A stretch of DNA of 64,000 bases from positions 71,052,001 through 71,116,000 of the forward strand of contig OZ038379.1 of the NCBI GenBank assembly GCA_964036045.1, given 5' to 3'. Origin of the DNA: Eutreptiella sp. 'Long Island Sound 2002'. Lineage: Eukaryota; Protista; Euglenida. The notes under the pieces are model-generated. The model was not told the origin of the DNA. It made no database searches and saw only the letters and a program-made list of their open reading frames with translations. Numbering within the stretch: the first letter of the stretch is position 1; the number at the start of each line of letters is the position of its first letter. Made by a program: the position numbers and the translations under genes. Positions 1 to 64,000 of the stretch are shown piece by piece.

Positions 1-3000
1 TCGTCCCCCCAGTGAGTTGCCTAGCAAACCAACATGTCCCTGAGAGGCTGAGAGGCACCACACCACATGCAAAGAGTTTCAAGACCAACAATGTGACCAC
101 TGCAGACATGTTGTCCTCACAAAAGTTATCCCTAAGGCTTCAAACTTTCATTTTCACACCAATATGACTTGTTTTTTCGGAAAATTGGGCCGTAGTCTTT
201 TTTGTCAGGCAATAAACCATTCTTTCCTCCCCCCGGTGAGATGCCGGGCAAACAAACGTGTTCCTCAAAGGTTGAGAGGCACCACACCACATGCAAGCAG
301 TTTCACGACCAACAAGGTCACCCCTTCAGAGATGTTGGTCTCACAACATTGATCCGTGAGGTTGCCCTCACGTTTCAAAATGTCATTATTGCCCAATTTT
401 CACTTGTTTTCTTCAAAAAAATGGGGTAGGTTTTCGGTTGGGAAAAAAACTATTGTGTCGTCCCCCCGGTGAGTTGCTTGGCAAACAAATGTGTTCCTCA
501 AAGGTTGGCAGGCACCACACCACATGCAAAGAGTGTCAAAGCCAACGGTGTCACCACTGCAGACATGTTGTCCTCATAACACTGATCCCTGAGGCTTGGA
601 ACTATCATTTTTGCCCCAACTTCACTTGTTCTTTGCAGAAAAATGGGCTGCAGTCCTTTTTGCTACGCACGAAACCATTGTGTCGTCCTCACGGTGAGTT
701 GCTAGGTAAACAAACGTGTTCCTCAAAGGCTCAAAGGCACCTGGCCAAATGGAAAGAGATTCAAGACCAACACTGTCACCACTTTAGAGATGTTGTCCTC
801 ACAACATTAATGTCTCGGGCTTAAAACTGTCATTTTTGCCCCATTTTCACCTGTTTTCTTCGAAAAATGGGCTTTGGTCCTTTCCATTGGGCCATGACTC
901 ATTTTGTTGTCCCCACGGTGAGTTGCCGGACATATAAACGTGTTCGTGAAAGCTTGAGAGGCACCGCACCACATGCCAAGAGTTTCAAGACCAACAGCGT
1001 CACCACTTCACAGGTGTTGTCCTCGCAACATTGATCCCTCAGGCTTCAAGCTGTCATTTTTGGGCCATTTTTGGTCGTTTTCTTCACAAAAAAAGGGGGG
1101 GTGCGGTCCTTTCCGCTAGGCATTTTTGCCTCAGTTTCACTTGTTCTTTTCAGAAAAATGGGCTGCGGTCCTTTTTGCTACGCACGAAACCATTGTGTCG
1201 TCCTCACGGTGAGTTGCTAGGTAAACAAACGTGTTCCTCAAAGGCTCAAAGGCACCTCACCAAATGGAAAGAGATTCAAGACCAACACTGTCACCACTTT
1301 AGAGATGTTGTCCTCACAACATTAATGTCTCAAGCTTAAAACTGTCATTTTTGCCCCATTTTCACTTGTTTTCTTCGAAAAATGGGCTTTGGTCCTTTCC
1401 ATTGGGCCGTGACTCATTTTGTTGTCCCCACGGTGAGTTGCCGGACATATAAACGTGTTCGTGAAAGCTTGAGAGGCACCGCACCACATGCCAAGAGTTT
1501 CAAGACCAACAGCGTCAGCACTTCACAGGTGTTGTCCTCACGACATTGATCCCTCGGGCTTCAAACTGTCATTTTTGCCCCATTTTCACTTGTTTTCATC
1601 GGAAAAATGGCCAGCAGTCCTTTCCGCTAGAAACTAAACTAATTGGTCGTCCCCCCAGTGAGTTGCCTAGCAAACCAACATGTCCCTGAGAGGCTGAGAG
1701 GCACCACACCACATGCAAAGAGTTTCAAGACCAACAATGTGACCACTGCAGACATGTTGTCCTCACAAAAGTTATCCCTAAGGCTTCAAACTTTCATTTT
1801 CACGCCAATATGACTTGTTTTTTCGGAAAATTGGGCCGTAGTCTTTTTTGTCAGGCAATAAACCATTCTTTCCTCCCCCCGGTGAGATGCCGGGCAAACA
1901 AACGTGTTCCTCAAAGGTTGAGAGGCACCACACCACATGCAAGCAGTTTCACGACCAACAAGGTCACCCCTTCAGAGATGTTGGTCTCACAACATTGATC
2001 CGTGAGGTTGCCCTCACGTTTCAAAATGTCATTATTGCCCAATTTTCACTTGTTTTCTTCAAAAAAATGGGGTAGGTTTTCGGTTGGGAAAAAAACTATT
2101 GTGTCGTCCCCCCGGTGAGTTGCTTGGCAAACAAATGTGTTCCTCAAAGGTTGGCAGGCACCACACCACATGCAAAGAGTGTCAAAGCCAACGGTGTCAC
2201 CACTGCAGACATGTTGTCCTCATAACACTGATCCCTGAGGCTTGGAACTATCATTTTTGCCCCAACTTCACTTGTTCTTTGCAGAAAAATGGGCTGCAGT
2301 CCTTTTTGCTACGCACTAAACCATTGTGTCGTCCTCGCTGTGAGTTGCTAGGTAAACAAACATGTTCCTCAAAAGCTCAAGGGCACCTCACCACGTGGAA
2401 AGAGATTCAAGACCAACGGTGTGACCACTTTGGAGATGTTGTCCTCACGACATTAATGTCTCCATCTTCAAATTGTCATTTTTACCCCATTTTCACTTGC
2501 TTTCTTCGAAAAAATGGGTTGTGGTCCTTTCCATTGGGCCGTGACCCATTTTGTTGTCCCCCCGGTGAGTTGCCGGGCAAACAAACATGTTCCTCAAAGA
2601 TTGAGGGACACCGCACCACATTCGAACAGTTTCAAGACCAACAGCGTCACCACTGCACACATGTTGTCCTCACAACAGTTATCCCTAAGGTTGACAACAT
2701 TGATCTCTGAGGCTTCAAGCTGTCAATTTTGCCCGATTTTCACTTGTTTTCTTCAAAGAAAAAATGGGCTGTGGTCCTTTCCGCGAGAGGTCCTTTCCGC
2801 GAGGCACTAAACCATTGTGTGGTCCCCCCGGTGAGTTGCTAGGCAAACAATCGCGTTCCTCAAAGGCTAAGAGGCACCACACCACATGCAAAGAGTATCA
2901 AGACCAAGAGTGTCACCACTGCACACATGTTGTCCTCAAAACAGTGATCACTGAGGCTTCGAACTATCATTTTTGCCCAATTGTCACTTGTTTCCTTCGG

Positions 3001-5120
3001 AAAAATTGGCTGCGGTCCTTCCCGCGAGGCAGGAAACCATTGTGTCGTCCCCCCACCGGGTTACTAGGCAAACCATCGTGTTCCTCAAAGGGTGAGAGAC
3101 ACCACACAACATTCAAAGAGTATCAAGACCAAGAGTGTCAGCACTGCAAACATGTTGTCCACACAACACTAATCCCTGAGGCTTCAAAATGTCAATTTTG
3201 CCCCAATTTCTGTTGTTCCTTTCAGAAAAATGGGGTACGGTCCTTTCCGCGAGGCACTAAACCATTGTGTCCTCACCACGGTGAGTTGTGGGGTAAATAA
3301 ACGTTTTCATCAAAGGCTGCGAGGCACCTCACCACATGCCAAGAGATTGAAGATCAACCTTGTCACGACTTGAGAGATGTTGTCCTCACAACATTCATGT
3401 CTCGGTCTTCAAGCTGTCATTTTGACCCCGGTTTCACTTGTTTTCTTCAGAAAAATGGGCTGCGGTTATTTCGCGAGGCACTAAAACATTGTGTCGTCCT
3501 TGCGTCAAGTTGCTAGACAAACAAACCTGTTCCTCAAAGGCTGAGAGGCATCGCACCACATGCAAACAAATTCAAGACCAACAATGTCACCCCTTCTCAG
3601 ATGTTGATCTCACAACATTGATCCCTCAGGCTTCAAATTGTCACTTTTCCCCCATTTTCATTTGTTTTCTTCGGTAAAATGCCCAATTGTCCTTTCCGCC
3701 ATTGGGTCGTGCCCCCTCTAAGTTGCCTGGCAAACAAACGCGTTACTCAAAATTTGGCAGGCACCGCACCACATGCAAAGAGTTTCAAGACCATTGTGTC
3801 ACCCGTTCAAAAATGTTATCCTCACAACATTGTTCCCTTGGGCTTCTTGCCCCGTTATCACTTACTTTCTTCGGTAAAATGGCCCGCGGTCCTTTCCGCT
3901 AGGAACTAAACGATTGGGTTGTCCCCCCGTGAGTTGCCTGGCAAACAAACATGTTCCTCAAAGTTTGGCAGGCACCACACCACATGCAACGAGTTTCAAT
4001 ACCAATAGTGTCACCATTACAACATGTTGCCCTCACAACAGAGATGCCTAAGGCTTCAAACTCTCATTTTTACAGCAATTTCAGTTGTTTTTTTTTCGGA
4101 AAAATGGGTTGCGGTCTTTTTTGCTAGGCACTAAACCATTGTGTCGTCCCCCAGTGAGTTGCTCGGCAAACAAACCTGTTCCTCAAAGGCTGAGAGGCAC
4201 CGCACCACATGCAAAGAGTTTCAAGACCAACAGTGCCACCAGTGCAGAGATGTTGGTCTGACAACATTGATCCCTCAGGCCTCAAGCTGTTATTTTTGCC
4301 GCATTTTCACTTGTTTTCTTCGGAAAAATGGGATGCGGTCCTTTCCGCTAGGCACTAAACCATTGTGTCACCCCCCCGGTGAGTTGCTAAGCAAACAATC
4401 GTGTTGATCAAAGACCGAGAGGCAGCACACCACATGCAAACAGCTTTCCACACCAACAGTGTCGCCACTTTAGAGATGTGGTTCTCACAACATTGATCCC
4501 TCCGGCTTCAAACGGTTGTCTTCCGCCCATTCATTTGTTTTCTTTGGAAAAATGGGCTGCGGTCCTTTCCGCGAGGCACTAAACCATTGTGTCGTCCCGC
4601 GGTGAGTGGCTAGGCAAACAATCGTGTTCCTCAAATGCTGAGATGCACCACACCGCACGCAAAGAGTATCAACACCAAGAGTGTCACCACTGCAGACATG
4701 CTGTCCTCACAACACTGATCCGTGAGGCTTCCAATTGTCATTTTTGCCCCAATTTAAGTTGTTCTTTTCAGACAAATGGGTTGCCGTCCTTTCCGCGAGG
4801 CACTAAACATTGTGTTGTCCCCACGGTGAGTTGTGGGGTAAACAAACGCTTTCCTCAAAGGCTGAGAGGTACGTCACCACATGCAAAGACATTCAAAACC
4901 AACAGTGTCACCACTTCAGAGATGTTGTCCTCACAATATTCATGTCTTAGTCTTCAAGATGTCATTTTGACCCCATTTTCACTTGTTTTCTTCGGAAAAA
5001 TGGCTTGTGGTCCTTTCCGTTGGCCCGTGACCCGTTGTGTTTTCCCCCGGTGAGGTGCTAGTCAAACAAACGTGTACTTCAAAGGCTAAGAAGTACCGCA
5101 CCACATGCAAAGAGTTTCAA
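1..5120 (+). repeat. ~224-bp satellite array, block 1 (~22 monomers)
   Basis: The monomer core ccccccggtgagttgctaggcaaacaaacgtgttcctcaaaggctgagaggcacc...gatgttgtcctcacaacattgatccctcaggcttcaaactgtcatttttgccccattttcacttg recurs with GTGAG at 12, 236, 469 and 694 (periods 224, 233, 225). Monomers are visibly diverged. Confidence 0.97.
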
Positions 5121-5982
5121 TGTGAAAATTGACCCTCTGGGGCCTCATCCCACACCTCCCACACAACCCTATCCTCGTCCACCCCGTTGGCCAGACCGCA
5201 ATGCTCTACCACATGGCAACCAGTGATCACCGCATGCCGGGGGTCAAGCACCCTACCGACCACCTCATCCGCAAGAGCATCGTTTATGATGACACGGTAT
5301 GCCACATGGTAGATCATTAGAAAGGACAGGGGGGGAAAGACGATATTGCACAATGAAACCTTCTTGCTATGCTTCTTTACCTCTGAGGATGCGAACCACC
5401 CGTGTACCATTGCCCAATCCCAGTTCATTTCATGAATAACCTATTCAGGGTGCCCCGAAAGCGCTGAGTTAAGGCTATGGTACATTTTGCGGAGTCGTTC
5501 CTCCGCCGGATCGTCGAAGGCGCGGTCACCTGCGTACTGACCAGGGGGGGGGGGGGATGAATTTGGATGTGGCGATAGCGAATCCCGAAACTCAGTTCAT
5601 GTTTGGATGGTTCGGTGTTTCCGACTTATTGGCGAGTGGTCTTGTCCTTCACATTGAATCGCCGACCCATTTCTGTGGCTACGGCTGTGTCACCCGGCTT
5701 ACGCTTGAGATGATCGGGCAGCATTCTGTCCACGAAGACCCCAATCATTTTTGGCTCCAGATAGCACATGGGGCGGTGGCTGAAACAAAGGACATCCGGC
5801 GCATGTTGCATTGATGCCAGCAAATGAGCGGGGGAGGGGGCCTCTGTGGGGGGTGCATCTGCATCCACATTCTCCAGATCAAATACCCCTCCTTCTGGCA
5901 CCCCGTTAACCACGACGGCTGGTGCTGGTGCTAGCTCCATGAGGCAGGCAACCACACGAATCTGAGGAGGAAGGGCGTACAT
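5117..5982 (-). pseudogene. Degenerate ORF-U, copy 1 (unknown family, homologous to 42527-43543)
   Basis: Frame-broken pieces DADAPPTEAP..SMQHAPDVLCFSHRP..EPKM..VGNTEPSKHE and YRVIINDA..AVITGCHVV..WEVWDEAPEG align by eye with the 42.5-43.5 kb ORFs. Confidence 0.7.
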
Positions 5983-6003
5983 GCTGCGAGGATAGGGTAA
6001 CCT

Positions 6004-7114
6004 TTAGCTGCTGGGAGCTGCAGCAGGCGGCACCACCACCCGTGTCAGTGGCCTGGGGCGCTTCGTGCGACCGTGGGAGGGCCCGTTTGCTTGTGGTCCG
6101 CAAGGGCATTGATACTCACCGGGTTCACAAGGCCCAGGTCCCATATACTCGAACGTGAAGGGTTGTGATTTGTTGCTTGCGCTACCATCGGGGCCCGCAT
6201 CAGACATGGTGCACTGCAGAGCATGACACATGCAACCAGGTCAAGCTGCAGCTGCAAACGACAAACCTAGGGGCACCGTACGTACGTGCGTTGCACTGCT
6301 CGGCGGTCTCCTTGCTGCAGGGTTGACCGGGGGGGAGGAAATCCCCGGCGCGGGTATGGGCGCCACCGATTGGAAAATCGGGGAGCGGGGAGCGGGGCTG
6401 GGGGCGTGGGTGGGCGCAGCTCCCCTCTCTGCATCTGCGGGGGGGTGCGGCTCCCTTCACAGGTGGGCTTGGAGAACAGGGCACGTCGAGTGGGGGGTGG
6501 GGGCGGAGGGGGTGGCGGAGGGGGGGCCGTTGTAGGCCGCATAGGCAGTAGGGAAACCCGTCGGTGCTAAACCATATCCGGCAACGCTGCCTGACCATGG
6601 GGAGGTGCAAGGTGGCATATGGCAGGCTGCACAGGCAGCAAAGAAGTCCGGGGCTTTGGGGCTTGGGTCGCCCGAGCTATGAGCCTCACACGCTCTAGCG
6701 AGCGGTTGAGAAACTGCAAACGGCTGAGGCGCTGGCCGCGCTGCCACATCTGCATCTGGCCATGACGGCGCAGGGCAAACGCGTAGCGTGACCATCCCAT
6801 GTGGAACTGACTGTCCAGCTCCGGCAGGGTTAACCGTAGGAGCTGTTCAGTCCGGGGAGTAAGGGGGTCACTAGCCGAGACTAGGGGCGGGGTGGGGACA
6901 TGTGCGGGGGCGAATTTCAGGGGGAGGGCTACGTAGTTGGGAAGGTGGTGTTGGAGGGGAAACCGCATGGGGCACAAAGGGTGTGGGTCACGGAGTCTGG
7001 GGTGATGGGGGGGATGGGGGGGTGGGCAGGGATGTCCCAGTCAGAGGCTGGGGTTGGGGTGCTGGGGGTGATGGTGGTGACAACCAATTGGGCAATTGTT
7101 GGTGAAACATCCAT
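6004..7114 (-). pseudogene. Degenerate proline-rich hypothetical ORF in element F
   Basis: Overlapping minus-strand ORF pieces (6929-7114, 6567-6977, 6267-6542, 6004-6231) with poly-Pro tracts, same strand as and upstream of ORF-U. No family recognised. Confidence 0.3.
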
Positions 7115-7213
7115 TCCATAGCGGTGAGGACAAGAGACTCATACAGATCACTCACGGGCTGGGCATGCGAAATGAGGCAAACATAAATTGCACTTGCTAC
7201 AGCTTAAACATCT

Positions 7214-8402
7214 CTAAATGCTGATGGTCTCACACCTCGAAGTGGGCTCCGGGAGAGTGCAATATTAAACTGCGGATGCAAAACGCGTCCTCAGAGGGTC
7301 TAGTTCCTACCTGCTGATGGCCTCACACCTGAAGAGGGGTTCCCATACTGTTTAATTTCTAATTGCTGATAGTCTCAGGCTGCCAGAATGGTCCGTATCC
7401 CCAGCGCCATAAAATGGTACAAAATCAAGGCGAGTCCCCACAGAGTTTAAATTCCAACTGCAGATAGTCTCACACCTCCAAACAAGTGCCCAGGGAGTTT
7501 GATTCCTATCTGCTGATGGTCTCACACCTCACAGCGGGTTCCTAGTGAGTTTAATCTCTAAATGCTGATGGTCTCACAGCTCCAGGCAGGTCCCCCGAGA
7601 GTTTCAATTGCAACTGCAGATACTGTCACACCTCCGAACGGGTTCTCAGGGAGTTTGATTCCTAACAGCTGATAGTCTCACACCTCCAAACACGTGCCAC
7701 TGGAGTTTGACTCCTATCTGCTGATGGTCTCACACCTCAAAACGGGTTCCTAGTGAGTTTAATTTCCAACTGCTGATGGTGTGACACCTCCAAGCAGGTC
7801 CCCTGAGAGTTTAAATTCCAACCGCACGTCTCACACCTCAAAGCAGGTGTCCAGACCCTGAAATTTCTAACTGCTCATGGTCTCACACCTCAAAACACGT
7901 GGCGAGACCCTGAAATTTCTAACTGCTGATGGTCTCACACCTCAAAATAAGTGCCCAGACCCTGAAATTTCTAACTGTTGATGGTCTCACACCTCAAAAC
8001 AGGTGCCCAGACCTTAAAAATTCGAGCTGCTGATGGTGTCACACCTCAAAACAGGTGCCCACACCTTAAAATTTTGGAACTGCTGATGGTGCCACACCTC
8101 AAAACAGGTGCCCAGACCTTAAAATTTCGAACTGCTGATGGTCTCGCACCTCAAAACAGGTGCCCAAACCCTGAAATTTCTGATTGCTGATGGTCTCACA
8201 CCTCAAAATAGGTGCCAAACCCTGAAATTTCTAACTGCTGATGGTCTCACACCTCAAAACAGGTGTCCAGGCCCTGAAAATTCTACCTGCCGATGGTCTC
8301 ACACCTCAAAACAGGTGCCCAGACCCTGAAATTTCTAACTGATGATGGTGTCACACCTCAAAACAGGTGCCCAGACCCTAAAATTTCTAACTGCTGATGG
8401 TG
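7214..8402 (+). repeat. 52-bp minisatellite (~22 units, more degenerate toward the left)
   Basis: Unit ctgctgatggtctcacacctcaaaacaggtgcccagaccctgaaatttctaa; successive starts at 7923 and 7975. Confidence 0.95.
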
Positions 8403-8778
8403 ATGAGACGATTTATGTCCGAAAACAAAGCAGTGCAGGAGCACTACAAGAGCACCAACACCAAATCTGAACATCGTGGTGTCACCCAACCAAAAGTGAG
8501 TACAAAAAAAACAGTTGCCCTCAAAAAACGGAAACTTGATTACAATGCGGCAGAGGCATCGCAAAGCTTTGCACAGTCCCACATATGACAGCAAGCTGTG
8601 CACCATGACAGTTTGCAGAAACAACAATTAAAAAGTATAAACCCGATAAACAATCGAAATCAACCCTCCCCTAATCGTATCCAAAAATGGCTGTAAATAC
8701 CCCTGATCCAGCAGCAACAACCCTGTTAACCCTCACTGACCCCGCATTGTTCGGGAACCCTGGGAGCCGTTGTAGATC

Positions 8779-9768
8779 TCAATACTGTACAAAAGGATGC
8801 GTTGACGACTCAAGGATGAGGCTGAGCCGCAGCGCGCCGACCCGCCAACCACCCGCCAACGCTCTCAACACCTGCCAAGCATAATGGACACAACCCCACA
8901 ATCCCCACTCAGTGGGATGGATGCGCCGGAGAGTGTCGGGTTCCCTCTCCGTGGCGACAATGTCACTGCAGGAGGGGCAAAGGACCCACCACAGGTCTGT
9001 AACCACCGGCAACAACGTCCACAAGGCTGCCACAACTCGCCCCACCAAATGGTGCATCACCGCCCCCTCCCCCGCCGCCGTATTATCCCACAGCTGCCCC
9101 TTGTAGGACAGGCCCACCGCATGACCCCGACCGGCCGAGTTGCGCCCCTCGAAGAGCACCAGGCGCTTGTGGGGATTGGCCACCCACACCTCCGGCAGCG
9201 GCAGCCCCTGGTCGCCTTGGGGATAGCGAGTGAGGGGCTGCAATCCCCATAGCGCACCCAACTAGCGCCGCCAAAGCTGGGCCCGGGACTGCTGGTACTG
9301 CGTGGGGCGCTGCGCACGGGCGCACAGAAATGCGGACAACGGGTACTGCCAGCCGAAGGTGACCCACAACGTGGCGCCCTTGATGCCCAGGTCCGGCACA
9401 GCCCCGGGCACAAGCACAGCTTGCATCCACATGCGTGAATCGGTGAGGCGCAACGCGGCGTCCGGGGTGTGGCGCAGCCCGTCCCAGCGACCGCCGAGCA
9501 GGTCGCACATGCAGACAGCATCCAGGGCAATGCGCTCCACGGGCGCAAGCAGGCAAACACGGCGCGCCGGCACAGCTCTGTCCCCGGTTTGCGGAAAGGC
9601 ACTCACGGCAACAGAACGCCTGCGGCGCATAACCGCAACCGTGAACCACCAAGCGGGCCTCGTGGGGTGCGCTAGTGGTTGGGCAACACCACGCCCCCTT
9701 CCACGCCCCCTTCCACGTCCACGTCCACGGGCCATGAGCAGACAAATCGCAATGGCAGAAACGCACAC
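8779..9768 (-). pseudogene. Degenerate hypothetical ORF with RG repeat, one in-frame stop
   Basis: ORFs 9262-9768 and 8779-9261 are in the same frame separated by one stop. Contains (RG)7 and the motif GRGHAVGLSYKGQLWDN. Confidence 0.45.
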
Positions 9769-10035
9769 GCACTAACTGCACAACTACGCAGCAGAATCCC
9801 CCTGCCAGAGGGAGCCATGCAACTGCCCCTCTGCACTAGGGCGCCAAGGGCCGGAGCCCTATTAGGGTATGGGGGTGGACACACCCTCCGGTTGGTGGAA
9901 AGGTTAAGCCGCAGGACCACAACGGGGGGAGAAAACCCGGGGCCAAAGTTCTATGTCTATCTGCTGATGGTTTGTTTGTCTATCTGTCTGTGTTGTGTCT
10001 GTGTTGTCTTTGTGTCTGTGCCTGTATCTGTGTAT

Positions 10036-10967
10036 TCAGGACTGCAACTATCAAAAGACCCGAACTAGCCCCTTTATCTGCTTTGGGGCACAGCACCAGG
10101 CAAATTCCAATATTTAAGACTGCAACAATCAAAGGACCCGAACTAGCCCCTTTATTTGCTTTTGGGCACAGCACCAGGCAAGTTCTAATACTCAGGACTG
10201 CAACAATCAAAGGGCCCGAACTAGCCCCCTTATCTGCTTTGGGGCACAGCACCAGGCAAATTCTAATACTCAGGACTGCAACCATCAAAGGACCCGAACT
10301 AGCCCCTTTATCTGCTTTGGGGCACAGCACCAGGCAAATTCCAATACTCAGGACTGCAACAATCAAAAGACCCGAACTAGCCCCTTTATCTGCTTTGGGG
10401 CACAACACCAGGCAAATTCTAATACTCAGGACTGCAACAATCAAAGGGCCCGAACTAGCCCCTTTATTTGCTTTTGGGCACAGCACCAGGCAAATTCTAA
10501 TACTCAGGACTGCAACAATCAAAGGGCCCGAACTAGCCCCCTTATCTGCTTTGGGGCACAGCACCAGGCAAATTCTAATACTCAGGACTGCAACCATCAA
10601 AGGACCCGAGCTAGCCCCTTTATCTGCTTTGGGGCACAGCACCAGGCAAATTCTAATACTCAGGACTGCAACAATCAAAAGACCCGAACTAGCCCCTTTA
10701 TCTGCTTTGGGGCACAACACCAGGCAAATTCTAATACTCAGGACTGCAACAATCAAAGAACACGAACTAGCCCCTTTATCTGCTTTGGGGCACAGCACCA
10801 GGCAAATTCTAATACTCAAGACTGCAACCATCAAAGGACCCGTACTAGCCCCTTTATCTGCTTTGGGGCACAGCACCAGGCAAGTTCTAATACTCACGAC
10901 TGCAACAATCAAAGAACCCGAACTAGCCCCTTTATTTGCTTTGGGGCACAGCAATAGTCAAATTCTG
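10036..10967 (+). repeat. 78-bp tandem array, 12 units, near-homogeneous
   Basis: Unit caggactgcaacaatcaaaggacccgaactagcccctttatctgctttggggcacagcaccaggcaaattctaatact; starts at 10042 and 10120; 12 TATIK repeats in the ORF track. Confidence 0.97.
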
Positions 10968-11541
10968 TGATAGCAAAGCAAGGCGGAGAATTAGGCATGA
11001 GACGCACAATGTCACACTCAGGAAATTGGGGGAAACTGGGGGGGTCCATTGGCATGGGGGGGGGGGGGGGTAGTGACTTTGCCGTGTGACATCCCTTTGT
11101 TTGCCTACAACTGAGTCACTCAACCCCCTCTACTGTTATGTTTGCGGTGCAAGACAGGCACAAAGGCAAGCAACAAAATGGCAGGCAGTCAACCGAAGGT
11201 GGAGTACATCCAACGCCGGCACCTACCTCAAATTCGCACAGTGTACAATCACATCCGGCCGGTTTGGGCGGATAGGGGACCTCAACATGCATGTCACTGA
11301 GCATAGTATCATTTGTTTCCATGGTCCCCCATCCCTCTAGTGCCATACCAATAGACACTTTCATCGGGCGCCTGGCAGTTAAGGGGCTCTCCGGTCAAAA
11401 AAAAACCTGCACACAGAGTGGGCAGTGCTGGCCAGGGAGGGGAAGGGTAGGGCAGGGCATGTGTGTGATCACCTGGTCATCGAATTGAAAAACAAAGGCT
11501 ACAAACCGGGTCCGGCAAGCAGCTTTTTCCGGGCCCTGTGT

Positions 11542-11867
11542 GCCAGCCAAGTCGCCCTGGGCATCGGAGCCGATATCGGGGGCTCCGTTGGAGGTGGATT
11601 TTCAGCCGAAAATTTTCGGGCTCCATGGGACCTGGGTGCCAGCCAAGTCGGCCTTGGCATCGGACCCGATATCGGGGGCTCCTCTGGAGATGGATTTTCA
11701 GCAGAAAATTTCCGGGCTCTATGGGACCAAACCAAAAAAGTTCCAACCGCCTTGTGGCATCCATTGCGGCAGCAAAAGGTATCCAAAAAAAAATAAATCG
11801 GGAGGAAAAGGTGTATGCTGATTCCGTGGTACGCCGATATTCTATGCTACCCTAGAGGCAGAATGTG
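11542..11867 (-). repeat. Subterminal 96-bp duplication with CCGATATCGG palindrome and putative right terminus of F
   Basis: gccagccaagtc starts at 11542 and 11638, and each unit contains ccgatatcgg. The terminus ttctatgcta-11nt-gaatgtg lies at 11840-11867. Confidence 0.65.
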
Positions 11868-14800
11868 AGACCAACAGCCTCACCACTTCAGAGATGTTGT
11901 CCTCACAACATGGATCCCTCAAGCTCCAAATGTCATTTTTGCCCCATTTTCACTTATTTTCTTTTAAAAAAAAATGGGATGCGGTCCTCTCCGCGAGGCA
12001 GGCACTAAAGCATTGTGTCGTCCCCGCGGTGAGTTGGTGGACAAACAAACATGTTCCTTAAAGGCTGAGAGGCATTGCACCACATGCAAACACATTCAAG
12101 ACGAAAAGTGTCACCCCTTCTCAGATGTTGTCCTCACAACATTGATCCCTCAGGCTTCAAGCTGTCATTTTTGCCCGATTTTAACTGGGTTTCTTCGGTG
12201 AAATGACCCGCGGTCCTTTCCGCTAGGCAGTAAACTACTGGGATGTCCCCCCGCGAGTTGCTTGGCAAACAAAGATGTTCGTGAAATTTTGGCACGCACC
12301 GCACCACATGCAAGGAGTTTCAAGACCAATAGTGTCAGCATTGCAAACATGTTGTCCTTACAACAGAGATGCCTAAGGCTTCAAACTCTCATTTTTACCG
12401 CAATTTCACATGTTATTTTTCGCAAAAATGGGCTGCGGTCTTTTTTGCTAGGCACTAAACCATTGTGCCGTCCCCCATGTAAGTTGCTGGGCAAACCATC
12501 CTGTCCCTAAAAGGCTGAGAGGCATCTCACCACATGCAAAGAGCTTCAACACCAACAGTGTCACTACTTCAGAGGGGTTGTCCTCGTAACCTTGATCTCT
12601 CAGGCTTCACACGGTTATTTTTGCCGCATTTTCACTTGTTTTCTTCGGAAAAATGGGCTGCGCCTCTTTCCGCTAGGCACCAAACCATTGTGTCTTCCCC
12701 CGGTGAGTTGCTGGACAAACAAACTTGTTCCTCAAAGGCTGAGAGGCACAACACCAAATGCAAAGAGTTTCAAGACCACTATTGTCACCACTTCAGAGAT
12801 GTTGTCCTCACAACCTTGATCTCCCAAGCTTCAAACTGTCATTCTTGCCCCTTCTTCACTGGTTTTCTTCAAACAACAAATGGGCTGCGGTCCTTTCCGC
12901 TGGGCACTAAACCATTGTGTCGTCCCCACGGTGAGTGGCTGGGTAAACAAACACGTTCCTCAAAGGCTGAGAGGCACCGCACCACATGCAAAAAGTATCA
13001 ACACCAACAGTGTCACCACTGAACATATGTTGTCCTCACAACATCGATCCCGCGGGCTTCAAGCTGTTATTTTTGCCCAATTTTCACTTGTTTTGTTAAA
13101 AAAAAATGGGGTGCGGTCCTTTCCGCTGCGCACTAGACTATTGTGACGTCCCCCCGGTGAGTTGCTGGGCAAACACACATGTTCCTCAAAGGTTGGCACG
13201 CACCACACCACATGCGAAGAATTTCAACACCGATAGTGTCACTAGTGTAGACATGTTGTCCTCACAACAGTGATACCTGAGGCTTCGAACGATCATTTTT
13301 GCCCCAATTTCACTTGTTCTCTTCAAAATAATGGGTTGCAGTCGTTTCCGCTAGGCACCAAACCGTTGTGTTTTCCCCCGTTGACTTGCTCGGCAAACAA
13401 CCATGCTCCTCAAAGGTTGGCAGGCACCACAGCACGTGCGAAGAGTTTCAACACCAACGGAGTCACCATTGTAGACATGTTGTCCTCACAACAGTGATCC
13501 CCGAGGCTTCGAACTGTCATTTTTGCACCAGTTTCAATTGTTCTTTTCAGAAGAATGGGCCGCAGTCCGTTGTGCTTGGCATTGTGTTGTCTCCAGGGTG
13601 AGTTGCTGGATAAACAAACGTGTTCCTCAAAGGCTGAGAGGCACGTCACCACATGCAAAGAGATTAAAAACCAAAAGTGTCACCACATATGCTGTCCTCA
13701 CAACATTCATGCCTCAGGCTTCAAACTGTCATTTCACCCCATTTTCACTTATCCCTTCGAAAAAATGGGCTGCGGTCCTTTCCGCTGGGCCGTGAACCAT
13801 TCTGTTGTCCCCCCGTTAAGTTGCTTGGCAAACAAACGTGTTCCTCAAAGGCTGGGAGGCACCGCACCACATGCAAAGAGTTTCAAGACCAACAATGGCA
13901 CCATTTCGGAGATGTTGTCCTCGAAATGTTCATCCCTCACGCTTGGAACTGCCATTTTTGCGCCATTTTTACTTGTTTTCGTGAAAAAAAAAAAAAAAGA
14001 GGGGGGGGGGCTTCGGTCCTTTCCACGAGGCACCAAAGCATTGTGTTGTCGCCCAGGTGAGTTGATGGACAAACAAACGTGTTCCTCAAAGGCTGAGAGG
14101 CATCGCACCACATGCAAAGAGCTTCAACACCAACGATGTCACCCCTTCGGAGATGTTGTCGTCACAACATTGATGTCTCAGGCTTCAAACTATCATTTTG
14201 ACCCATTTTCAATTTTTTCTTCGGAAATATGGGTTGCGGTCCTTTCCCCTGGGCACTAAACCATTGCGCCGTTCCCCCGGTGAGTTGCTGGGCAAACAAG
14301 CATGTTCCTCAAAGGCTGAGAGGCACCGCACGACATGCACAGAGTTTCAAGACCAACAGTGGCACCATTTCAGACATATAGTCCTCATAACATTGATGTC
14401 TCAGGCTTCAAACCATCATTTTGACCCCATTGTCACTTATTTTCTTTAGAAAAATGGGCGGCAGTCCGTTCTGCTAGGCGCGAAATCATTGTGTCGCGAC
14501 CACGGTGAGTTGCTAGGCAAACAAACACGTTGCTGAAAGGCTGAGAGGCACCGCACCACAAGCAAAGAATTTCAGGACCAAGAGTGTCACCACTTCACAG
14601 ATACTGTCCTCTCAACATTGATCCCTTAGGCTTCCAACTGTCATTTTTGGCCCATTTGCACTTGATTTCTTCAAAGAAAATGAGATGCGGTCCTTTCCAC
14701 TAAGCACTAAAATGTGTGTCGCCGCCCCGGTGAGCTGCTGGGCAAACAAAGGTGTTCCTCAAAGGCTGAGAGGCACCCACCACATGCAACGAGTCTCACG

Positions 14801-17800
14801 ACCAATGGTGTCACCACCGCACAAATGGTGTCGTCACAACATTGATCTCTCAAGCTTCAAACTGTCATTCTTGCCCCATTTTCAGTTGTTTTCTTCGGAA
14901 AAAGGGGTTGTGGTCATTTCCGCGAGGCACTAAACCATTGTGTCGTCCCCCCAATGAGTTGATTGGGAAACAAACGTGTTGCTCAAAGGCTGAGAAGCAC
15001 CACACAACATGCAGAGAGTTTGAAGACGAAGAGTGTCACTCGTTCAGCGATGTTGTCCTTACAATACTGATCCCTCCGGGTTCAAACTGTCATTTTTGCC
15101 CAATTTTCAGTTGTTTTCTTCAGAAAAATGGGAGCAGTCCTTTATGCTGGGCACTAAACCATTGTGTCATGCCTCTAGTGAGCTGATTGGCAAACAAACG
15201 TGTTCCTCAAGACCTCAAAGGCACCGCACCACATGCAAAGAGTTTCAGGAGGGACATTGTCACTCGTTCAGAGATGTTAACCTCACAATATTGATCCCTC
15301 CAACTTCAAACTGTCAGTTTTGCCCCTTTTTGACTTGTTTTCTTCGAGAAAATCGCCGGCAGTCCTTTTCGCTAGGCACGCAACCATTGTGTCGTCCGCC
15401 GAGTGAGTTGCTGGACAAGCAAACGTGTTCCTAAAGGGCTCAAAGGCACCGCACGACATGAAAAGAGTTTCACGGCCGACATTTTCATCACTTCAGACAT
15501 GTTGTCCCGACAACATTGATTCTTGAGGCTTCAAAATGCTAATTTTGCCCCATTTTCACATTTTTTCTTTTAAAAAAAAACAAAAAAAGGGGGGTTGTCG
15601 TACCTTTCCGTTGGGCCCTAAAGCATTATGTTGTTCCTGCGGTGAGTTGTTGGGCAAACAAAATTTTTCCCGAACGGCTGAGAGGCACCGGACCACATGC
15701 AAAGACTTTCAACACCAACAATGTCACCACTGCAATGTTAATTTTGCCCCGTTTTCAAAAGTGTTTTTTTTTAAAAAAAAATAAAAAAAAGAGGGGGGGG
15801 GTCCTTTCTGTTGGCCCCTAAACCATTATGTTGTTCCTCAAAGGCTGAGAGGCACCGGACCCTGCAAAGAGTTTCAAAACCAACAGTGTCAGGCCTTCGG
15901 ATATGTTGTCCTCACAACATTGATCCCTCGGGCTTCAAGCTGTCATTTCCCCCCCATTTTCACTGGTTTCCTTCGCAAATATGGGCTCCGGTCATTTCCG
16001 CTAGGCACGACACCATTATGTCATCCCAACGGTGAGTTGCTGAGCAAACAAACGTGTTCCTCAACGGCTGAGAGGCACCGCACCACATGCAGAGAGTTTC
16101 AAGACCAACATTGTGACCCCTTCAGAGATATTGTCCTAACAACATTCATCCCTAATGCTTCAAGCTGTCATTTTGCGCCTTTTTCACTTGTTTTCTTCGG
16201 AAATGTGGGCTATGGTCCTTCCCGTTGGGCCGTGCACCTATGTTATCCCCCCAGTGATTTCCTCAAAGGGTGAGAGGCACTGCACCACATGCAAAGAGTT
16301 TCAAGACGAACAATGTCACCATTGCATAGATGCTGTCCTAACCGCATTGATCCCTCAAGCTTCAAAATGTGATTTTCGCCCCATTTTCACTTCTCCTCGG
16401 AAAAATGGGATGGGGTCTTTTCCGTTGGGCATGAAATCGTTGTGTCGTCGCCCGTTGAGTGGCTGGGCAAACAAACATGTCCCTCAAAGGCTGAGAGGCA
16501 CCGCACCACATGCAAAAAGGTTCAAGACCAACACTGTCACAACTTCAGACATGTCGTCCTAACAACAATTATCCCCCAAGCTTCAAACTGTTATTTTTGC
16601 CCCATTTTTATGTGTTTACTTTGGAAAAATGGCTTGAGGTTCCTTTTGTTGGGCACGAAACCATTCACTTCTCCTTCCGGCTTGTTGCTAGGGAAACAAA
16701 CGTGTTCCTCAAGGACTGAGGCGCACCCCAAAACATGCCAAGAGCTTCAAAACCAACAACGTCACCACTTCAGAGATAATGTCCTCACAACATTGATCCC
16801 TGGGGCTTCAATTTGTCACTTTTGCCCAATTTTCATTTGTTTTCTTCGGAAATATAGGCTCCGGTCAATTCCGCTAGGCACTAAACCATGGTGTGGTCCC
16901 CCCAGTGAGTTGCTGGGCAAACAAACGTGTTCCTCAAAGGCTCAGAAGCACCGCACCAAATGGTAAGAGTTTCAAGACCAAAAGTGTCACCCCTTCAGAG
17001 ATATTGTCCTCACAACGTCCATCCCGCAGGCTGCAAACTGTCCTTTTTGCCCCATTTTCACTTGTTTTCATCAGAAATATAGGCTATGGTCCTTTTTGTG
17101 GGGCACTAAACCATTCTGTTGTCCCCCGGTGAGTAGTCGGGAAAAAAAACATGTTCCTCAAAGGCTGAGAGGCACCGCACGACATGCAAAGAGCTTCAAA
17201 ACAAGCACTGTCACTGCTTCAGAGATGTTGCGGTCACAACCATTATCCCGGAAGCTTCAAGCTATCATTTTTGCCCCTATTTTGCTTGTTTACTTCAGAA
17301 AGATGGGCTACGTCCTTCTTATGGGCACCAAACCATTAAGTCGTCCCCCCGGCGATATGCTGGGGGCTGAGAGGCATTGCAAAACATGCAAAGAGTTTCA
17401 AGACCAACAGTGTCACCCCTTCCAAGATGTTGTCTTCATAACATTGATCCCTCGGGCTTCAAAGTGTCATTTTTGCCCCATTTCCACTCATTTTCTTCAG
17501 AGATATGAACCGTGGAACTTTCCGCTAGGCACTCAACCATTTCGTCTTCCCCCGGTGAGTTGCCGGGAAAACAAAGCTATTCCTCGAAGGCTGAGAGGCA
17601 CCGCACCACATGCAAACAGTTTCAAGACCAACAGTGGTAGCACTTCAGAGACGTTGTCCTCACAACATTAATGTCTAAGGCTTCAAATTATCATTTTTTG
17701 GTCCCAATGTCTCTTGTTTTCTTCGGAAATATGGGCTGTGGTCATTTCTGTTGGGCCATCAACCATTGTGTCGTCCCCCCGGTGAGTTGCTGGGCAAACA

Positions 17801-20655
17801 AACATGTTCGTCGATGGCTGATGGGCACCTCACAACATGCAAAGAGTTTCAAGACCAATAGTGTCACGACATCAGACATGTTGTCCTCACAACATTGACC
17901 CCTCGGGCTTCAAACTGTCATTTTTGCCCCATTTGCACTTGTTTCAATCAAAAAATATGGGCTCTGGTCACTTCCGTTCGGACGTGAACAGTTCTGTCCT
18001 CCGACGGTGAGGTGCCAAGCAAAGAAACGTGTTCCTCAAACGCTAAGAGGCACGGCACCACATGCAAAGAATTTCAAGACCGATAGATACCCCATTAGCG
18101 TCACCATTGCATAGATGTTGTCCTAACAACATTGATCCCTCAGGCTTCGGAGCGTCATTTTTGTCCCGTTTTCACTTGTTTACTTCGGAAAAATGGGCTG
18201 CGGTCCTTTCTGCTAGGCAATAAACCATTGTGTCGTCCCCCGGGTGAGTTGCTAGGCAAACAAACGTGTTCCTCAATGGCTAAGAGGCACTACGCAACAT
18301 ACAAAGAGTTTCAAGACCAACAGTGTCACCGCTTCAGACATGTTGTCCTCACCACATTAATCCCTCAAGGTTCAAACTGTCATTTTTGTCCAATTTTTAT
18401 TTGGTATCAGAAAAATGGGTTGCGGTCCTTTCCGTTGGGCACTAAACCCTTGTGTCGTCCCCCCGGTGAGTTGCTCGGCAAATAAACGTCTTCCTCAAAG
18501 GCTCGGACGCACGGCACGAGATGCAAAGAGTTGCAACACCATTTGAGAGATGTTGTCCTCAGAACATTAATCCCTCAAGCTTCATAGTGTCATTTTCGCC
18601 CCATTTTCACTTGTGTTCTTCAGAAAAATGGGCCGTGGTCCTTTCCGATGGCCATTACACCATTCTGCCTTCCCCCGGCAGGTTGCTGAACAAAAAGACG
18701 TGTTGCTCAAAGGCTGAGAGGCATCACACCACATGAAAAGAGTTTCAAGACCAACTGTATCAGAATTTTGGAGATGTTCTCCTCGCAACATTGATCCCTA
18801 AGGCTTAACCTGTCATTTTCGACCCGTTTTCACTTGTTTTGTTCTGAAGAAATGGGCGGAGGTCCTTTCCGCTGGGCACTAAAGAATTGTGCCGTCCCCG
18901 CGGCGAGTTGCTAGGCAAACAAACATTTTCCCCAAAGGCTGAGAGGCACCACACCACATGCGAATAGCTTCGACAGAAACAGTGTCACCACGTCAGAATT
19001 GTTGTCCTCACAACATTGATCCCTCAGGCTTCAAACTGTCATTTTTGCCCCATTTTCACTTGCTTTCTTCGGAAAGATGGGCCATGTTCCTCTCCATTTG
19101 GACGTGAACAATTGTGTTGTGCCACCAATGAGTTGTTGGGCAAACAAACGTGTTCCTCAAAAGCCAAGAGGCACCACAGACCGTGCAAAGAGCTTCAAGA
19201 AAAACAGTGTCACCACTTCAGAGATGTGGTCCCCACAACATCGATCGCTCAGGCTTCAAACTGTGATTTTTGCCCCGTTTTCACTTGTCTTCTTCGGAAA
19301 TATGGGCTATGGTCCTTTGCGTTGGGCCGTGAACCATTGTGTTGTTCCCCTAGTGAGTTGCTAGCCAAACAAACGTGTTCCTCGAGGGCTGAGAGGCACC
19401 GCACCACATGCAAAGAGTTTCAACACCAACAGTGTCACCACTTCAGAGATGCTGCCCTCACAACATTGATTCTTGAGGCTACAAATTGTTATTTTTGCCC
19501 CATTTTCACATGTTTTTTTTAAAAAAAAACAAAAAAAGAGGGGGGGGGGGGTTCCTTCCGTTGGCCCCTAAACCATTCTGTTGTTCCCGCAATGAGTTGT
19601 GGGCAAATAAACTTGTTCCTCAAAGGCTGAGAGGCACCGGACCACATGCAAAGAGTTTCAAAACCAACAGTGTCACCACTTCAGATATATTGTACTCACA
19701 ACATTGATACCTCGGGCTTGAAACCGTCATTTCCCCCCCCATTTTCACTTGTTTCCTTTGCAAATATGGGCTCCGGTCATTTCCGCTGGGCACGACACCA
19801 TTGTGCCGTCCCCACGGTGAGTTGCTGGGCAAATATACGTGTTCCTCAAAAGCTGAGAGGCACCGCACCACATGCAGAGAGTTTCAAGACCAACATTGTC
19901 GACCCTTCAGAGATATTGTCCTAACAACATTTATCCGTGAGGCTTCCAACTGTCATTTTGCCCCTTTTTCACTTGTTTTCTTCTGGGCTATGATCCTTCC
20001 CGTTGGGCCGTGCACCATTGTGTTATCCCCCCAGTGAGTTCCTCAAAGGCTGAGAGGCACCGCACCACATGCAAAGAGTTCCAAGACCAACGGTGTCACC
20101 ACTTCACAAATATTGTCCTAACAGCATTGATCCCTGAGGCCACCCCCACAATATGCCAAGAGCTTCAAGACCAACACTGTCACCACATCAGACCTGTCGC
20201 CCGAACAACAATTATCCCTCAAGCTTCAAACTGTCATTTTTGCCGCATTTTTACGTGTTTACTTTGGCAAAATGGCTTGAGGTCCCTTCTGTTGGGCACT
20301 AAACCATTGAGTCGTCGTTCCGGCTTGTTGCTAGGGAAACAAACGTGTTCCTCAAAGGCTGAGACGCACCTCCACAACATGCCAAGAGCTTCAAAACCAA
20401 CAATGTCACCAGTTCAGATATGTTTTCCTCACAAAATTGATCCCTGGGGCTTCAAACTGTCACTTTTGCCCCAATTTGATTTGTTTTCCGCGGAAATATA
20501 GGCTCCGGCCATTTCCGCTGGGCACTAAACCATTGTGTCGTCCCCTCGGTGAGTTGCTGGGCAAACAAACGTGTTCCTCAAAGGCTCAGAAGCACCGCAC
20601 CAAATGCAAAGAGTTTCAAGACCAAAAGTGTCACCCCTTCAGAGATATTGTCCTC
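11868..20655 (+). repeat. ~224-bp satellite array, block 2
   Basis: Same monomer as block 1, continuous; some monomers carry poly-A/poly-G expansions. Confidence 0.97.
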
Positions 20656-22532
20656 TTAGGAGGCCCATAGTGCCCTCTATCGTTTTTTTAAAAAAAAATT
20701 CATGTCGTGCACAGAGCCCAGCCTTTCTGCTGCATAGCCAAGCGTAACGGAGGGGTGGTTCCCAGCCTGGGTGTATGGGGAGGAGGAACGACACGCAGTT
20801 TAGGGGTGCGAAGCAGCAAAAAGGCACCATTTTGGCCCCCTACAGCATGCAAGCGCAGCCACTGTTTTTTCCCATTTTGGAGGTCTGAAATACCGAAAAT
20901 GGACCAGTCGCACCATAAAACTATGTTTCACAGTCTGATATCACAAATGGAGCACGTATTTGGCAACAGCACGTGTTGCGGTTCTTCTAGCACCCGTGGT
21001 ATTGTAACGGCAATGATGACCTTATATGCACCGCCTGTGAAGAAGGTGTCCCCTATCATAACACAGAACAGCACCTGTACAAAAGGAGGGTGCAAAGCAG
21101 CATTTCTGAAAGGCTGGGCTCTGGAGAGGCCAGAAACATGAAATTCACTAAAAACAGGGGTAATAGTACAGGGTTGTACACCAACACAACAGTGCGCAGG
21201 CAAACAGGTAGTAACAGGGCATGAAATAGGGAATTCCTACTGGCTGGGCTCTGCAGAGCCCAGCTCGATACAAACATCATACAGCACCCATGAATTACGC
21301 TATTCATAAACAAGCCAGACCACCAGTGTAGCAATGGTTACAATAGGCATCGGACTATATGCCCCCCCCCCGCCCCCCCCCGAAAAAATTTTCAGTCCAA
21401 TAAGCGACAGACCACCAGAGCACTAGTCATACACAAGGCATGGAAGCTGTACACACTAGTTGACGAGTCTAAGGCACGAACACACACAAAACAAGGCAGA
21501 GAAGTTGTAAAAACCTTTATGTGCACTGTAGGAGGTCCGCCAGAACAAAAAAATTGGATGTTGTACTGACTATAGATTGATGTGTCCCCATATGTGGTTC
21601 AGAAGCACGTACTAACACCTGGCCACACAAAGACTATTCCCCCTTCTGAATCCCGAGCAAATGTTGAACTATCAATAAATGGTTGACACCAACAAAAACT
21701 AGCCACAAATCGCACGAAAAAATTAAGCATCGCACAGTAGGCTGTGTCAAAGCACTGTCCAACATACGCACTGTCAACCGCTGGAGAAATGAAAAGACAT
21801 AGGCCCAATAGATCAATGCAATTGAGCATACATGACAGCGCGGAATAAAACGTGGCCCAGCGATAAAAAGCAAACATGTGCCCAAACTACTAACTTGACA
21901 CTGGACTCTGGGCATACTTGGTAAACTCGAAATGACAGACACGTTCATCTGAGCTCTGCAGGGCCCAGGAACAGGCAACAGAACATGTCACGACCAAATC
22001 AGGGGTACAAATGGCATCTGGACTTTGCACCGCATTGACTGGTAAAACAAATAGCAAGAATTAAAAAATCTGGGGCTCATAGACACAAACCTAGCACCGT
22101 GTATGCACCAAAATTGTGAACAAACTCCACAGTTGGCACACTGTGTCAACGAGGGACTTACCAAAATAAATGCCATAGCACAATGTTGTCCTGATACAAC
22201 CAAATTCACACAGGGACAGTACTGCATTGTTGAGATGAAAGCAACACTGGGTACCACCACGAGGCATGCAAATTGGCCTAAAACAGCATGATGGGCTCTG
22301 CAGAGCCCAGCTCAGTGCAAATTAAAAAAATGACCGTCAAATTCAGCCACAAACACGTACAACGTCAAACAGGCACATCATTCACTGTCCCACAGCCAAT
22401 TGGGACTGCACAGGACAGGCCCAGTCACATCAGGCGCTCACAAAACCAGCACAGTAACACGGTAGCGTCTGTGGTTGTATGTCCATTATGGTCCAGCGAC
22501 AGTCATGATCCAGCGGTATATGGGGCCTCCCG

Positions 22533-25337
22533 TCACTTGCCGTTGCTCTTGCCGTTGCTCTTGGACAAGCCAACCGGGACACCACGTTGCAGGGCGGCCT
22601 GCAGGCCCTCAATTGCCCTTTTTTTCTGCGATGGGGACGCCCCAGCGGCTGCCGTTACCAGCTTATCCTCCTCTTCTGTCCTCTTGCGATTTGCTCGCTC
22701 GTCCTCTTTCGCCTTTTTCTCCTTCCCCTTCTCTTCCTTTTTACGTTGCTTCTCCCGTGCCTCCTCTTGCTTCCGCAACTCGCGCTCAGCCTTCCCCTGC
22801 TCCTTCTGCCGCTGTTTATCGGTGTTTCTCCCCTTCCGCTTGGGAGTTTGCGGATCCGGCACCTCATCAACTTATGACTCACTCGTGTCCGCGTCTGCTG
22901 CCTGGTCAGGGGACTCCTGCTGGAACAGCGGCTGCCCGGTGCTTGCCCAGTGCATGACACTCCGCCACTCAACATCCTCCTCCGTGTCCCCTTTCCGGAC
23001 GCTCGTCTTCAGCAGGTTCACCACATTAGCTGCATTGTAGGGACCATCACATAGTACACCCCGTGCGCAATTCAACGGGACAGTCAAATGAATACAGCCC
23101 AGACTGATCATGTCAGGGCGGCGGCCATAGTACAGTGCCCACAGGCAGCGGGATGCATCACCATCCATGTGCGTGTCGTCCGAGTCGTCGTTGGGGTCCT
23201 CCAGCAAATTCACCAATCACCACAAAATAGCCAGACCCAGCCGCAGACCTTCAGTTAACGACTTTTGTGTGAGGAAGTGCGGCACCGCAGAGCCCAGCCC
23301 ATGGGTCTTCACAAGCAACAAAGTTGACTGCTCGAACAAATACGGCTCTTCTAGGCGCCCCACGTGGTACACAGCCATTCGCAAGGCCGTTGGGTACAAA
23401 TCTTCCAATTGCGACCGCAAGTGTTGTTCCACGGCGACCAAATCCCCATGGTGTCCATGAAAGGCGCCAAGTACCCCTTGAGACAGCACACGCACGATCT
23501 GCACACCAGGGATCCACCCTCCACGCCGCGAGACTTCAACAATGACGAGATTGTACTTCACCATTTGGATCTCATTTGGCACTGCGGTCACCGATCCATC
23601 GTACGCCCAAATTTCTCCGGATTCTGACCCCTTGCAAACATTGACCTTTGCCACCTCGCCACCAGACACCTGAACAGCTGGGTTCAACACTGGTCTCACA
23701 AGCAGTCTGCGATGTGCTTCAACATCTTCTCGAGCGCTGACCCACAGACCTGCCTTCAACAGCGCCTGGAGCGGTGGCCAGGGCGTGCTCTCGCTGTACT
23801 CCCAGCTCCCTTGCCATGCACCAAGATTTGCCAGACGGTGACTAAACTTCTTTGAGATGCGAGCCACTTCTTTGTGCCTGTGTGTACAGCAGCCATAGAG
23901 GAGGGCAGGAGGGCAGCGATCCACCAAGTCACAACGATCTGCCAAAGCGTAAATTTGCAGTTTGTTCGATCCTGGGCTCTGCAGAGCCCAGTACTGTCAA
24001 ATTGGTAATATGAAGGCTGAAATTGGTCACTGTGGTTCATTTGGGCTCTGCAGAGCCCAGCATGACTAAATTGGCAACTGAAGGGGGTGTCCCGGGGGGG
24101 GGGGGGTCGTGGAACATCATTAGGCATGGCCGCAGCGGTCGACAGCATCAACGTCACGGAAGCTTCAACGGTTGCAGTGTCTCTGTACATGCAGTCAATT
24201 GGCATCCCAGGGGATCCTGGGCTCTGCAGGGCCCAGAACTCTCAAGATGGCAATATGGCGTTTGAAATTGGTGAATGTTCCGCAAGTTCATTCCTGATTA
24301 CCGGTGCACTCTTGCCTAATGATGTCCAAGCCCCCCCCCCCCCCCCTCGAGACACCCCCTAATTCACCATTTTGGTCATGCTAGGCTCTGCAGAGCCCAG
24401 GTGGAGGACAGTTCGAACAATCCAACAGATCCAGCGTCTCTGTACATGCAGTCAATTGGCATCCCAGGAGATCCTGGGCTCTGCAGAGCCCAGAACTCTC
24501 AAGATGATAATATGGCGTCTGAAATTGGTCAATGTCCTCCACCTGGCCTTTGCAGAGCCTGGCATGACCAAAATGGTGAATGAGGGGGTGTCCCGGGGGG
24601 GGGGGGGGGCTTGGACATCATCGGGCTAGGTTGCACCAGTCATCAGGAGTGAAGTTGCGGAAGCTCCAACATTCCAACAGGCATAGCGTCTTTGTAGATC
24701 CTGTCAATTGGCATCCCAGGGGATCCTGCGCTCTGCAGAGCCCAGCAGACCCAAACTGTCACACTGAAATCGGTCATTACACTTCATCCAGGCTCCCTGT
24801 CGCAGCGGCCCATTCACAACAACACAGAGCTTCTGGAAGCCCGGTACTGTACTCTTCGGCGAGGCCATGTAGTTGCATACGCGCCAGAAATTGTCGGGTT
24901 GCATTCTAGTAAAGCATCGCACTGTATAAAGGGCAATCACCTGCTTGCGTTCCACCATCTTGCCGAGTGCGTCCGCGAAGGTGGCACCACAGGTCAAGGC
25001 CATATGGGCAGCTGGCCTCATTTGCTTGACGATTGTCTCCGTGTCGCTGGATTTTGCAGTCAGCCCCGCCTCCACGATTGCCTCACACATCAAGGTGACA
25101 ACGGTCTTCTTACATTGTGTGTCCTCAGCCGCCAGTTGTAGGAAATTGTTCAACAGTTGGGGTACATTGCTCTCACGTCCACTGTGCTGCGGCCTATTGT
25201 GTTGTCTAGCCAGCTTTCGCCTGATCTCGACGGATGTATCAAACTTCATGATGCGCACGTCAAAGTTAGTCATCCAGTCCTCGACCTCGCCAATCCTTGC
25301 TGTAACATCCTTGCAAATTTCATCACACGCCGCAAAG
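22533..25337 (-). pseudogene. Degenerate two-exon ORF, candidate RAG1/Transib-type DDE transposase
   Basis: Exon ...GAWMK joins YRCDLVDRC... across a phase-1 GT-AG intron. IWAYDGS followed by VLGAFHGHHGDLVAVEQHLRSQLEDL resembles the D1 region; later motifs are not cleanly recoverable. Ends in a Lys/Glu-rich tail. Confidence 0.4.
23939..24780 (-). other. Predicted 842-bp GT-AG intron of element C containing 7 palindrome copies
   Basis: Donor AAG T|gtaatg at 24780 and acceptor ctttggcag|AT at 23939; splicing gives TAT and joins two long ORFs in frame. Confidence 0.6.
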
Positions 25338-28300
25338 GTCCTCACAACATCGATCCCGTAGGCTTCAAACTGTCCTTTTTGCCCAATTTTCAATTGTTTT
25401 CTTCATAACTATAGGTTATGGTCCTTTCTGTGGGGCTTTAAACCATTCCGTTGTCCCCCGGTGAATGGCCGGGAAAATAAACATGTTCCTCGAAGGCTGA
25501 GAGTTACCGAGAGGCACCGCACGACATGCAAAGAGCTTCAAGACAAGCAGTGTCACCACTTCAGAGATGCTGCGGTCACAACAATTATCCCTGAAGCTTC
25601 AAGCTGTCATTTTTGCCCCATTTTACTTGTTTCCTTCCGAAAAATGGGCTACGGTCCCTCCCGTTGGGCACTAAACCATTAAGTGGTCCCCCCGGCGAGT
25701 TGCTAGGGAAACAAACGTGTTCCTCAATGGCTGAGAGGCATCGCAAAACATGCAAAGACTTTCAAGACAAACAGTGGCACCCCTTCCAAGATGTTGTCTT
25801 CATAACATTGATCCCTCGGGCTTCAAAGTGTCATTTCTGCCCCATTTCCACTCATTTTCTTCAGAAACATGGACTGTGGTACTTTCCGCTAGGCACTCAA
25901 CCATTTTGTCTTCCCCCGGTGAGTTGCCGGGAAAACAAACCTATTCCTCAAATGCTGAGAGGCACCGCACCACACGCAAACAGTTTCAAGACCAACAGTG
26001 GTAGTACTTCAGAGATGTTGTCCTCACAACATTAATGTCTAAGTCTTCAAATTATCAGTTTTTGGTGCCAATGTCTCGTGTTTTCTTCGGAAATATGGGT
26101 TGTGGTCATTTCTGCTGAGCCATAAACCATTTTGTCGTCCCCCCGGTGAGTTGCTGGGCAAACAAACATGTTCCTCAAAGGCTGACAGGCACGGCACCTC
26201 ATGACATGCAAACAGTTTCAAGACCACCAGTGTCACGACTTCAGACATGTTGTCCTCACAACATTGACCCCTCAGGCTTGAAACTGTCATTCTTGCCCCC
26301 ATTTGCACTTGTTTTCTTCGAAAAATATGGGCTATGGTCACTTCCGTTGGGGGTTGAACAGTTCGGTCGTCCTCTAGTGAGGGGCCAGGCAAAGAAACGT
26401 GTTCCTCAAAGGCTAAGAGGCACCGCACCACATGTAAAGAGTTCCAAGACCGATAGATACCCCATCAATGACACCATTGCACAGATGTTGTTGTAACAAC
26501 ATTGATGCCTCAGGCTTCAAATTATCGGTTTTGCCCCGTTTTCACTTGTTTATTTCGCAAAAATGAGCTGTGGTCCTTGCAGCTGGGCCTTGAACCCATT
26601 TTGCCGTCCCCCCTGTGAGTTGCCGGGCAAACAAACGTGTTCCTTAAAGGCTGAGAGGCACCGCACAACATGCCAACATCTTCAATTCCAGCAGTGTCAC
26701 GAATTCAGACATGTTGTCCTCACAACATCGATCTCTCAAGCTTCAAACTATCATTTTTGTCCCGTTTTCACTTGTTTACTTTGGAAAAATGGGCTGCGGT
26801 CCTTTCCGCTAGGCACTAAACCATTGTGTTGTCCCCCGGGTGCGTTGCTCGGCAAACAAACGTGTTCCTCAAAAGCGGAGAGGCACTGCTCAACATGCAA
26901 AGAGTTTCAAGACCAACAGAGTCACCGCTTAAGACCTGTTGTCGTCACCACATTAATCCCGCAAGGTTCAAACTGTCATTTTTGTCCCATTTTCACTTGG
27001 TATCGGAAACATGCGCTGCGGTCCTTTCCGTTGGGCACCAAACCGTTGTGTCTTCCCCGGGTGAGTTGCTCGGCAAATAAACCTCTTCATCAAAGGCTCG
27101 GACGCACGGCACGGCATGCAAAGAGTTTTAACTCCACTTGAGAGGTGTTGTCCTCACAACATTAATCCCTCATGCTTCATAGTGTCATTTTTGCCCCATT
27201 TTCATTTGTTTTCTTCAGAAAAATGGGCCGCGGTCCTTTGCAATGGGCATTTCAACATTGTGCCTTCCCCCGGCGAGTTGCTGAGCAAAAAGACGTGTTG
27301 CTCAAAGGGTGAGAGGCATCACACCACATGAAAAGAGTTTCAAGACCAACTGTATCAGAGGTGCTCTCCTTGCAACATTGATCCCTAAGGCTTAACCTAT
27401 CATTTTTGCCCGATTTTCACTTGTTTTGTTCTGAAAAAATGAATGGAGGTCCTTTCCGCTGGGCACTAAACAATTGTGCCGTCCTCACAACATTAATCCC
27501 AGGTGCTTCAAATTGTTATTTTTGCCCCATTTTCACTTGCTTTCTTCGGAAAGATGGGCCATGTTCCTTTCCATTGGGACGTGAACAATTGTGTTGTGCC
27601 ACCAATGAGTTGTTGGGCAAACAAACGCGTTCCTCAAAAGCCAAGAGGCACCACAGACCATGCAAAGAGCTTCAAGATCAACAGTGTCACCACTTCAGAA
27701 TTGTGGTCCCCACAACATCGATCGCTCAGGCTTCAAACTGTGATTTTTGCCCCATTTTCACTTGTCTTCTTCGGAAATATGGGCTATGGTCCTTTGCGTT
27801 GGGCCGTGAACCATGGTGTTGTTCCCCTAGTGAGTTGCTAGGCAAACAAACGTGTTCCTTGAGGGCTGAGAGGCACCGCACCACATGCAAAGGGTTTCAA
27901 CACCAACAATGTCAGCACTTCAGAGATGCTGTCCTCACAACATTGATCTCTGGCCCCAAATTGTCATTTTTGCCCCATTTTCATTTTTTTCTGAAAAAAT
28001 TGGCTGCGGTCGTTTCCGTTGTGGCTGTGAACCATTGTGTTGTCCCCCGGTGAGCTGCTAGGTAAACAAACACGTTCCTCAAAGTCTGAGAGGCACCGAA
28101 CCACATGCAAACAGTTTCAAGACCAACAATGTCACCACGTCACAGATGTTGTCTTCAAAACATTGATCCCTCTGGCTTCAAGCTGTTATTTTATCCCCAG
28201 TTTCACTTGTTTTCTTCGGACAAATGGGTTGCGGTCCTTTCCGCTGGGCACTAAACTATTGTGTCTTCCCCCTGAGAGTTGCTGGGCAAACGAACGTGTT

Positions 28301-31001
28301 CCTTAAAGGCTGAGAGTCACCGGACGACATGCAAAGAGTTTCAACACCAACAATGTCACTACTTTTGATATGTTGTCCTCAGAACGTTGATCCCTCAGGC
28401 TTCAAACGGTCACTTTTGCCTCATTTTGACTTGTTTTCTTCGGAGAAATGGGCTGCGGGCCTTTCCGTTGGGCACTAAAACATTGTGTCTTTCCCCCTAT
28501 GAGGTGCTAGGCAGACAAACGTTTTCCTCAAAGCCGTAGAGGCACTGCATGGCACGCAATGAGTTTGAAGACCAACACTGTCACCGTTTCAAAGATGGTG
28601 CCTGCACAAAATTGATCCCTTAGGCTTCAAACTATCAATTTTGCCCCAATTTCACTTGACTTCTTTGGAAAAATGGGCCGTGGTCCCACAAAATTGATCC
28701 CTTAGGCTTCAAACTATCAATTTTGCCCCAATTTCACTTGACTTCTTTGGAAAAATGGGCCGTGGTCCTTTCCGTTGGGCCGTGAACCATGCTGTCGTCC
28801 CCCCGGTGAGTTGCTGGGCAAACAAACGTGTTCCTCAAAGGCTGAGAAGCCCCGCACCACATGCAAACAGTTTCAAGACCAACCGTGTCACCACTTCAGA
28901 GATGTCGTCCTCACAACATTGATCCCTCAAGCTTCAAACTGTCACTCTTGGTCAAATTTCACTGGTGTTCCTCAAAAATATGGGCCGTAGTCCTTTCCGT
29001 TAGCCCGTGAACCATTGTGCAGTCCCGCCGGTAGTGACGTGGCAAGCAAACGTGTTCCTCAAAAGCGCAAAGGCACCACACGACAAGCATTAAATAAATC
29101 AGTTAAATAAATAAAGAGTTTCAAGACTAAGTGTCACCACTTTAGAGATGTTGTCCTCACAACATTGATCCCTTAGGCTTCAGACGGTCATTTTTGCCCC
29201 ATTTTCACTTCTTTTCTTCGGAGAAATGGGTTGCACGCCTTTCCTTTGGGCACTAAACAATTGCGTCGTCCCCCCTCGGAGTTGCTAGGCAAACAATGTG
29301 TTGCTCAAAGTCTGAGAGGCATCGCACGGCATGTAAACCGTTTCAAGACCAACAACATTGATCCCTTAGGCTCCAAACTGTCATTTTTAGCCCGTTTTCA
29401 AATGTGTTCTTCGGAAAAATGGGCAGTGGGTCTTTCGGTTGGCCCGTCAACCATGGTGACGTCCCCCGGGCGAGTTGCTGGGCAAACAAGCGTGTTCCTT
29501 AAAGGCTGAGAGGCACCTCACCACATGTAAAGAGTTGCAAGACCAAGTTTGTCACCAATTGAGAGATGTTGTCCTCACAATATTGATCTCTCGGGCTTCC
29601 AACTGTCATTTTTGCCCCATTTGAACATGTTTTCTGGCGAAGAATGGGTTGCGGTCCCTCCGTTGGTCCGTGAGCCATTGTGCGGTCCCCCCGGTGAGTT
29701 GCTCGGGAAACAAACATGTTCCTGGAAGGCTCAGAGGCACCGCACAACAAGCAAAGAGTGTGAACACCAGCAGTGTGACAATTTCAGTGATGCTGTCCTC
29801 ACCACATTGATCCCTCAAGCTTCAACGTGCCATTTTTGCCCCATTTTTACCTGTTATCGGAAAAAGGGGTTGTGGTCCTTTGCATTGGGCACTAAACCAT
29901 TGTGTCATCCCCTGGTGAATTGCTCGGCAAACAAACATGTTCCTGAAACGTTGAGAGGCACCTCAAGACATGCAAAGACCAGCATCGTCTCGACTTCACA
30001 GACTTGTTTCCACCACATTGATTCACTTGTTTTCCTCAAGAAAATGGGCTAAGGGATCAATGTGGTGAGGACAACATCTCTGAAGCGGTGACACTGTTGG
30101 TGTTGAACCTCTTTGCATTTGCTGCGGTGCCTCTCAGCCTTTGAGGAAGACATTTGTTTGGCCAGCAACTTACCGGGGGGACGGAACAATGGTTCAGCGC
30201 CCAGCGCAAACAACCTCAACCTATTTTTCCGAAGTAAACAAATGAAAATGAGGCAAAAGTGACAGTTTGAAGGTTTCGGGATCAATGTTGTGAGGACAAC
30301 ATCTGTGAACTGGTGACAATGTCGTGCGGCGCCTCTCAAGGTTTGAGGAACACGTTTTTTTGCCTCACAACTCATCGGGGGCAAGGCAGAATGGTTTCGT
30401 GCCAAGCGGAAAGGACGGCATCCCTTTTTTTCGAAGAGTGAAAATGGGGCGAAAAAGGCGAGTTTGAAGCTTCAGGGGTCAATGTGGTGAGGACAAGATC
30501 GCTTAAGTGGTTACGTTGTTGGTCTTGTAACTCCTCGCACGCCGTCCGGGGCCTCAGATCCTTTGAGGAACATGTCAACGTCACCACTCCAGAGATGTTG
30601 TTCCTAACATTGATGCCTCAGGCATCAAACTCTCATTTTCGCCCCCATTGTCACTTGTTATCCAAAAAATGCGCTGCGGTCTTTTCCATTGGGCACTATA
30701 CCATTGTGCCGCCCCCCCCGGTGAGTTGTTGGGCTCGGCCTTTGAAGAACACATCTTTTTGCCCAGCAACTCACCGGGGGGACGACACACTGGTCTACTG
30801 CCCAACGGAAAGGGCTGCATGGAAGGGACCGCAACCGATTTTTCCCATAACAGATGAAATGGGGCAAAAATGGCGGTTTGAAGCCTAAGGGAGCAACGTT
30901 GTGAGGACAACATCTCAAAAGTGGTGACATTTTTAGCCTTGAAACTCTTTGCCCATCGTGCGGTGCCTCTAAGCCTTTGAGGAACATGTTTGTTTTCCTA
31001 G
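25338..31001. repeat. ~224-bp satellite array, block 3, with internal inversions
   Basis: Plus orientation to ~30050, minus ~30051-30575, plus ~30576-30734, minus from ~30735. Confidence 0.95.
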
Positions 31002-33296
31002 CCCCCCCCCCCCCCCCCGTGTCCAACGAATAATTATGTACGAAAAAAATACGGTTCGAATAGGTAGTGTTCGTTGGACACAGTGTTCGTTGCGCGCGAC
31101 AATGTTGTGAACCGGGGGTAACACATCCCTGTGCACGAGATACCCAGCCCATGCAAAGCACAATGCGCCGGAGACTTCCACTTAACACTTTTCCGAGCAG
31201 AAGCCCTTGTTGCCGTCCCGCTTCATGCGGAAAAGCTGAACGTGCTCCCCGGGCTTGGGGCTTTTCTTGGCACGGGTAGAGGTGGCAGCCCAATCCGAGT
31301 CGCTCACCTTGGGGACGGACAGGTCTGATGGGACAGCACTGTCCTCCATCAAATCACGGGTTAGGTACAGGGTGTCCTGAAAAACATGGCACAAACCCCA
31401 CACCCCACGCCCTGACTTGGCCCAAACCACGTCACACTCACGAGCATCGTCACTATCAGAGTCATCAACACCACTACTATCATCGGAGTCACCTGAGTCA
31501 TCCGTATCAGTTTGTGACCCATCATCAGAGTCGGACTCAGGATCATGCTTCTTGAAAAATTCTGTGTCCTCCAATTGGGACAACTTCAAACCACTCGGAA
31601 AATACGCGGTGCGGCATGCCTCACGAATGGCATCATCCGTAATGGCCGCAAAAGCACGCACAACCCAGTTTGCAACCTCTTTATGCGAGGGCTAAGGTAC
31701 CGGGCCCTGTTTTCTGGTTCGGCCCATGATGTTTTCCCCCGCCCACATGGCATACTCCTCCTGTAGCTCCACTTTGAAAGTGCCGTTGAATCCGGGCTTG
31801 TCACATGCTCGAGCATATGGTGTACCATTTGGTGGTCCAATAAAAAGGGGCATGGAAACGTGCGGCGACCGAAATACACGGCAAACGGAAACATGCATAT
31901 GACACGGTGCACCGTCAACTGCATACACTCCCTTTTCATCCTTACCAAATGGAATTGTCCCCATGAGTGTCTCACACACAATGAAGATCATGGCTGCCTC
32001 ATTTTTTTTCCCTTTGGTCGTCACCGTTTGTTCGATCCCCTTGCAAGCATTTTGCTTCTTCAAGGCTTGCAAGTCGCTTTTAATTTTGCCATTTGGTTCG
32101 CCCTTCCATATTAACACCGGTTTAAGGCGCACCACATCCCCTAAAACAACAGCCTCAGTCTGATGCATCCTAGGATACCCAGGTTGCTGAATTCTAGGTC
32201 CTGCGGCGCACGTACACACCTCGACTGTTCTTCTGGGTGTAGTGTTTTGCGATGCCCTCCCGGCTGATGGGCCTTTTTGCGTAGCGCTGCCACTTGTGCC
32301 TTCCAGCCGTCTTGGCCAGCAATCGATCCGGGTGGCAACTTGAACTTGGCGGAAGCGACGTTCACCCTGTACTACTTGGAGTACTCAACGACACGGAGCT
32401 TGAAGCGCGCGTCACGATGCACGCGGATGGGTTCCGCGGCCACTTCAGCCCTTGTGCGACGCCGCTTGGAGAACACCTTCCGGCAAACCAACGAAACGGT
32501 GCAGGGTAGCTCCTCCCGTGGCCGCTTTGTTGACGGCTCATCTTCAGCAGGGCCGGCGGCGTTGCTCGTGGGCTTGAAGAAATCGGTGAGTGTGGGCTGC
32601 TTGGGCATAGGCTGTGGTGGAGCCTTTCGCCCAGCCGGTTTTGCCCTTGGGGGGGGCTGTGAAGCGCGCACGGAGGAGTATGCGGGGGGAGGTTCCTCCC
32701 ATTGGGTTTCCCATTTGGTGTGGTTCACGTAGAACACAGGTCCATCGGGGGTTCGGCGTTGCTCCCAACCAGGTGGAAGCGAAGAGTGTGATGGTGGAGA
32801 GGTGGGGCAACCGCGAGACGTGGGCTGCGGGGTCTCCTCCGATGAAGTTGATGACATCGGTGAAGGGTAGCGCAGATGGAACTGCACCGCACTGAGAGGG
32901 GCGGATGGGTTTTCATAGTCGCGCCCATTTCGGCTGTACTTCAGCCGGACAAAGTCATCACCGTCATCAGAAGGCCCAAGAATTGTGGCTCGTACAAGCC
33001 TGCCGGTGTGGTACCGCTTGTACAGCACCTCACGGCCAGGTGCCAGTAGGGAGTCAGTCATAGTGGGCAATAGAGGTCCTGTAGTTGAGGGACACCACTT
33101 CCCCACACCCTACTTTTGAGTTTTCTGCAACATACATTGCAACAGCCCCTCATTTCCCCGCACCTTTGGCCTGAACCTCAATTCTGATGTCTCGTACCTA
33201 ATTATGTACCGAATTAATTAGGTACACAAAAAATACGGTTCGAACGGGTAGTGTTCGTTGGACACATTGTTCGTTAGACACGGGGGGGGGGGGGGG
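31002..33296 (-). mobile_element. pogo-like (Tc1/mariner superfamily) DNA transposon, ~2.3 kb
   Basis: Inverted ends C17-gtgtccaacgaa / ttcgttagacac-G15. TAG (or TA) is duplicated at 30999-31001 and 33297-33299 and the satellite flanks rejoin. Internal DDE_1-type ORF. Confidence 0.88.
31182..33061 (-). pseudogene. pogo-family transposase with WW domain; two in-frame stops, a frameshift and a probable internal deletion
   Basis: Brinker-type RDARFKLRVVEYSK; RLKPVLIWKG; TTKGKKNE; YAVDGAPCH-...-IGPPNGTPYARACDKPGFNGTFK (D-37-D); VANWVVRAFAAITDDAI. The CENP-B HTH and first catalytic D are not found after HPEE. Confidence 0.85.
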
Positions 33297-35585
33297 TAGC
33301 AACTACTGGCGGGACAACACAATGGTTTAGTGCCCAATGGAAAAGACTGCAACCCATTTTTCCATGTTCCTCAAAGGCTCCGAGGCACCGCACGAACTGC
33401 AAAGAGTTTCAGGATCAACAAGGTCACCACTTCACAGATGTTGTCGTCACAACATTCATCCCTCAACCTTCAAACTGCCATTCTTGGCCCCATTTTCACT
33501 TGTTGGCGGGAAAATGGGCTGCGGTACTTTCCATTGGGCACAAAACCATTATGCCGTCCCCCGGTGAGTTACTCGGCAAACAAACATGTTCCTCAAAGGC
33601 GGACAGGCACCACACGACGTGCAAAGAGTTGCAAGACCAACAAAGTAACCACTTGAGAGATGTTGTCCTCACCACAATGATCCCTCAAGCTTCAAACTAC
33701 CATTTTTGCCGAATCTTCATTTGTTATTGGAAAAAACAGCTGCGATCTTTTCCGTTGTGTGGTCCCCCGGATGAGTTGGTCGGCAAACAAACATGGTCCT
33801 CAAAGGCTGAGAGGCACATGACGACATGCAAAGAGTTTCAAGACCGACAGTGTCCGCACTTCAGAGATGTTGTCCTCACAACATTAATCCCTCAGGCTTC
33901 AAGCTATCATTTTTGCCCCATTTTTATTTGTTTTCTTTGGAAAAATGGGCCGCGGTCCTTTCTGCTGAGCACTAAACCATTGTGTCGCCCCCAAAGCCAG
34001 TAGCTAGGCAAAAAGACGTGTTCCTCAAGGGCACGGACACACCGCACCACAAGCAAAAAGATTCAACACCAAAAATGTCACCACTTCACAGAAGTGGCCC
34101 TCGCAGAATCGATCCCTCGGTCTTCAAGTTGTTATTAATGCGCCATTTTCGCTTGTTTTCTTCGGGAAAATGGGCCGCGGTCCTGTCCGGTGGGCCATGA
34201 ACCATTGTGGCGTCCGCCTTGTGAGTTGTTGGGCACACAAACGTGTTCTTCAAAGGTCAAAAGGCACCACACCAGATGCAAAGAGTTTCCGCACCAACAA
34301 GGTCACGACTATAGAGATGTTGTCCTCACAACATTGATCCCTGAACCTTCATATTGCCATTTTTGCCCCATTTTCAACTGTTATCGGAAGAATGGGCTGT
34401 GGTCCTCTCCGTTCGGCACTAAACCATTGTGTTGTCCCCCCGGTGACTTGCTCGACAAAGAAACATGTTCCTAAAGGGATCACAGGCACCGGACGACATG
34501 CAAAGAGCTTCACAACCACAGTGTCCCCACGTCAGAGATGTTGTCCTAAGAACATTGATCCCTCAGGCTTCAAACTGCCATTTTCGCCCCCATTTTCACT
34601 TCTGTTCTGAAAAATGGGTTGCAATGCTTTCCGGTGGGCAGTGAACCATTGTGTCGTCCACCGTGTGAGTTGCTAGGCAACAAGATGCGTTACTCAAAGG
34701 CCAAAGGGGCACAAGACAACATGCAAAGAGTTCCAACACCAACAGTGTCATCAATTAAGAGATATTGTCCTCACAACATTGATCCCTCAAGCTTCAAATT
34801 GTTATTTTTGCCCCATTTTCATTTGTTTTTGGCGGAAAAATGGGTTGAGGTCCGTACCACTGGGCACTAAACCATTGTGCCTTCCCCCGGTGAGGTGCTG
34901 GGCAAACAAACATGTTCCTCAAAGGCTGAAAGGCACCACACAACGTGCAAAGAGTTACAAGACCAACAAAGTAACCACTTCATAGATGTTCTCCTCACCA
35001 CTATGATCCCTCAAGCCTCAGACTGCCATTTTTGCCCCATTTTCATTTGTTGTCGGAAAAATTGGTTGCGGTCCTTTCCGTTGGGCACTAAAGAATTGTG
35101 TCGGCCCCCGATGAGTTGCTCGGCAAACAAACATGTTCCTCAAAGGCTGAGAGGCACATAACGACATGCCAGGAGTTTCAAGACCAATAGTGTCCCAAGT
35201 TCACAGATGTCGTCCTCACCAGATTATTCGGTGAGGCTTCGAGGTGCCATGTTTGCCCAATTTTCACTTCGTTTCTTCACGAAAATGGTCTGCGGTCCTT
35301 TCCGTGCGCCACTAAACCATGGTGTGGTCCCCCGAGCCTGTTGCCAGGCAAAAGTACGTGTTCCTCAAAAGCTGAGAGGCACCGCAAAAAATGCAAAGAG
35401 CTTTAGGGGCAACACTGTTCCCAGTTCAAAGGTGTTGTCCTCACAACATTGATCTCTTAGGCTTGCAAGTGTCATTTTTGCCCCATTTTCACTTGTCTTC
35501 TTCGGAGATATGGGCTATGGTGCTTTCTGTTGGGCACTAAACCATCATGCCGTCCCGTCAGTGAGTTGCTAGGCAAAAAGACATG
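33297..35585 (+). repeat. ~224-bp satellite array, block 4 (first ~65 bp still inverted)
   Basis: Same monomer; orientation returns to plus at ~33363. Confidence 0.95.
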
Positions 35586-38500
35586 ACTTGCATAGCCGCG
35601 GCACTCCAAGCTAACGTTGCCCTTCGCGTTGGCGTTGTCATTGCCCTTTGCCATCCTACCCTTTGTGACCGTCTGGGCTACCATGCAGTCAACGCCTAGG
35701 ATCGGTTGGAAAAAATTGCGGACAATGACCGCCGCGGAGTTGCCAGTGGCAGCCGACAGCGCATCCCTCATACCGGAATTACCACAAATAGTTACTCGCA
35801 GCACCCCGTGCAACCCTGGGTCCGGAATGCGATATTTGGCTGGGATGTGTCTATATATGGCTCCCATGGGGAGCACAACCTCCAACCACCCGTCAATGGT
35901 GGCTTCCCTGCCGAAGTTGGCAAGGCGGCCTCCCCTATTGCGGTCGCAAACCCAACACACCATGGCCTGTGAGGCCTCGGCTTAAAATTTTTTTACAATT
36001 GGCCATTAAAATTTGTGCCTTGGCATCGGCATAGCGGAAAAAGAGTGTTTCCCGGTCAGCACCGGAAGTATCTCAGAAGACAACATTACTAGCATCCCAC
36101 AATTGTTGGTCGAAGTCAACCTCTTGAGCAGCCGCGTACAAGGTCGCCCACTCCTCACTACCGCCCAGTAGCCACCAGCTTGCTAGTTGATTGGTTCCCT
36201 CAAGGGTGCAATGTACGTACGAAGCCTCGTGCCGCGACGTGCCTTCCACTGCTAGTGGCATCCAATGCATCCTTGGATTGCCTGGTTGTTGGACGTGGGC
36301 CGGCTCAACCAGTCGGCGGCGCCACACGTGTTGCAACCGCGCCAGTAACGTGCACAAGGCTCCGTATAGCTCTGTGTCATCCCCCGTCTTGGCTACAAAC
36401 CCCTGCGATGCGGGCTTTGCAAGCTGCTGCATGGTGACCCACACGTCCTCCCATGGTACGCCCTCGAGTAGATGGGGTGTGAGGTACTGCGCCTCTGTGC
36501 TGGACAGGTGCAACGACCGGATGCGCCACACCGCAGCGACGGTCTTCTCCCACATGGATGGTGCGGTGGGCAGAGCACCACTCCCCCCCCCGGTTTACCG
36601 GCGTGAGGACAATCTGGCCCGTGTCCGGGAGGTGCTTCAGTAGATACTCGGCTCCTAGTTCCCCAGAGACGACGAGAGACACTGGACGACGTGCAAAGAG
36701 TGTCAAGACCAACAGAGTCACCTCTTCACAAATGGTGTCCACACCACATTGATCCCTCAAGCTTCAAACTGCCATTGTTGTCCCATTTTTACTTGTTATC
36801 GAAAAAATGGGATGCCGTCCTTTCCGTCGCGCACTAAACCATTGTGTTGTCCCCCCAACGAGTTGCTCGGGAAACAAACGTGTTTCCCAAAGGCTGAGAG
36901 GCACCGCACGCCCGGAGATGGTCCCGGACCCGCTCTGCCGCCGTTTCCTGCCGCTCCTTCGCCGTTGCCTGCCGCTCCGCCTCCTGCGTCCGCTGCTCTG
37001 CCTCCAGGAGCTTGCCTTGCAAGCGGAGGACCTCCCCCTCCGCCACCACCGCCCATTTCTGCCACTCGGGCATGGCCCCCGCCTGCGCCGCCGCCCAAGC
37101 GTCCACCTCCGCAGCGGCCTGCGTTGCCAACAAGGGGCTTTGCAGCCGAGGGCTGGTCACCTAACTTGGCGGAAAGTTTGGGGGCCTTGCGGGGCCGGCC
37201 CACCTTGGACCCGCCGCTCTTGGAGCTCCGCATCGAGGAGGCATCGTCCTCCTGCTCCCCACGCCCCCCTCCTCCGCTTCCAGGTCCACCACTCCCCCCG
37301 CCTCCCCCAAATGCTTGCGGTGCCCCTCTTTTGCCCGCGTGAACATTTGGAGCCAAGCATAGCTCATGTGCTCGTCCGCTCGGTGCCCCCATCCCCTCAC
37401 CCCCGTCACCGCCAACGCTGTCAACTGCCTCAGCTGCCCCTCCAGCACCCCCGCCCTACCCTTCACCCAACAACCCATTCTCCAATGCCCTCCACGCAGC
37501 CGGTATGCGTAGAGGGCAATAATTGTCTCCCCCTCCTTCTAACCTCCCCCGGGGTTGGGGAACGTGATGGCACAAGGGAAGGACATTTTGAGGGGTGGCT
37601 CCCGCGCCCCATCCTGTGTCTCGACCTCGACCTCCCGGGTCGTCGCCACGAACCCCTCCCTTGCCTGCTTCCGTCCAGGGAGGTCGAGCTTGCATGCGAA
37701 CGGGGGCTGGGACCCTACCATGGAGAGGGAGCTGATGGGGGGGGGGGGGTCGGCGGGGTAGGCCGTGGCCCCCGTCCCCGCCACGGGGTGTGCGACGACC
37801 ACGGGGTTGGAGGCGCGGGGTGCAGGGGGGGGCTGCGGAAGTGGCCGCCGTGGGGTCTGCGGGAGTGGCGCCGGCCGAACTCGACGGCACGTTGAGGGTC
37901 ACGTGGCGGACTGTGCCCGACTGTGCAGGAGTATCAGTGTGCCCGGCCGGGCGGAATCGCTTGCGCGCATGCATGGCCGCACGGGGGTCCGGCAGCCAGT
38001 AGCGCCATTGCTCTTGAGAGTGAAATGAAAGGGAACAATGTACCTATTCATGCCAAATTTGCGCGAACTTGGCGCGAAATTCGTGAATCTGCATGCCTGG
38101 CCGAATCTGAAGCATTTGCGAATGCGCAGCACAATGTCGCGAACTTCAGGCAAACTTCGCGCGAATACGGGGTAGAAGACAATGCATACCTCACATTCAC
38201 ACGGTTAGGTCAACGCCCAGGTCCCTTTCTTGGACTCCTTTGCCCGCTTCCACGGCGGCTCATCGTGGAGCGGCTGCCAGGCGGGTGCAAGGCGTGTGGG
38301 GGGCACTATAGCCTTAAGTGCCCACGTCACCTCCACGTCGCCGTCCGTTGAATCCCCCTTCATGACCTTCATCTCGTGCGCCCCATTCCAGATCAAGATG
38401 TCCCCCGCGTGCACGATGGCGGGGGAGATTCCGTGGGCGGAGAGGGAGGAACAGGGGGTGGTGTGTGCACACGGGGGCCCTAGCTCCACCTCGGGGGGGG

Positions 38501-38840
38501 GCTGAAGATGTCGTCCACCATGTCCCGGGTGGCCCGCCCGACCCGAGCCTCCAATGCAACCTCCAACACCAACAGTTGCCCAAAAATGAGCAGGTCCTGC
38601 CCGCCCTCCCCGTCCAGCAGGCCGAGGCAATGTTTAAGCTCCAGGGGGAGGTGGGGGTGGACATGCGTTGTATTCGGCTTAACCGACAAATGACGCTGAT
38701 CGGGGGTCCACTGCGTGAACAGTGCCCCATGCATCTCTTGCCGGGGGGGGAGGGGAGCCCGTGGTGCCTCGCAGTGCTGACGAGGACGAGGACCTCCCCC
38801 TGTTGGAGGAGGACCTCTTCCCACCTCTCCTCAATGGCCT
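35586..38840 (-). mobile_element. Element A fragment A1 (transposase part plus upstream AT-hook/coiled-coil ORF)
   Basis: Colinear with 53440-54000 plus 59510-62775. Encodes MPLAVEGTSRH, LFFRYADAK, MVCWVCD, IPDPGLHGV and the AT-hook KVGRPRK. Confidence 0.85.
36673..36910 (+). repeat. Single satellite monomer inside A1
   Basis: gtgcaaagagtgtcaagacc...gagttgctcgggaaacaaacgtgtttcccaaaggctgagaggcacc matches the monomer. Confidence 0.9.
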
Positions 38841-39270
38841 CACATGGTGCTGGGACGCATAGCATAGAAGGTAAAAAATGGCAGGAAAATGCTGAGCATA
38901 TTGCTCAAGATATTTGGGGATGCTCAGCATTCATATTCGGCAAATGGCACTCATATTGCAGGGTTGATCTCGGAAGTCCCAGCCAAAATTTCTTCCGAGC
39001 TCCCCCGGCACGGTCGGCTGGGAAGCCCATGGAACATTCCTACCGATATCGGTTGCCTTTTGGGACCCGATTTGGCTGCCAAAACTTCCGAGCATCTTTC
39101 CAAGGGATTTCACCAACTTCCAGGCGTTTTTCCACCGGTTTTTTTGTACCATGAACTACACCGTTCTTGGTTCCCAAATGCCACACCTCAGCAAAGAAAC
39201 ACACAAAAAGACAAGCATGACCGTTCACTTAAGCTTGAAATGTGAATGTTCAGTGGCTTGCCTGTTCATT

Positions 39271-41762
39271 TCAGCTTGAACTGTGAATGTTGTACTCTCC
39301 TTCGCTGAGCATCTGCACAGGACAGCCATCGCTTGACATGGCATCCACATCCACCACCCCTCCCCCAAGACTATGTACAACCACACAGCGATACTTCTTG
39401 GGTTGAGGTTGCGGTTCAGGGTTGTCACTGGATGATGAGGAAGAATCTGAGGCACTTACTGTGGAGGCACCACATAGGTGCACACCATCATCATCCGAAT
39501 CATTATCCTCAGGACTGCTACTGCTCCCACTATCACGGCTGCTGCTGCTACTGTTACTACTACTACTGCCACTACCACGAGGGCACACAAGTTGCTGCTC
39601 AATGTCGCTATCAACAATGGGTACACGAGCCAACTTCGTACGTCTCATGGATTGAACACGCTGCTGCTCGTTCAAACCCGTAGGACCTTGAAATGAAGCA
39701 GCACTGTGCTCGCCCTCCGAAGGGGGTACAATATCAACTGTCGCAGGGTTAGAAACTCTGCTTTGAGGGATGGGCCCCACACGTGCCTTACCCTTTCCCT
39801 TGTCCTTCAGCGCCTTACGGTGTGCAGCACAGGACTTAAATGTGGCACGGCTCTTCAAACCCAGTTTGGGCCACTTGCAGACAGCTTCCCTGTCCAGTGG
39901 TACCCATTGACGGAAACCACGCTTTGAGCCACAGGTCCCACACACACATACCACATCACTCTCGGGATTTGCACCTGGAAAGGTGCGTTTCACCGAACGG
40001 GTGTCTGGGTGCATATATAGGGAGCAACCACGTCCATCCTGGAAATGCAGCAAATGCTCTAAGAGGCGTTGGAAGACCACATGCCACACGGCATTGGCAG
40101 CAACCATGCACGCCTCCAGAACAACGCTTCGTTGCACGGGCGCCAAAATTTTGGCACAGGGGATCTTCTTTTTTTTCTGCACGAACTTTTGATACAGCTC
40201 ATGCTTCAAACTTTCACTAATACTGGCATCTTGCCTGGTACTAGTGACGGGGGCATTTCTCTTGGCCACCCTGAGATCCCGCTCGCCAGCCTCATCGGAA
40301 TACAACATGGGTGTCCGTGGATTGAACCACGTGTGGGAACACCCATGCATATATAAGGTTGCAGTGCAACCTTCTTCAGCAAACTCGGGGATGATGTGCA
40401 CAATATATGTGTACAACATCCCCATAGCTTGCCATGTGACAGTTGCCAGGTTGTTACAACCATAGCATGGATGCACCATGTGGCAAAATGTCACCACCAA
40501 GGAATGGAAAGGCAGGGGGAGCACCATACCCTCTGCTAGTCTGCCCATGACTGTGCAGGCCTCGCGACCTGTGAGGCTAATGCCTGCCTGGAATTTACCT
40601 CGCACGTGACGCATGTGCTGCCTGCTATCAGGTGGCAAAGTTCCAGGATCATACCTCCTTGCCACATGTGCTATGACCTGGAGCAGGTCATGGTTGTAGG
40701 GCGCTGGTAGTGTTCGACCTATGACACCGAGGATCCTGGAGGCTGCTCCTTTGGTGTTGTGCAATACAGGTTGCACAATATATACCTCTTCCACGTTAGA
40801 AACCCCCTGAAACTTATGGGACCCACGCACACCATTGAGACATCCCCCTTTGTGCAAAAAGAGTTCTCCCGCCCCATCCTTATTCACCCAGGGACACGCC
40901 ACACAGCCCTTGTGCCGGCACTCAGGCAACAAATGGTGGTGAGCGGCAGTGATTGCCCCGAGCCTTATCTGCAGGGTGGTGTTGTACACTGCACCAGCAT
41001 ACTTCATACGTTGCTTAAATTTACAAGAAGGCACGGCTTGTAAGGCCTCTGCACGTTTGGGTAGCCACTCGCAATCACTGACCTTGGGAAGCTCTTGCCC
41101 AGTCAACATGTCTGTGCACCTAGGCACATTGCCAAACATTGGGAACCAGTGTCCCTGGAAATCAATTATACTGAATTTTGTGTTAAATTTGGACGGCCCC
41201 GGGGCTGGTAACCGTCTGCGTAGAGGCCTAAGGTCAGGGTGGCATGGGGTGGTGGGGGTTTTTGCCGGCCTTGGGCAGCCAATGAGCCACACTTCTGTAG
41301 AAGTAGGTGGCACAGCTGTGGTAACAACTTCCTGTTGTCCAGGGAGTAGTCCACTGCAGGAAGATGCAAGTCCTCCTGTTGCCTTAAAGCAACCATTGAC
41401 CAACCAACCCCTGGTTGGAGATGGTCTAAGGTGCGCAAGACAGCGGCTGGCACCACATGCTCATGGCAAAGGCGAAGTGCAGCAGCCTGGCACTGTGGTG
41501 CTTCGGTGACTGATGTGCCCTGTATGGTAGGCAAAGGGCCAAGGGACCTACGCACAACTGTGAAGGTGCCACTTGGGGGGCACTGTAGCTGGTGTAGGTC
41601 CTTGGCCTGCAAGGGGGTAGCGGTGGGGAAGTTCATGGCAAAGGTTGACACCATGAATTGATCAGCTAGAATAGGGCACATGCTGGCAAATGCCTCCAGC
41701 TTGGAGATCTCCCCCTTCACCCATATAGCATGGTTGTTCACAACAAATTCATGGTGAAACAT
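39271..41762 (-). pseudogene. RAG1/Transib-type DDE transposase, near-intact (one frameshift at ~41180)
   Basis: ORF 41166-41762 supplies TLGLYADGYQ (D1). The 710-aa ORF supplies GAITAAHH (D2 site GCT, one base from GAT), GCVAC, VQPVLHNT, LYMHGCSH, YSDEAGERDLRVAKR, a C-terminal CVCGTC and an acidic Ser-rich tail. Confidence 0.7.
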
Positions 41763-41791
41763 GGTGCCTTGGAAACAGAAGATTGCAGTAG

Positions 41792-42300
41792 GCCACTGTT
41801 TTGGTTTGTTTCAAAGGAACCATGTATAGAAAGCCCCAACCAGTACCTTTCACCAGAACCTTGAATTGCCTGGATTGCTCCAACCAGTTTCGAGATCCAT
41901 GGGTCAAAAGTGTGCTCGACTATCCGCCCCCCCACTCTGCGCCACTGTTTTGGTTTGTTTCAAGGGAACCATGTATGGAAAGCCCCAAGCAGTACCTTTC
42001 ACCAGAACCTTGAATTGCCAGGATTGCTCCAACCAGTTTCGAGATCCAAGGGTCCAAAGTGTGCTCGACTATCCGCCCCCTCACTCTGCGCCACTGTTTT
42101 GCTTGGTTTCAAAGGAACCATGTATGGAAAGCCCCAAGCAGTACCTTTCACCAGAACCTTGAATTGCCAGGATTGCTCCAAACAGTTTCGAGATCCAAGC
42201 GTCCAAAGTGTGCTCGACTATCCGCCCCCTCCCTCTGCGCCACTGTTTTGGTTTGTTTCAAAGGAACCATGTATGGAAAGGCCCAAGCAGTACCTTTCAC
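41792..42300 (+). repeat. 149-bp tandem repeat, ~3.4 units, between ORF-U and the transposase of E
   Basis: gccactgtttt starts at 41792, 41941, 42090 and 42239. Confidence 0.95.
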
Positions 42301-42526
42301 CACCCTCCCACTCCCAAGTTCGGCCAGTCGACCCGAGGAGATGGGGACGGCGGCAGGAGCTGGTGGCTGGGCGCGGGCAGCGAGGGAAGCAAAGATCGAA
42401 GACATCAGAGCGAAAAAGAGGGCTGATGAAGACCCAACACAGTGCATCCCCAGCTTAGGCAGGGGGGGGGGGCTTCTGCGGTCTCAACCTGGCCCTGGAC
42501 CTCACCCTTGGCTTGCAACCATGCAC

Positions 42527-43543
42527 CTAAGATGGTAAGTCGCTGCCGCTTTGGTGCGCCCTCATAGGTTTGGGGGCTGGGGCCAAAAGAAACTCAATGC
42601 CCCACAAGACACCGTGCGCATGGTGCGTGGGTTGCTGGTCTGTTCCGAAAACCTCACCGTCGGGGGGGGTAACCACCTTTTCCCACGTGCCTGAGGGGGC
42701 TTGGTCCCACACCCGCCAGCCGTCCTTTTCCCCGAAAAACCTGTACCACATGTGCACCTGTGATGGTGGCTCTGAGGGCGCTGTGAATCGTTGCATGTGG
42801 GGACTCGTAGAAGGCATCGTTTATGATAACCCTCAAAACCTCGAACGGAACATGAATAAATGAGAGGGGGGGAACTGCACGTTGCAGGTAACTACTTTTT
42901 TGGACCGCTTGTTGATCTTGGCCTCTTTGAACCAAGTAACTACATCGCTCTGGGTCCACTTTAACTCGCGAATGGTACTATCCGTGTGTGTGGACAGTAT
43001 TGATTTCAAGTACATGTAATGTACACGCAGCCTCTCTTCAGATTCCTCTGCAAAGGTCCGGTCCGTGTTGTATTTCGGATTCGGACCAACAATGCAGAGG
43101 TTTCTGTATTGTACAGTGTACGAAGTCTCATGTTTGCTGGGGCTTGTCTTGCCCACAGCCTCCCGTGTCGTCAAGACTGGGATTGAAAAATGCTTATGCA
43201 TAAGCACAGCTAGCAAGGTAGCCTTCGGCTGGATGCGGTATCCATCATGGACGACCCTGTCTAAAAAACCCCTTAGCATTCTGGGTTCAATGGTCTGTGA
43301 CGGCTTATGCCGCAGGCACAGTGCTGCTAGGGCGTGTTGGAGGCGCGATTGTGTATCACCCGGTTCGGGAACTTCGGTATTGGCTGTGTCCGCGTCAATG
43401 AGCTCGCCCTCAAGCTCCAAATCTGGTTCCGGGAGCTGCTGAACGGGCTGGGGGGGGCGAGCGGACGAAGACGACGCACTAGCGGCACTGCCTTGACTAC
43501 TAGACATGTCTCTTGCAGGTGACAAAAAGTGTTCTGAGCACAA
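42527..43543 (-). pseudogene. Degenerate ORF-U, copy 2 (unknown family)
   Basis: A 236-aa ORF plus frameshifted tails: DADTANTEVP..RLQHALAALCLRHKP..EPRM..VGKTSPSKHE, LRVIINDA..ATITGAHVV and GWRVWDQAPSG. Confidence 0.7.
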
Positions 43544-44009
43544 AAAGGGAATACATTAGTGAGTCTACTCAAAAGGGCCTAGGTGAGAAAGCGACACACA
43601 TGCAAAAAGAAAACCACAAAAGCAGGCACAAAGCTTCACAAGATACAAAGGGCAAACATTCATAAGCTTGAGTGCACTCTTCTCGATGCAAGATTGTAGG
43701 CAAAGCAGCCACCAAGGATCAAACTGGCGTTGCACATGTCAAAAGCAAAAGTCCAAATTCACAAAGGAGCACAAAGGGCAAGCAATCATAAGCTTGAGCA
43801 CAGTGTTCTCCATGCAGTTTTGTAGGCAAAGCAGACAAAGGGTAGACAAACATTAGCTTCAACGTGCTGTTCTCCATGGCATCTTGCAGGCAAGGTAGGC
43901 ACGAAGCATCCAACCAAAATTCCACTGGGTTCGGGCTGAAAAATTTCTTCCGAGCTCCCCCGGCACGGTCGGCTGGGAAGCCCATGGAACATTCCTACCG
44001 ATATCGGTT

Positions 44010-44303
44010 GCGTGTGGGGGGCACTATAGCCTTAAGTGCCCACGTCACCTCCACGTCCCCGCACGTTGAATCCCCCTTCACGACCTTCATCTCGTGCGCC
44101 CCATTCCACATCAAGATGCCCCCCGCGTGCACGATGGCGAGGGAGATGTCGTGGGCGGAGCGGGAGAGGAACACGGGGTGGTGTGTGCACACGGGGGCCC
44201 TAGCTCCACCTCGGGGGGGCTGAAGATGTCGTCCACCATGTCCCAGGTGGCCAGCCCAACCCGAGCCTCCAATCCAACCCCCAACACCAACGGTTGCCCA
44301 AAA
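44010..44303 (-). mobile_element. Element A fragment A3b
   Basis: Matches 38293-38585 and 62225-62517 (gcgtgtggggggcactatagcc...ttgcccaaaa). Confidence 0.9.
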
Positions 44304-45399
44304 CTTAGGAGGCCTTAATTGCCCGGGGGGGTGGGGGGGGGGGGTCTGCGAAATGAAGGCCATTCATGGGGTGAAAAAAATGGTGAATTACTACCCCCTA
44401 ATTGCACACAGCGCACAACGTATGAAATTTTTTGCTGAAATCATGCCCCATATTGTCCAATTGGACCATTTTGCCTGCAATTGAGGACACTACGAATCAT
44501 GCAAAACAGGCATTCAAATTCAAAGAAATAGCACTCAAGGACAAATTGCATTGTCCACAAAAGGGGTTCTGTTGTGTAAAGATGACACACTGTGAAACAG
44601 TACACTGATGTATGGTGAAACAAACCCCCACTTTAAGGAAATCTCAATGAGACGCGAAATTTCGCCACATTTGGCAAAATACAGCACATTGAGGTATGAA
44701 ATACTGTCAGCGCATTACCTGCTTGCCACAGTACAAGATTGATACAAAATATCACAGACATACGATTCGAACCATAAAAAACTCTTTAGAATCAATCAAT
44801 ATACAAACATGCATCACAGAAACTACCAAATGTTGCCCACAAAAGGCAATTCCATGTGCCAACACCCACAAAGGGTGAGCCAAAACAACAAATCCAATAA
44901 AGTCGGACACAAATTAAATTAATGTCAACTGCTCAGAGGATGGTGGTTTTGCAGTCACCAAAACCTAAATCACCGTCGTCGTTTGTTCCCCAAGCGCGTT
45001 CCTTTTTGAGGTTGCTGTTGTGGCTGGGCTGCTGGTGCAGTCCCACCACTGACCAAATTCGCAAAGATGTGCAATCCCTCTGGTGACGGTGACTGTCCTC
45101 TGGGCTCAAAAAGTGGATGCGTATTTCCTTTGTGTGGCGTGACCAACTGCTGACTCTGCTGTTGTGTCTCCTGCTCATCATCTTGCGCCGCTGGAGCCTC
45201 AACAGAGGGTGATCGAGCCCTTTTTGTAGGCATTGCTTGGGCTTTGGTACTGCGACTTGCCACAACCACCCTTAGCAGTGCCGGAATCATGTCCTGTGGT
45301 CACGTCACGTCATAATTGCCTCAGAACAGTGAAAAGATTGCATACAAGATTGTCGGAATGTTCATAAAATCCATCAAAAGCACAACCTTCGGTACAAAT

Positions 45400-45965
45400 G
45401 AAATCAAAGTAAAATACACAAATGCAAATACACAATAAAGGCATTAATTCATCAAATAACGAAGGAGTGACAAAGTTTCACGTCTCATTGGAGAAAAGAT
45501 GCATGAAAAAGGGGTATGATATCAGCTAATTTCAAAGGAGTGGCGAAATTTCGCTTCATTTTGGAATTTGGCTGATTTTGGGGTACAAAGCAAATCAAAG
45601 TAACAAACATAAATGCAAATGCACAATAAGGGCATTAATTCATCAAATAATGAAGGAGTGACGAAATTTTGCGTCTCATTGGACAAAAAATGCATGAAAA
45701 AGGGGTATGATATCAGCCAATTTCAAAGGAGTGGCGAAATTTCGCTTCATTTTGGAATTTGGGTGATTTGGGGGTACAAAGCGAATCAAAGTAACATACA
45801 CAAATGCAAATACACAATAAGGGCATTAATTCATCAAACAATGAAGCAGTGACGAAAGTTTGCGTCTCATTGGAGAAAAAAGGCATGAAAAAGGGTATGA
45901 TATCGGCCAGTTTCAAAGGAGTGGCGAAATTTCGCTTCATTTTGGAATTTGGCCGATTTGGGGGT
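45400..45965 (+). repeat. 191-bp tandem repeat x3 with GCGAAATTTCGC palindrome
   Basis: aatcaaagt starts at 45402, 45593 and 45784. Confidence 0.93.
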
Positions 45966-47689
45966 TGAAATTGACTAATCGGAATTCGAACATTGGTATG
46001 GTTGAAAAAATGGCTTTTAAAATGCAAACTAAAACAGTGACTCGCCCCCACCCCCTACATTTCAGACCCTAAAAAAACACCTCAGTTCGGGGTAACAAAT
46101 TCGACTTCATGAGGGTCACCAGGGCGGGCAATTAAGGCCTCCTAAGTTTGATGATCCCCATGGGAGGTACCCTTGCCAAATCCTCCAGCCGGAGCTTTAG
46201 TCGGGTCTCACTGACCTTCCTGATTTGCCCATGTTCCCGGTTCACGTCCAGCCGAAGGACCTTGTAGGATAACACCGCTGTCTTCTGGACCGCATCTGCT
46301 AGAGTGACTGTTTTCGAAGGTCCCTTCTTGCTTGCACGGGTGTGCGCCGTCCGTTGACTGGAGCCCTCGAAAGACCCGTGCGATGGTTGTGACAATCAGG
46401 GTGGCTCTGGGGCCACAGGCACATTGTTATTTGATTTTCGGGGTACGGATGACATGACAACGGGGGCTTCGAGGAAATTGAGGTGCTCTGGTCATGGATC
46501 TCAGTGACACACGGCGGTAATTTGTGGTTTTCGGTACCCACTGTCCCTAATTTATAGCTTGTGCAAAGGGAAATCCATGAAAAATGCATATTGTACCCTG
46601 AATCACACGTCATGATATTGTCAGCAAAAGATAGTACATCACATTAGCAAAGGCGGGATCACAGACAAAGAAACAGTAGCGAATTGTTGGTAGGACTGGC
46701 TGCAGCGTAACAATACCCTTTACCGGGCAGGCTTGAAACATACACAACAGCAAAACTATGCGAAATTTTTTGTCTCAATACAAAAATGGGAAAACCAATA
46801 TTGAAAACACCAATTATGCCAGATGTGGCGAAATTTCGGCATCCAATGCAAAAAGACCACAACCAAAGGACAGTTTCGGGTACATTGCAAGGACAACAGG
46901 TATGTCAGTCCCATGTTGAACCTGTCCAAAAACCATCTCTTCATCTAGAATTGCTACTGTATCGTCATCATCCGACACCGTACTGTTATCACTGTCGCCG
47001 TGGACTGCAAACAAGGCCACCTCAGGGCCATCGTGCTCGTCATCGCTTGCAATATCCGCACCTAGCTGTTGGTACACTGAATCATGTCAAGAAGAGCATA
47101 AACCCGCCCAAACAAGTCTGCACGACGTAGATGCAAAGCATCAACACGTGCCCTAATTGTCTGGACAGCATGAATTAGTGAGACGTGACCCGGAAATGGC
47201 GGTAGCGCTGGCAAATGCAAGACAGCCACAGCTGTGCAATTTATGGAGTGGTCAAGATGCAGTGGATCCACCCCATAATTGAAATAGGCATTGGTACATC
47301 TTGGGATTGTGCATGAGAGGCTGCCATCTTTCTCAAAAGTCGCCACAAGCATATCACGTGATTTGAGAAAACAATGTGGCAATGGGGCTTCTTCCGTAAT
47401 CCACACGCAAACAGCAACCGTGTAAGATCCATCCGTGAACGTCGATTGTTCACATTGCCAAGGCCCGGACGGCCAAAAACCTTGCAGAGCCCCCATTGGC
47501 AACATCCGTCATGAGGTGATCAACGTTCTGAAACCCACGTCTTGCCACAACCACCCTTAGCAGTGCGGAATCCATGCCCTGTGGTCACCTCACAGCAAAG
47601 AATCACATAATTGCCTCAGAATAGTGAAAAGACGGCATACCAAGACCGTCATCATGGTCATATAATTCATCAAAGGCGCACATTTCGGT

Positions 47690-48260
47690 ACAAATCAAAT
47701 CAAATCAACATACGTAAATGCAAATGCACAATAAGGGCATGAATTCATCAAATAATGAAGAAGTGACGAAATTTCGCGTCTCATTGGAGAAAAAATGCAT
47801 GAAAAAGGGGTATGATATCAGCTAATTTCAAAGGAGTGGCGAAATTTCGCTTCATTTTGGAATTTGGCTGATTTCGGGGTACAAAGCAAATCAAAGTAAC
47901 ATACACAAATGCAAATACACAACAGGGGCATTAATTCATCAAACAATGAAGGAGTGACAAAATTTTGCATCTCATTGGACAAAAAATGCATGAAAAGGGG
48001 GTATGATATCGGCCAATTTCAAAGGAGTGGCGAAATTTCGCTTCATTTTGGAATTTGGCTGATTTCGGGGTACAAAGCAAATCAAAGTAACATGCACAAA
48101 TGCAAATACACAATAAGGGCATTAATTCATCAAACAAAGAAGGAGTGACGAAAGTTCGCGTCTCATTGGACAAAAAAGGCATGAAAAAGGGGTATGATAT
48201 CGGCCAATTTCAAAGGAGTGGCGAAATTTCATTTCATTTTGGAATTTGGCCGATTTGGGG
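47690..48260 (+). repeat. Second copy of the 191-bp x3 array
   Basis: Same unit as 45400-45965. Confidence 0.93.
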
Positions 48261-48440
48261 GGTTGAAATTGACTATTCGGAATTCGAACATGGGTATCGT
48301 TGAAAAAATGGTTTTGGGAAACAAACTGAAACAGTGACTCGCTCCCCCCTGCATTTCAGACCCTAAAAAAACACCCTAGTTCGGGGTAACAAATTCCACT
48401 TCTTGAGGGTCACAAGGGCGGGCAATTAAGGCCTCCGAAG

Positions 48441-50260
48441 CAACAATGGGCACGTCCTCCCCACCCTCCCCGTCCATCAGGCGGAGGCAATCCTTTAGCT
48501 CCAGGGGGAGGTGGGGGTCGAGATGCGTTGCATTCGGCTGAACCCGCAAACGACGCTGATCGGGGGTCCACTGCGTGACCAGTGCCCCCTGCATCTCTTC
48601 CCCGGGGGGGGGGGGGAGCCCGTGGTGCCCGGCAGTGCTGACAAGGACGAGGACCTCCCCCTGTTGGAGGAGGACCTCGTCCCACCAATGGCCTCCCCCA
48701 GCCCCGTTCCCGCCTGGATCTTTAGGCTGTACTGGGCGGAGAGGGCCACGAAGGTCGAGATGTTGCAGCTCGAGGGGCTGCGGTCACGGGGGGGCGGCAT
48801 ATCTGGGGCAGTCGAAACATCCGTGTGGGGGAGCTGGTCCCCCGACTCAGCACCCGACACGATGATGGAACAAGGCATGTCAAACAGGTCTTCCAACGGA
48901 TCTGGGACACGGTCGTTGATGTTGTTAATAAATTTTGAGTATGGGCACTTGCCGTTCCCCCGGTCTTGGTGGGCTTGGACTGGTACCGCAGGGGGAGGGT
49001 GGGGTCCTTCCTCTGCTCCTCCACCGGTTCCACATTGAACACCGGGTCAAAATGTTGACGAACTTGGTTCCCTGCCGCCCAAATTTTTTCCACCCGCCCC
49101 TGGGTGGTCTTGCAGTCCTCCGCGACAAGAATATCGCGGTGAACTGGGTAGCCGAGGCGCTCCACAAAGGTACGAACCATCCGGGGGGCTGGGTGGTCAG
49201 CCAAAACGGAGGGGTTGGTGGTGGCATACGAGGGGGCGTCCTGCAGGGCTGCCCTACGCCAGGAGGGCTCGGGCGTAATGAAACGGGGGGGGGGGGTTCC
49301 GCGATTCCCCAATACCAACTTAGCCCCTTCATCCTATGGAGAGTGGGCAGAGTGATATCGGGGATGTGGTTGAGAGGGGGCTTGGTTGGGCGGCTGGGCA
49401 AGATGCCCACATCGTCCCACCACTAGGCCTGCACTGCCTTCCATTCAAAAGGAATTTTGGAGTGGTCACCCTGCGGCTCACCGGCAGGAAAGTAGTTATT
49501 GGTGGCAATCATGTCCATCCGCATGGGGTAGTAGACGAGGCCAGTGGTGGGGTAGATGGCACAGAGGCCGGGCTTGGGTTTGCCCACGATGTGTGTGGCC
49601 ATGATACCCAAAAGGCTGTCCACGGTTGAACCGGCGGGAATGAGCCGGACGGCCCGCAACCCTGGGAGGGCCGCCTGCAACTCCCGAAAAAGGTGAGTGG
49701 TCCAACCTTTTTTCCCAAACCATCCCGCCCTTTCGGGTGTTCGCATGTCAACATGAATCAACTGGGGGGGAGTGGCCAACCCCTTCGCCCACCCCACCAC
49801 CTCCTCCACTGCCAGGCCCCCCGTGTACGTGGCCTCCTCCAATGTGCCGGAGCGAAGGGGGATGCCCTGGTAGTGGCCCAAGGTGCCATCGGACGGGTTG
49901 GGGAGTGAGAGTGACCCAATCTGGGAAAGGGGATGCGACTCTTGAGTGGACATTTTCACAAAGAAAGCGAAGGTGAGGTCTTAACAAAAGAGATACGACA
50001 AGAACAGCATGCTCATGCAAAAATCAATGGATATTCGGGCAAAATTCGCGCGAATGTGAATGTGGATACAGATGAGAATACAATTGCCAACGAGGTTGCG
50101 AATTCGAACGCGAATTCAGTTTTTTTTTGTGAATTTAAGCTACATTATGACCGATTCAAGCTACAATTCACGCCGCTTGAATTTTTATGAATTTTTTGCG
50201 AGGTAAGCATAGCAAACGGGCACAAAGACAAGGCACCACGGGCAAAACGGGCAAGAAATC
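48441..50260 (-). mobile_element. Element A fragment A3a (5' region)
   Basis: 48447-49940 is colinear with 62520-64000; a ttcgcgcgaa-containing intron-like stretch lies at ~49982-50260. Confidence 0.85.
49423..49959 (-). CDS. Element A cargo ORF segment, GNAT acetyltransferase-like
   Basis: LIHVDMRTPERAGWFGKKGWTTHLFRELQAALPGLRAVRL resembles GNAT beta4/motif A/alpha3/beta5. A second copy lies at 63469-64000. Confidence 0.35.
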   Translation of the reverse strand: MKMSTQESHPLSQIGSLSLPNPSDGTLGHYQGIPLRSGTLEEATYTGGLAVEEVVGWAKGLATPPQLIHVDMRTPERAGWFGKKGWTTHLFRELQAALPGLRAVRLIPAGSTVDSLLGIMATHIVGKPKPGLCAIYPTTGLVYYPMRMDMIATNNYFPAGEPQGDHSKIPFEWKAVQA

Positions 50261-53200
50261 AACAAAGTGAGCGTACTTATTCAAAAGTGCCGCTCGAAGT
50301 GGGTACAAGCATCGCGGAACTGCCACGGGGGTTGTTTGTACGTGCTATGCATCATGGGGTACATCCTCCTAGGCTGGGACAGGGTGGTCACTTGCTTGGG
50401 CAGGACACAAGGGCAATACTGGCCCTTGTCGGGGCGAGGCACACCCGATTCCTATTTGGCATCCAACCACTCATTCGTTGAAATGGGCTCTAGCTTGGGC
50501 CTCAAGTGGGCAAGAGCAACCATAATGCCCGCTGCCCATACTCCCCGTGTGCTAGCGGCGGCCCGCAAAACCAGCCTCTCGTTCAAGCGGATCATCATAC
50601 CCAGTAGGGCTGTGGAGCCCGTGGGGGCGGCCCGAGGGAAGTACTCCGGCACAACATTCCTATAGGGCAACCAATATTTGTGCTGCTCCCCCTTGCAATG
50701 GACATCAGTGACAGCCTTGGTAGCAGGGCCCATCAAAAAGGCAAAACTTTGTCCACTTTGTCAACGGCTATGTTGTCGTCCCGCCACCCCGCGTCGGAAC
50801 CGTACGGGGCTGAGGCCTGGGGCGGGGCGTCTGAGGGTGCAAAAGCCATGGGAACATAATCTAAAATTGACACACAAAAAAGAAGAAAAAATTGTTGATG
50901 GGGCCCGAAACACCAGCGAGCACCTTTCGTGGAACAACGAGAGCAAAGCTCACGTCCGTCAGACCAATGTCACCAATGATTAAACCAGAGCAAACATGCG
51001 ATGAAACATCATCGGACACCAAACTAGAACTTACAAAGCGGGGGAGGAGATTGTAGCTCACCACCAGTTGCGAGTCATTTTGACGAGACACACACACCTT
51101 TAATTCGGATGGCCATGAACAACAGACTCGCATGGGACTACTCTACCACCTCCGAGGGCTATTCGGGGTTTGGGCTGCCGGTAACCCATTGTGAAACGAT
51201 GACCCCCATGCTTTGCCCCAAAAAAAGAAAGAACAGCTAGGGCCACCCGCAACAGGACCATGCCCAAGCACACGTTGCAAACGTTTTTTTTCAACGCAAA
51301 CTCTTGCCACCCACCACTACGTATTTTTTTCAAATTTTGCGCCAATTTCTTTCAACCGAGACACTTGTTCCCCCCCTTACCATGTGAAATTCCGCCTCCT
51401 GCGGGAGATGCCCCCCCCCCCCCCCCCTCGTGCCGCTCTCGGTGTGTTGCAGGGGCTGCCATCTAGGGGGTTTGTTTGTGCCATTTTTGTGGGCTTTGGG
51501 GGTAGGTGCTAGACGGGTATAAGCCATCACACTATGCATGGTGGCCGTAGGTGTGGCATGCACGTGTGGGGGCGTTGTCTCTCTCGTCCCTCTCTGTGGT
51601 GTGTTGGACCTATGGTCTTGCGGTCCATTCCCGGATCCGGCACCATTCCATCGGCGGTCCCCTTACTGCATGTCGTCATCTGGCAATAATTGATACGTGG
51701 CGCTGCTGCCCTGCGTATGATGAGTGAGGCAGTCACACAGCACGGCTAGCCGAGTGCATACTCTTTGTGCCATTCCGGGGAATTCACTTGTTGCAGCAAA
51801 GCATGGTGGGATACCTGCGGTGGCATCTAGGAGGTGCCGGCGCTTGTGGCGGGCGTTTGTTCAAGGCTCGCTGTGAAGAACACTGATGGTGAATAGGCTT
51901 CTCCATCGAATTAGGTATCGGTCTATCCTCATTGTTCTTCGAAGTCCAGCAGGTGTGACGCGTGATCGGAGTGCACGAAGGGCCTGGTAGTTTGGTTGTG
52001 ATGCAGGTACAAGCAGTCAGGGTATCATTGTATAGGGTGTTCCAAAAATTGTTGAACGCGGCGCCGGTGGTGGGTTCACTTCTGTCCTCGGTGCCACTGT
52101 GGTGCGGTGGCCCGAGGTGTCGCCTTGAATGACACGCGGGACGTGTTGCACCGCTGCAGTACGTCTCCTTAAGTAATAGTCCCGCTGCTGCTCGGTCCAG
52201 TAATCGTGGGTGTGATAAGCCGCGCCTTCATCCCATTCCATGTACTCTTGCTCCTGCTGCTCGTGATCGTCGTACCACCCAATGTTTGCCTTGGCTCAGA
52301 TCATGTTGATGACGTCCGGGTGGTGGTACCACTCGTCGGACGGGCCTTGGTCGTGGTGGGGTGTGTGGCAGCAAGCGCGGTGGTGGTTGTACCGAGGTTG
52401 TTGGCTTAAACTCCTTGGAGTATGTACCCTGTGCGAATGGCCGTTAAAAGAACTTTTGAATGAGAATGCGAATATGGGTGTCCAAGCCAACTATTTTGTC
52501 CCAAAAGAGGCTTTTTCAATGGGTTGGAATGGAGGATATGGTTTCAAACATCCGAAAAAATATAAAATACAGGTCCCTGCGAGAAAAATCCACCCTTTTT
52601 CTACACACTGGGTGGCCATGGTGGCCGTTTAATGCCCTATTTGTTATGTGCCGATCGGCTCTATTTGCTCCGACCCTTGCGAATGCGAATTTGGGACAAT
52701 TTTGCACGAATTTTGCGCAAACTTTGCGCGAATTTGGTACAATTTTCGCGTACGGGCATGCACATCTTCACCATAACAAACCAAGGCCTCTTTGCCATGA
52801 ACCGTCCAAACGTACTATGCTCGGTGTTTGCGCTGTTTGCGGCGGCTGAAACATTGACTAAGGGTATGTACATAGTTGAGGTCACTAAGGGCCCTCTTGC
52901 AGGGCCCGCCTAGCCAAACGTTGTACGGTCAACGGGCCTTGCCCACGCATGGACCTCTTTGTGACATTCCACCACTCCGCACGGAGGCTGTCGTCTATGG
53001 TGTGGTTGTCAACGACAACTTGCACACCTAGGCGCCCATGCAGAAGGCTTAGGCCCCAGCTGTTGTGCAACATGCGCTTGAGCCTACGGTGGCTGCCTTC
53101 CATGGCGAAGCATGAAAATTTGGGAGAGGATACCCCATTGGCAGGCAAAAAAGTACATGTGGTGAATCCACAAATGTGACCACAACAGCTTAGGCCATAA

Positions 53201-54202
53201 CAAGAGTAGGTGGCCTTTGCCCATCGCTATGCTACACTCACGTAACATTCCTAGATTTGCCCCGGACAGCCAACATGTCCGCCATGCATATATATACATC
53301 TTGGCAAAATTGTCCCACCGCAGCCTACAAACGTCCCCCCATGGTCTCCCCCCCACTCGCTCGTTGTTCATTCCCCTCTCTTCAAGGCACGCGGCAATGA
53401 GTGCCTCCCACCTCGGGGTGCGCATGAATGGCACAGCCGCGGCAGACTGCAACCTACCGTTGCCCTTCGCGTTGGCGCTGTCGTTGCCCTTTGCCATCCT
53501 ACCCTTTGTTGCCGTCTTGGCTTCCATGCCGGCAACATCTAGGATCGGTTGGAAAAATTGCGGACAATGACCGCCGCGGAGTTGCCAATGGCAGCTGACA
53601 CCGCATCCCTCATGCCGGAAATACCACAAATAGTTACCGGCGGCACCCCGTGCAACCCTGGGTCCGGAATGCGACGTTTGGCTGGGATGTGTCTATATAT
53701 GGCTCCCATGGGGAGCACAACCTCCCACCACCCGTCAATGGTGGGTTCCAAGCCGAAATTGGCAAGGCAGCCTGCCCGATTGCGGTCGCGAACCCAACAC
53801 ACCATGGCCTGCGAAGCCTCGGCTTTAAAAATTTTACAATTGGCCATTAAAATTTGTGCCTTGGCATCGGCATAGAGGAAAAAGAGTGTTTCCTGGTCAG
53901 CACCGGAAGTATCTTGGAAGACAACCTTACTAGCATCCCACAACTGTTGCTCGAAGTCAACCTCTTGAGCAGCCGCGTACAAGGTCGCCCAACCCTGATA
54001 CACGCTAGAAGTCCCAATCTTGATCTAGCCTAGAACGCTCTAGCTAGAACGTTCTAGCCTAGATTAGATCAATAATAGAACGATATAATGGCTACAACAT
54101 ATCCCAATTCTTCGTTGCTCCGCCGTGCATGCTTGCTATTGTCCGTAGTGCATTGTTAAATCCTTCCTTCTTTCCCGCTTAGATATTGGGCATTTCTTTG
54201 CA

Positions 54203-56160
54203 ATGAAACGCCCCGCCACTACCCCCCTTGCTCCCTCCTCAACCGGGAAGGATACTTCCCTCTTGTCTAAGGCACTACGTGAGATGAGTGGGGCCTCAAA
54301 CCTCAAGGATGAGCGGGTGGGCCATTACTTGGCCACGTGGGCGCTATCATGCCCCCTAGCACGGCAGCAATTCAACAACGCCATCCAATATGTGAACTCC
54401 GCCACTTCTACCCATACCATGGGTGAGGCATGCAAGGCCGCCGTTGAGGCATACGCCGCCTCCCTACTTCCCCCCACCGGCATGTGTGAACTAGTGCTCA
54501 ACACGAGGGCCCCCAAGGACTGGTGGAGGACCCTCTCGGAGCTCTACACGCTCCGTAAATTGGAGTATCACCGCACCGTCCCTAGTGGCCCCTACTCCCG
54601 TCCAATTTGTGCCAAGCGGGCTTTCAAAGCCCGTTGGAAGGAGTTGGTCGCCCCGGTGCAATTTGATGACCCGGTTGCCACGGTGTTGCCCAAGGCCACC
54701 GGGATCTCATGGCCCTTCGCGTCATGGGTCACATACATCCTCTCCCGGCCGGGCTTGGTGCGGTCAATCAACCGCACCTTCCCGTTGACGTTCATCGTCC
54801 GGGGAGATGGGAGATGCCTACCGCGTGGCCGGCGGCAATTGAACCCAACTCACCATCTCCTTGGCCAACTTCGAGCGCTTGGCCCGCTCCCCGGCGGGCC
54901 TTTGGGTGTTGAGCATGGCCAATTGCGATGACAAGGCCATGGACACCCTTGGGACGTTGCGTAAGAGCTATTGGGAGGTACTCCTCTCACCTAGTGCCTT
55001 TCACTCGTTCTAGTTTTGATCTAGTCGGCATCAAACACCGCTCGCTAGACGCTAGATTGGACTAGACTAGAACAAAATTAACCACCCCCCATGTCTCGTG
55101 TTTAGGTGATTCAAGATATCATCGACACGGGGCTGGTCCAATGGGGGGCCTCCAAGGAGGAGGCAAAGGTGATCCTCGGGGAGGATCAACCGTGGACGCG
55201 ACGGGTGATTGGGGTGTCCACATGACCCCAAGTGGGCTCCATGTTCAATGAGGGGATATGGAATGCCCCAACGAAGACTTGGGAGGGTAGTGCTAACCCG
55301 CGGACCATGGAGCGTGACGAGGCCAACTACACAGCCTTCCTCCTTGGGACGCCATCCTTGCAAGCCGCCGGCTGCAGTACGCAGCCCATTTTGGAATTGC
55401 CACGTGCCTGGGTCGTCTTGTGCATTTTGCACTTGACAATGGCCATGGGCCGCTTGTTGGGGGAGTTTGTCGACCGGGAGGCTAGGTCGGTCACCCCTGC
55501 GCTCCGTCAAGACCTGCAAGTCTTCCTGTCGGAGAGGAGTGCAGGTTGGAGCGTTTATGGGTCAGCATCCCCGGACGGGGAGGAGACGGCCAATTTTTTT
55601 GACGCATGGCCGAATATTGCTAAGTGCCTCGGCATTAGGCCGAGCACGGCTAAGTACAAGGCCATCGCGAACATGTGGGACCTGCTCCAGGCCCTCTATT
55701 GTACATATCAGGGCCCTGACCCATTGTTTTGTGCTGTTGTGGCGCGCGATTTCCGGCGACACTGTACTGTTGGAACAGCATCATGGTATCTACTAAGCCT
55801 TGAGCAGGATGTAGATACCATGTTGCACAACATTAAGCCATTTGGCCTGGCCATGTTCTCCGGTGACATTTCGGAAAGCATTAACCGCTTTCTGAAACAT
55901 GGTCACAACGAGCACATCAACCGGGGGGGGGGGGGGCTGTCGGGTGGAGGGGGTGGACGAGGTGTCGTGTCGTCAGTGGTCGGCCATCCACAGGGAGGCC
56001 AATGGGGAAGCGCAGTGCATGACATGGTTGTTTGCGTACTTTGACGTGTCGTGGGTTGTGCATGGGGGGGCCGCGGTCGCAAGTGCCATGCTCGGGCAGG
56101 GATGCCATGGAGGGAAAGAGGGTCAGGGTCACATGCAGGCTTCCCTGAACCAGAGTATTT
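54203..56160 (+). pseudogene. Element B transposase (two exons; 7-bp duplication frameshift, two stops, poly-G frameshift)
   Basis: TFIVRGDAY (D1) ... SMANCDDKAMDTL ... VILGEDQPWTRRVIG (D2) ... VVLCILHLT ... LAMFSGDISESINRFLK (E). The 3' end is approximate. Confidence 0.72.
54978..55105 (+). other. Predicted 128-bp phase-0 GT-AG intron, CTAG-motif rich
   Basis: TGG GAG|gtactc ... gtgtttag|GTG ATT CAA; removal joins SYWE to VIQDII in frame. Confidence 0.7.
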
Positions 56161-56208
56161 CGCAACAAGATGGCATCGCAAGAGCAGTTGGACGAGCTGG
56201 TGAGGCAG

Positions 56209-56352
56209 GTATATTTCGTGCTGTGCGTTCTAGCGCTGATCTAGGGAATCGTCCTAGTCTTGATCTAGGCACCACGATCGGCCACCAGACTGTCGCTAGA
56301 ACGCCGCCAGAAAAGTTGCCTAGAACGCCGCTAGAACGCTCCTATGCTACAG
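56209..56352 (+). other. Predicted 144-bp phase-0 GT-AG intron with inverted GTTCTAG/CTAGAAC clusters
   Basis: AGG CAG|gtatat ... ctacag|AAT GCA. Confidence 0.7.
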
Positions 56353-57777
56353 AATGCAGCGACCCAGGCGCTGATTGCGCAGATCTTGGAGGCGCAGAGG
56401 CGTGCAGCTCCGGCCGAGGAGGCGGAGCCAAAGGCTGACCAGGCCCCGAAGGGCGACCCACCCCCCCTTGCCAAGCCCAAGTCCAAGCCCAAGCCCCAAC
56501 CCCAAGCACCCCATCCACCATCGCCACCCCCTCCCGCATTGGTCGCCGAGAGGCGGGGGGCGGGAGGGTCCACGAGGAGGAGGAACCGGCGGAGGTGGAG
56601 GAGGCGCGGGGGGAGCTCAAAGGGTTGTTGGATTCCCGCGCCGCCTCCAAAGCGGCCAAGACAAGGGCGGAGACAAAAGTCTCGGCCTGGGAGGCAAAAT
56701 TGGCCAGCCTCCGGGAGGAGGGAGCGGAGGAGGAGAGGATCCGCTGGGGGGAGGCCAACCTTTGCAAGGCGAAGGTGAAGGTGGCCGAGAAGCAGGAGGC
56801 GATCGAGGGGTTCGATAGGGCGGTGAGGCGGAGCGAGAGGGAGTCGGCGGCGGTGGTGGCGAGGGTGAAGGACGAGGAGGTGGACGAGGTGGTGGAGGTG
56901 GACGTGGAGGGGGAGATGGAGGAGGCGATCGTGAAGGACGAGGAGGTGGACGAGGTGGTGGAGGTGGACGTGGAGGGGGAGATGGAGGAGGCGACCGTGA
57001 AGGAGGAGAAAGAGGAGACGAAGGTGGTGGAGGCGGCGCCGGCGGGGGGGGGGGGGTGAGCCAGTGGCTCAGGGGTTTGATGGGGTCGAGGGCTGCGGGG
57101 GCCATCCAGGACCTGCCATGGGACCCGGCAGTCCTGGCTGGCCCCCGCCCCCCTAACATGGGCACCCCCCTCCTACTCGACCCGGAGAGTCCGGTGTGGA
57201 CTCTCCGGTTTTTGTTGGTGCGGGTGCACCACCGGCTGTTGGGGGCGGGGCGGTGGGTATGGGTGGACGGGGGGGCGGGGGGTTGTCCACCTGGACAAGC
57301 CCCTGCGCCTGAGGGTGGTCGAGGGGTCGTGGGGGTGGCAACGTGAGTTGCCTGGGCCAGGGAAGCAATGGGGGGGAGGTGCCCCCCCCCCCCCCCGAAA
57401 GGGGGGTGGAGATGTTTGAGTTGGCGCAAACCAACATCTTCACCCCCGCGCGGAAAAAGGGGGGGGGCACCCACTGGCGATTCGTCGCCCACTGCTGGCA
57501 GGGGCTGTGCTTGGGGGGGGTGGAGTGGGTGGGGAAGGCCTGGGTCTGGACGCCGACCTGGTCGGCGCTATTGGACTTGGGGAATTTCAACCCCGAGGCG
57601 GCGAACCGGGGGGTGTATGCCGGGGTGGTGCACGGCATAGCCTCCCGGCCCAAGTCCAAGCCCAAGCCCGCCGCAGCCCCCGCTAGGGGCCCTGCGCAGC
57701 CGCACCCCCCCAACCCCGCGGACGCCTTTGCCAAGGCAGTGGGGGCCATCTCCCCCGCCCTGGACCGCCAAGGCACG

Positions 57778-57932
57778 GTATGTTGATTGCGTTCTAGCGG
57801 TGATCTGACGAACCGTTCTAGCGTTGATCTAGCCACCGCCGTGCCGCCGCCGCTAGAACGTCGCTAGAACACCGCTAGAATAGTTGCCTAGAACGCCGCT
57901 AGAACACACCTGCATGTTGTTTTTGTCTTCAG
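57778..57932 (+). other. Predicted 155-bp GT-AG intron with inverted GTTCTAGCG/CGCTAGAAC clusters
   Basis: GGC ACG|gtatgt ... ttttgtcttcag|GTT GTC; has a clear polypyrimidine tract. Confidence 0.7.
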
Positions 57933-60900
57933 GTTGTCAGCATGTAGACGTGTGGAGGCGACCCCCGCGGGGTGCGCGTGGAGAGGCGCGCTGGTGGAGG
58001 GCGGATGCGCCTCGTGGGGGTCACCGAGTTGAGCCGGATCTTGGGGACGAACCCCAATTTGGCCCTCTCGGTGCTGGAGGGTTTGGGTAAGTGGGAAGCG
58101 GGCAGGAGTGCGGGGGGCATGGACCCGCAGCGCAAGGGTTGGGGGAGGTTGGAGGACCGGGGGGGACGACATGAGCAGCAGAAGCAGCAGCAGCAGCAGC
58201 AGCAGCACCAGCAGCGGGGAGAAGACACCCCCCCGCAAGGCCACCAAACCCCCCCCCAAGGCCCCCAAGAAAAGACCCCGCCCCCGCCACTTCGAGAGTA
58301 GTGACGAAGAGGCGCCCCCCCCCAAGGGCAGCAGGGCAAGCACAAGCCCAAGGCCAAGCCGCAGGCCAAGGGCAAGGGCAAAGCCACGCCCCCCCACCCA
58401 ACCCCAAGCCCCCCCCTTGCAAGAAAGGGACCGGGACCCCTATGGGAATGTGCCGGGTGTGGGGGACATCCGGTATGTCCCTTGGGCGGAGGGGGGCAAT
58501 GGGGGGACCCTCAGCCAAGTGACGGTGTTGGGGGATTGGGATGAGGAGTTGGACCCGGGGGAGTGGTGGGTGGTGCCGCAGGGGTCCAATGGGGAGGGGG
58601 AGGGGGGGAAGAAGGGGAACAAGGGGAAGAAGAGGAGGCGGGAGAAAGAGGGGGGCACCTTCCGGGTGGCGGGGGAGCTCCTCTTCCTCACCCGGGAGGA
58701 GGCGGAGGCCCACCTCCGGGAGGCCTTGGAGGCCGGGGACAACGGGGACGACGGGGATGAAGGGGATGACGAGGGGGACGCGGGTGGTGACAAGGGGGAG
58801 GGGGGTGACAAGGGGGGTGAGGTGGGGGGTGACAAGGGGGCCCGAGAAGGAAGGGGACACGGGGGGTGGGGGTGAGAAGGGGGGTGCCGGGAGCAAGGAT
58901 GAGCCCCGGCAACCCCCCACCACATAGGAGGGGTAACCTGCGTGTCGCGACTCGCGAATGGGGGCCAGGGGGGGCAAGGGGGCGAATCGGGCTAACCGGG
59001 CTAATCGGGCTAACCCACCACCAAGTGACCCGGCGCCGGCCCGCCACGTGACCTTCCAAGTGACCTATGGGGTGCGGTGGGGGGCTGACCGGGCTAACCG
59101 GGGGGTTGGGGGGGGGGGACCCGGCGCTCCGTGAGTCGGGTCCAGCATCGGGACCCTGTGATTGGCCACGGCTGGCCATGGTAGCCGGGGCACCTTCTCT
59201 TTAAGAAGTGGCGGAGCATTCATATATATCGTTCTAGCGGCGTTCTAGCGAACCGTTCTAGCGGTGTTGTAGCGACGCTCGCTAGAACGTCGCTAGAACG
59301 CCGCTAGAACGAAAAAATTTTGGACTCCAAAATCAGGTGAAAACAGTGAAGTTTAAAAAAAAAAGTATGGGCCCCCGAGTATGGATAGGGTGGTCCAGGT
59401 TAGAAACCTCACCCCCCCCCCCCCCCTGCGGGGGGGTATCCCCCTCTTTTTTTCGTTCTAGCCGCTCTAGCCGGTTCTAGGCTAGAACGAGATTGGGTAT
59501 TCTAGCGTGTACCAAGGGCACTCCTCACTACCCCCCAGTAGCCACCAGCTTGCTAGTTCATCGGGGCTATTGGTTCCCCCGAGGGTGCAATGCACGTACG
59601 AAGCCTCGTGCCGCGACGTGCCGTCCACTGCTAGTGGCATCCAATGCAGCCTTGGATTGTCCGTTTGTTGGACGTGGGCCGGCTCAACCGGTCGGCAACG
59701 GTACAGGTGTTGCAACCGCGCAAGTAACGGGCAAAAGGCTCCGTAAAGCTCCATGTTATCCCCCGTCTTGGCTACAAACCCCTCCGATGCGGGCTTTGCA
59801 AGCTGCTGCATGGTGACCCTCACGTCCTCCCAGGGTACCCCCTCAACTAGATGAGGTGTGAGGTATTGCGCCTCTGTCTTGGACAGGTGCAGCGACCGGA
59901 TGCACCACACCGCGGCGACGGTCTTCTCCCAAATGGATGGTGCGGTGGGCAGATCACCACTCCCCCCCCCCGTCTACCGGCGTGAGGACAATCTGGCCCG
60001 TGTCCAGGAGGTGCTTCACCAGATACTCCGGTCCTAGTTCCCCCGAGACAACGTCCTGCAATGTCCTCAAGCGGCAAGCCCGGTGCTGCCTGGACTTGAT
60101 ATGGACAAAGGCCTTCTTCCCCTTGTCGCCAACCCCACGTCCCATGACAAAAAACACTGAGAATAGCCAATAAGCAATGCATGTCAATTTGCAATGTCGA
60201 GAAAGTGAGAGAAAGTCAACCCCATTGGCAAACACCGCACCCCAAAAAATTTGTACAAGCACCCCATGCGTTGGGAACCAGCAATAGACACAAATACTGT
60301 ACTAATTCGCGCGAATTTGGCGCGAAGTTCGCGCGAAGTTAGCATAAACTTTAGGACAGTGGTCAGCTGAGTTGTTCGCGCGTTTGCATGCAATCGCGCG
60401 AAGTCCGAAATTCGTGGCACGATCAGGACAGTGGTCAGCGATGTTGTAAATTACAATGGTTAAAGAGGCCGTTCGTAGGGCGACACTACGGGGACCCAGT
60501 GCCTGTGGAGGTCCCAAACCCATGGGCTGCGGAGGGCTTGGGGGGGCTGAGGGGGGAGCTTGAAGGCTGGGTTAGTTGCGGCCTCCACCACAGCGTCCCC
60601 CAGGTACCGCCTCTCGACATCGTCATGGCTGTCCAAGGCACCTTGAAACCCAGGCACCACCGATTGCAAGGTCAGCCCGTTCCTCTACGAAAGCAGCAGG
60701 CGCGCGGTGGCGGCCATTGCTGAGAACTCCCCCTTCGCCTTCGTTGCCTGGGCCTTCGGGGCCTGGCTCCCCGCCATAAGGTACCTCGTACCGCCCCCCC
60801 CCCCCGCCCCTGCCCCCCCCCCCCTTCCGTCTGCTCTTCCTGCTGCTGCCCCTACGTGCCCGCCTTCGGCTTGGTTTTGCAGGCCTGCGCCTGGAGATGG

Positions 60901-61956
60901 TCGCAGTCCCACTCCGCCGCCGTTACCCGCTGCTCCGGCGCCGTTGACCGCCGCTCCGCTTCCTGCGCCCGCTTCTTTGCCTCTTGGAGCTTGCCTCGCA
61001 GGCGGAGAACCCCCCTCTCCGCCGCCACCGCCCGCTTCTGCCACTAGGGCATGGCCCCCGCCTCCGCCACCACCCAAGAGTCCAGCTGCGTTGCCGGCAC
61101 GGGCTTTGCAGCCGAGGGCTGGCTAGCCGACTTGGCGTAAAGTTTGGGGGCCTTGCGGGGCCGGCCCACCTTGCCCCTGGAGCCGCCGCACTTGGAGCTC
61201 CGCATGGAGGAGGCATCGTCCCCCTCCTCCTTCCCCCGCTCCTCCGCATCCATGTCCACCACTCGCCCCACCTCCTCCAAATGCTTGCGGTGCTCCTCTT
61301 TTGCCCGCGTGGGCATTTGCACCCAAGCATAGCTCATGTGCTCCTCCACCCGGTCCCCCCATCCTCTCACCCCCGTCACCGCCAACGCTACCTACCGCCT
61401 TAACTGCCCCTCGCCACCCCCACCCTACCCTTCACGCAACAATCCATTCTTCAATGCCCTCCACGTAGCCGGTATGCATAGAGGGCATTAATCGTCGCCC
61501 CCTCCTTCCACCCTCCCTTGGGGTTGGGGAACGTGATGGCATAGGGGAAAGACATTTTGAGGGGCCGCTCTCGCTGCCCATTGTGCGTCACGACCTCGAC
61601 CTCCCAGGTCGTCGCCACGAACCCCTCCCTTGCCCGCCTCCGTCCAGGGAGGTCGAGCTACCATGCGAACGGGGGCTGAGAACGGAGCATGGAGAGGGGT
61701 AGGCCGTTGCCCCCGTCCCCGCCACGGGGTGTGCGACGACCATGGGGTCGCAGGCGCGGGCTGCAGGCGGGGCTGCGGGAATGGCCGCCCGGGCGTCTGC
61801 GGCGGTGGCGCCGGCCGAACTCGAGGGCACGTCGAGGGTCACCTAGCGGATTGTGCCCGACTATGCAGTGGCATCAATGTGCCTGGCCGGGCGGAATCGC
61901 TTGCGGGCGTGCGTGGCCCTGGCCGCACGGAGATCTGGCAGCCAGCAACGCCATTG

Positions 61957-62124
61957 CTCTTGAGAATGAAATGAAAGGGAATAGTATAACTTCTCATGCC
62001 AAATTCGCGCGAACTTTGCGCGAAATTCGTGCACCTGCATGCCTGACCGAATATGAAGCATTTGCGGATGCGCAGCACAATGTCGCGAACTTCGCGCTAA
62101 TACGGGGTAGAGGACGATGCATAC
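61957..62124 (-). other. Predicted 168-bp GT-AG intron of element A with TTCGCGCGAA-type motifs (equivalent at ~38008-38190)
   Basis: TTT GAG|gtatgc ... tctcaagag|CAA TGG; the donor is conserved in both A copies. Confidence 0.55.
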
Positions 62125-63468
62125 CTCAAATTCACACGGGCAGGTCACCGTCGTCCCGTTCTTGGACTCCTTTGCCTGCTTCCACGCCGGCTCAGCGTGG
62201 AGCAGTTGCCAGGCGGGGGCAGGGCGCGTGGGGGGTAGTATAGCCCCAAAGGCCAACGTCACCTCCACATCCCCGTCCGTTGAATCCCCCTTCACGACCT
62301 TCATCTCGTGCGCCCCATTCAACATCAAGATGTCCCCCGCATGCACGCTGATGGGGGAGATGTCGTGGGCGGAGCGGGAGAGGAACAGGGGGTGGTGTGT
62401 GCACACGGGGGAGCCTGGCTCCACCTCGGGGGGGCTGAAGGTGTCGTCCACCATGTCCCGGGTGGCCAGCCCGACCCGAGCCTCCAATCCAACCCCGAAC
62501 AGCAATAGTTGCCCAAAAGTAGGAACTTCCTCCCCGCCCTCCCCGTCCAGCAAGCCGAGGCAGTCCTTGAGCTCCAAGGGGAGGTGGGGGTCGAGATGCG
62601 TCGTATTCGGCTTATTCCACGAATGACGCCGATCGGGGGTCCAATGCGTTAACAGTGCCCCCTGCATCTCTTGCCCGGGGGGGGAGGGGAGCCCGTGGTG
62701 CCGGGCAGTGCTGACGAGGACGAGGACCTCCCCCTGTTGGAGGAGGACCTCGTTCCCACCTCTCCTCCGTGGCCTCCCCCATCGCCGTTTCCGCCTGGAC
62801 GTTGATGCGGTACTGGGGGGAGAGGGCCACGAAGGTCGAGATGTGGCAGCTCGAGGGGTAGCGGTCAGGGGGGGGGGAACATGTGCGGGGCAGTCGAAAC
62901 ATCCGTGTGGGGGAGCTAGTCCCCCGACTCAGTCCGATGATGGAAGAAGGCATGTCAAACAAGTCTTCAAATGGATCGGGGACACGGTCGTTGATGCTGC
63001 CAATAAATTTTGTAATGAGGGCACTTGCCATGCCCGAGGTTTTGGTTGGCTTGGACATGCACCGCTGGGGGAGGGTGGGGTCCTTCCTCTGCTCCTCCAC
63101 CTTTTTCACATTGAACACCAGGTCAGAATGTTGACGATCTTGGTTCCCCCCCGCCCAAATTTTTACCACCCTCCCCTAGGTGGTCTTGCAGTACTCCGCG
63201 ACAAGAATATCGCGGTGAACTGGGTAGCCGAAGCCGTCCACGAAGTTACGAGCCATCGGGGGGGGCTGGGTGGTCAGCCAAAACGGAGGGGTTCGCGGTG
63301 GCATACGAGGGGGCGTCCTGCAGGGGTGCCCTGCGCAAGGGGGGCTCGGGCGTAATGAAGGGGGGGATCCGTGATTCCCCAATACCAACTGAGCCCCTTC
63401 ATCCTATGGAGAGTGGGCAGAGTGATATCGGGGATGTGGTTGAGAGGGGGGTCAATCGGGTGGCCCGA

Positions 63469-64000
63469 CTAGATGCCCAGATCGTCCCACCATTGGGCCT
63501 GCACTGCCTGCCATTCAAAAGGAAATTTAGAGTGGCCAGCCTGCGGCTCACCGGCAGGAAAGTAGTTATTGATGGCAATCATGTCCATCCGCATGGGGTA
63601 GTAGACGAGGCCAGTGGTGGGGTAGATGGCACAGAGGCCGGGCTTGGGTTTGCCCACGGTGTGTGTGGCCATGATACCCAAAAGGCTGTCCACGGTTGAA
63701 CCGGCGGGAATGAGCCGGACGGCCCGCAACCCTGGGAGGGCCACCTTCAACTCCCGAAGAAGGAGGGTGGCCCAACTTTTTTTCCCAAACCATCGCGCCC
63801 TCTCGGGCGTTCGCATGTCAACATGAATCAACTGGGGGGGAGTGGCAAACCCCTTCGCCCACCCCACCACCTCCTCCACTGCCAGGCCCCCCGTGTACGT
63901 GGCCTCCTCCAATGTGCCGGAGCGAAGGGGGATGCCCTGGTAGTGGCCCAGGGTGCCATCGGACGGGTTGGGGAGTGAGAGTGACCCAATCTGGGAAAGG
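63469..64000 (-). CDS. Second copy of the GNAT-like cargo ORF segment (partial at the window edge)
   Basis: LIHVDMRTPERARWFGKKSWATLLLRELKVALPGLRAVRL; near-identical to 49423-49959. Confidence 0.35.
   Translation of the reverse strand, partial: LSQIGSLSLPNPSDGTLGHYQGIPLRSGTLEEATYTGGLAVEEVVGWAKGFATPPQLIHVDMRTPERARWFGKKSWATLLLRELKVALPGLRAVRLIPAGSTVDSLLGIMATHTVGKPKPGLCAIYPTTGLVYYPMRMDMIAINNYFPAGEPQAGHSKFPFEWQAVQAQWWDDLGI

Follow-up and report, generated by a model that had tools for sequence, protein, structure and literature searches.

Three nested transposon families in a satellite locus, one with a predicted RAG1/Transib-like transposase architecture

Introduction

Antibody and T-cell receptor genes are assembled by RAG1, an enzyme descended from a broad group of transposases. 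To our knowledge, this RAG1/Transib/CACTA group has few described lineages beyond animals, plants and fungi, and its only solved structures are those of RAG1, RAG1-like proteins and Transib. [quoted passage not shown] A preprint reports bona fide relatives of Transib whose TSDs are 3 bp or TA and which lack InterPro matches, yet are ~43% identical to HzTransib and match it with an HHpred probability of 100% (10.64898/2026.08.26.747230). Here, we analyse a window of 64,000 nucleotides in which three families, A, B and E, had been predicted to form a RAG1/Transib-related lineage. An ordered set of D, D, C(2)C, H(3-4)H and E has been published as common to the entire CMCT clade and so does not by itself place any of the three in that lineage.

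Results

Nested transposon copies within a satellite array

The locus lies in a 224-bp satellite array (25338-35585, no strand assigned), delimited using Tandem Repeats Finder and blastn with two satellite units. Satellite blocks occupy 1-5131, 11868-15735, 15832-20655, 25338-29979, 30049-31002 and 33363-35585 of the window, the array being broken up by transposon insertions. Nested within it, the region from 35.6 to 64 kb is a pile of mostly dead copies of families A, B and E, in which B is inserted in A and copies of A adjoin E at both of its ends. The window copies of the three families are all dead, with abundant frameshifts and stops. Each family is multi-copy in the same genome (ENA assembly ERZ25074135, megabase-sized contigs; tens to hundreds of copies per family), which uses GT-AG introns. 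Inverted termini are defined for all three families, and for B and E empty sites have also been identified.

Six-frame translation of the window located twelve motif strings of at least five residues, and the remaining motifs were placed in further steps; the motifs of all three families are thus confirmed at the places given in the original prediction. The coding sequences of the three families show no mutual similarity detectable by tblastx, HMM or hhalign, in agreement with the predicted presence of several divergent DDE transposase families in one satellite locus.

Family E and its intact relatives

The E copy in the window (38841-44021, minus strand) was delimited by blastn against the sequences L001 and L002 (94-95% identity) and by its end sequences, its 3' terminus, ...CACCATGTG, ending at 38841. 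Relative to an intact 9-kb copy (L002, 3897-12915), it is missing ~175 bp of the 5' end and ~3.7 kb of the interior. Its transposase gene (39271-41810, minus strand), 88% identical to the intact 827-aa protein P0001, consists of a 710-aa ORF (39271-41403) preceded by a piece that is read in a different frame and extends to 41810. On the minus strand, the gene carries the motifs LYADGY (D1; 41208-41225), ITAAHH (mutated D2; 40936-40953), CVAC (40894-40905), PVLH (40756-40770), YMHGCSH (40333-40353) and AGERDLRVAK (40261-40290). Two details of the original prediction do not survive comparison with the rest of the family: ITA(A)HH, which had been taken as D2, is a mutated form in which the catalytic aspartate has become alanine (40942-40944), the family having TADHHH, and the pattern ..TQ..S..F, which E had been said to share with B, arises from an out-of-frame read past a frameshift near 41190, where intact copies read LYADGYQPRGRPNINTKISIIDF. 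The element also contains a 149-bp tandem array (41792-42302, no strand assigned; 3.4 copies here versus ~14 in L002) and the remnant of an upstream ORF (42833-43543, minus strand), whose intact form of 368 aa lies at 2760-3866 of L010; a Pfam search with this ORF gave no match.

The search for intact copies suggested alongside the prediction was successful for E, with ORFs of 827-830 aa present elsewhere in the same genome. Fifteen homologues were recovered in a first search, the 90% cluster of P0001 has 157 members (several of 827-830 aa), and an exhaustive profile search yielded 342 homologues, some from other assemblies. The E copies differ from each other by ~1-7%. They terminate in CACATG...CATGTG, with CACATGT or CACATGG as the terminal heptamer, and their ends are bipartite, the heptamer being followed by 12 unrelated bp and then by a conserved 10-mer.

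Predicted fold of the E transposase

The AlphaFold2 model of the E transposase, built on a 126-sequence alignment, has a pLDDT of 86.4 and a pTM of 0.87. In a Foldseek search of this model against the PDB, as had been proposed for checking the prediction and as carried out here for E, RAG1, the RAG1-like BbRAGL and HzTransib stand far above any other solved structure, filling all of ranks 1-46. The top match is 6dbw_A (E = 1.8e-6, TM 0.42, 465 columns), TM-scores to RAG1 structures being only ~0.4; HzTransib (6pqn_A) has E = 1.1e-3, whereas the hAT transposase Hermes reaches only 2.8e-2. Because no CMC structure was among the PDB matches, this search does not tell CMC apart from Transib.

In the model, D183 ends strand 1 and D274 follows strand 5 of the predicted RNase-H core, while E491 and E494, the two candidates for the catalytic glutamate, are located in a helix after a helical insertion of ~150 residues that opens with the LH motif; the model contains an RNase-H fold in which a helical insertion precedes the putative catalytic glutamate. 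C287-x2-C290 and H473-x3-H477 precede E491/E494 and are kept in 32-35 of 35-36 and in 56-59 of 67-70 sequences. Conservation across the family extends to all of D, D, C(2)C, LH, H(3)H and E, residues that fall on the secondary-structure elements expected for an RNase-H fold. A fuller ordered pattern, defined after inspection of the data, occurs in 0.15% of shuffles of the E protein. On the basis of the model, the E transposase is predicted to have the RAG1/Transib architecture, with an RNase-H core and a C(2)C/H(3)H pair in positions corresponding to the zinc site of RAG1.

Family A

Family A is represented by three copies, all on the minus strand. A1 (35582-38840), recognized by 89-91% identity to A2, translation and matches to an A-family HMM, is truncated at the satellite boundary with loss of the part carrying the glutamate motif, contains a 236-bp satellite piece (36674-36909), and is interrupted by element E at 38840/38841; it retains LAVEGTS (mutated D1), RYADAK, CWVC and DPGLH and has, at ~36150, the empty site that corresponds to the B insertion. 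A2 (52423-64000, in the parts 52423-53991 and 59519-64000) is split by element B and runs off the window, its 3' terminus (...GGGTACA, minus strand) lying at 52423. Only the 5' part of A3 is present (44010-50307, in the parts 44010-44312 and 48441-50307), split by an unrelated 4.1-kb insertion (44313-48440) and bearing the family's 5' terminus (TGTACCCAC..., minus strand) at 50307.

The transposase pieces of A2, which contain several frameshifts, carry AVDGT (59617-59631), LYADAK (53860-53877), CWVR (53788-53799), DPGLH (53650-53664, and 35808-35822 in A1), SHLWIHH (53159-53179) and AMEGSHRRLK (53077-53106), all on the minus strand as is CWVC, found in A1 only (35946-35957). At the family level, the ordered motifs are AVDGT, CADGK, CWVC, D[YP]GLH, SHLWIDH and FAMEGSHRRLK, and the termini are TGTACCC...GGGTACA. 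The core pattern C..C ... H(3-4)H ... E-x5-[LA]K, defined after inspection of the data, is present in 0.06% of shuffled versions of the A protein. Judged by its motifs, family A displays the same ordered signature as E. As A, B and E are not alignable to each other by hhalign, the clade membership of A rests on short motifs picked after inspection.

Family B and target-site duplications

The B element is full length (5.5 kb; 53992-59518, plus strand) and inserted in A2. It has terminal inverted repeats of ~45 bp (consensus CCCTTGGTACACGCTAGAAG...) with the termini CCCTTGG...CCAAGGG. Its transposase gene (54203-56041, plus strand) is spliced, a GT-AG intron separating exon 1 (54203 to ~54977) from exon 2 (55106-56041); exon 1 is disrupted by a frameshift at ~54809 and by a stop at 54840-54842, and exon 2 by a stop at 55223-55225. 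On the plus strand we located FIVRGD (54791-54808), whose continuation GDAY... is read in the next frame, starting at 54810 (RGDAY being D1), MANCDDKAMDTL (54915-54950), LGEDQP (D2; 55175-55192), CILH (55421-55432) and ISESINRFLK (55868-55897). B thus combines D, D and E with a C(2)H motif, with D1-D2 (~81 aa) and D2-E (~230 aa) spacings and an E-x5-LK motif that match those of A and E; C(2)C and H(3-4)H, looked for between D2 and E, are absent. The same ordered motif set had been proposed for all three families, and it is shared by E and A but not by B. At least 209 ORFs in the database match family B.

TSDs of 2 bp had been expected in place of the 5 bp of Transib. They are indeed short and never 5 bp: all three full B copies have 2 bp (CA, TG and CT), the CA flanking the window copy being confirmed against the empty site in A1, and one A copy has the 2-bp TSD CT. 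In E, however, the three full copies agree on 1 bp, and the sole empty site fits 1 or 2 bp. We describe B simply as a family with a DDE transposase, a C(2)H motif and 2-bp TSDs, and assign it to no superfamily.

Searches against known families

Profiles of E (126 sequences), A and B, run against all PDB chain sequences, did not match RAG1, BbRAGL or HzTransib at E <= 10. The A, B and E pieces matched no Pfam family at E <= 0.1, and hence not PF12940 (RAG1), and ten E-family proteins matched no Pfam transposase family at E <= 10; at these thresholds, the Transposase_21, DUF4218 and Plavaka models were likewise unmatched, and family B did not match the hAT, MULE or P models. At the level of sequence, no link of E, A or B to any named family was detectable.

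Discussion

Our analysis favours, with a probability of about 0.75, three autonomous cut-and-paste families nested in a satellite, of which E lies in the CMCT clade and A most likely does too. The predicted RAG1/Transib architecture of E places it in the CMCT clade, to which it probably belongs as a distant, separate lineage; for A, membership is most likely in view of its motif order, TGT..ACA termini and 2-bp TSD. The RAG1-like enzyme fits the already known wider RAG1/Transib/CACTA group and is not a new kind of system. As a plausible mechanism, the transposase would bind the terminal inverted repeats, nick and excise the element via metal ions held by D, D and E, and join the 3'-OH ends to the target with a stagger of 1-2 nt, the repair of which would leave the short duplications.

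The original prediction went further in assigning all three families to the RAG1/Transib lineage proper, as a sister to or inside Transib rather than on the CMC side, with a TSD shifted from 5 to 2 bp. The predicted fold of E, with RAG1, RAGL and Transib as its top structural matches, and its bipartite ends, with CACATG termini that resemble the Transib/RSS heptamer, speak for this placement; moreover, the Transib relatives with 3-bp or TA TSDs and no InterPro matches mean that neither TSD length nor a missing Pfam match excludes Transib. Those relatives, however, still match HzTransib clearly (~43% identity), whereas the 126-sequence E profile misses HzTransib, BbRAGL and RAG1 in the PDB even at E = 10. 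Neither the RAG1 matches, in the absence of CMC structures among the PDB matches, nor the motif set, common to the whole CMCT clade, discriminates CMC from Transib. With respect to a 5-bp TSD and a CACAATG-like heptamer, A, B and E have TSDs of 1-2 bp and only E has a CAC heptamer, the termini of A and B not being CAC..., and B is without zinc motifs. We regard this narrower placement as improbable.

A larger, though still minority, chance is that B, and possibly A, belongs to another established superfamily with [C/D](2)H and a long insertion domain, be it hAT, MULE, P or Kolobok, or else to one as yet unnamed, its likeness to RAG1 being that of DDE enzymes in general. Between its D2 and E residues B carries neither C(2)C nor H(3-4)H; it is not similar to either A or E, its termini are CCCTTGG...CCAAGGG instead of CA..TG, and its SESINRFLK and P..W..LCILH motifs are reminiscent of MULE and hAT signatures. 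The TSDs of those superfamilies are 5-8 bp in hAT, 8-10 bp in MULE, 7-8 bp in P and TTAA in Kolobok, unlike the 2 bp of three out of three B copies; the unmatched Pfam hAT, MULE and P models and the agreement of B with A and E in catalytic spacings and E-x5-LK also weigh against it. Finally, the motifs are short and the window copies riddled with frameshifts and stops, as would be expected if the matches had arisen by chance in non-coding DNA or unrelated ORFs. For E, chance is ruled out by the AlphaFold2 model, with its confident RNase-H fold, and the Foldseek matches; overall it is extremely improbable, given the long intact E ORFs (827-830 aa) elsewhere, the tens to hundreds of copies per family, the defined inverted termini of all three with empty sites for B and E, and the rarity of the pattern in shuffled A and E sequences.

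Returning to a CMCT placement of E, we tentatively raise the possibility, which we hold to be rather doubtful, that E represents an undescribed deep RAG1/Transib-like lineage of the rank of Plavaka, ESTA or Lanisha, in a non-animal host, with recombination-signal-like ends and a 1-bp stagger, and that with A, and perhaps B, several such lineages occur in one genome. Such a lineage would have been recently active, as its copies differ by only ~1-7% and intact 827-830-aa ORFs persist. With intact copies, defined ends and a confident model, E would offer a distant comparison point for the RAG1 architecture, useful for telling which of its features are ancestral and for tracing the use of the zinc site, the evolution of bipartite ends and changes in target stagger length. 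The locus also carries a warning: the D-D-CxxC-HxxxH-E motif set alone is insufficient to put a protein in the RAG1/Transib lineage.

Compared with the RAG1, RAG1-like and HzTransib structures (6dbw, 4wwx, 6b40 and 6pqn), to which the E model is structurally closest, with alignments of 414-530 columns, E has the same order of catalytic and zinc-binding residues and similar ends, with a CAC-type heptamer, a spacer and a second conserved block. It differs from them in its identity of only 9-15%, a TM-score of ~0.4 and no HMM-level similarity, in a TSD of 1-2 bp versus 5 bp, and in that no RAG2-like partner of E is recognized by Pfam. Within the CMCT clade at large, A, B and E stand apart in having no detectable similarity to its Pfam models (Transposase_21, Plavaka and RAG1), E in possibly making a 1-bp TSD, and B in being without zinc motifs or CA..TG termini. 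What they have in common with the clade is the order D, D, C(2)C, H(3-4)H, E in both E and A, the CA..TG termini of E, and short TSDs within or just below the 2-5 bp range. Among individual members, Mirage and other CMC elements with 2-bp TSDs are alike by description in TSD, CAC termini (E) and clade motif signature; A is like PlavakaA in its TGT..ACA termini and 2-bp TSD, and E, whose resemblance to RAG1 appears only at the level of structure, is in this respect like ESTA, for which the resemblance was found by HHpred.

Nested transposon copies in a satellite locus

The window consists of eukaryotic repeat DNA, in which a 224-bp satellite (1-5131, 11868-20655, 25338-31002, and 33363-35585) is interrupted by insertions and stacked transposon copies fill the stretch from 35.6 kb to the window end. 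The nesting of the three DNA transposon families, A, B, and E, was deduced by comparing the window with itself and with copies from the same genome. The A coding region is represented on the minus strand by copies A1 (35582-38840) and A2 (52423-53991 and 59519-64000), that of E lies at 39271-41810 (minus strand) and that of B at 54203-56041 (plus strand), and tblastx and HMM searches of the window found no transposase copies of these families beyond A1, A2, B, and E. Element B, a full 5.5-kb copy (53992-59518), is inserted in A2. Element E (38841-44021) lacks ~175 bp at its 5' end and ~3.7 kb of its interior relative to an intact 9-kb copy (locus L002, 3897-12915).

All window copies of the three families are inactive. 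The A copies carry several frameshifts and are interrupted by B and E, the B copy is disrupted by two in-frame stops and by a frameshift at ~54809, and the E copy combines a D-to-A change at D2, the second catalytic acidic residue, with a frameshift and truncations. Identical or nearly identical proteins to the window ORFs were found only in ENA assembly ERZ25074135, from which all loci designated L here are taken. The contigs concerned reach several Mb in length, whereas that of the window measures 344 kb. Family A gave 89 matches and B at least 209 ORF matches; for E, there are 15 close homologues, 157 members clustered at 90%, among them several ORFs of 827-830 aa, and, in an exhaustive search, 342 matches, some of them in other assemblies. 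The host, which uses canonical GT-AG introns, has a transposon-rich genome, and the B gene contains one such intron of 128 bp.

Several further insertions were observed. Copy A1 contains a 236-bp piece of host satellite (36674-36909), whereas the corresponding position in A2 is occupied by an unrelated 835-bp sequence (60053-60888). A third A copy, A3, is divided by a 4.1-kb insertion (44313-48440) with two direct blocks (45253-46146 and 47538-48440) that are ~90% identical to each other, each with a 191-bp x 3 array. A separate satellite insertion at 31003-33362 holds a minus-strand ORF with a WW domain (32372-33106; Pfam E = 3.5e-7) and another (31695-32384, minus strand) that by eye, without Pfam support, looks pogo/DDE_1-like (AVDGAPCH...PPNGTPY). 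In the first insertion, at 5.1-11.9 kb, a 52-bp unit and a 78-bp unit are each repeated in tandem (7452-8401 and 10036-10966), and the 78-bp array gives rise to long spurious ORFs and chance Pfam matches. Elsewhere, at locus L007 (5142-8617 and 18424-20804), a LINE (RVT_1 plus endonuclease domain) and an LTR retrotransposon adjoin another A copy.

Termini and target-site duplications

The original prediction assigned all three families to a RAG1/Transib-type lineage with 2-bp target-site duplications (TSDs). For B, this length is borne out by three full copies, flanked by CA in the window and by CT and TG at L004 (5904-11258) and L005 (5830-11189), respectively. The CA duplication is shown by the empty site of the B insertion, kept in A1 at ~36150, where ...GTCGCCCA is directly followed by CTCCTC.... 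The B termini are inverted over ~45 bp, with the consensus CCCTTGGTACACGCTAGAAG....

The complete A copy at L006 (6037-11669, ~5.6 kb) has the termini TGTACCCNNTGCGAANGG ... GGGTACA and is flanked by CT/CT, in agreement with a 2-bp TSD in this one copy; within the window, A3 has its 5' terminus at 50307 and A2 its 3' terminus at 52423. Common to both A ends are a terminal block of 18 bp and a second block, TTTTGAATGAGAA (window, from 50307 downward and from 52423 upward; L006 6037 and 11669). The second block is separated from the first by 3 bp at the 5' end versus 13 bp at the 3' end, and two independent copies show this 10-bp asymmetry.

Full E copies start with CACATGTACC... and end with ...CACCATGTG. 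That their duplication is short holds, but the 2-bp length probably does not: the reading AC, derived from the one copy with a paralogous empty site (GGCCAACCCTG), was dropped, as two more full copies share 1 bp only. Because this empty site allows either A or AC and all three full copies (L002, L010, and L011) repeat a single base (A/A, T/T, and T/T), we place the E duplication at 1-2 bp, probably 1 bp. For all three families, these flanks are consistent with cut-and-paste transposition, which would then proceed with a target stagger of 1-2 nt.

Within E, a 149-bp tandem array has 3.4 copies in the window (41792-42302) versus ~14 at L002 (7893-9971). An upstream ORF of E (window 42833-43543, minus strand), 368 aa long when intact (L010 2760-3866), matches nothing in Pfam or the PDB; an ORF 39% identical to it lies at 5276-5874 (minus strand) in the first insertion, which has no E-type transposase.

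Ordered motifs in three dissimilar transposases

Six-frame translation located twelve predicted motif strings of at least five residues where they had been placed, and the shorter or split ones were located separately. A, B, and E can fairly be described as three unrelated sequences that carry their motifs in a common order, because tblastx, family HMMs, and hhalign show no similarity among them; in hhalign, local and global comparisons of E with A, E with B, and A with B gave nothing significant, and the motifs were not co-linear in the alignments. In better A copies, the order is PLAVDGT, 76 aa, CADGK, 22 aa, CWVC, ~40 aa, D[YP]GLH, ~175 aa, SHLWIDH, ~20 aa, FAMEGSHRRLK. Among composition-matched shuffles, 0.06% contain the core of this pattern; as the pattern was picked after the data had been seen, the figure serves only as a guide. 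B follows with RGDAY, ~81 aa, GGDQP, ~77 aa, LCILH, ~150 aa, SGDISESINRFLK, and E-x5-[LA]-K is common to all three families.

The proposed common set nevertheless needs amending. B has D1, D2, and E but neither the Cys pair, C(2)C, nor the His pair, H(3-4)H, between D2 and E. In E, D2 was correctly positioned at ITAAHH, but the residue is mutated in the window copy, the family form being TADHHH, in which 23 of 32 sequences keep the D. The string ..TQ..S..F attributed to E proved to be an out-of-frame read past a frameshift near 41190, intact copies reading ...YADGYQPRGRPNINTKISIIDF.

Fold of the E transposase and its placement

We modelled residues 130-680 of P0001, an intact 827-aa E transposase, with AF2. 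A 9-sequence alignment yielded a pLDDT of only 33; 126 sequences from the exhaustive search were required to reach a pLDDT of 86.4 and a pTM of 0.87. Comparison with the PDB by Foldseek, the structural check called for by the original prediction, came out in its favour for E: ranks 1-46 are all RAG1, amphioxus RAG1-like (RAGL), or HzTransib, led by 6dbw_A (E = 1.8e-6, 465 columns, TM 0.42), with HzTransib 6pqn_A at 1.1e-3. The next family is the hAT transposase Hermes (2.8e-2, TM 0.22).

In the model, D183 ends strand 1, D274 directly follows strand 5, C287/C290 lie in the loop after D274, LH opens a ~150-residue helical insertion, and H473/H477 immediately precede the helix with E491/E494. 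The motif residues (D, D, C/C, LH, H/H, and E), strongly conserved across the family, are thus modelled where an RNase-H-fold transposase needs them. From the topology, D183, D274, and E491/E494 would converge in space; the D, D, and E residues may accordingly catalyze transposition and the Cys/His pairs may bind zinc.

Pfam gave no relevant match for the window ORFs of A, B, and E or for ten E-family proteins, and phmmer and profile searches of PDB sequences with E, A, and B returned low-complexity or chance matches only and no transposase. A search of intact copies of the three families revealed no RAG2-like or other recognizable partner. A place of E within the RAG1/Transib branch, as originally proposed, draws on the fold, since RAG1, RAGL, and Transib appear among the structure matches. 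However, the E profile misses HzTransib altogether in the PDB sequence search, and E is therefore not a close Transib relative. No CMC transposase appears among the PDB structure matches; therefore, the fold search puts E in the wider clade but does not assign it to the RAG1/Transib branch. This wider group, comprising CACTA/EnSpm-Mirage-Chapaev-Transib plus Plavaka, ESTA, Lanisha, and RAG1, was named the CMCT clade by Kojima (2025, PMC12730594). We conclude that E, a transposase with a RAG1-like fold, belongs to the CMCT clade (probability roughly 0.85), probably as a separate deep lineage. The observation behind the original prediction stands, and its interpretation in part. Membership of the same clade is probable for A but less likely than not for B, a family with 2-bp TSDs whose DDE transposase we leave unplaced.

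Comparison with known transposons

Canonical Transib is set apart from CMC partly by its TSD (5 bp versus 2-4 bp), and 3-bp or TA duplications are possible in true Transib relatives, which have no InterPro matches yet are ~43% identical to HzTransib and reach 100% in HHpred (2026 preprint, 10.64898/2026.08.26.747230). CMCT members are marked by C(2)C and H(3-4)H between D2 and E, mostly have 5'-CA..TG-3' termini, and make TSDs of 2-5 bp (PMC12730594). RAG1/Transib-related transposons that make 2-bp TSDs are thus an already known category. A 1-bp duplication in E would fall under the range of the clade, although three copies are too few for certainty. The E ends are bipartite, with CACATG[T/G], 12 bp differing between the ends, and an identical 10-mer, CAGCATAGAA (L002 3897-3926 and 12886-12915; L010 1914 and 10922; L011 1053 and 11077; window 38841-38870). 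In this they recall recombination signals, which consist of a heptamer, a spacer, and a nonamer; in E, the spacer is 12 bp long at either end. With its 2-bp TSD and TGT..ACA termini, A agrees exactly with PlavakaA (PMC12730594). E resembles ESTA in the kind of link, structure only for E and HHpred only for ESTA and RAG1 (PMC12730594).

Follow-up and report, generated by a model that had tools for sequence, protein, structure and literature searches.

Arrays of a terminal motif occupy the introns of a RAG1-like transposon from a Euglena-like alga

Structure and coding content of element B

The 64-kb stretch of DNA analysed here (the window) contains element B, a decayed (dead) copy of an abundant cut-and-paste transposon of about 5.5 kb from a Euglena-like alga, comprising a transposase of the RAG1/Transib fold and a second gene. 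Its borders lie at 53992-59518. Contigs carrying uninterrupted copies of the host element (empty sites) skip 53990-59518 with a two-letter overlap, and two other full copies possess the same start and end letters as element B; the ends at 54001 and 59509 given in the first-pass annotation were corrected on these grounds. The two letters shared with the empty-site contigs represent a target-site duplication, CA, at 53990-53991 and 59519-59520. This duplication is 2 bp long in three copies (CA, TA and CT). With the exception of the duplication, to which no strand is assigned, all features are given on the + strand.

The left terminal inverted repeat (53992-54036; inverted repeat I2, 51 nt, 82% complementary, three copies aligned) begins with the terminal 10-mer CCCTGATACA, directly followed by the first copy of a short motif, CGCTAGAAG, at 54003-54011. 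A left subterminal palindrome of CTAGAAC, GTTCTAG and GATCTAG units is located at 54024-54070 (fold z -3.4). At the other end, sequence, motif scan and repeats delimit a right subterminal motif cluster together with the right terminal inverted repeat (59453-59518), where the last motif copy (59499-59507) precedes the terminal sequence TGTACCAAGGG. The terminal 10-mer is adjoined by a motif copy at both ends.

Transposase exon 1 (54203-54977), assigned from the open reading frame list and an intact 256-codon ortholog at L003:6042-6809, contains the putative first catalytic Asp region (RGDAY.VAGGNW) and is disrupted in element B by a 7-bp duplication (54802-54815) and a TGA (54840-54842). Exon 2 (55106-56100), assigned from 275 close and 355 distant homologs and the RAG1 fold of the relative P0158, contains the motifs GGDQPW, CILH..MA.GR and D..ES.NR.LK; here the damage consists of a TGA (55223-55225) and homopolymer frameshifts. 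Between the two exons lies intron 1 (54978-55105; 128 nt, GT-AG, phase 0), with an in-frame stop, a C-rich pyrimidine tract and a weak hairpin cassette. Conceptual splicing of the intact copy L003 generates a 651-codon reading frame that aligns without a gap to the uninterrupted relative P0158 through the junction, and the LW-to-GGD distance is 34 residues in spliced B/L003, spliced L006 and P0158 alike. L006 and L010 each have an intron that matches this one in position and phase. Judged by these alignments, the predicted junction of intron 1 is exact.

An AF2 model of P0158, which shares 35% identity with the spliced protein of the B family, reached a pTM of 0.81, and its top 48 Foldseek matches in the PDB were RAG1, BbRAGL and HzTransib (best E 1.4e-10, TMq 0.63). 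From this model of a relative, the transposase is predicted to possess a catalytic core that is RNase-H-like and adopts the RAG1 fold. The candidate catalytic motifs GD(A/G).P, GGD.PW and ES.N..LK are conserved, the last of these being placed opposite the E-containing SEGNEAGNK of RAG1L in a weak profile match (E 1.1).

Element B had been annotated with one gene. Two were found, with intron 1 residing in the transposase gene and introns 2 and 3 in a second reading frame (ORF2). ORF2 starts with a mini-exon of an ATG and 12 codons (56171-56208), which overlaps the last part of the transposase frame and has an in-frame stop seven codons upstream; L006 and L005 share this layout of ATG mini-exon and intron. 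Intron 2 (56209-56352; 144 nt, GT-AG, phase 0) was assigned from the motif, repeat and cassette alignments and an L006 intron at the same position. The middle exon (56353-57777, from the open reading frame list) encodes coiled-coil, Lys/Pro-rich and acidic stretches, and its frame is broken at G/C runs in all copies read. Intron 3 (57778-57932; 155 nt, GT-AG, phase 0), assigned from its fold, repeats D10 and D15 (82-86%) and splice sites that are preserved in four copies, has an in-frame TGA as its third codon and a strong hairpin cassette. The last exon (57933-58930) was assigned from the open reading frames at 57972-58301 and 58108-58875. No Pfam family matched ORF2, no DNA-binding domain was recognised in transposase exon 1 or ORF2, and no junction-spanning protein was found in databases. 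Introns 2 and 3 are probably spliced as drawn. Phase 0, which had been claimed for at least two introns, is correct for all three.

All three introns begin with GTA and end with AG, with CTC, TAT and TGT at positions +4 to +6, and by their borders are ordinary GT-AG introns. Nonconventional euglenid introns possess non-GT-AG borders and a CAG at +4 to +6 that pairs with a CTG at -8 to -6 (PMC12501133). Unlike these, the introns of element B have GT-AG borders and no CAG/CTG code, and the nonconventional signature (N3-CDG ... CHG-N5-6|R; PMC12501133) is absent from all three. Conventional and intermediate euglenid introns combine GT-AG borders with a stable structure that brings the ends together (PMC4770533), a combination displayed clearly by intron 3 and partly by introns 1 and 2. 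The introns of element B are like euglenid introns in occurring in the same organism group and in their stable foldbacks, and share with the conventional introns of E. gracilis a C-rich pyrimidine tract before the AG (PMC4770533, PMC12501133, PMC11170887). In element B, however, the foldback consists of a repeated family-specific motif, while in euglenid introns it is unique sequence.

Distribution, arrangement and folding of the motif

GTTCTAG (both strands) is matched 25 times in the 64 kb, against an expectation of 3.06 (sd 1.95); none of 100 shuffles reached 25. Element B contains 24 of the 25 matches, with none in exons: at the left end (54030, 54044 and 54051), in intron 1 (55007 and 55067), in intron 2 (56227, 56296, 56320 and 56331), in intron 3 (six, 57791-57899), in a 3' cassette (six, 59231-59304) and at the right end (59455, 59474 and 59482). 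This distribution bears out the earlier observation that the motif is restricted to both ends and the introns. Depletion of the motif in exons could not be demonstrated, since it is rare everywhere (8 matches in 113 kb of this genome, B copies left out); in about 0.7 kb of non-coding cassettes it is enriched several-hundred-fold. Some non-coding parts of element B, namely the 5' UTR and 58931-59227, are free of the motif, and so it is untrue that every free space is filled.

The 9-mer CGCTAGAAC has the same distribution and behaviour as GTTCTAG. Two facing arrays of this 9-mer, with unit spacing of 11 and 13 bp, constitute a cassette of 70-125 bp, one copy of which lies at the heart of each of the three introns; cassettes also lie beside the ends. 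Across repeat family D3, units are spaced by 11, 13 and 24 bp, approximately one helical turn. The half-and-half orientation described previously for introns 2 and 3 and for 59231-59310 was confirmed, with forward GTTCTAGCG in the 5' half and CGCTAGAAC in the 3' half. The 3' subterminal hairpin cassette (59228-59312; inverted repeat I13, 23 nt, 100% complementary) sets four GTTCTAGCG units against three facing CGCTAGAAC units at 11- and 13-bp spacing, although unit number differs between copies, and the cassette of intron 2 has two forward units in its 5' arm and four CGCTAGAAC-like units in its 3' arm. Introns 2 and 3 are paralogs; at 69-80% identity they align almost from end to end, the GTAT 5' splice site included, and both align to the homologous 3' cassette.

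The 3' cassette folds at -69 kcal/mol (z -13.2 against shuffles) and intron 3 at -58.6 kcal/mol (z -6.5). The stem of intron 3 extends from nt 2, 1 nt past the 5' splice site, to nt 139 of 155, about 17 nt short of the 3' splice site. Introns 1 and 2 each include a stem, but over their full length they are no more stably folded than shuffled sequence (z about -1.5). Within the stem, 94% of cells are paired in four copies. A search for covariation yielded one compensatory pair, equalled in 119 of 500 shuffles; the stem, apart from its motif cores, evolves at a neutral rate, and Rfam returned no match above threshold. With no covariation, a neutral non-motif stem and two of three introns folding like shuffles, the suggestion of structure-assisted splicing found no positive support.

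Motif cores are conserved and intron motifs change with the ends

In diverged copies of element B, one neutrally decayed copy excepted, intronic motif cores show 3-5 times less change than the intron sequence around them, in a test that compares six copies from a single family and is sensitive to how repetitive sequence is aligned. Divergence in motif-core columns compared with other intron columns was 0.042 vs 0.206 for L003-L005, 0.074 vs 0.256 for L003-L021, 0.071 vs 0.203 for L005-L021 and 0.073 vs 0.220 for L020-L021; the comparison values for codons were 0.17-0.25 at third positions and 0.08-0.19 at first and second positions. The difference between cores and the remainder is nearly gone in pairs with L020, the copy with the least codon-position constraint, which constitutes an internal control. 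We conclude from these alignments that the motif cores in the introns are conserved.

Cassettes cluster by position and not by copy. Orthologous cassettes are 81-94% alike and paralogous cassettes within one copy 69-80%, indicating that conversion is slow on this time scale. In deletion derivatives, the loop of an intron cassette is fused to that of the 3' cassette (56281 to 59279, 57839 to 59279 and 55024 to 59279). The existence of these derivatives means that internal homologous cassettes carry a cost for the element.

Related families possess introns at the same positions, filled with their own end motif (CTTTGAACG, CGTAGAACG and TAGCGCGCGCTA in three families). In each relative, the most frequent 8-mer is that relative's own motif, and occurs only in end-like, intron and intergenic stretches. 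In L006, whose transposase is 50% identical, introns 1 and 2 lie at the positions seen in element B, and the motif CGTTCAAA is present in 12 copies distributed over the 5' subterminal region and the two introns; the cassettes at these three places are mutually paralogous. L007 contains 10 copies of CGTTCTAC. In L011, from the same genome, TAGCGCGCGCTA is found in the regions at either end, within two GT-AG introns and downstream of each of the two stop codons. The L007/L011 family has no intron 1, and has a GT-AG intron at another site that is full of its own motif. A third family, L010, has intron 1 at the same place with a palindrome unmatched to the ends, which lie off the contig. Every intron carries arrays, even when the families compared are as distant as 35-50% at the protein level. 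Thus, across the families compared, the intron motif changes together with the end motif.

Possible role and origin of the intronic arrays

Subterminal arrays of short motifs are familiar from plant transposons, including the 12-bp TnpA motifs of En/Spm and the AAACGG hexamers of Ac. As in those elements, copies of a short, element-specific motif point both ways within a few hundred bp of either end of element B, the arrangement expected of subterminal repeats, and there is an accessory second gene. The En/Spm and Ac motifs are read by an element-encoded protein, a role that we infer for element B. Their arrays are confined to the ends, whereas those of element B also fill every intron of its own genes, and its transposase is RAG1-like, not CACTA or hAT.

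With RAG1, Transib and ProtoRAG (PDB 6dbw, 6b40, 6pqx and others) element B shares the catalytic core fold predicted for its relative P0158 (Foldseek E 1e-10, TM 0.63), and its putative recognition motif stands beside the cleavage-site sequence in a manner resembling the RAG heptamer and nonamer. In contrast to those systems, with their 5-bp target duplication, element B duplicates 2 bp; its ends begin (N)CCCTGGTA with CAC at about positions 10-12 and not at a heptamer-like start; the putative recognition motif is present in many copies where RAG systems have one nonamer; and the element possesses introns, together with a second gene that is not related to RAG2.

We assign a probability of about 0.5 to the reading that the introns accommodate arrays of recognition sites for a protein that the element encodes, with the RNA hairpin as a by-product. 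Being conserved, and changing with the ends in relatives, the arrays look like working protein-docking sites. The 9-mer CGCTAGAAC would be the recognition site of a DNA-binding protein encoded by the element, candidate binders being the N-terminal part of the transposase and the ORF2 product, and the introns would be sites where the element keeps extra arrays inside itself with its genes undamaged. Such arrays might gather more protein on full-length copies, and thereby either help to bring distant ends together or favour full-length copies over deletion derivatives; alternatively, they might feed back on transcription of the element itself. Hairpin formation by the intron RNA, a consequence of the two-fold symmetry of the arrays, may help splicing, yet would not be the thing kept. 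Internal binding arrays made harmless by splicing had been among the initial proposals and are the best supported of them, given a motif that adjoins the terminal 10-mer, cores conserved 3-5-fold better than the surrounding intron and each family's own motif at the same intron positions; protein binding to the motif, the identity of the binder and the effect of binding are what we infer from these sequences.

The end match might instead reflect descent only, if a self-copying cassette from the subterminal region landed in the element's own coding sequence and brought or recruited splice sites, in which case the cassettes created the introns. This introner-like origin would accommodate the paralogy of introns 2 and 3 with the 3' cassette, that of the L006 5' subterminal cassette with introns 1 and 2, and the motif-filled intron elsewhere in the L007/L011 family; descent from MITE-like elements is, moreover, already suspected for euglenid hairpin introns (PMC11282704). 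Like introners and MITE-derived introns (PMC11282704, PMC12130899, bioRxiv 10.1101/2022.06.06.494994), the cassettes appear to be transposon-derived, have inverted symmetry and would be removed as introns, a possible route of intron gain. Introners, however, are complete mini-transposons with terminal inverted repeats and target duplications, in many copies in host genes. The cassettes of element B reside at conserved positions within genes of the transposon itself, and the intron borders display neither the terminal 10-mer nor a flanking direct repeat, so that the transposase would be unable to excise them in the usual way. A scan of 113 kb from this genome revealed no free-standing cassette, its only additional cluster being a diverged intron-2 ortholog, and a metagenome scan for free copies returned only unrelated bacterial contigs. 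Introns 1 and 2 occupy identical positions and phase in families with differing motifs, so that their contents must have changed in place and not by new insertions, and descent alone leaves the conservation of only the 7-bp cores unexplained. We consider this origin unlikely. The original idea that end-derived mini-elements became introns is retained as a possible origin for some introns, favoured by the full-length paralogy of introns 2 and 3 and by the motif-filled intron at another site in another family, but is countered by cassettes without termini, target duplication or a free copy in the 113 kb.

Retention of the arrays for the intron hairpin itself, which would draw the splice sites together or yield small RNAs acting on the ends, is consistent with the strong fold of intron 3, its stem close to both splice sites, the extensive pairing in four copies and the structured GT-AG introns of euglenids (PMC4770533). 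Against this stand the shuffle-like folding of introns 1 and 2, the single compensatory pair, the neutral rate of stem positions outside the cores, and the lack of both the nonconventional signature and an Rfam match; a pure structure requirement, furthermore, would not give each family its own end motif. We judge such a function quite improbable. It is very unlikely, too, that the arrays are functionless selfish micro-repeats, spread and homogenised by slippage, gene conversion or gap-repair template switching and surviving where they are harmless, in introns and untranslated parts. Survivorship by itself would explain their confinement to non-coding parts, and the cassette-to-cassette deletions and variable unit number of the 3' cassette attest that the arrays are recombination-prone. 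Conversion is slow, however, and its tracts would drag spacers along, yet the cores alone are conserved, and the arrays last in every intron across the distant families.

Extended beyond element B, the recognition-array reading would have euglenid RAG1-like transposons store in their introns such arrays, which would co-evolve with the transposase and the ends, and subterminal hairpin cassettes copied into coding sequence would be a source of new structured introns. We offer this wider proposal tentatively and think it rather unlikely. If true, it would provide a concrete, still-active example of euglenid hairpin introns arising from transposon ends.

Ends, copies and decay of element B

The boundaries of element B were set by its empty site. 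In contigs of DNA runs, which represent copies of the host element A without the insertion, 53990-59518 is missing and the flanks overlap by 2 letters. Two further full-length copies elsewhere in the assembly, L003 (93-94% identical) and L005 (82-86%), possess identical terminal letters, and the duplications of the three copies read CA, TA and CT. Thus, B extends from 53992 to 59518 with a 2-bp duplication. A TA duplication with ends at 54001 and 59509, as given in the first-pass annotation, was ruled out, since the empty site and the two other copies place the ends 9 nt further outward. Each end carries a terminal 10-mer with a motif copy immediately next to it. B is inserted in a minus-strand ORF of A (53539-54003 and 59482-59910, both minus strand); excising 53990-59518 restores one continuous A frame (..GGSEE-WATLYAAAQ..), and exact uninterrupted contigs were present in four runs.

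The copy in the window is dead, bearing a 7-bp duplication (54802-54815), TGA codons at 54840 and 55223, and frameshifts at G/C runs. Long G/C homopolymers (55922-55935, 57047-57058, 57384-57396, 59412-59426 and others) sit at the points where the frame is lost in every copy; the assembly is rich in homopolymer runs, possibly erroneous, and the long ones may be long-read assembly errors or genuine slippage-prone tracts. In one other B copy (L002:6116-6961) the stretch matching 54290-55130, which covers intron 1 and most of exon 1, is inverted in place, and approximately 2.6 kb of foreign sequence lies ahead of the 3' end.

Depth at the ends of B was 3-8 times that of the middle, and in some contigs an intron cassette was joined, loop to loop, with the 3' cassette, a subterminal motif hairpin. 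Deletion joints were located at 56281, 57839 and 55024, each to 59279 (runs X1-X3). The end-biased depth and loop-to-loop joints indicate many deletion derivatives, some breaking at cassettes, and the internal cassettes are thereby break or recombination points that generate shorter, non-autonomous copies.

Genes and introns

B contains two genes. The transposase comprises exon 1 (54203-54977), intron 1 (54978-55105; 128 nt) and exon 2. In ORF2, intron 2 (56209-56352; 144 nt) separates a 13-codon mini-exon, which starts at 56171, from a long exon, and intron 3 (57778-57932; 155 nt) separates the long exon from the terminal one. Each of the three introns has GT-AG borders and lies in phase 0, the phase proposed earlier for at least two of them, and in-frame stops lie inside introns 1 and 3. 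Splicing the intact copy L003 at intron 1 gives a 651-codon ORF that is colinear, right across the junction, with P0158 (434 residues), a transposase relative lacking an interruption at this site. The LW-to-GGD stretch measures 34 residues in spliced B and L003, in the spliced transposase of the related-family locus L006 and in P0158 alike. The uninterrupted alignment and the constant 34-residue stretch fix the intron-1 junction to the nucleotide.

The predicted splicing of introns 2 and 3 stands on weaker grounds. Their splice sites are kept among copies approximately 20% divergent at neutral sites, the flanking reading frames in B are compatible, and L006 possesses a matching ATG mini-exon followed by an intron. 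The ORF2 frame was broken at homopolymer runs in every copy read. The transposase frame stays open beyond its conserved part, overlaps the ORF2 mini-exon out of frame with it and ends within intron 2 (overlap at 56100-56352; L003:7001-8125; L006:1275-2519), so that retention versus removal of intron 2 would yield different transposase tails.

Assignment to the nonconventional euglenid introns was rejected, the borders and signature of that class (code of PMC12501133) being absent from the B introns, which fit the conventional/intermediate class of PMC4770533, clearly so for intron 3 and partly for introns 1 and 2. No junction-spanning protein was found among 266 proteins fetched, and a protein search with the uninterrupted P0158 returned one further match only. 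Five sequencing runs of unknown kind contain B sequence in contigs that behave like genomic DNA; in three tiny RNA runs it was absent. Joints listed from four runs with DNA-like contigs were empty-site and deletion joints, with no splice junctions. An environmental contig of 1 kb (JGI metagenome 3300040806, contig Ga0436636_0166420) is 97% identical to the end of exon 1, intron 1 and exon 2. As it keeps intron 1 it derives from DNA or unspliced RNA, and its identity places the alga or a close relative in that metagenome sample.

Distribution, homology and constraint of the motif arrays

Counting both strands, the 64-kb window contains 25 copies of the 7-mer GTTCTAG, where 3.06 are expected. 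Inside element B lie 24 of the 25: 3 near each end, 2, 4 and 6 in introns 1, 2 and 3, and 6 in the 3' cassette (59231-59310), with none in exons. The map of the 9-mer CGCTAGAAC is identical. The initial observation that the motif is confined to the ends, the cassette region included, and to the three introns thus held, as did the arrangement described for introns 2 and 3 and the cassette, where both motifs run forward in the 5' half and as reverse complement in the 3' half. Units are spaced by 11, 13 and 24 bp. Outside B copies, 113 kb of the same genome contained 8 GTTCTAG matches; because the motif is rare everywhere else, the signal is enrichment in approximately 0.7 kb of non-coding sequence and not the depletion in exons envisaged at first. 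The second half-unit of the 5' arm in B reads GATCTAG (54024-54070; introns, for example 55020-55026 and 56238-56244), where L020 and L021, of an older subfamily, have GTTCTAG in intron 1; the motif is therefore drifting within the family. Another short repeat, (C)GGGCTAAC(C), occurs in about five copies in the 3' untranslated part (58978-59102) and is absent from the introns.

Introns 2 and 3 can be aligned over nearly their full length, including the 5' splice site, at 69-80% identity, and the 3' cassette can be aligned to either of them, with intron 1 a more remote member of the set. Constraint on the GTTCTAG/CTAGAAC cores was assessed among six B-family copies. Core columns were defined in one copy and changes counted in the other, in both directions, and the two branch values were summed, a procedure that removes ascertainment bias. 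Divergence in core versus other intron columns was 0.042 versus 0.206 for L003-L005 (introns 1-3) and, over introns 1-2, 0.074 versus 0.256 for L003-L021, 0.071 versus 0.203 for L005-L021 and 0.073 versus 0.220 for L020-L021 (Fisher p from 3e-7 to 1e-2 across the four pairs). Exclusion of CpG sites left the result unchanged. Codon divergence between copies was 0.17-0.25 at third positions and 0.08-0.19 at first and second positions. L020 shows the weakest coding constraint, all three codon positions being about equal against L005, and in its pairs with L003 (0.167 versus 0.235) and L005 (0.165 versus 0.181) the core advantage is mostly gone. Core conservation thus tracks coding constraint copy by copy: the cores resemble selected sequence in copies whose genes do so, and junk in copies whose genes look like junk. 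Judged from these alignments, the intron motif cores are under constraint and conserved like coding sequence.

Relatives and readings of the arrays

None of the exons of B, L003, L006 or L011 matched a Pfam family. A profile of distant transposase relatives gave a weak but colinear match to amphioxus RAG1L, and the 48 best PDB matches of an AlphaFold model of P0158 (pTM 0.81) were RAG1, BbRAGL and HzTransib (E down to 1.4e-10, TM 0.63). B differs from the RAG1/Transib superfamily in its 2-bp duplication, against the usual 5 bp, and in a CCCTGGTA prefix before CAC, where ends usually start with CAC.

From one related family to another, the motif in the introns and the motif at the ends have altered jointly. 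L006, from another sample, encodes a transposase 50% identical to that of B, with introns 1 and 2 at the B positions and phase; its motif CTTTGAACG (CGTTCAAA/TTTGAACG) occurs in 12 copies in the 5' subterminal region, intron 1 and intron 2, and these three cassettes are paralogs of each other. In L007, which carries P0158, CGTTCTAC/GTAGAACG follows the transposase stop and also lies in an intron whose position differs. In L011, a P0158 relative from the same genome, the palindrome TAGCGCGCGCTA lies in both end regions, in two GT-AG introns and after both stop codons. L010 has intron 1 at the B position, with a palindrome inside it; the ends of L010, to which this palindrome could not be linked, lie outside the contig. 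T(A/T)GAAC is common to the motifs of B, L007 and L006, as drifting DNA-binding specificity would give. Two relatives have telomere-like CCCTAACCCTAACCCT stretches at their edge, bordering the motif arrays (L006:49-75, L007:1757-1778), and the ends of B begin CCCTGG/CCCTTGG; the stretches may belong to the termini or represent a favoured target. A metagenome scan with a 20-nt double motif found 8 contigs, all unrelated and high-GC.

Elements A and C also showed clustered motifs. That of A, TTCGCGCGAA, has 12 matches in the window against 1.1 expected (50045, 52723, 60306-60402, 62004-62100, also 38058-38165), grouped near the A ends with one internal cluster at 60306-60402, a habit like that of B. 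In C, a perfect 20-bp palindrome, CTGGGCTCTGCAGAGCCCAG, recurs at several internal sites and is densely packed in a block on the 3' side (21113-21264, 21948, 22292, 23969-24760). Neither tblastn nor the transposase profile detected relatives of B among the window elements A, C and E, and the similar habit cannot therefore be attributed to common descent with B.

The simplest account, to which we give about an even chance (0.5), is that an element-encoded protein docks at CGCTAGAAC and that the introns supply additional arrays of this site. Through such arrays, transposition proteins might be recruited to full-length copies or assembled there; the arrays might draw together ends that lie far apart, or they might exert feedback on transcription. 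For some of the B introns an introner-like origin, to which the homology of introns 2 and 3 with the 3' cassette is relevant, is compatible with docking arrays and is itself a possible, if doubtful, account.

The docking-array reading is a better fit than either a function of the arrays as RNA hairpins or pure molecular drive. As RNA, the 3' cassette forms a near-perfect hairpin (z -13.2 against shuffles) and intron 3 a strong one (z -6.5), bearing out part of the fold-back proposed at first; introns 1 and 2 each include a stem, yet as whole introns fold no better than shuffles (z about -1.5). Non-core stem positions change at the neutral rate, the intron-3 stem has one compensatory pair, no better than shuffles, and Rfam returned only sub-threshold hairpin look-alikes; an RNA-hairpin function is accordingly graded unlikely. 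Orthologous cassettes are 81-94% identical between copies, exceeding paralogous cassettes within one copy, which argues that gene conversion is not fast on that time scale, and we regard drive as quite improbable.

In transposon biology, arrays of recognition sites are placed at element ends, and in intron biology, transposon-derived introns are seen as insertions in host genes. B unites both fields in one element whose own introns are built from its own end cassette. If a protein binds the arrays, these introns would house DNA sites that act in cis for a mobile element, and autonomous copies would have a new way to differ from deletion derivatives. The known range of the RAG1/Transib superfamily is widened by a transposon of RAG1 fold whose duplications are 2 bp long and whose 'nonamer-like' sites are present in multiple copies. 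Euglenid intron research gains young, datable, structured GT-AG introns of known source sequence, which bear on the origin of euglenid hairpin introns.
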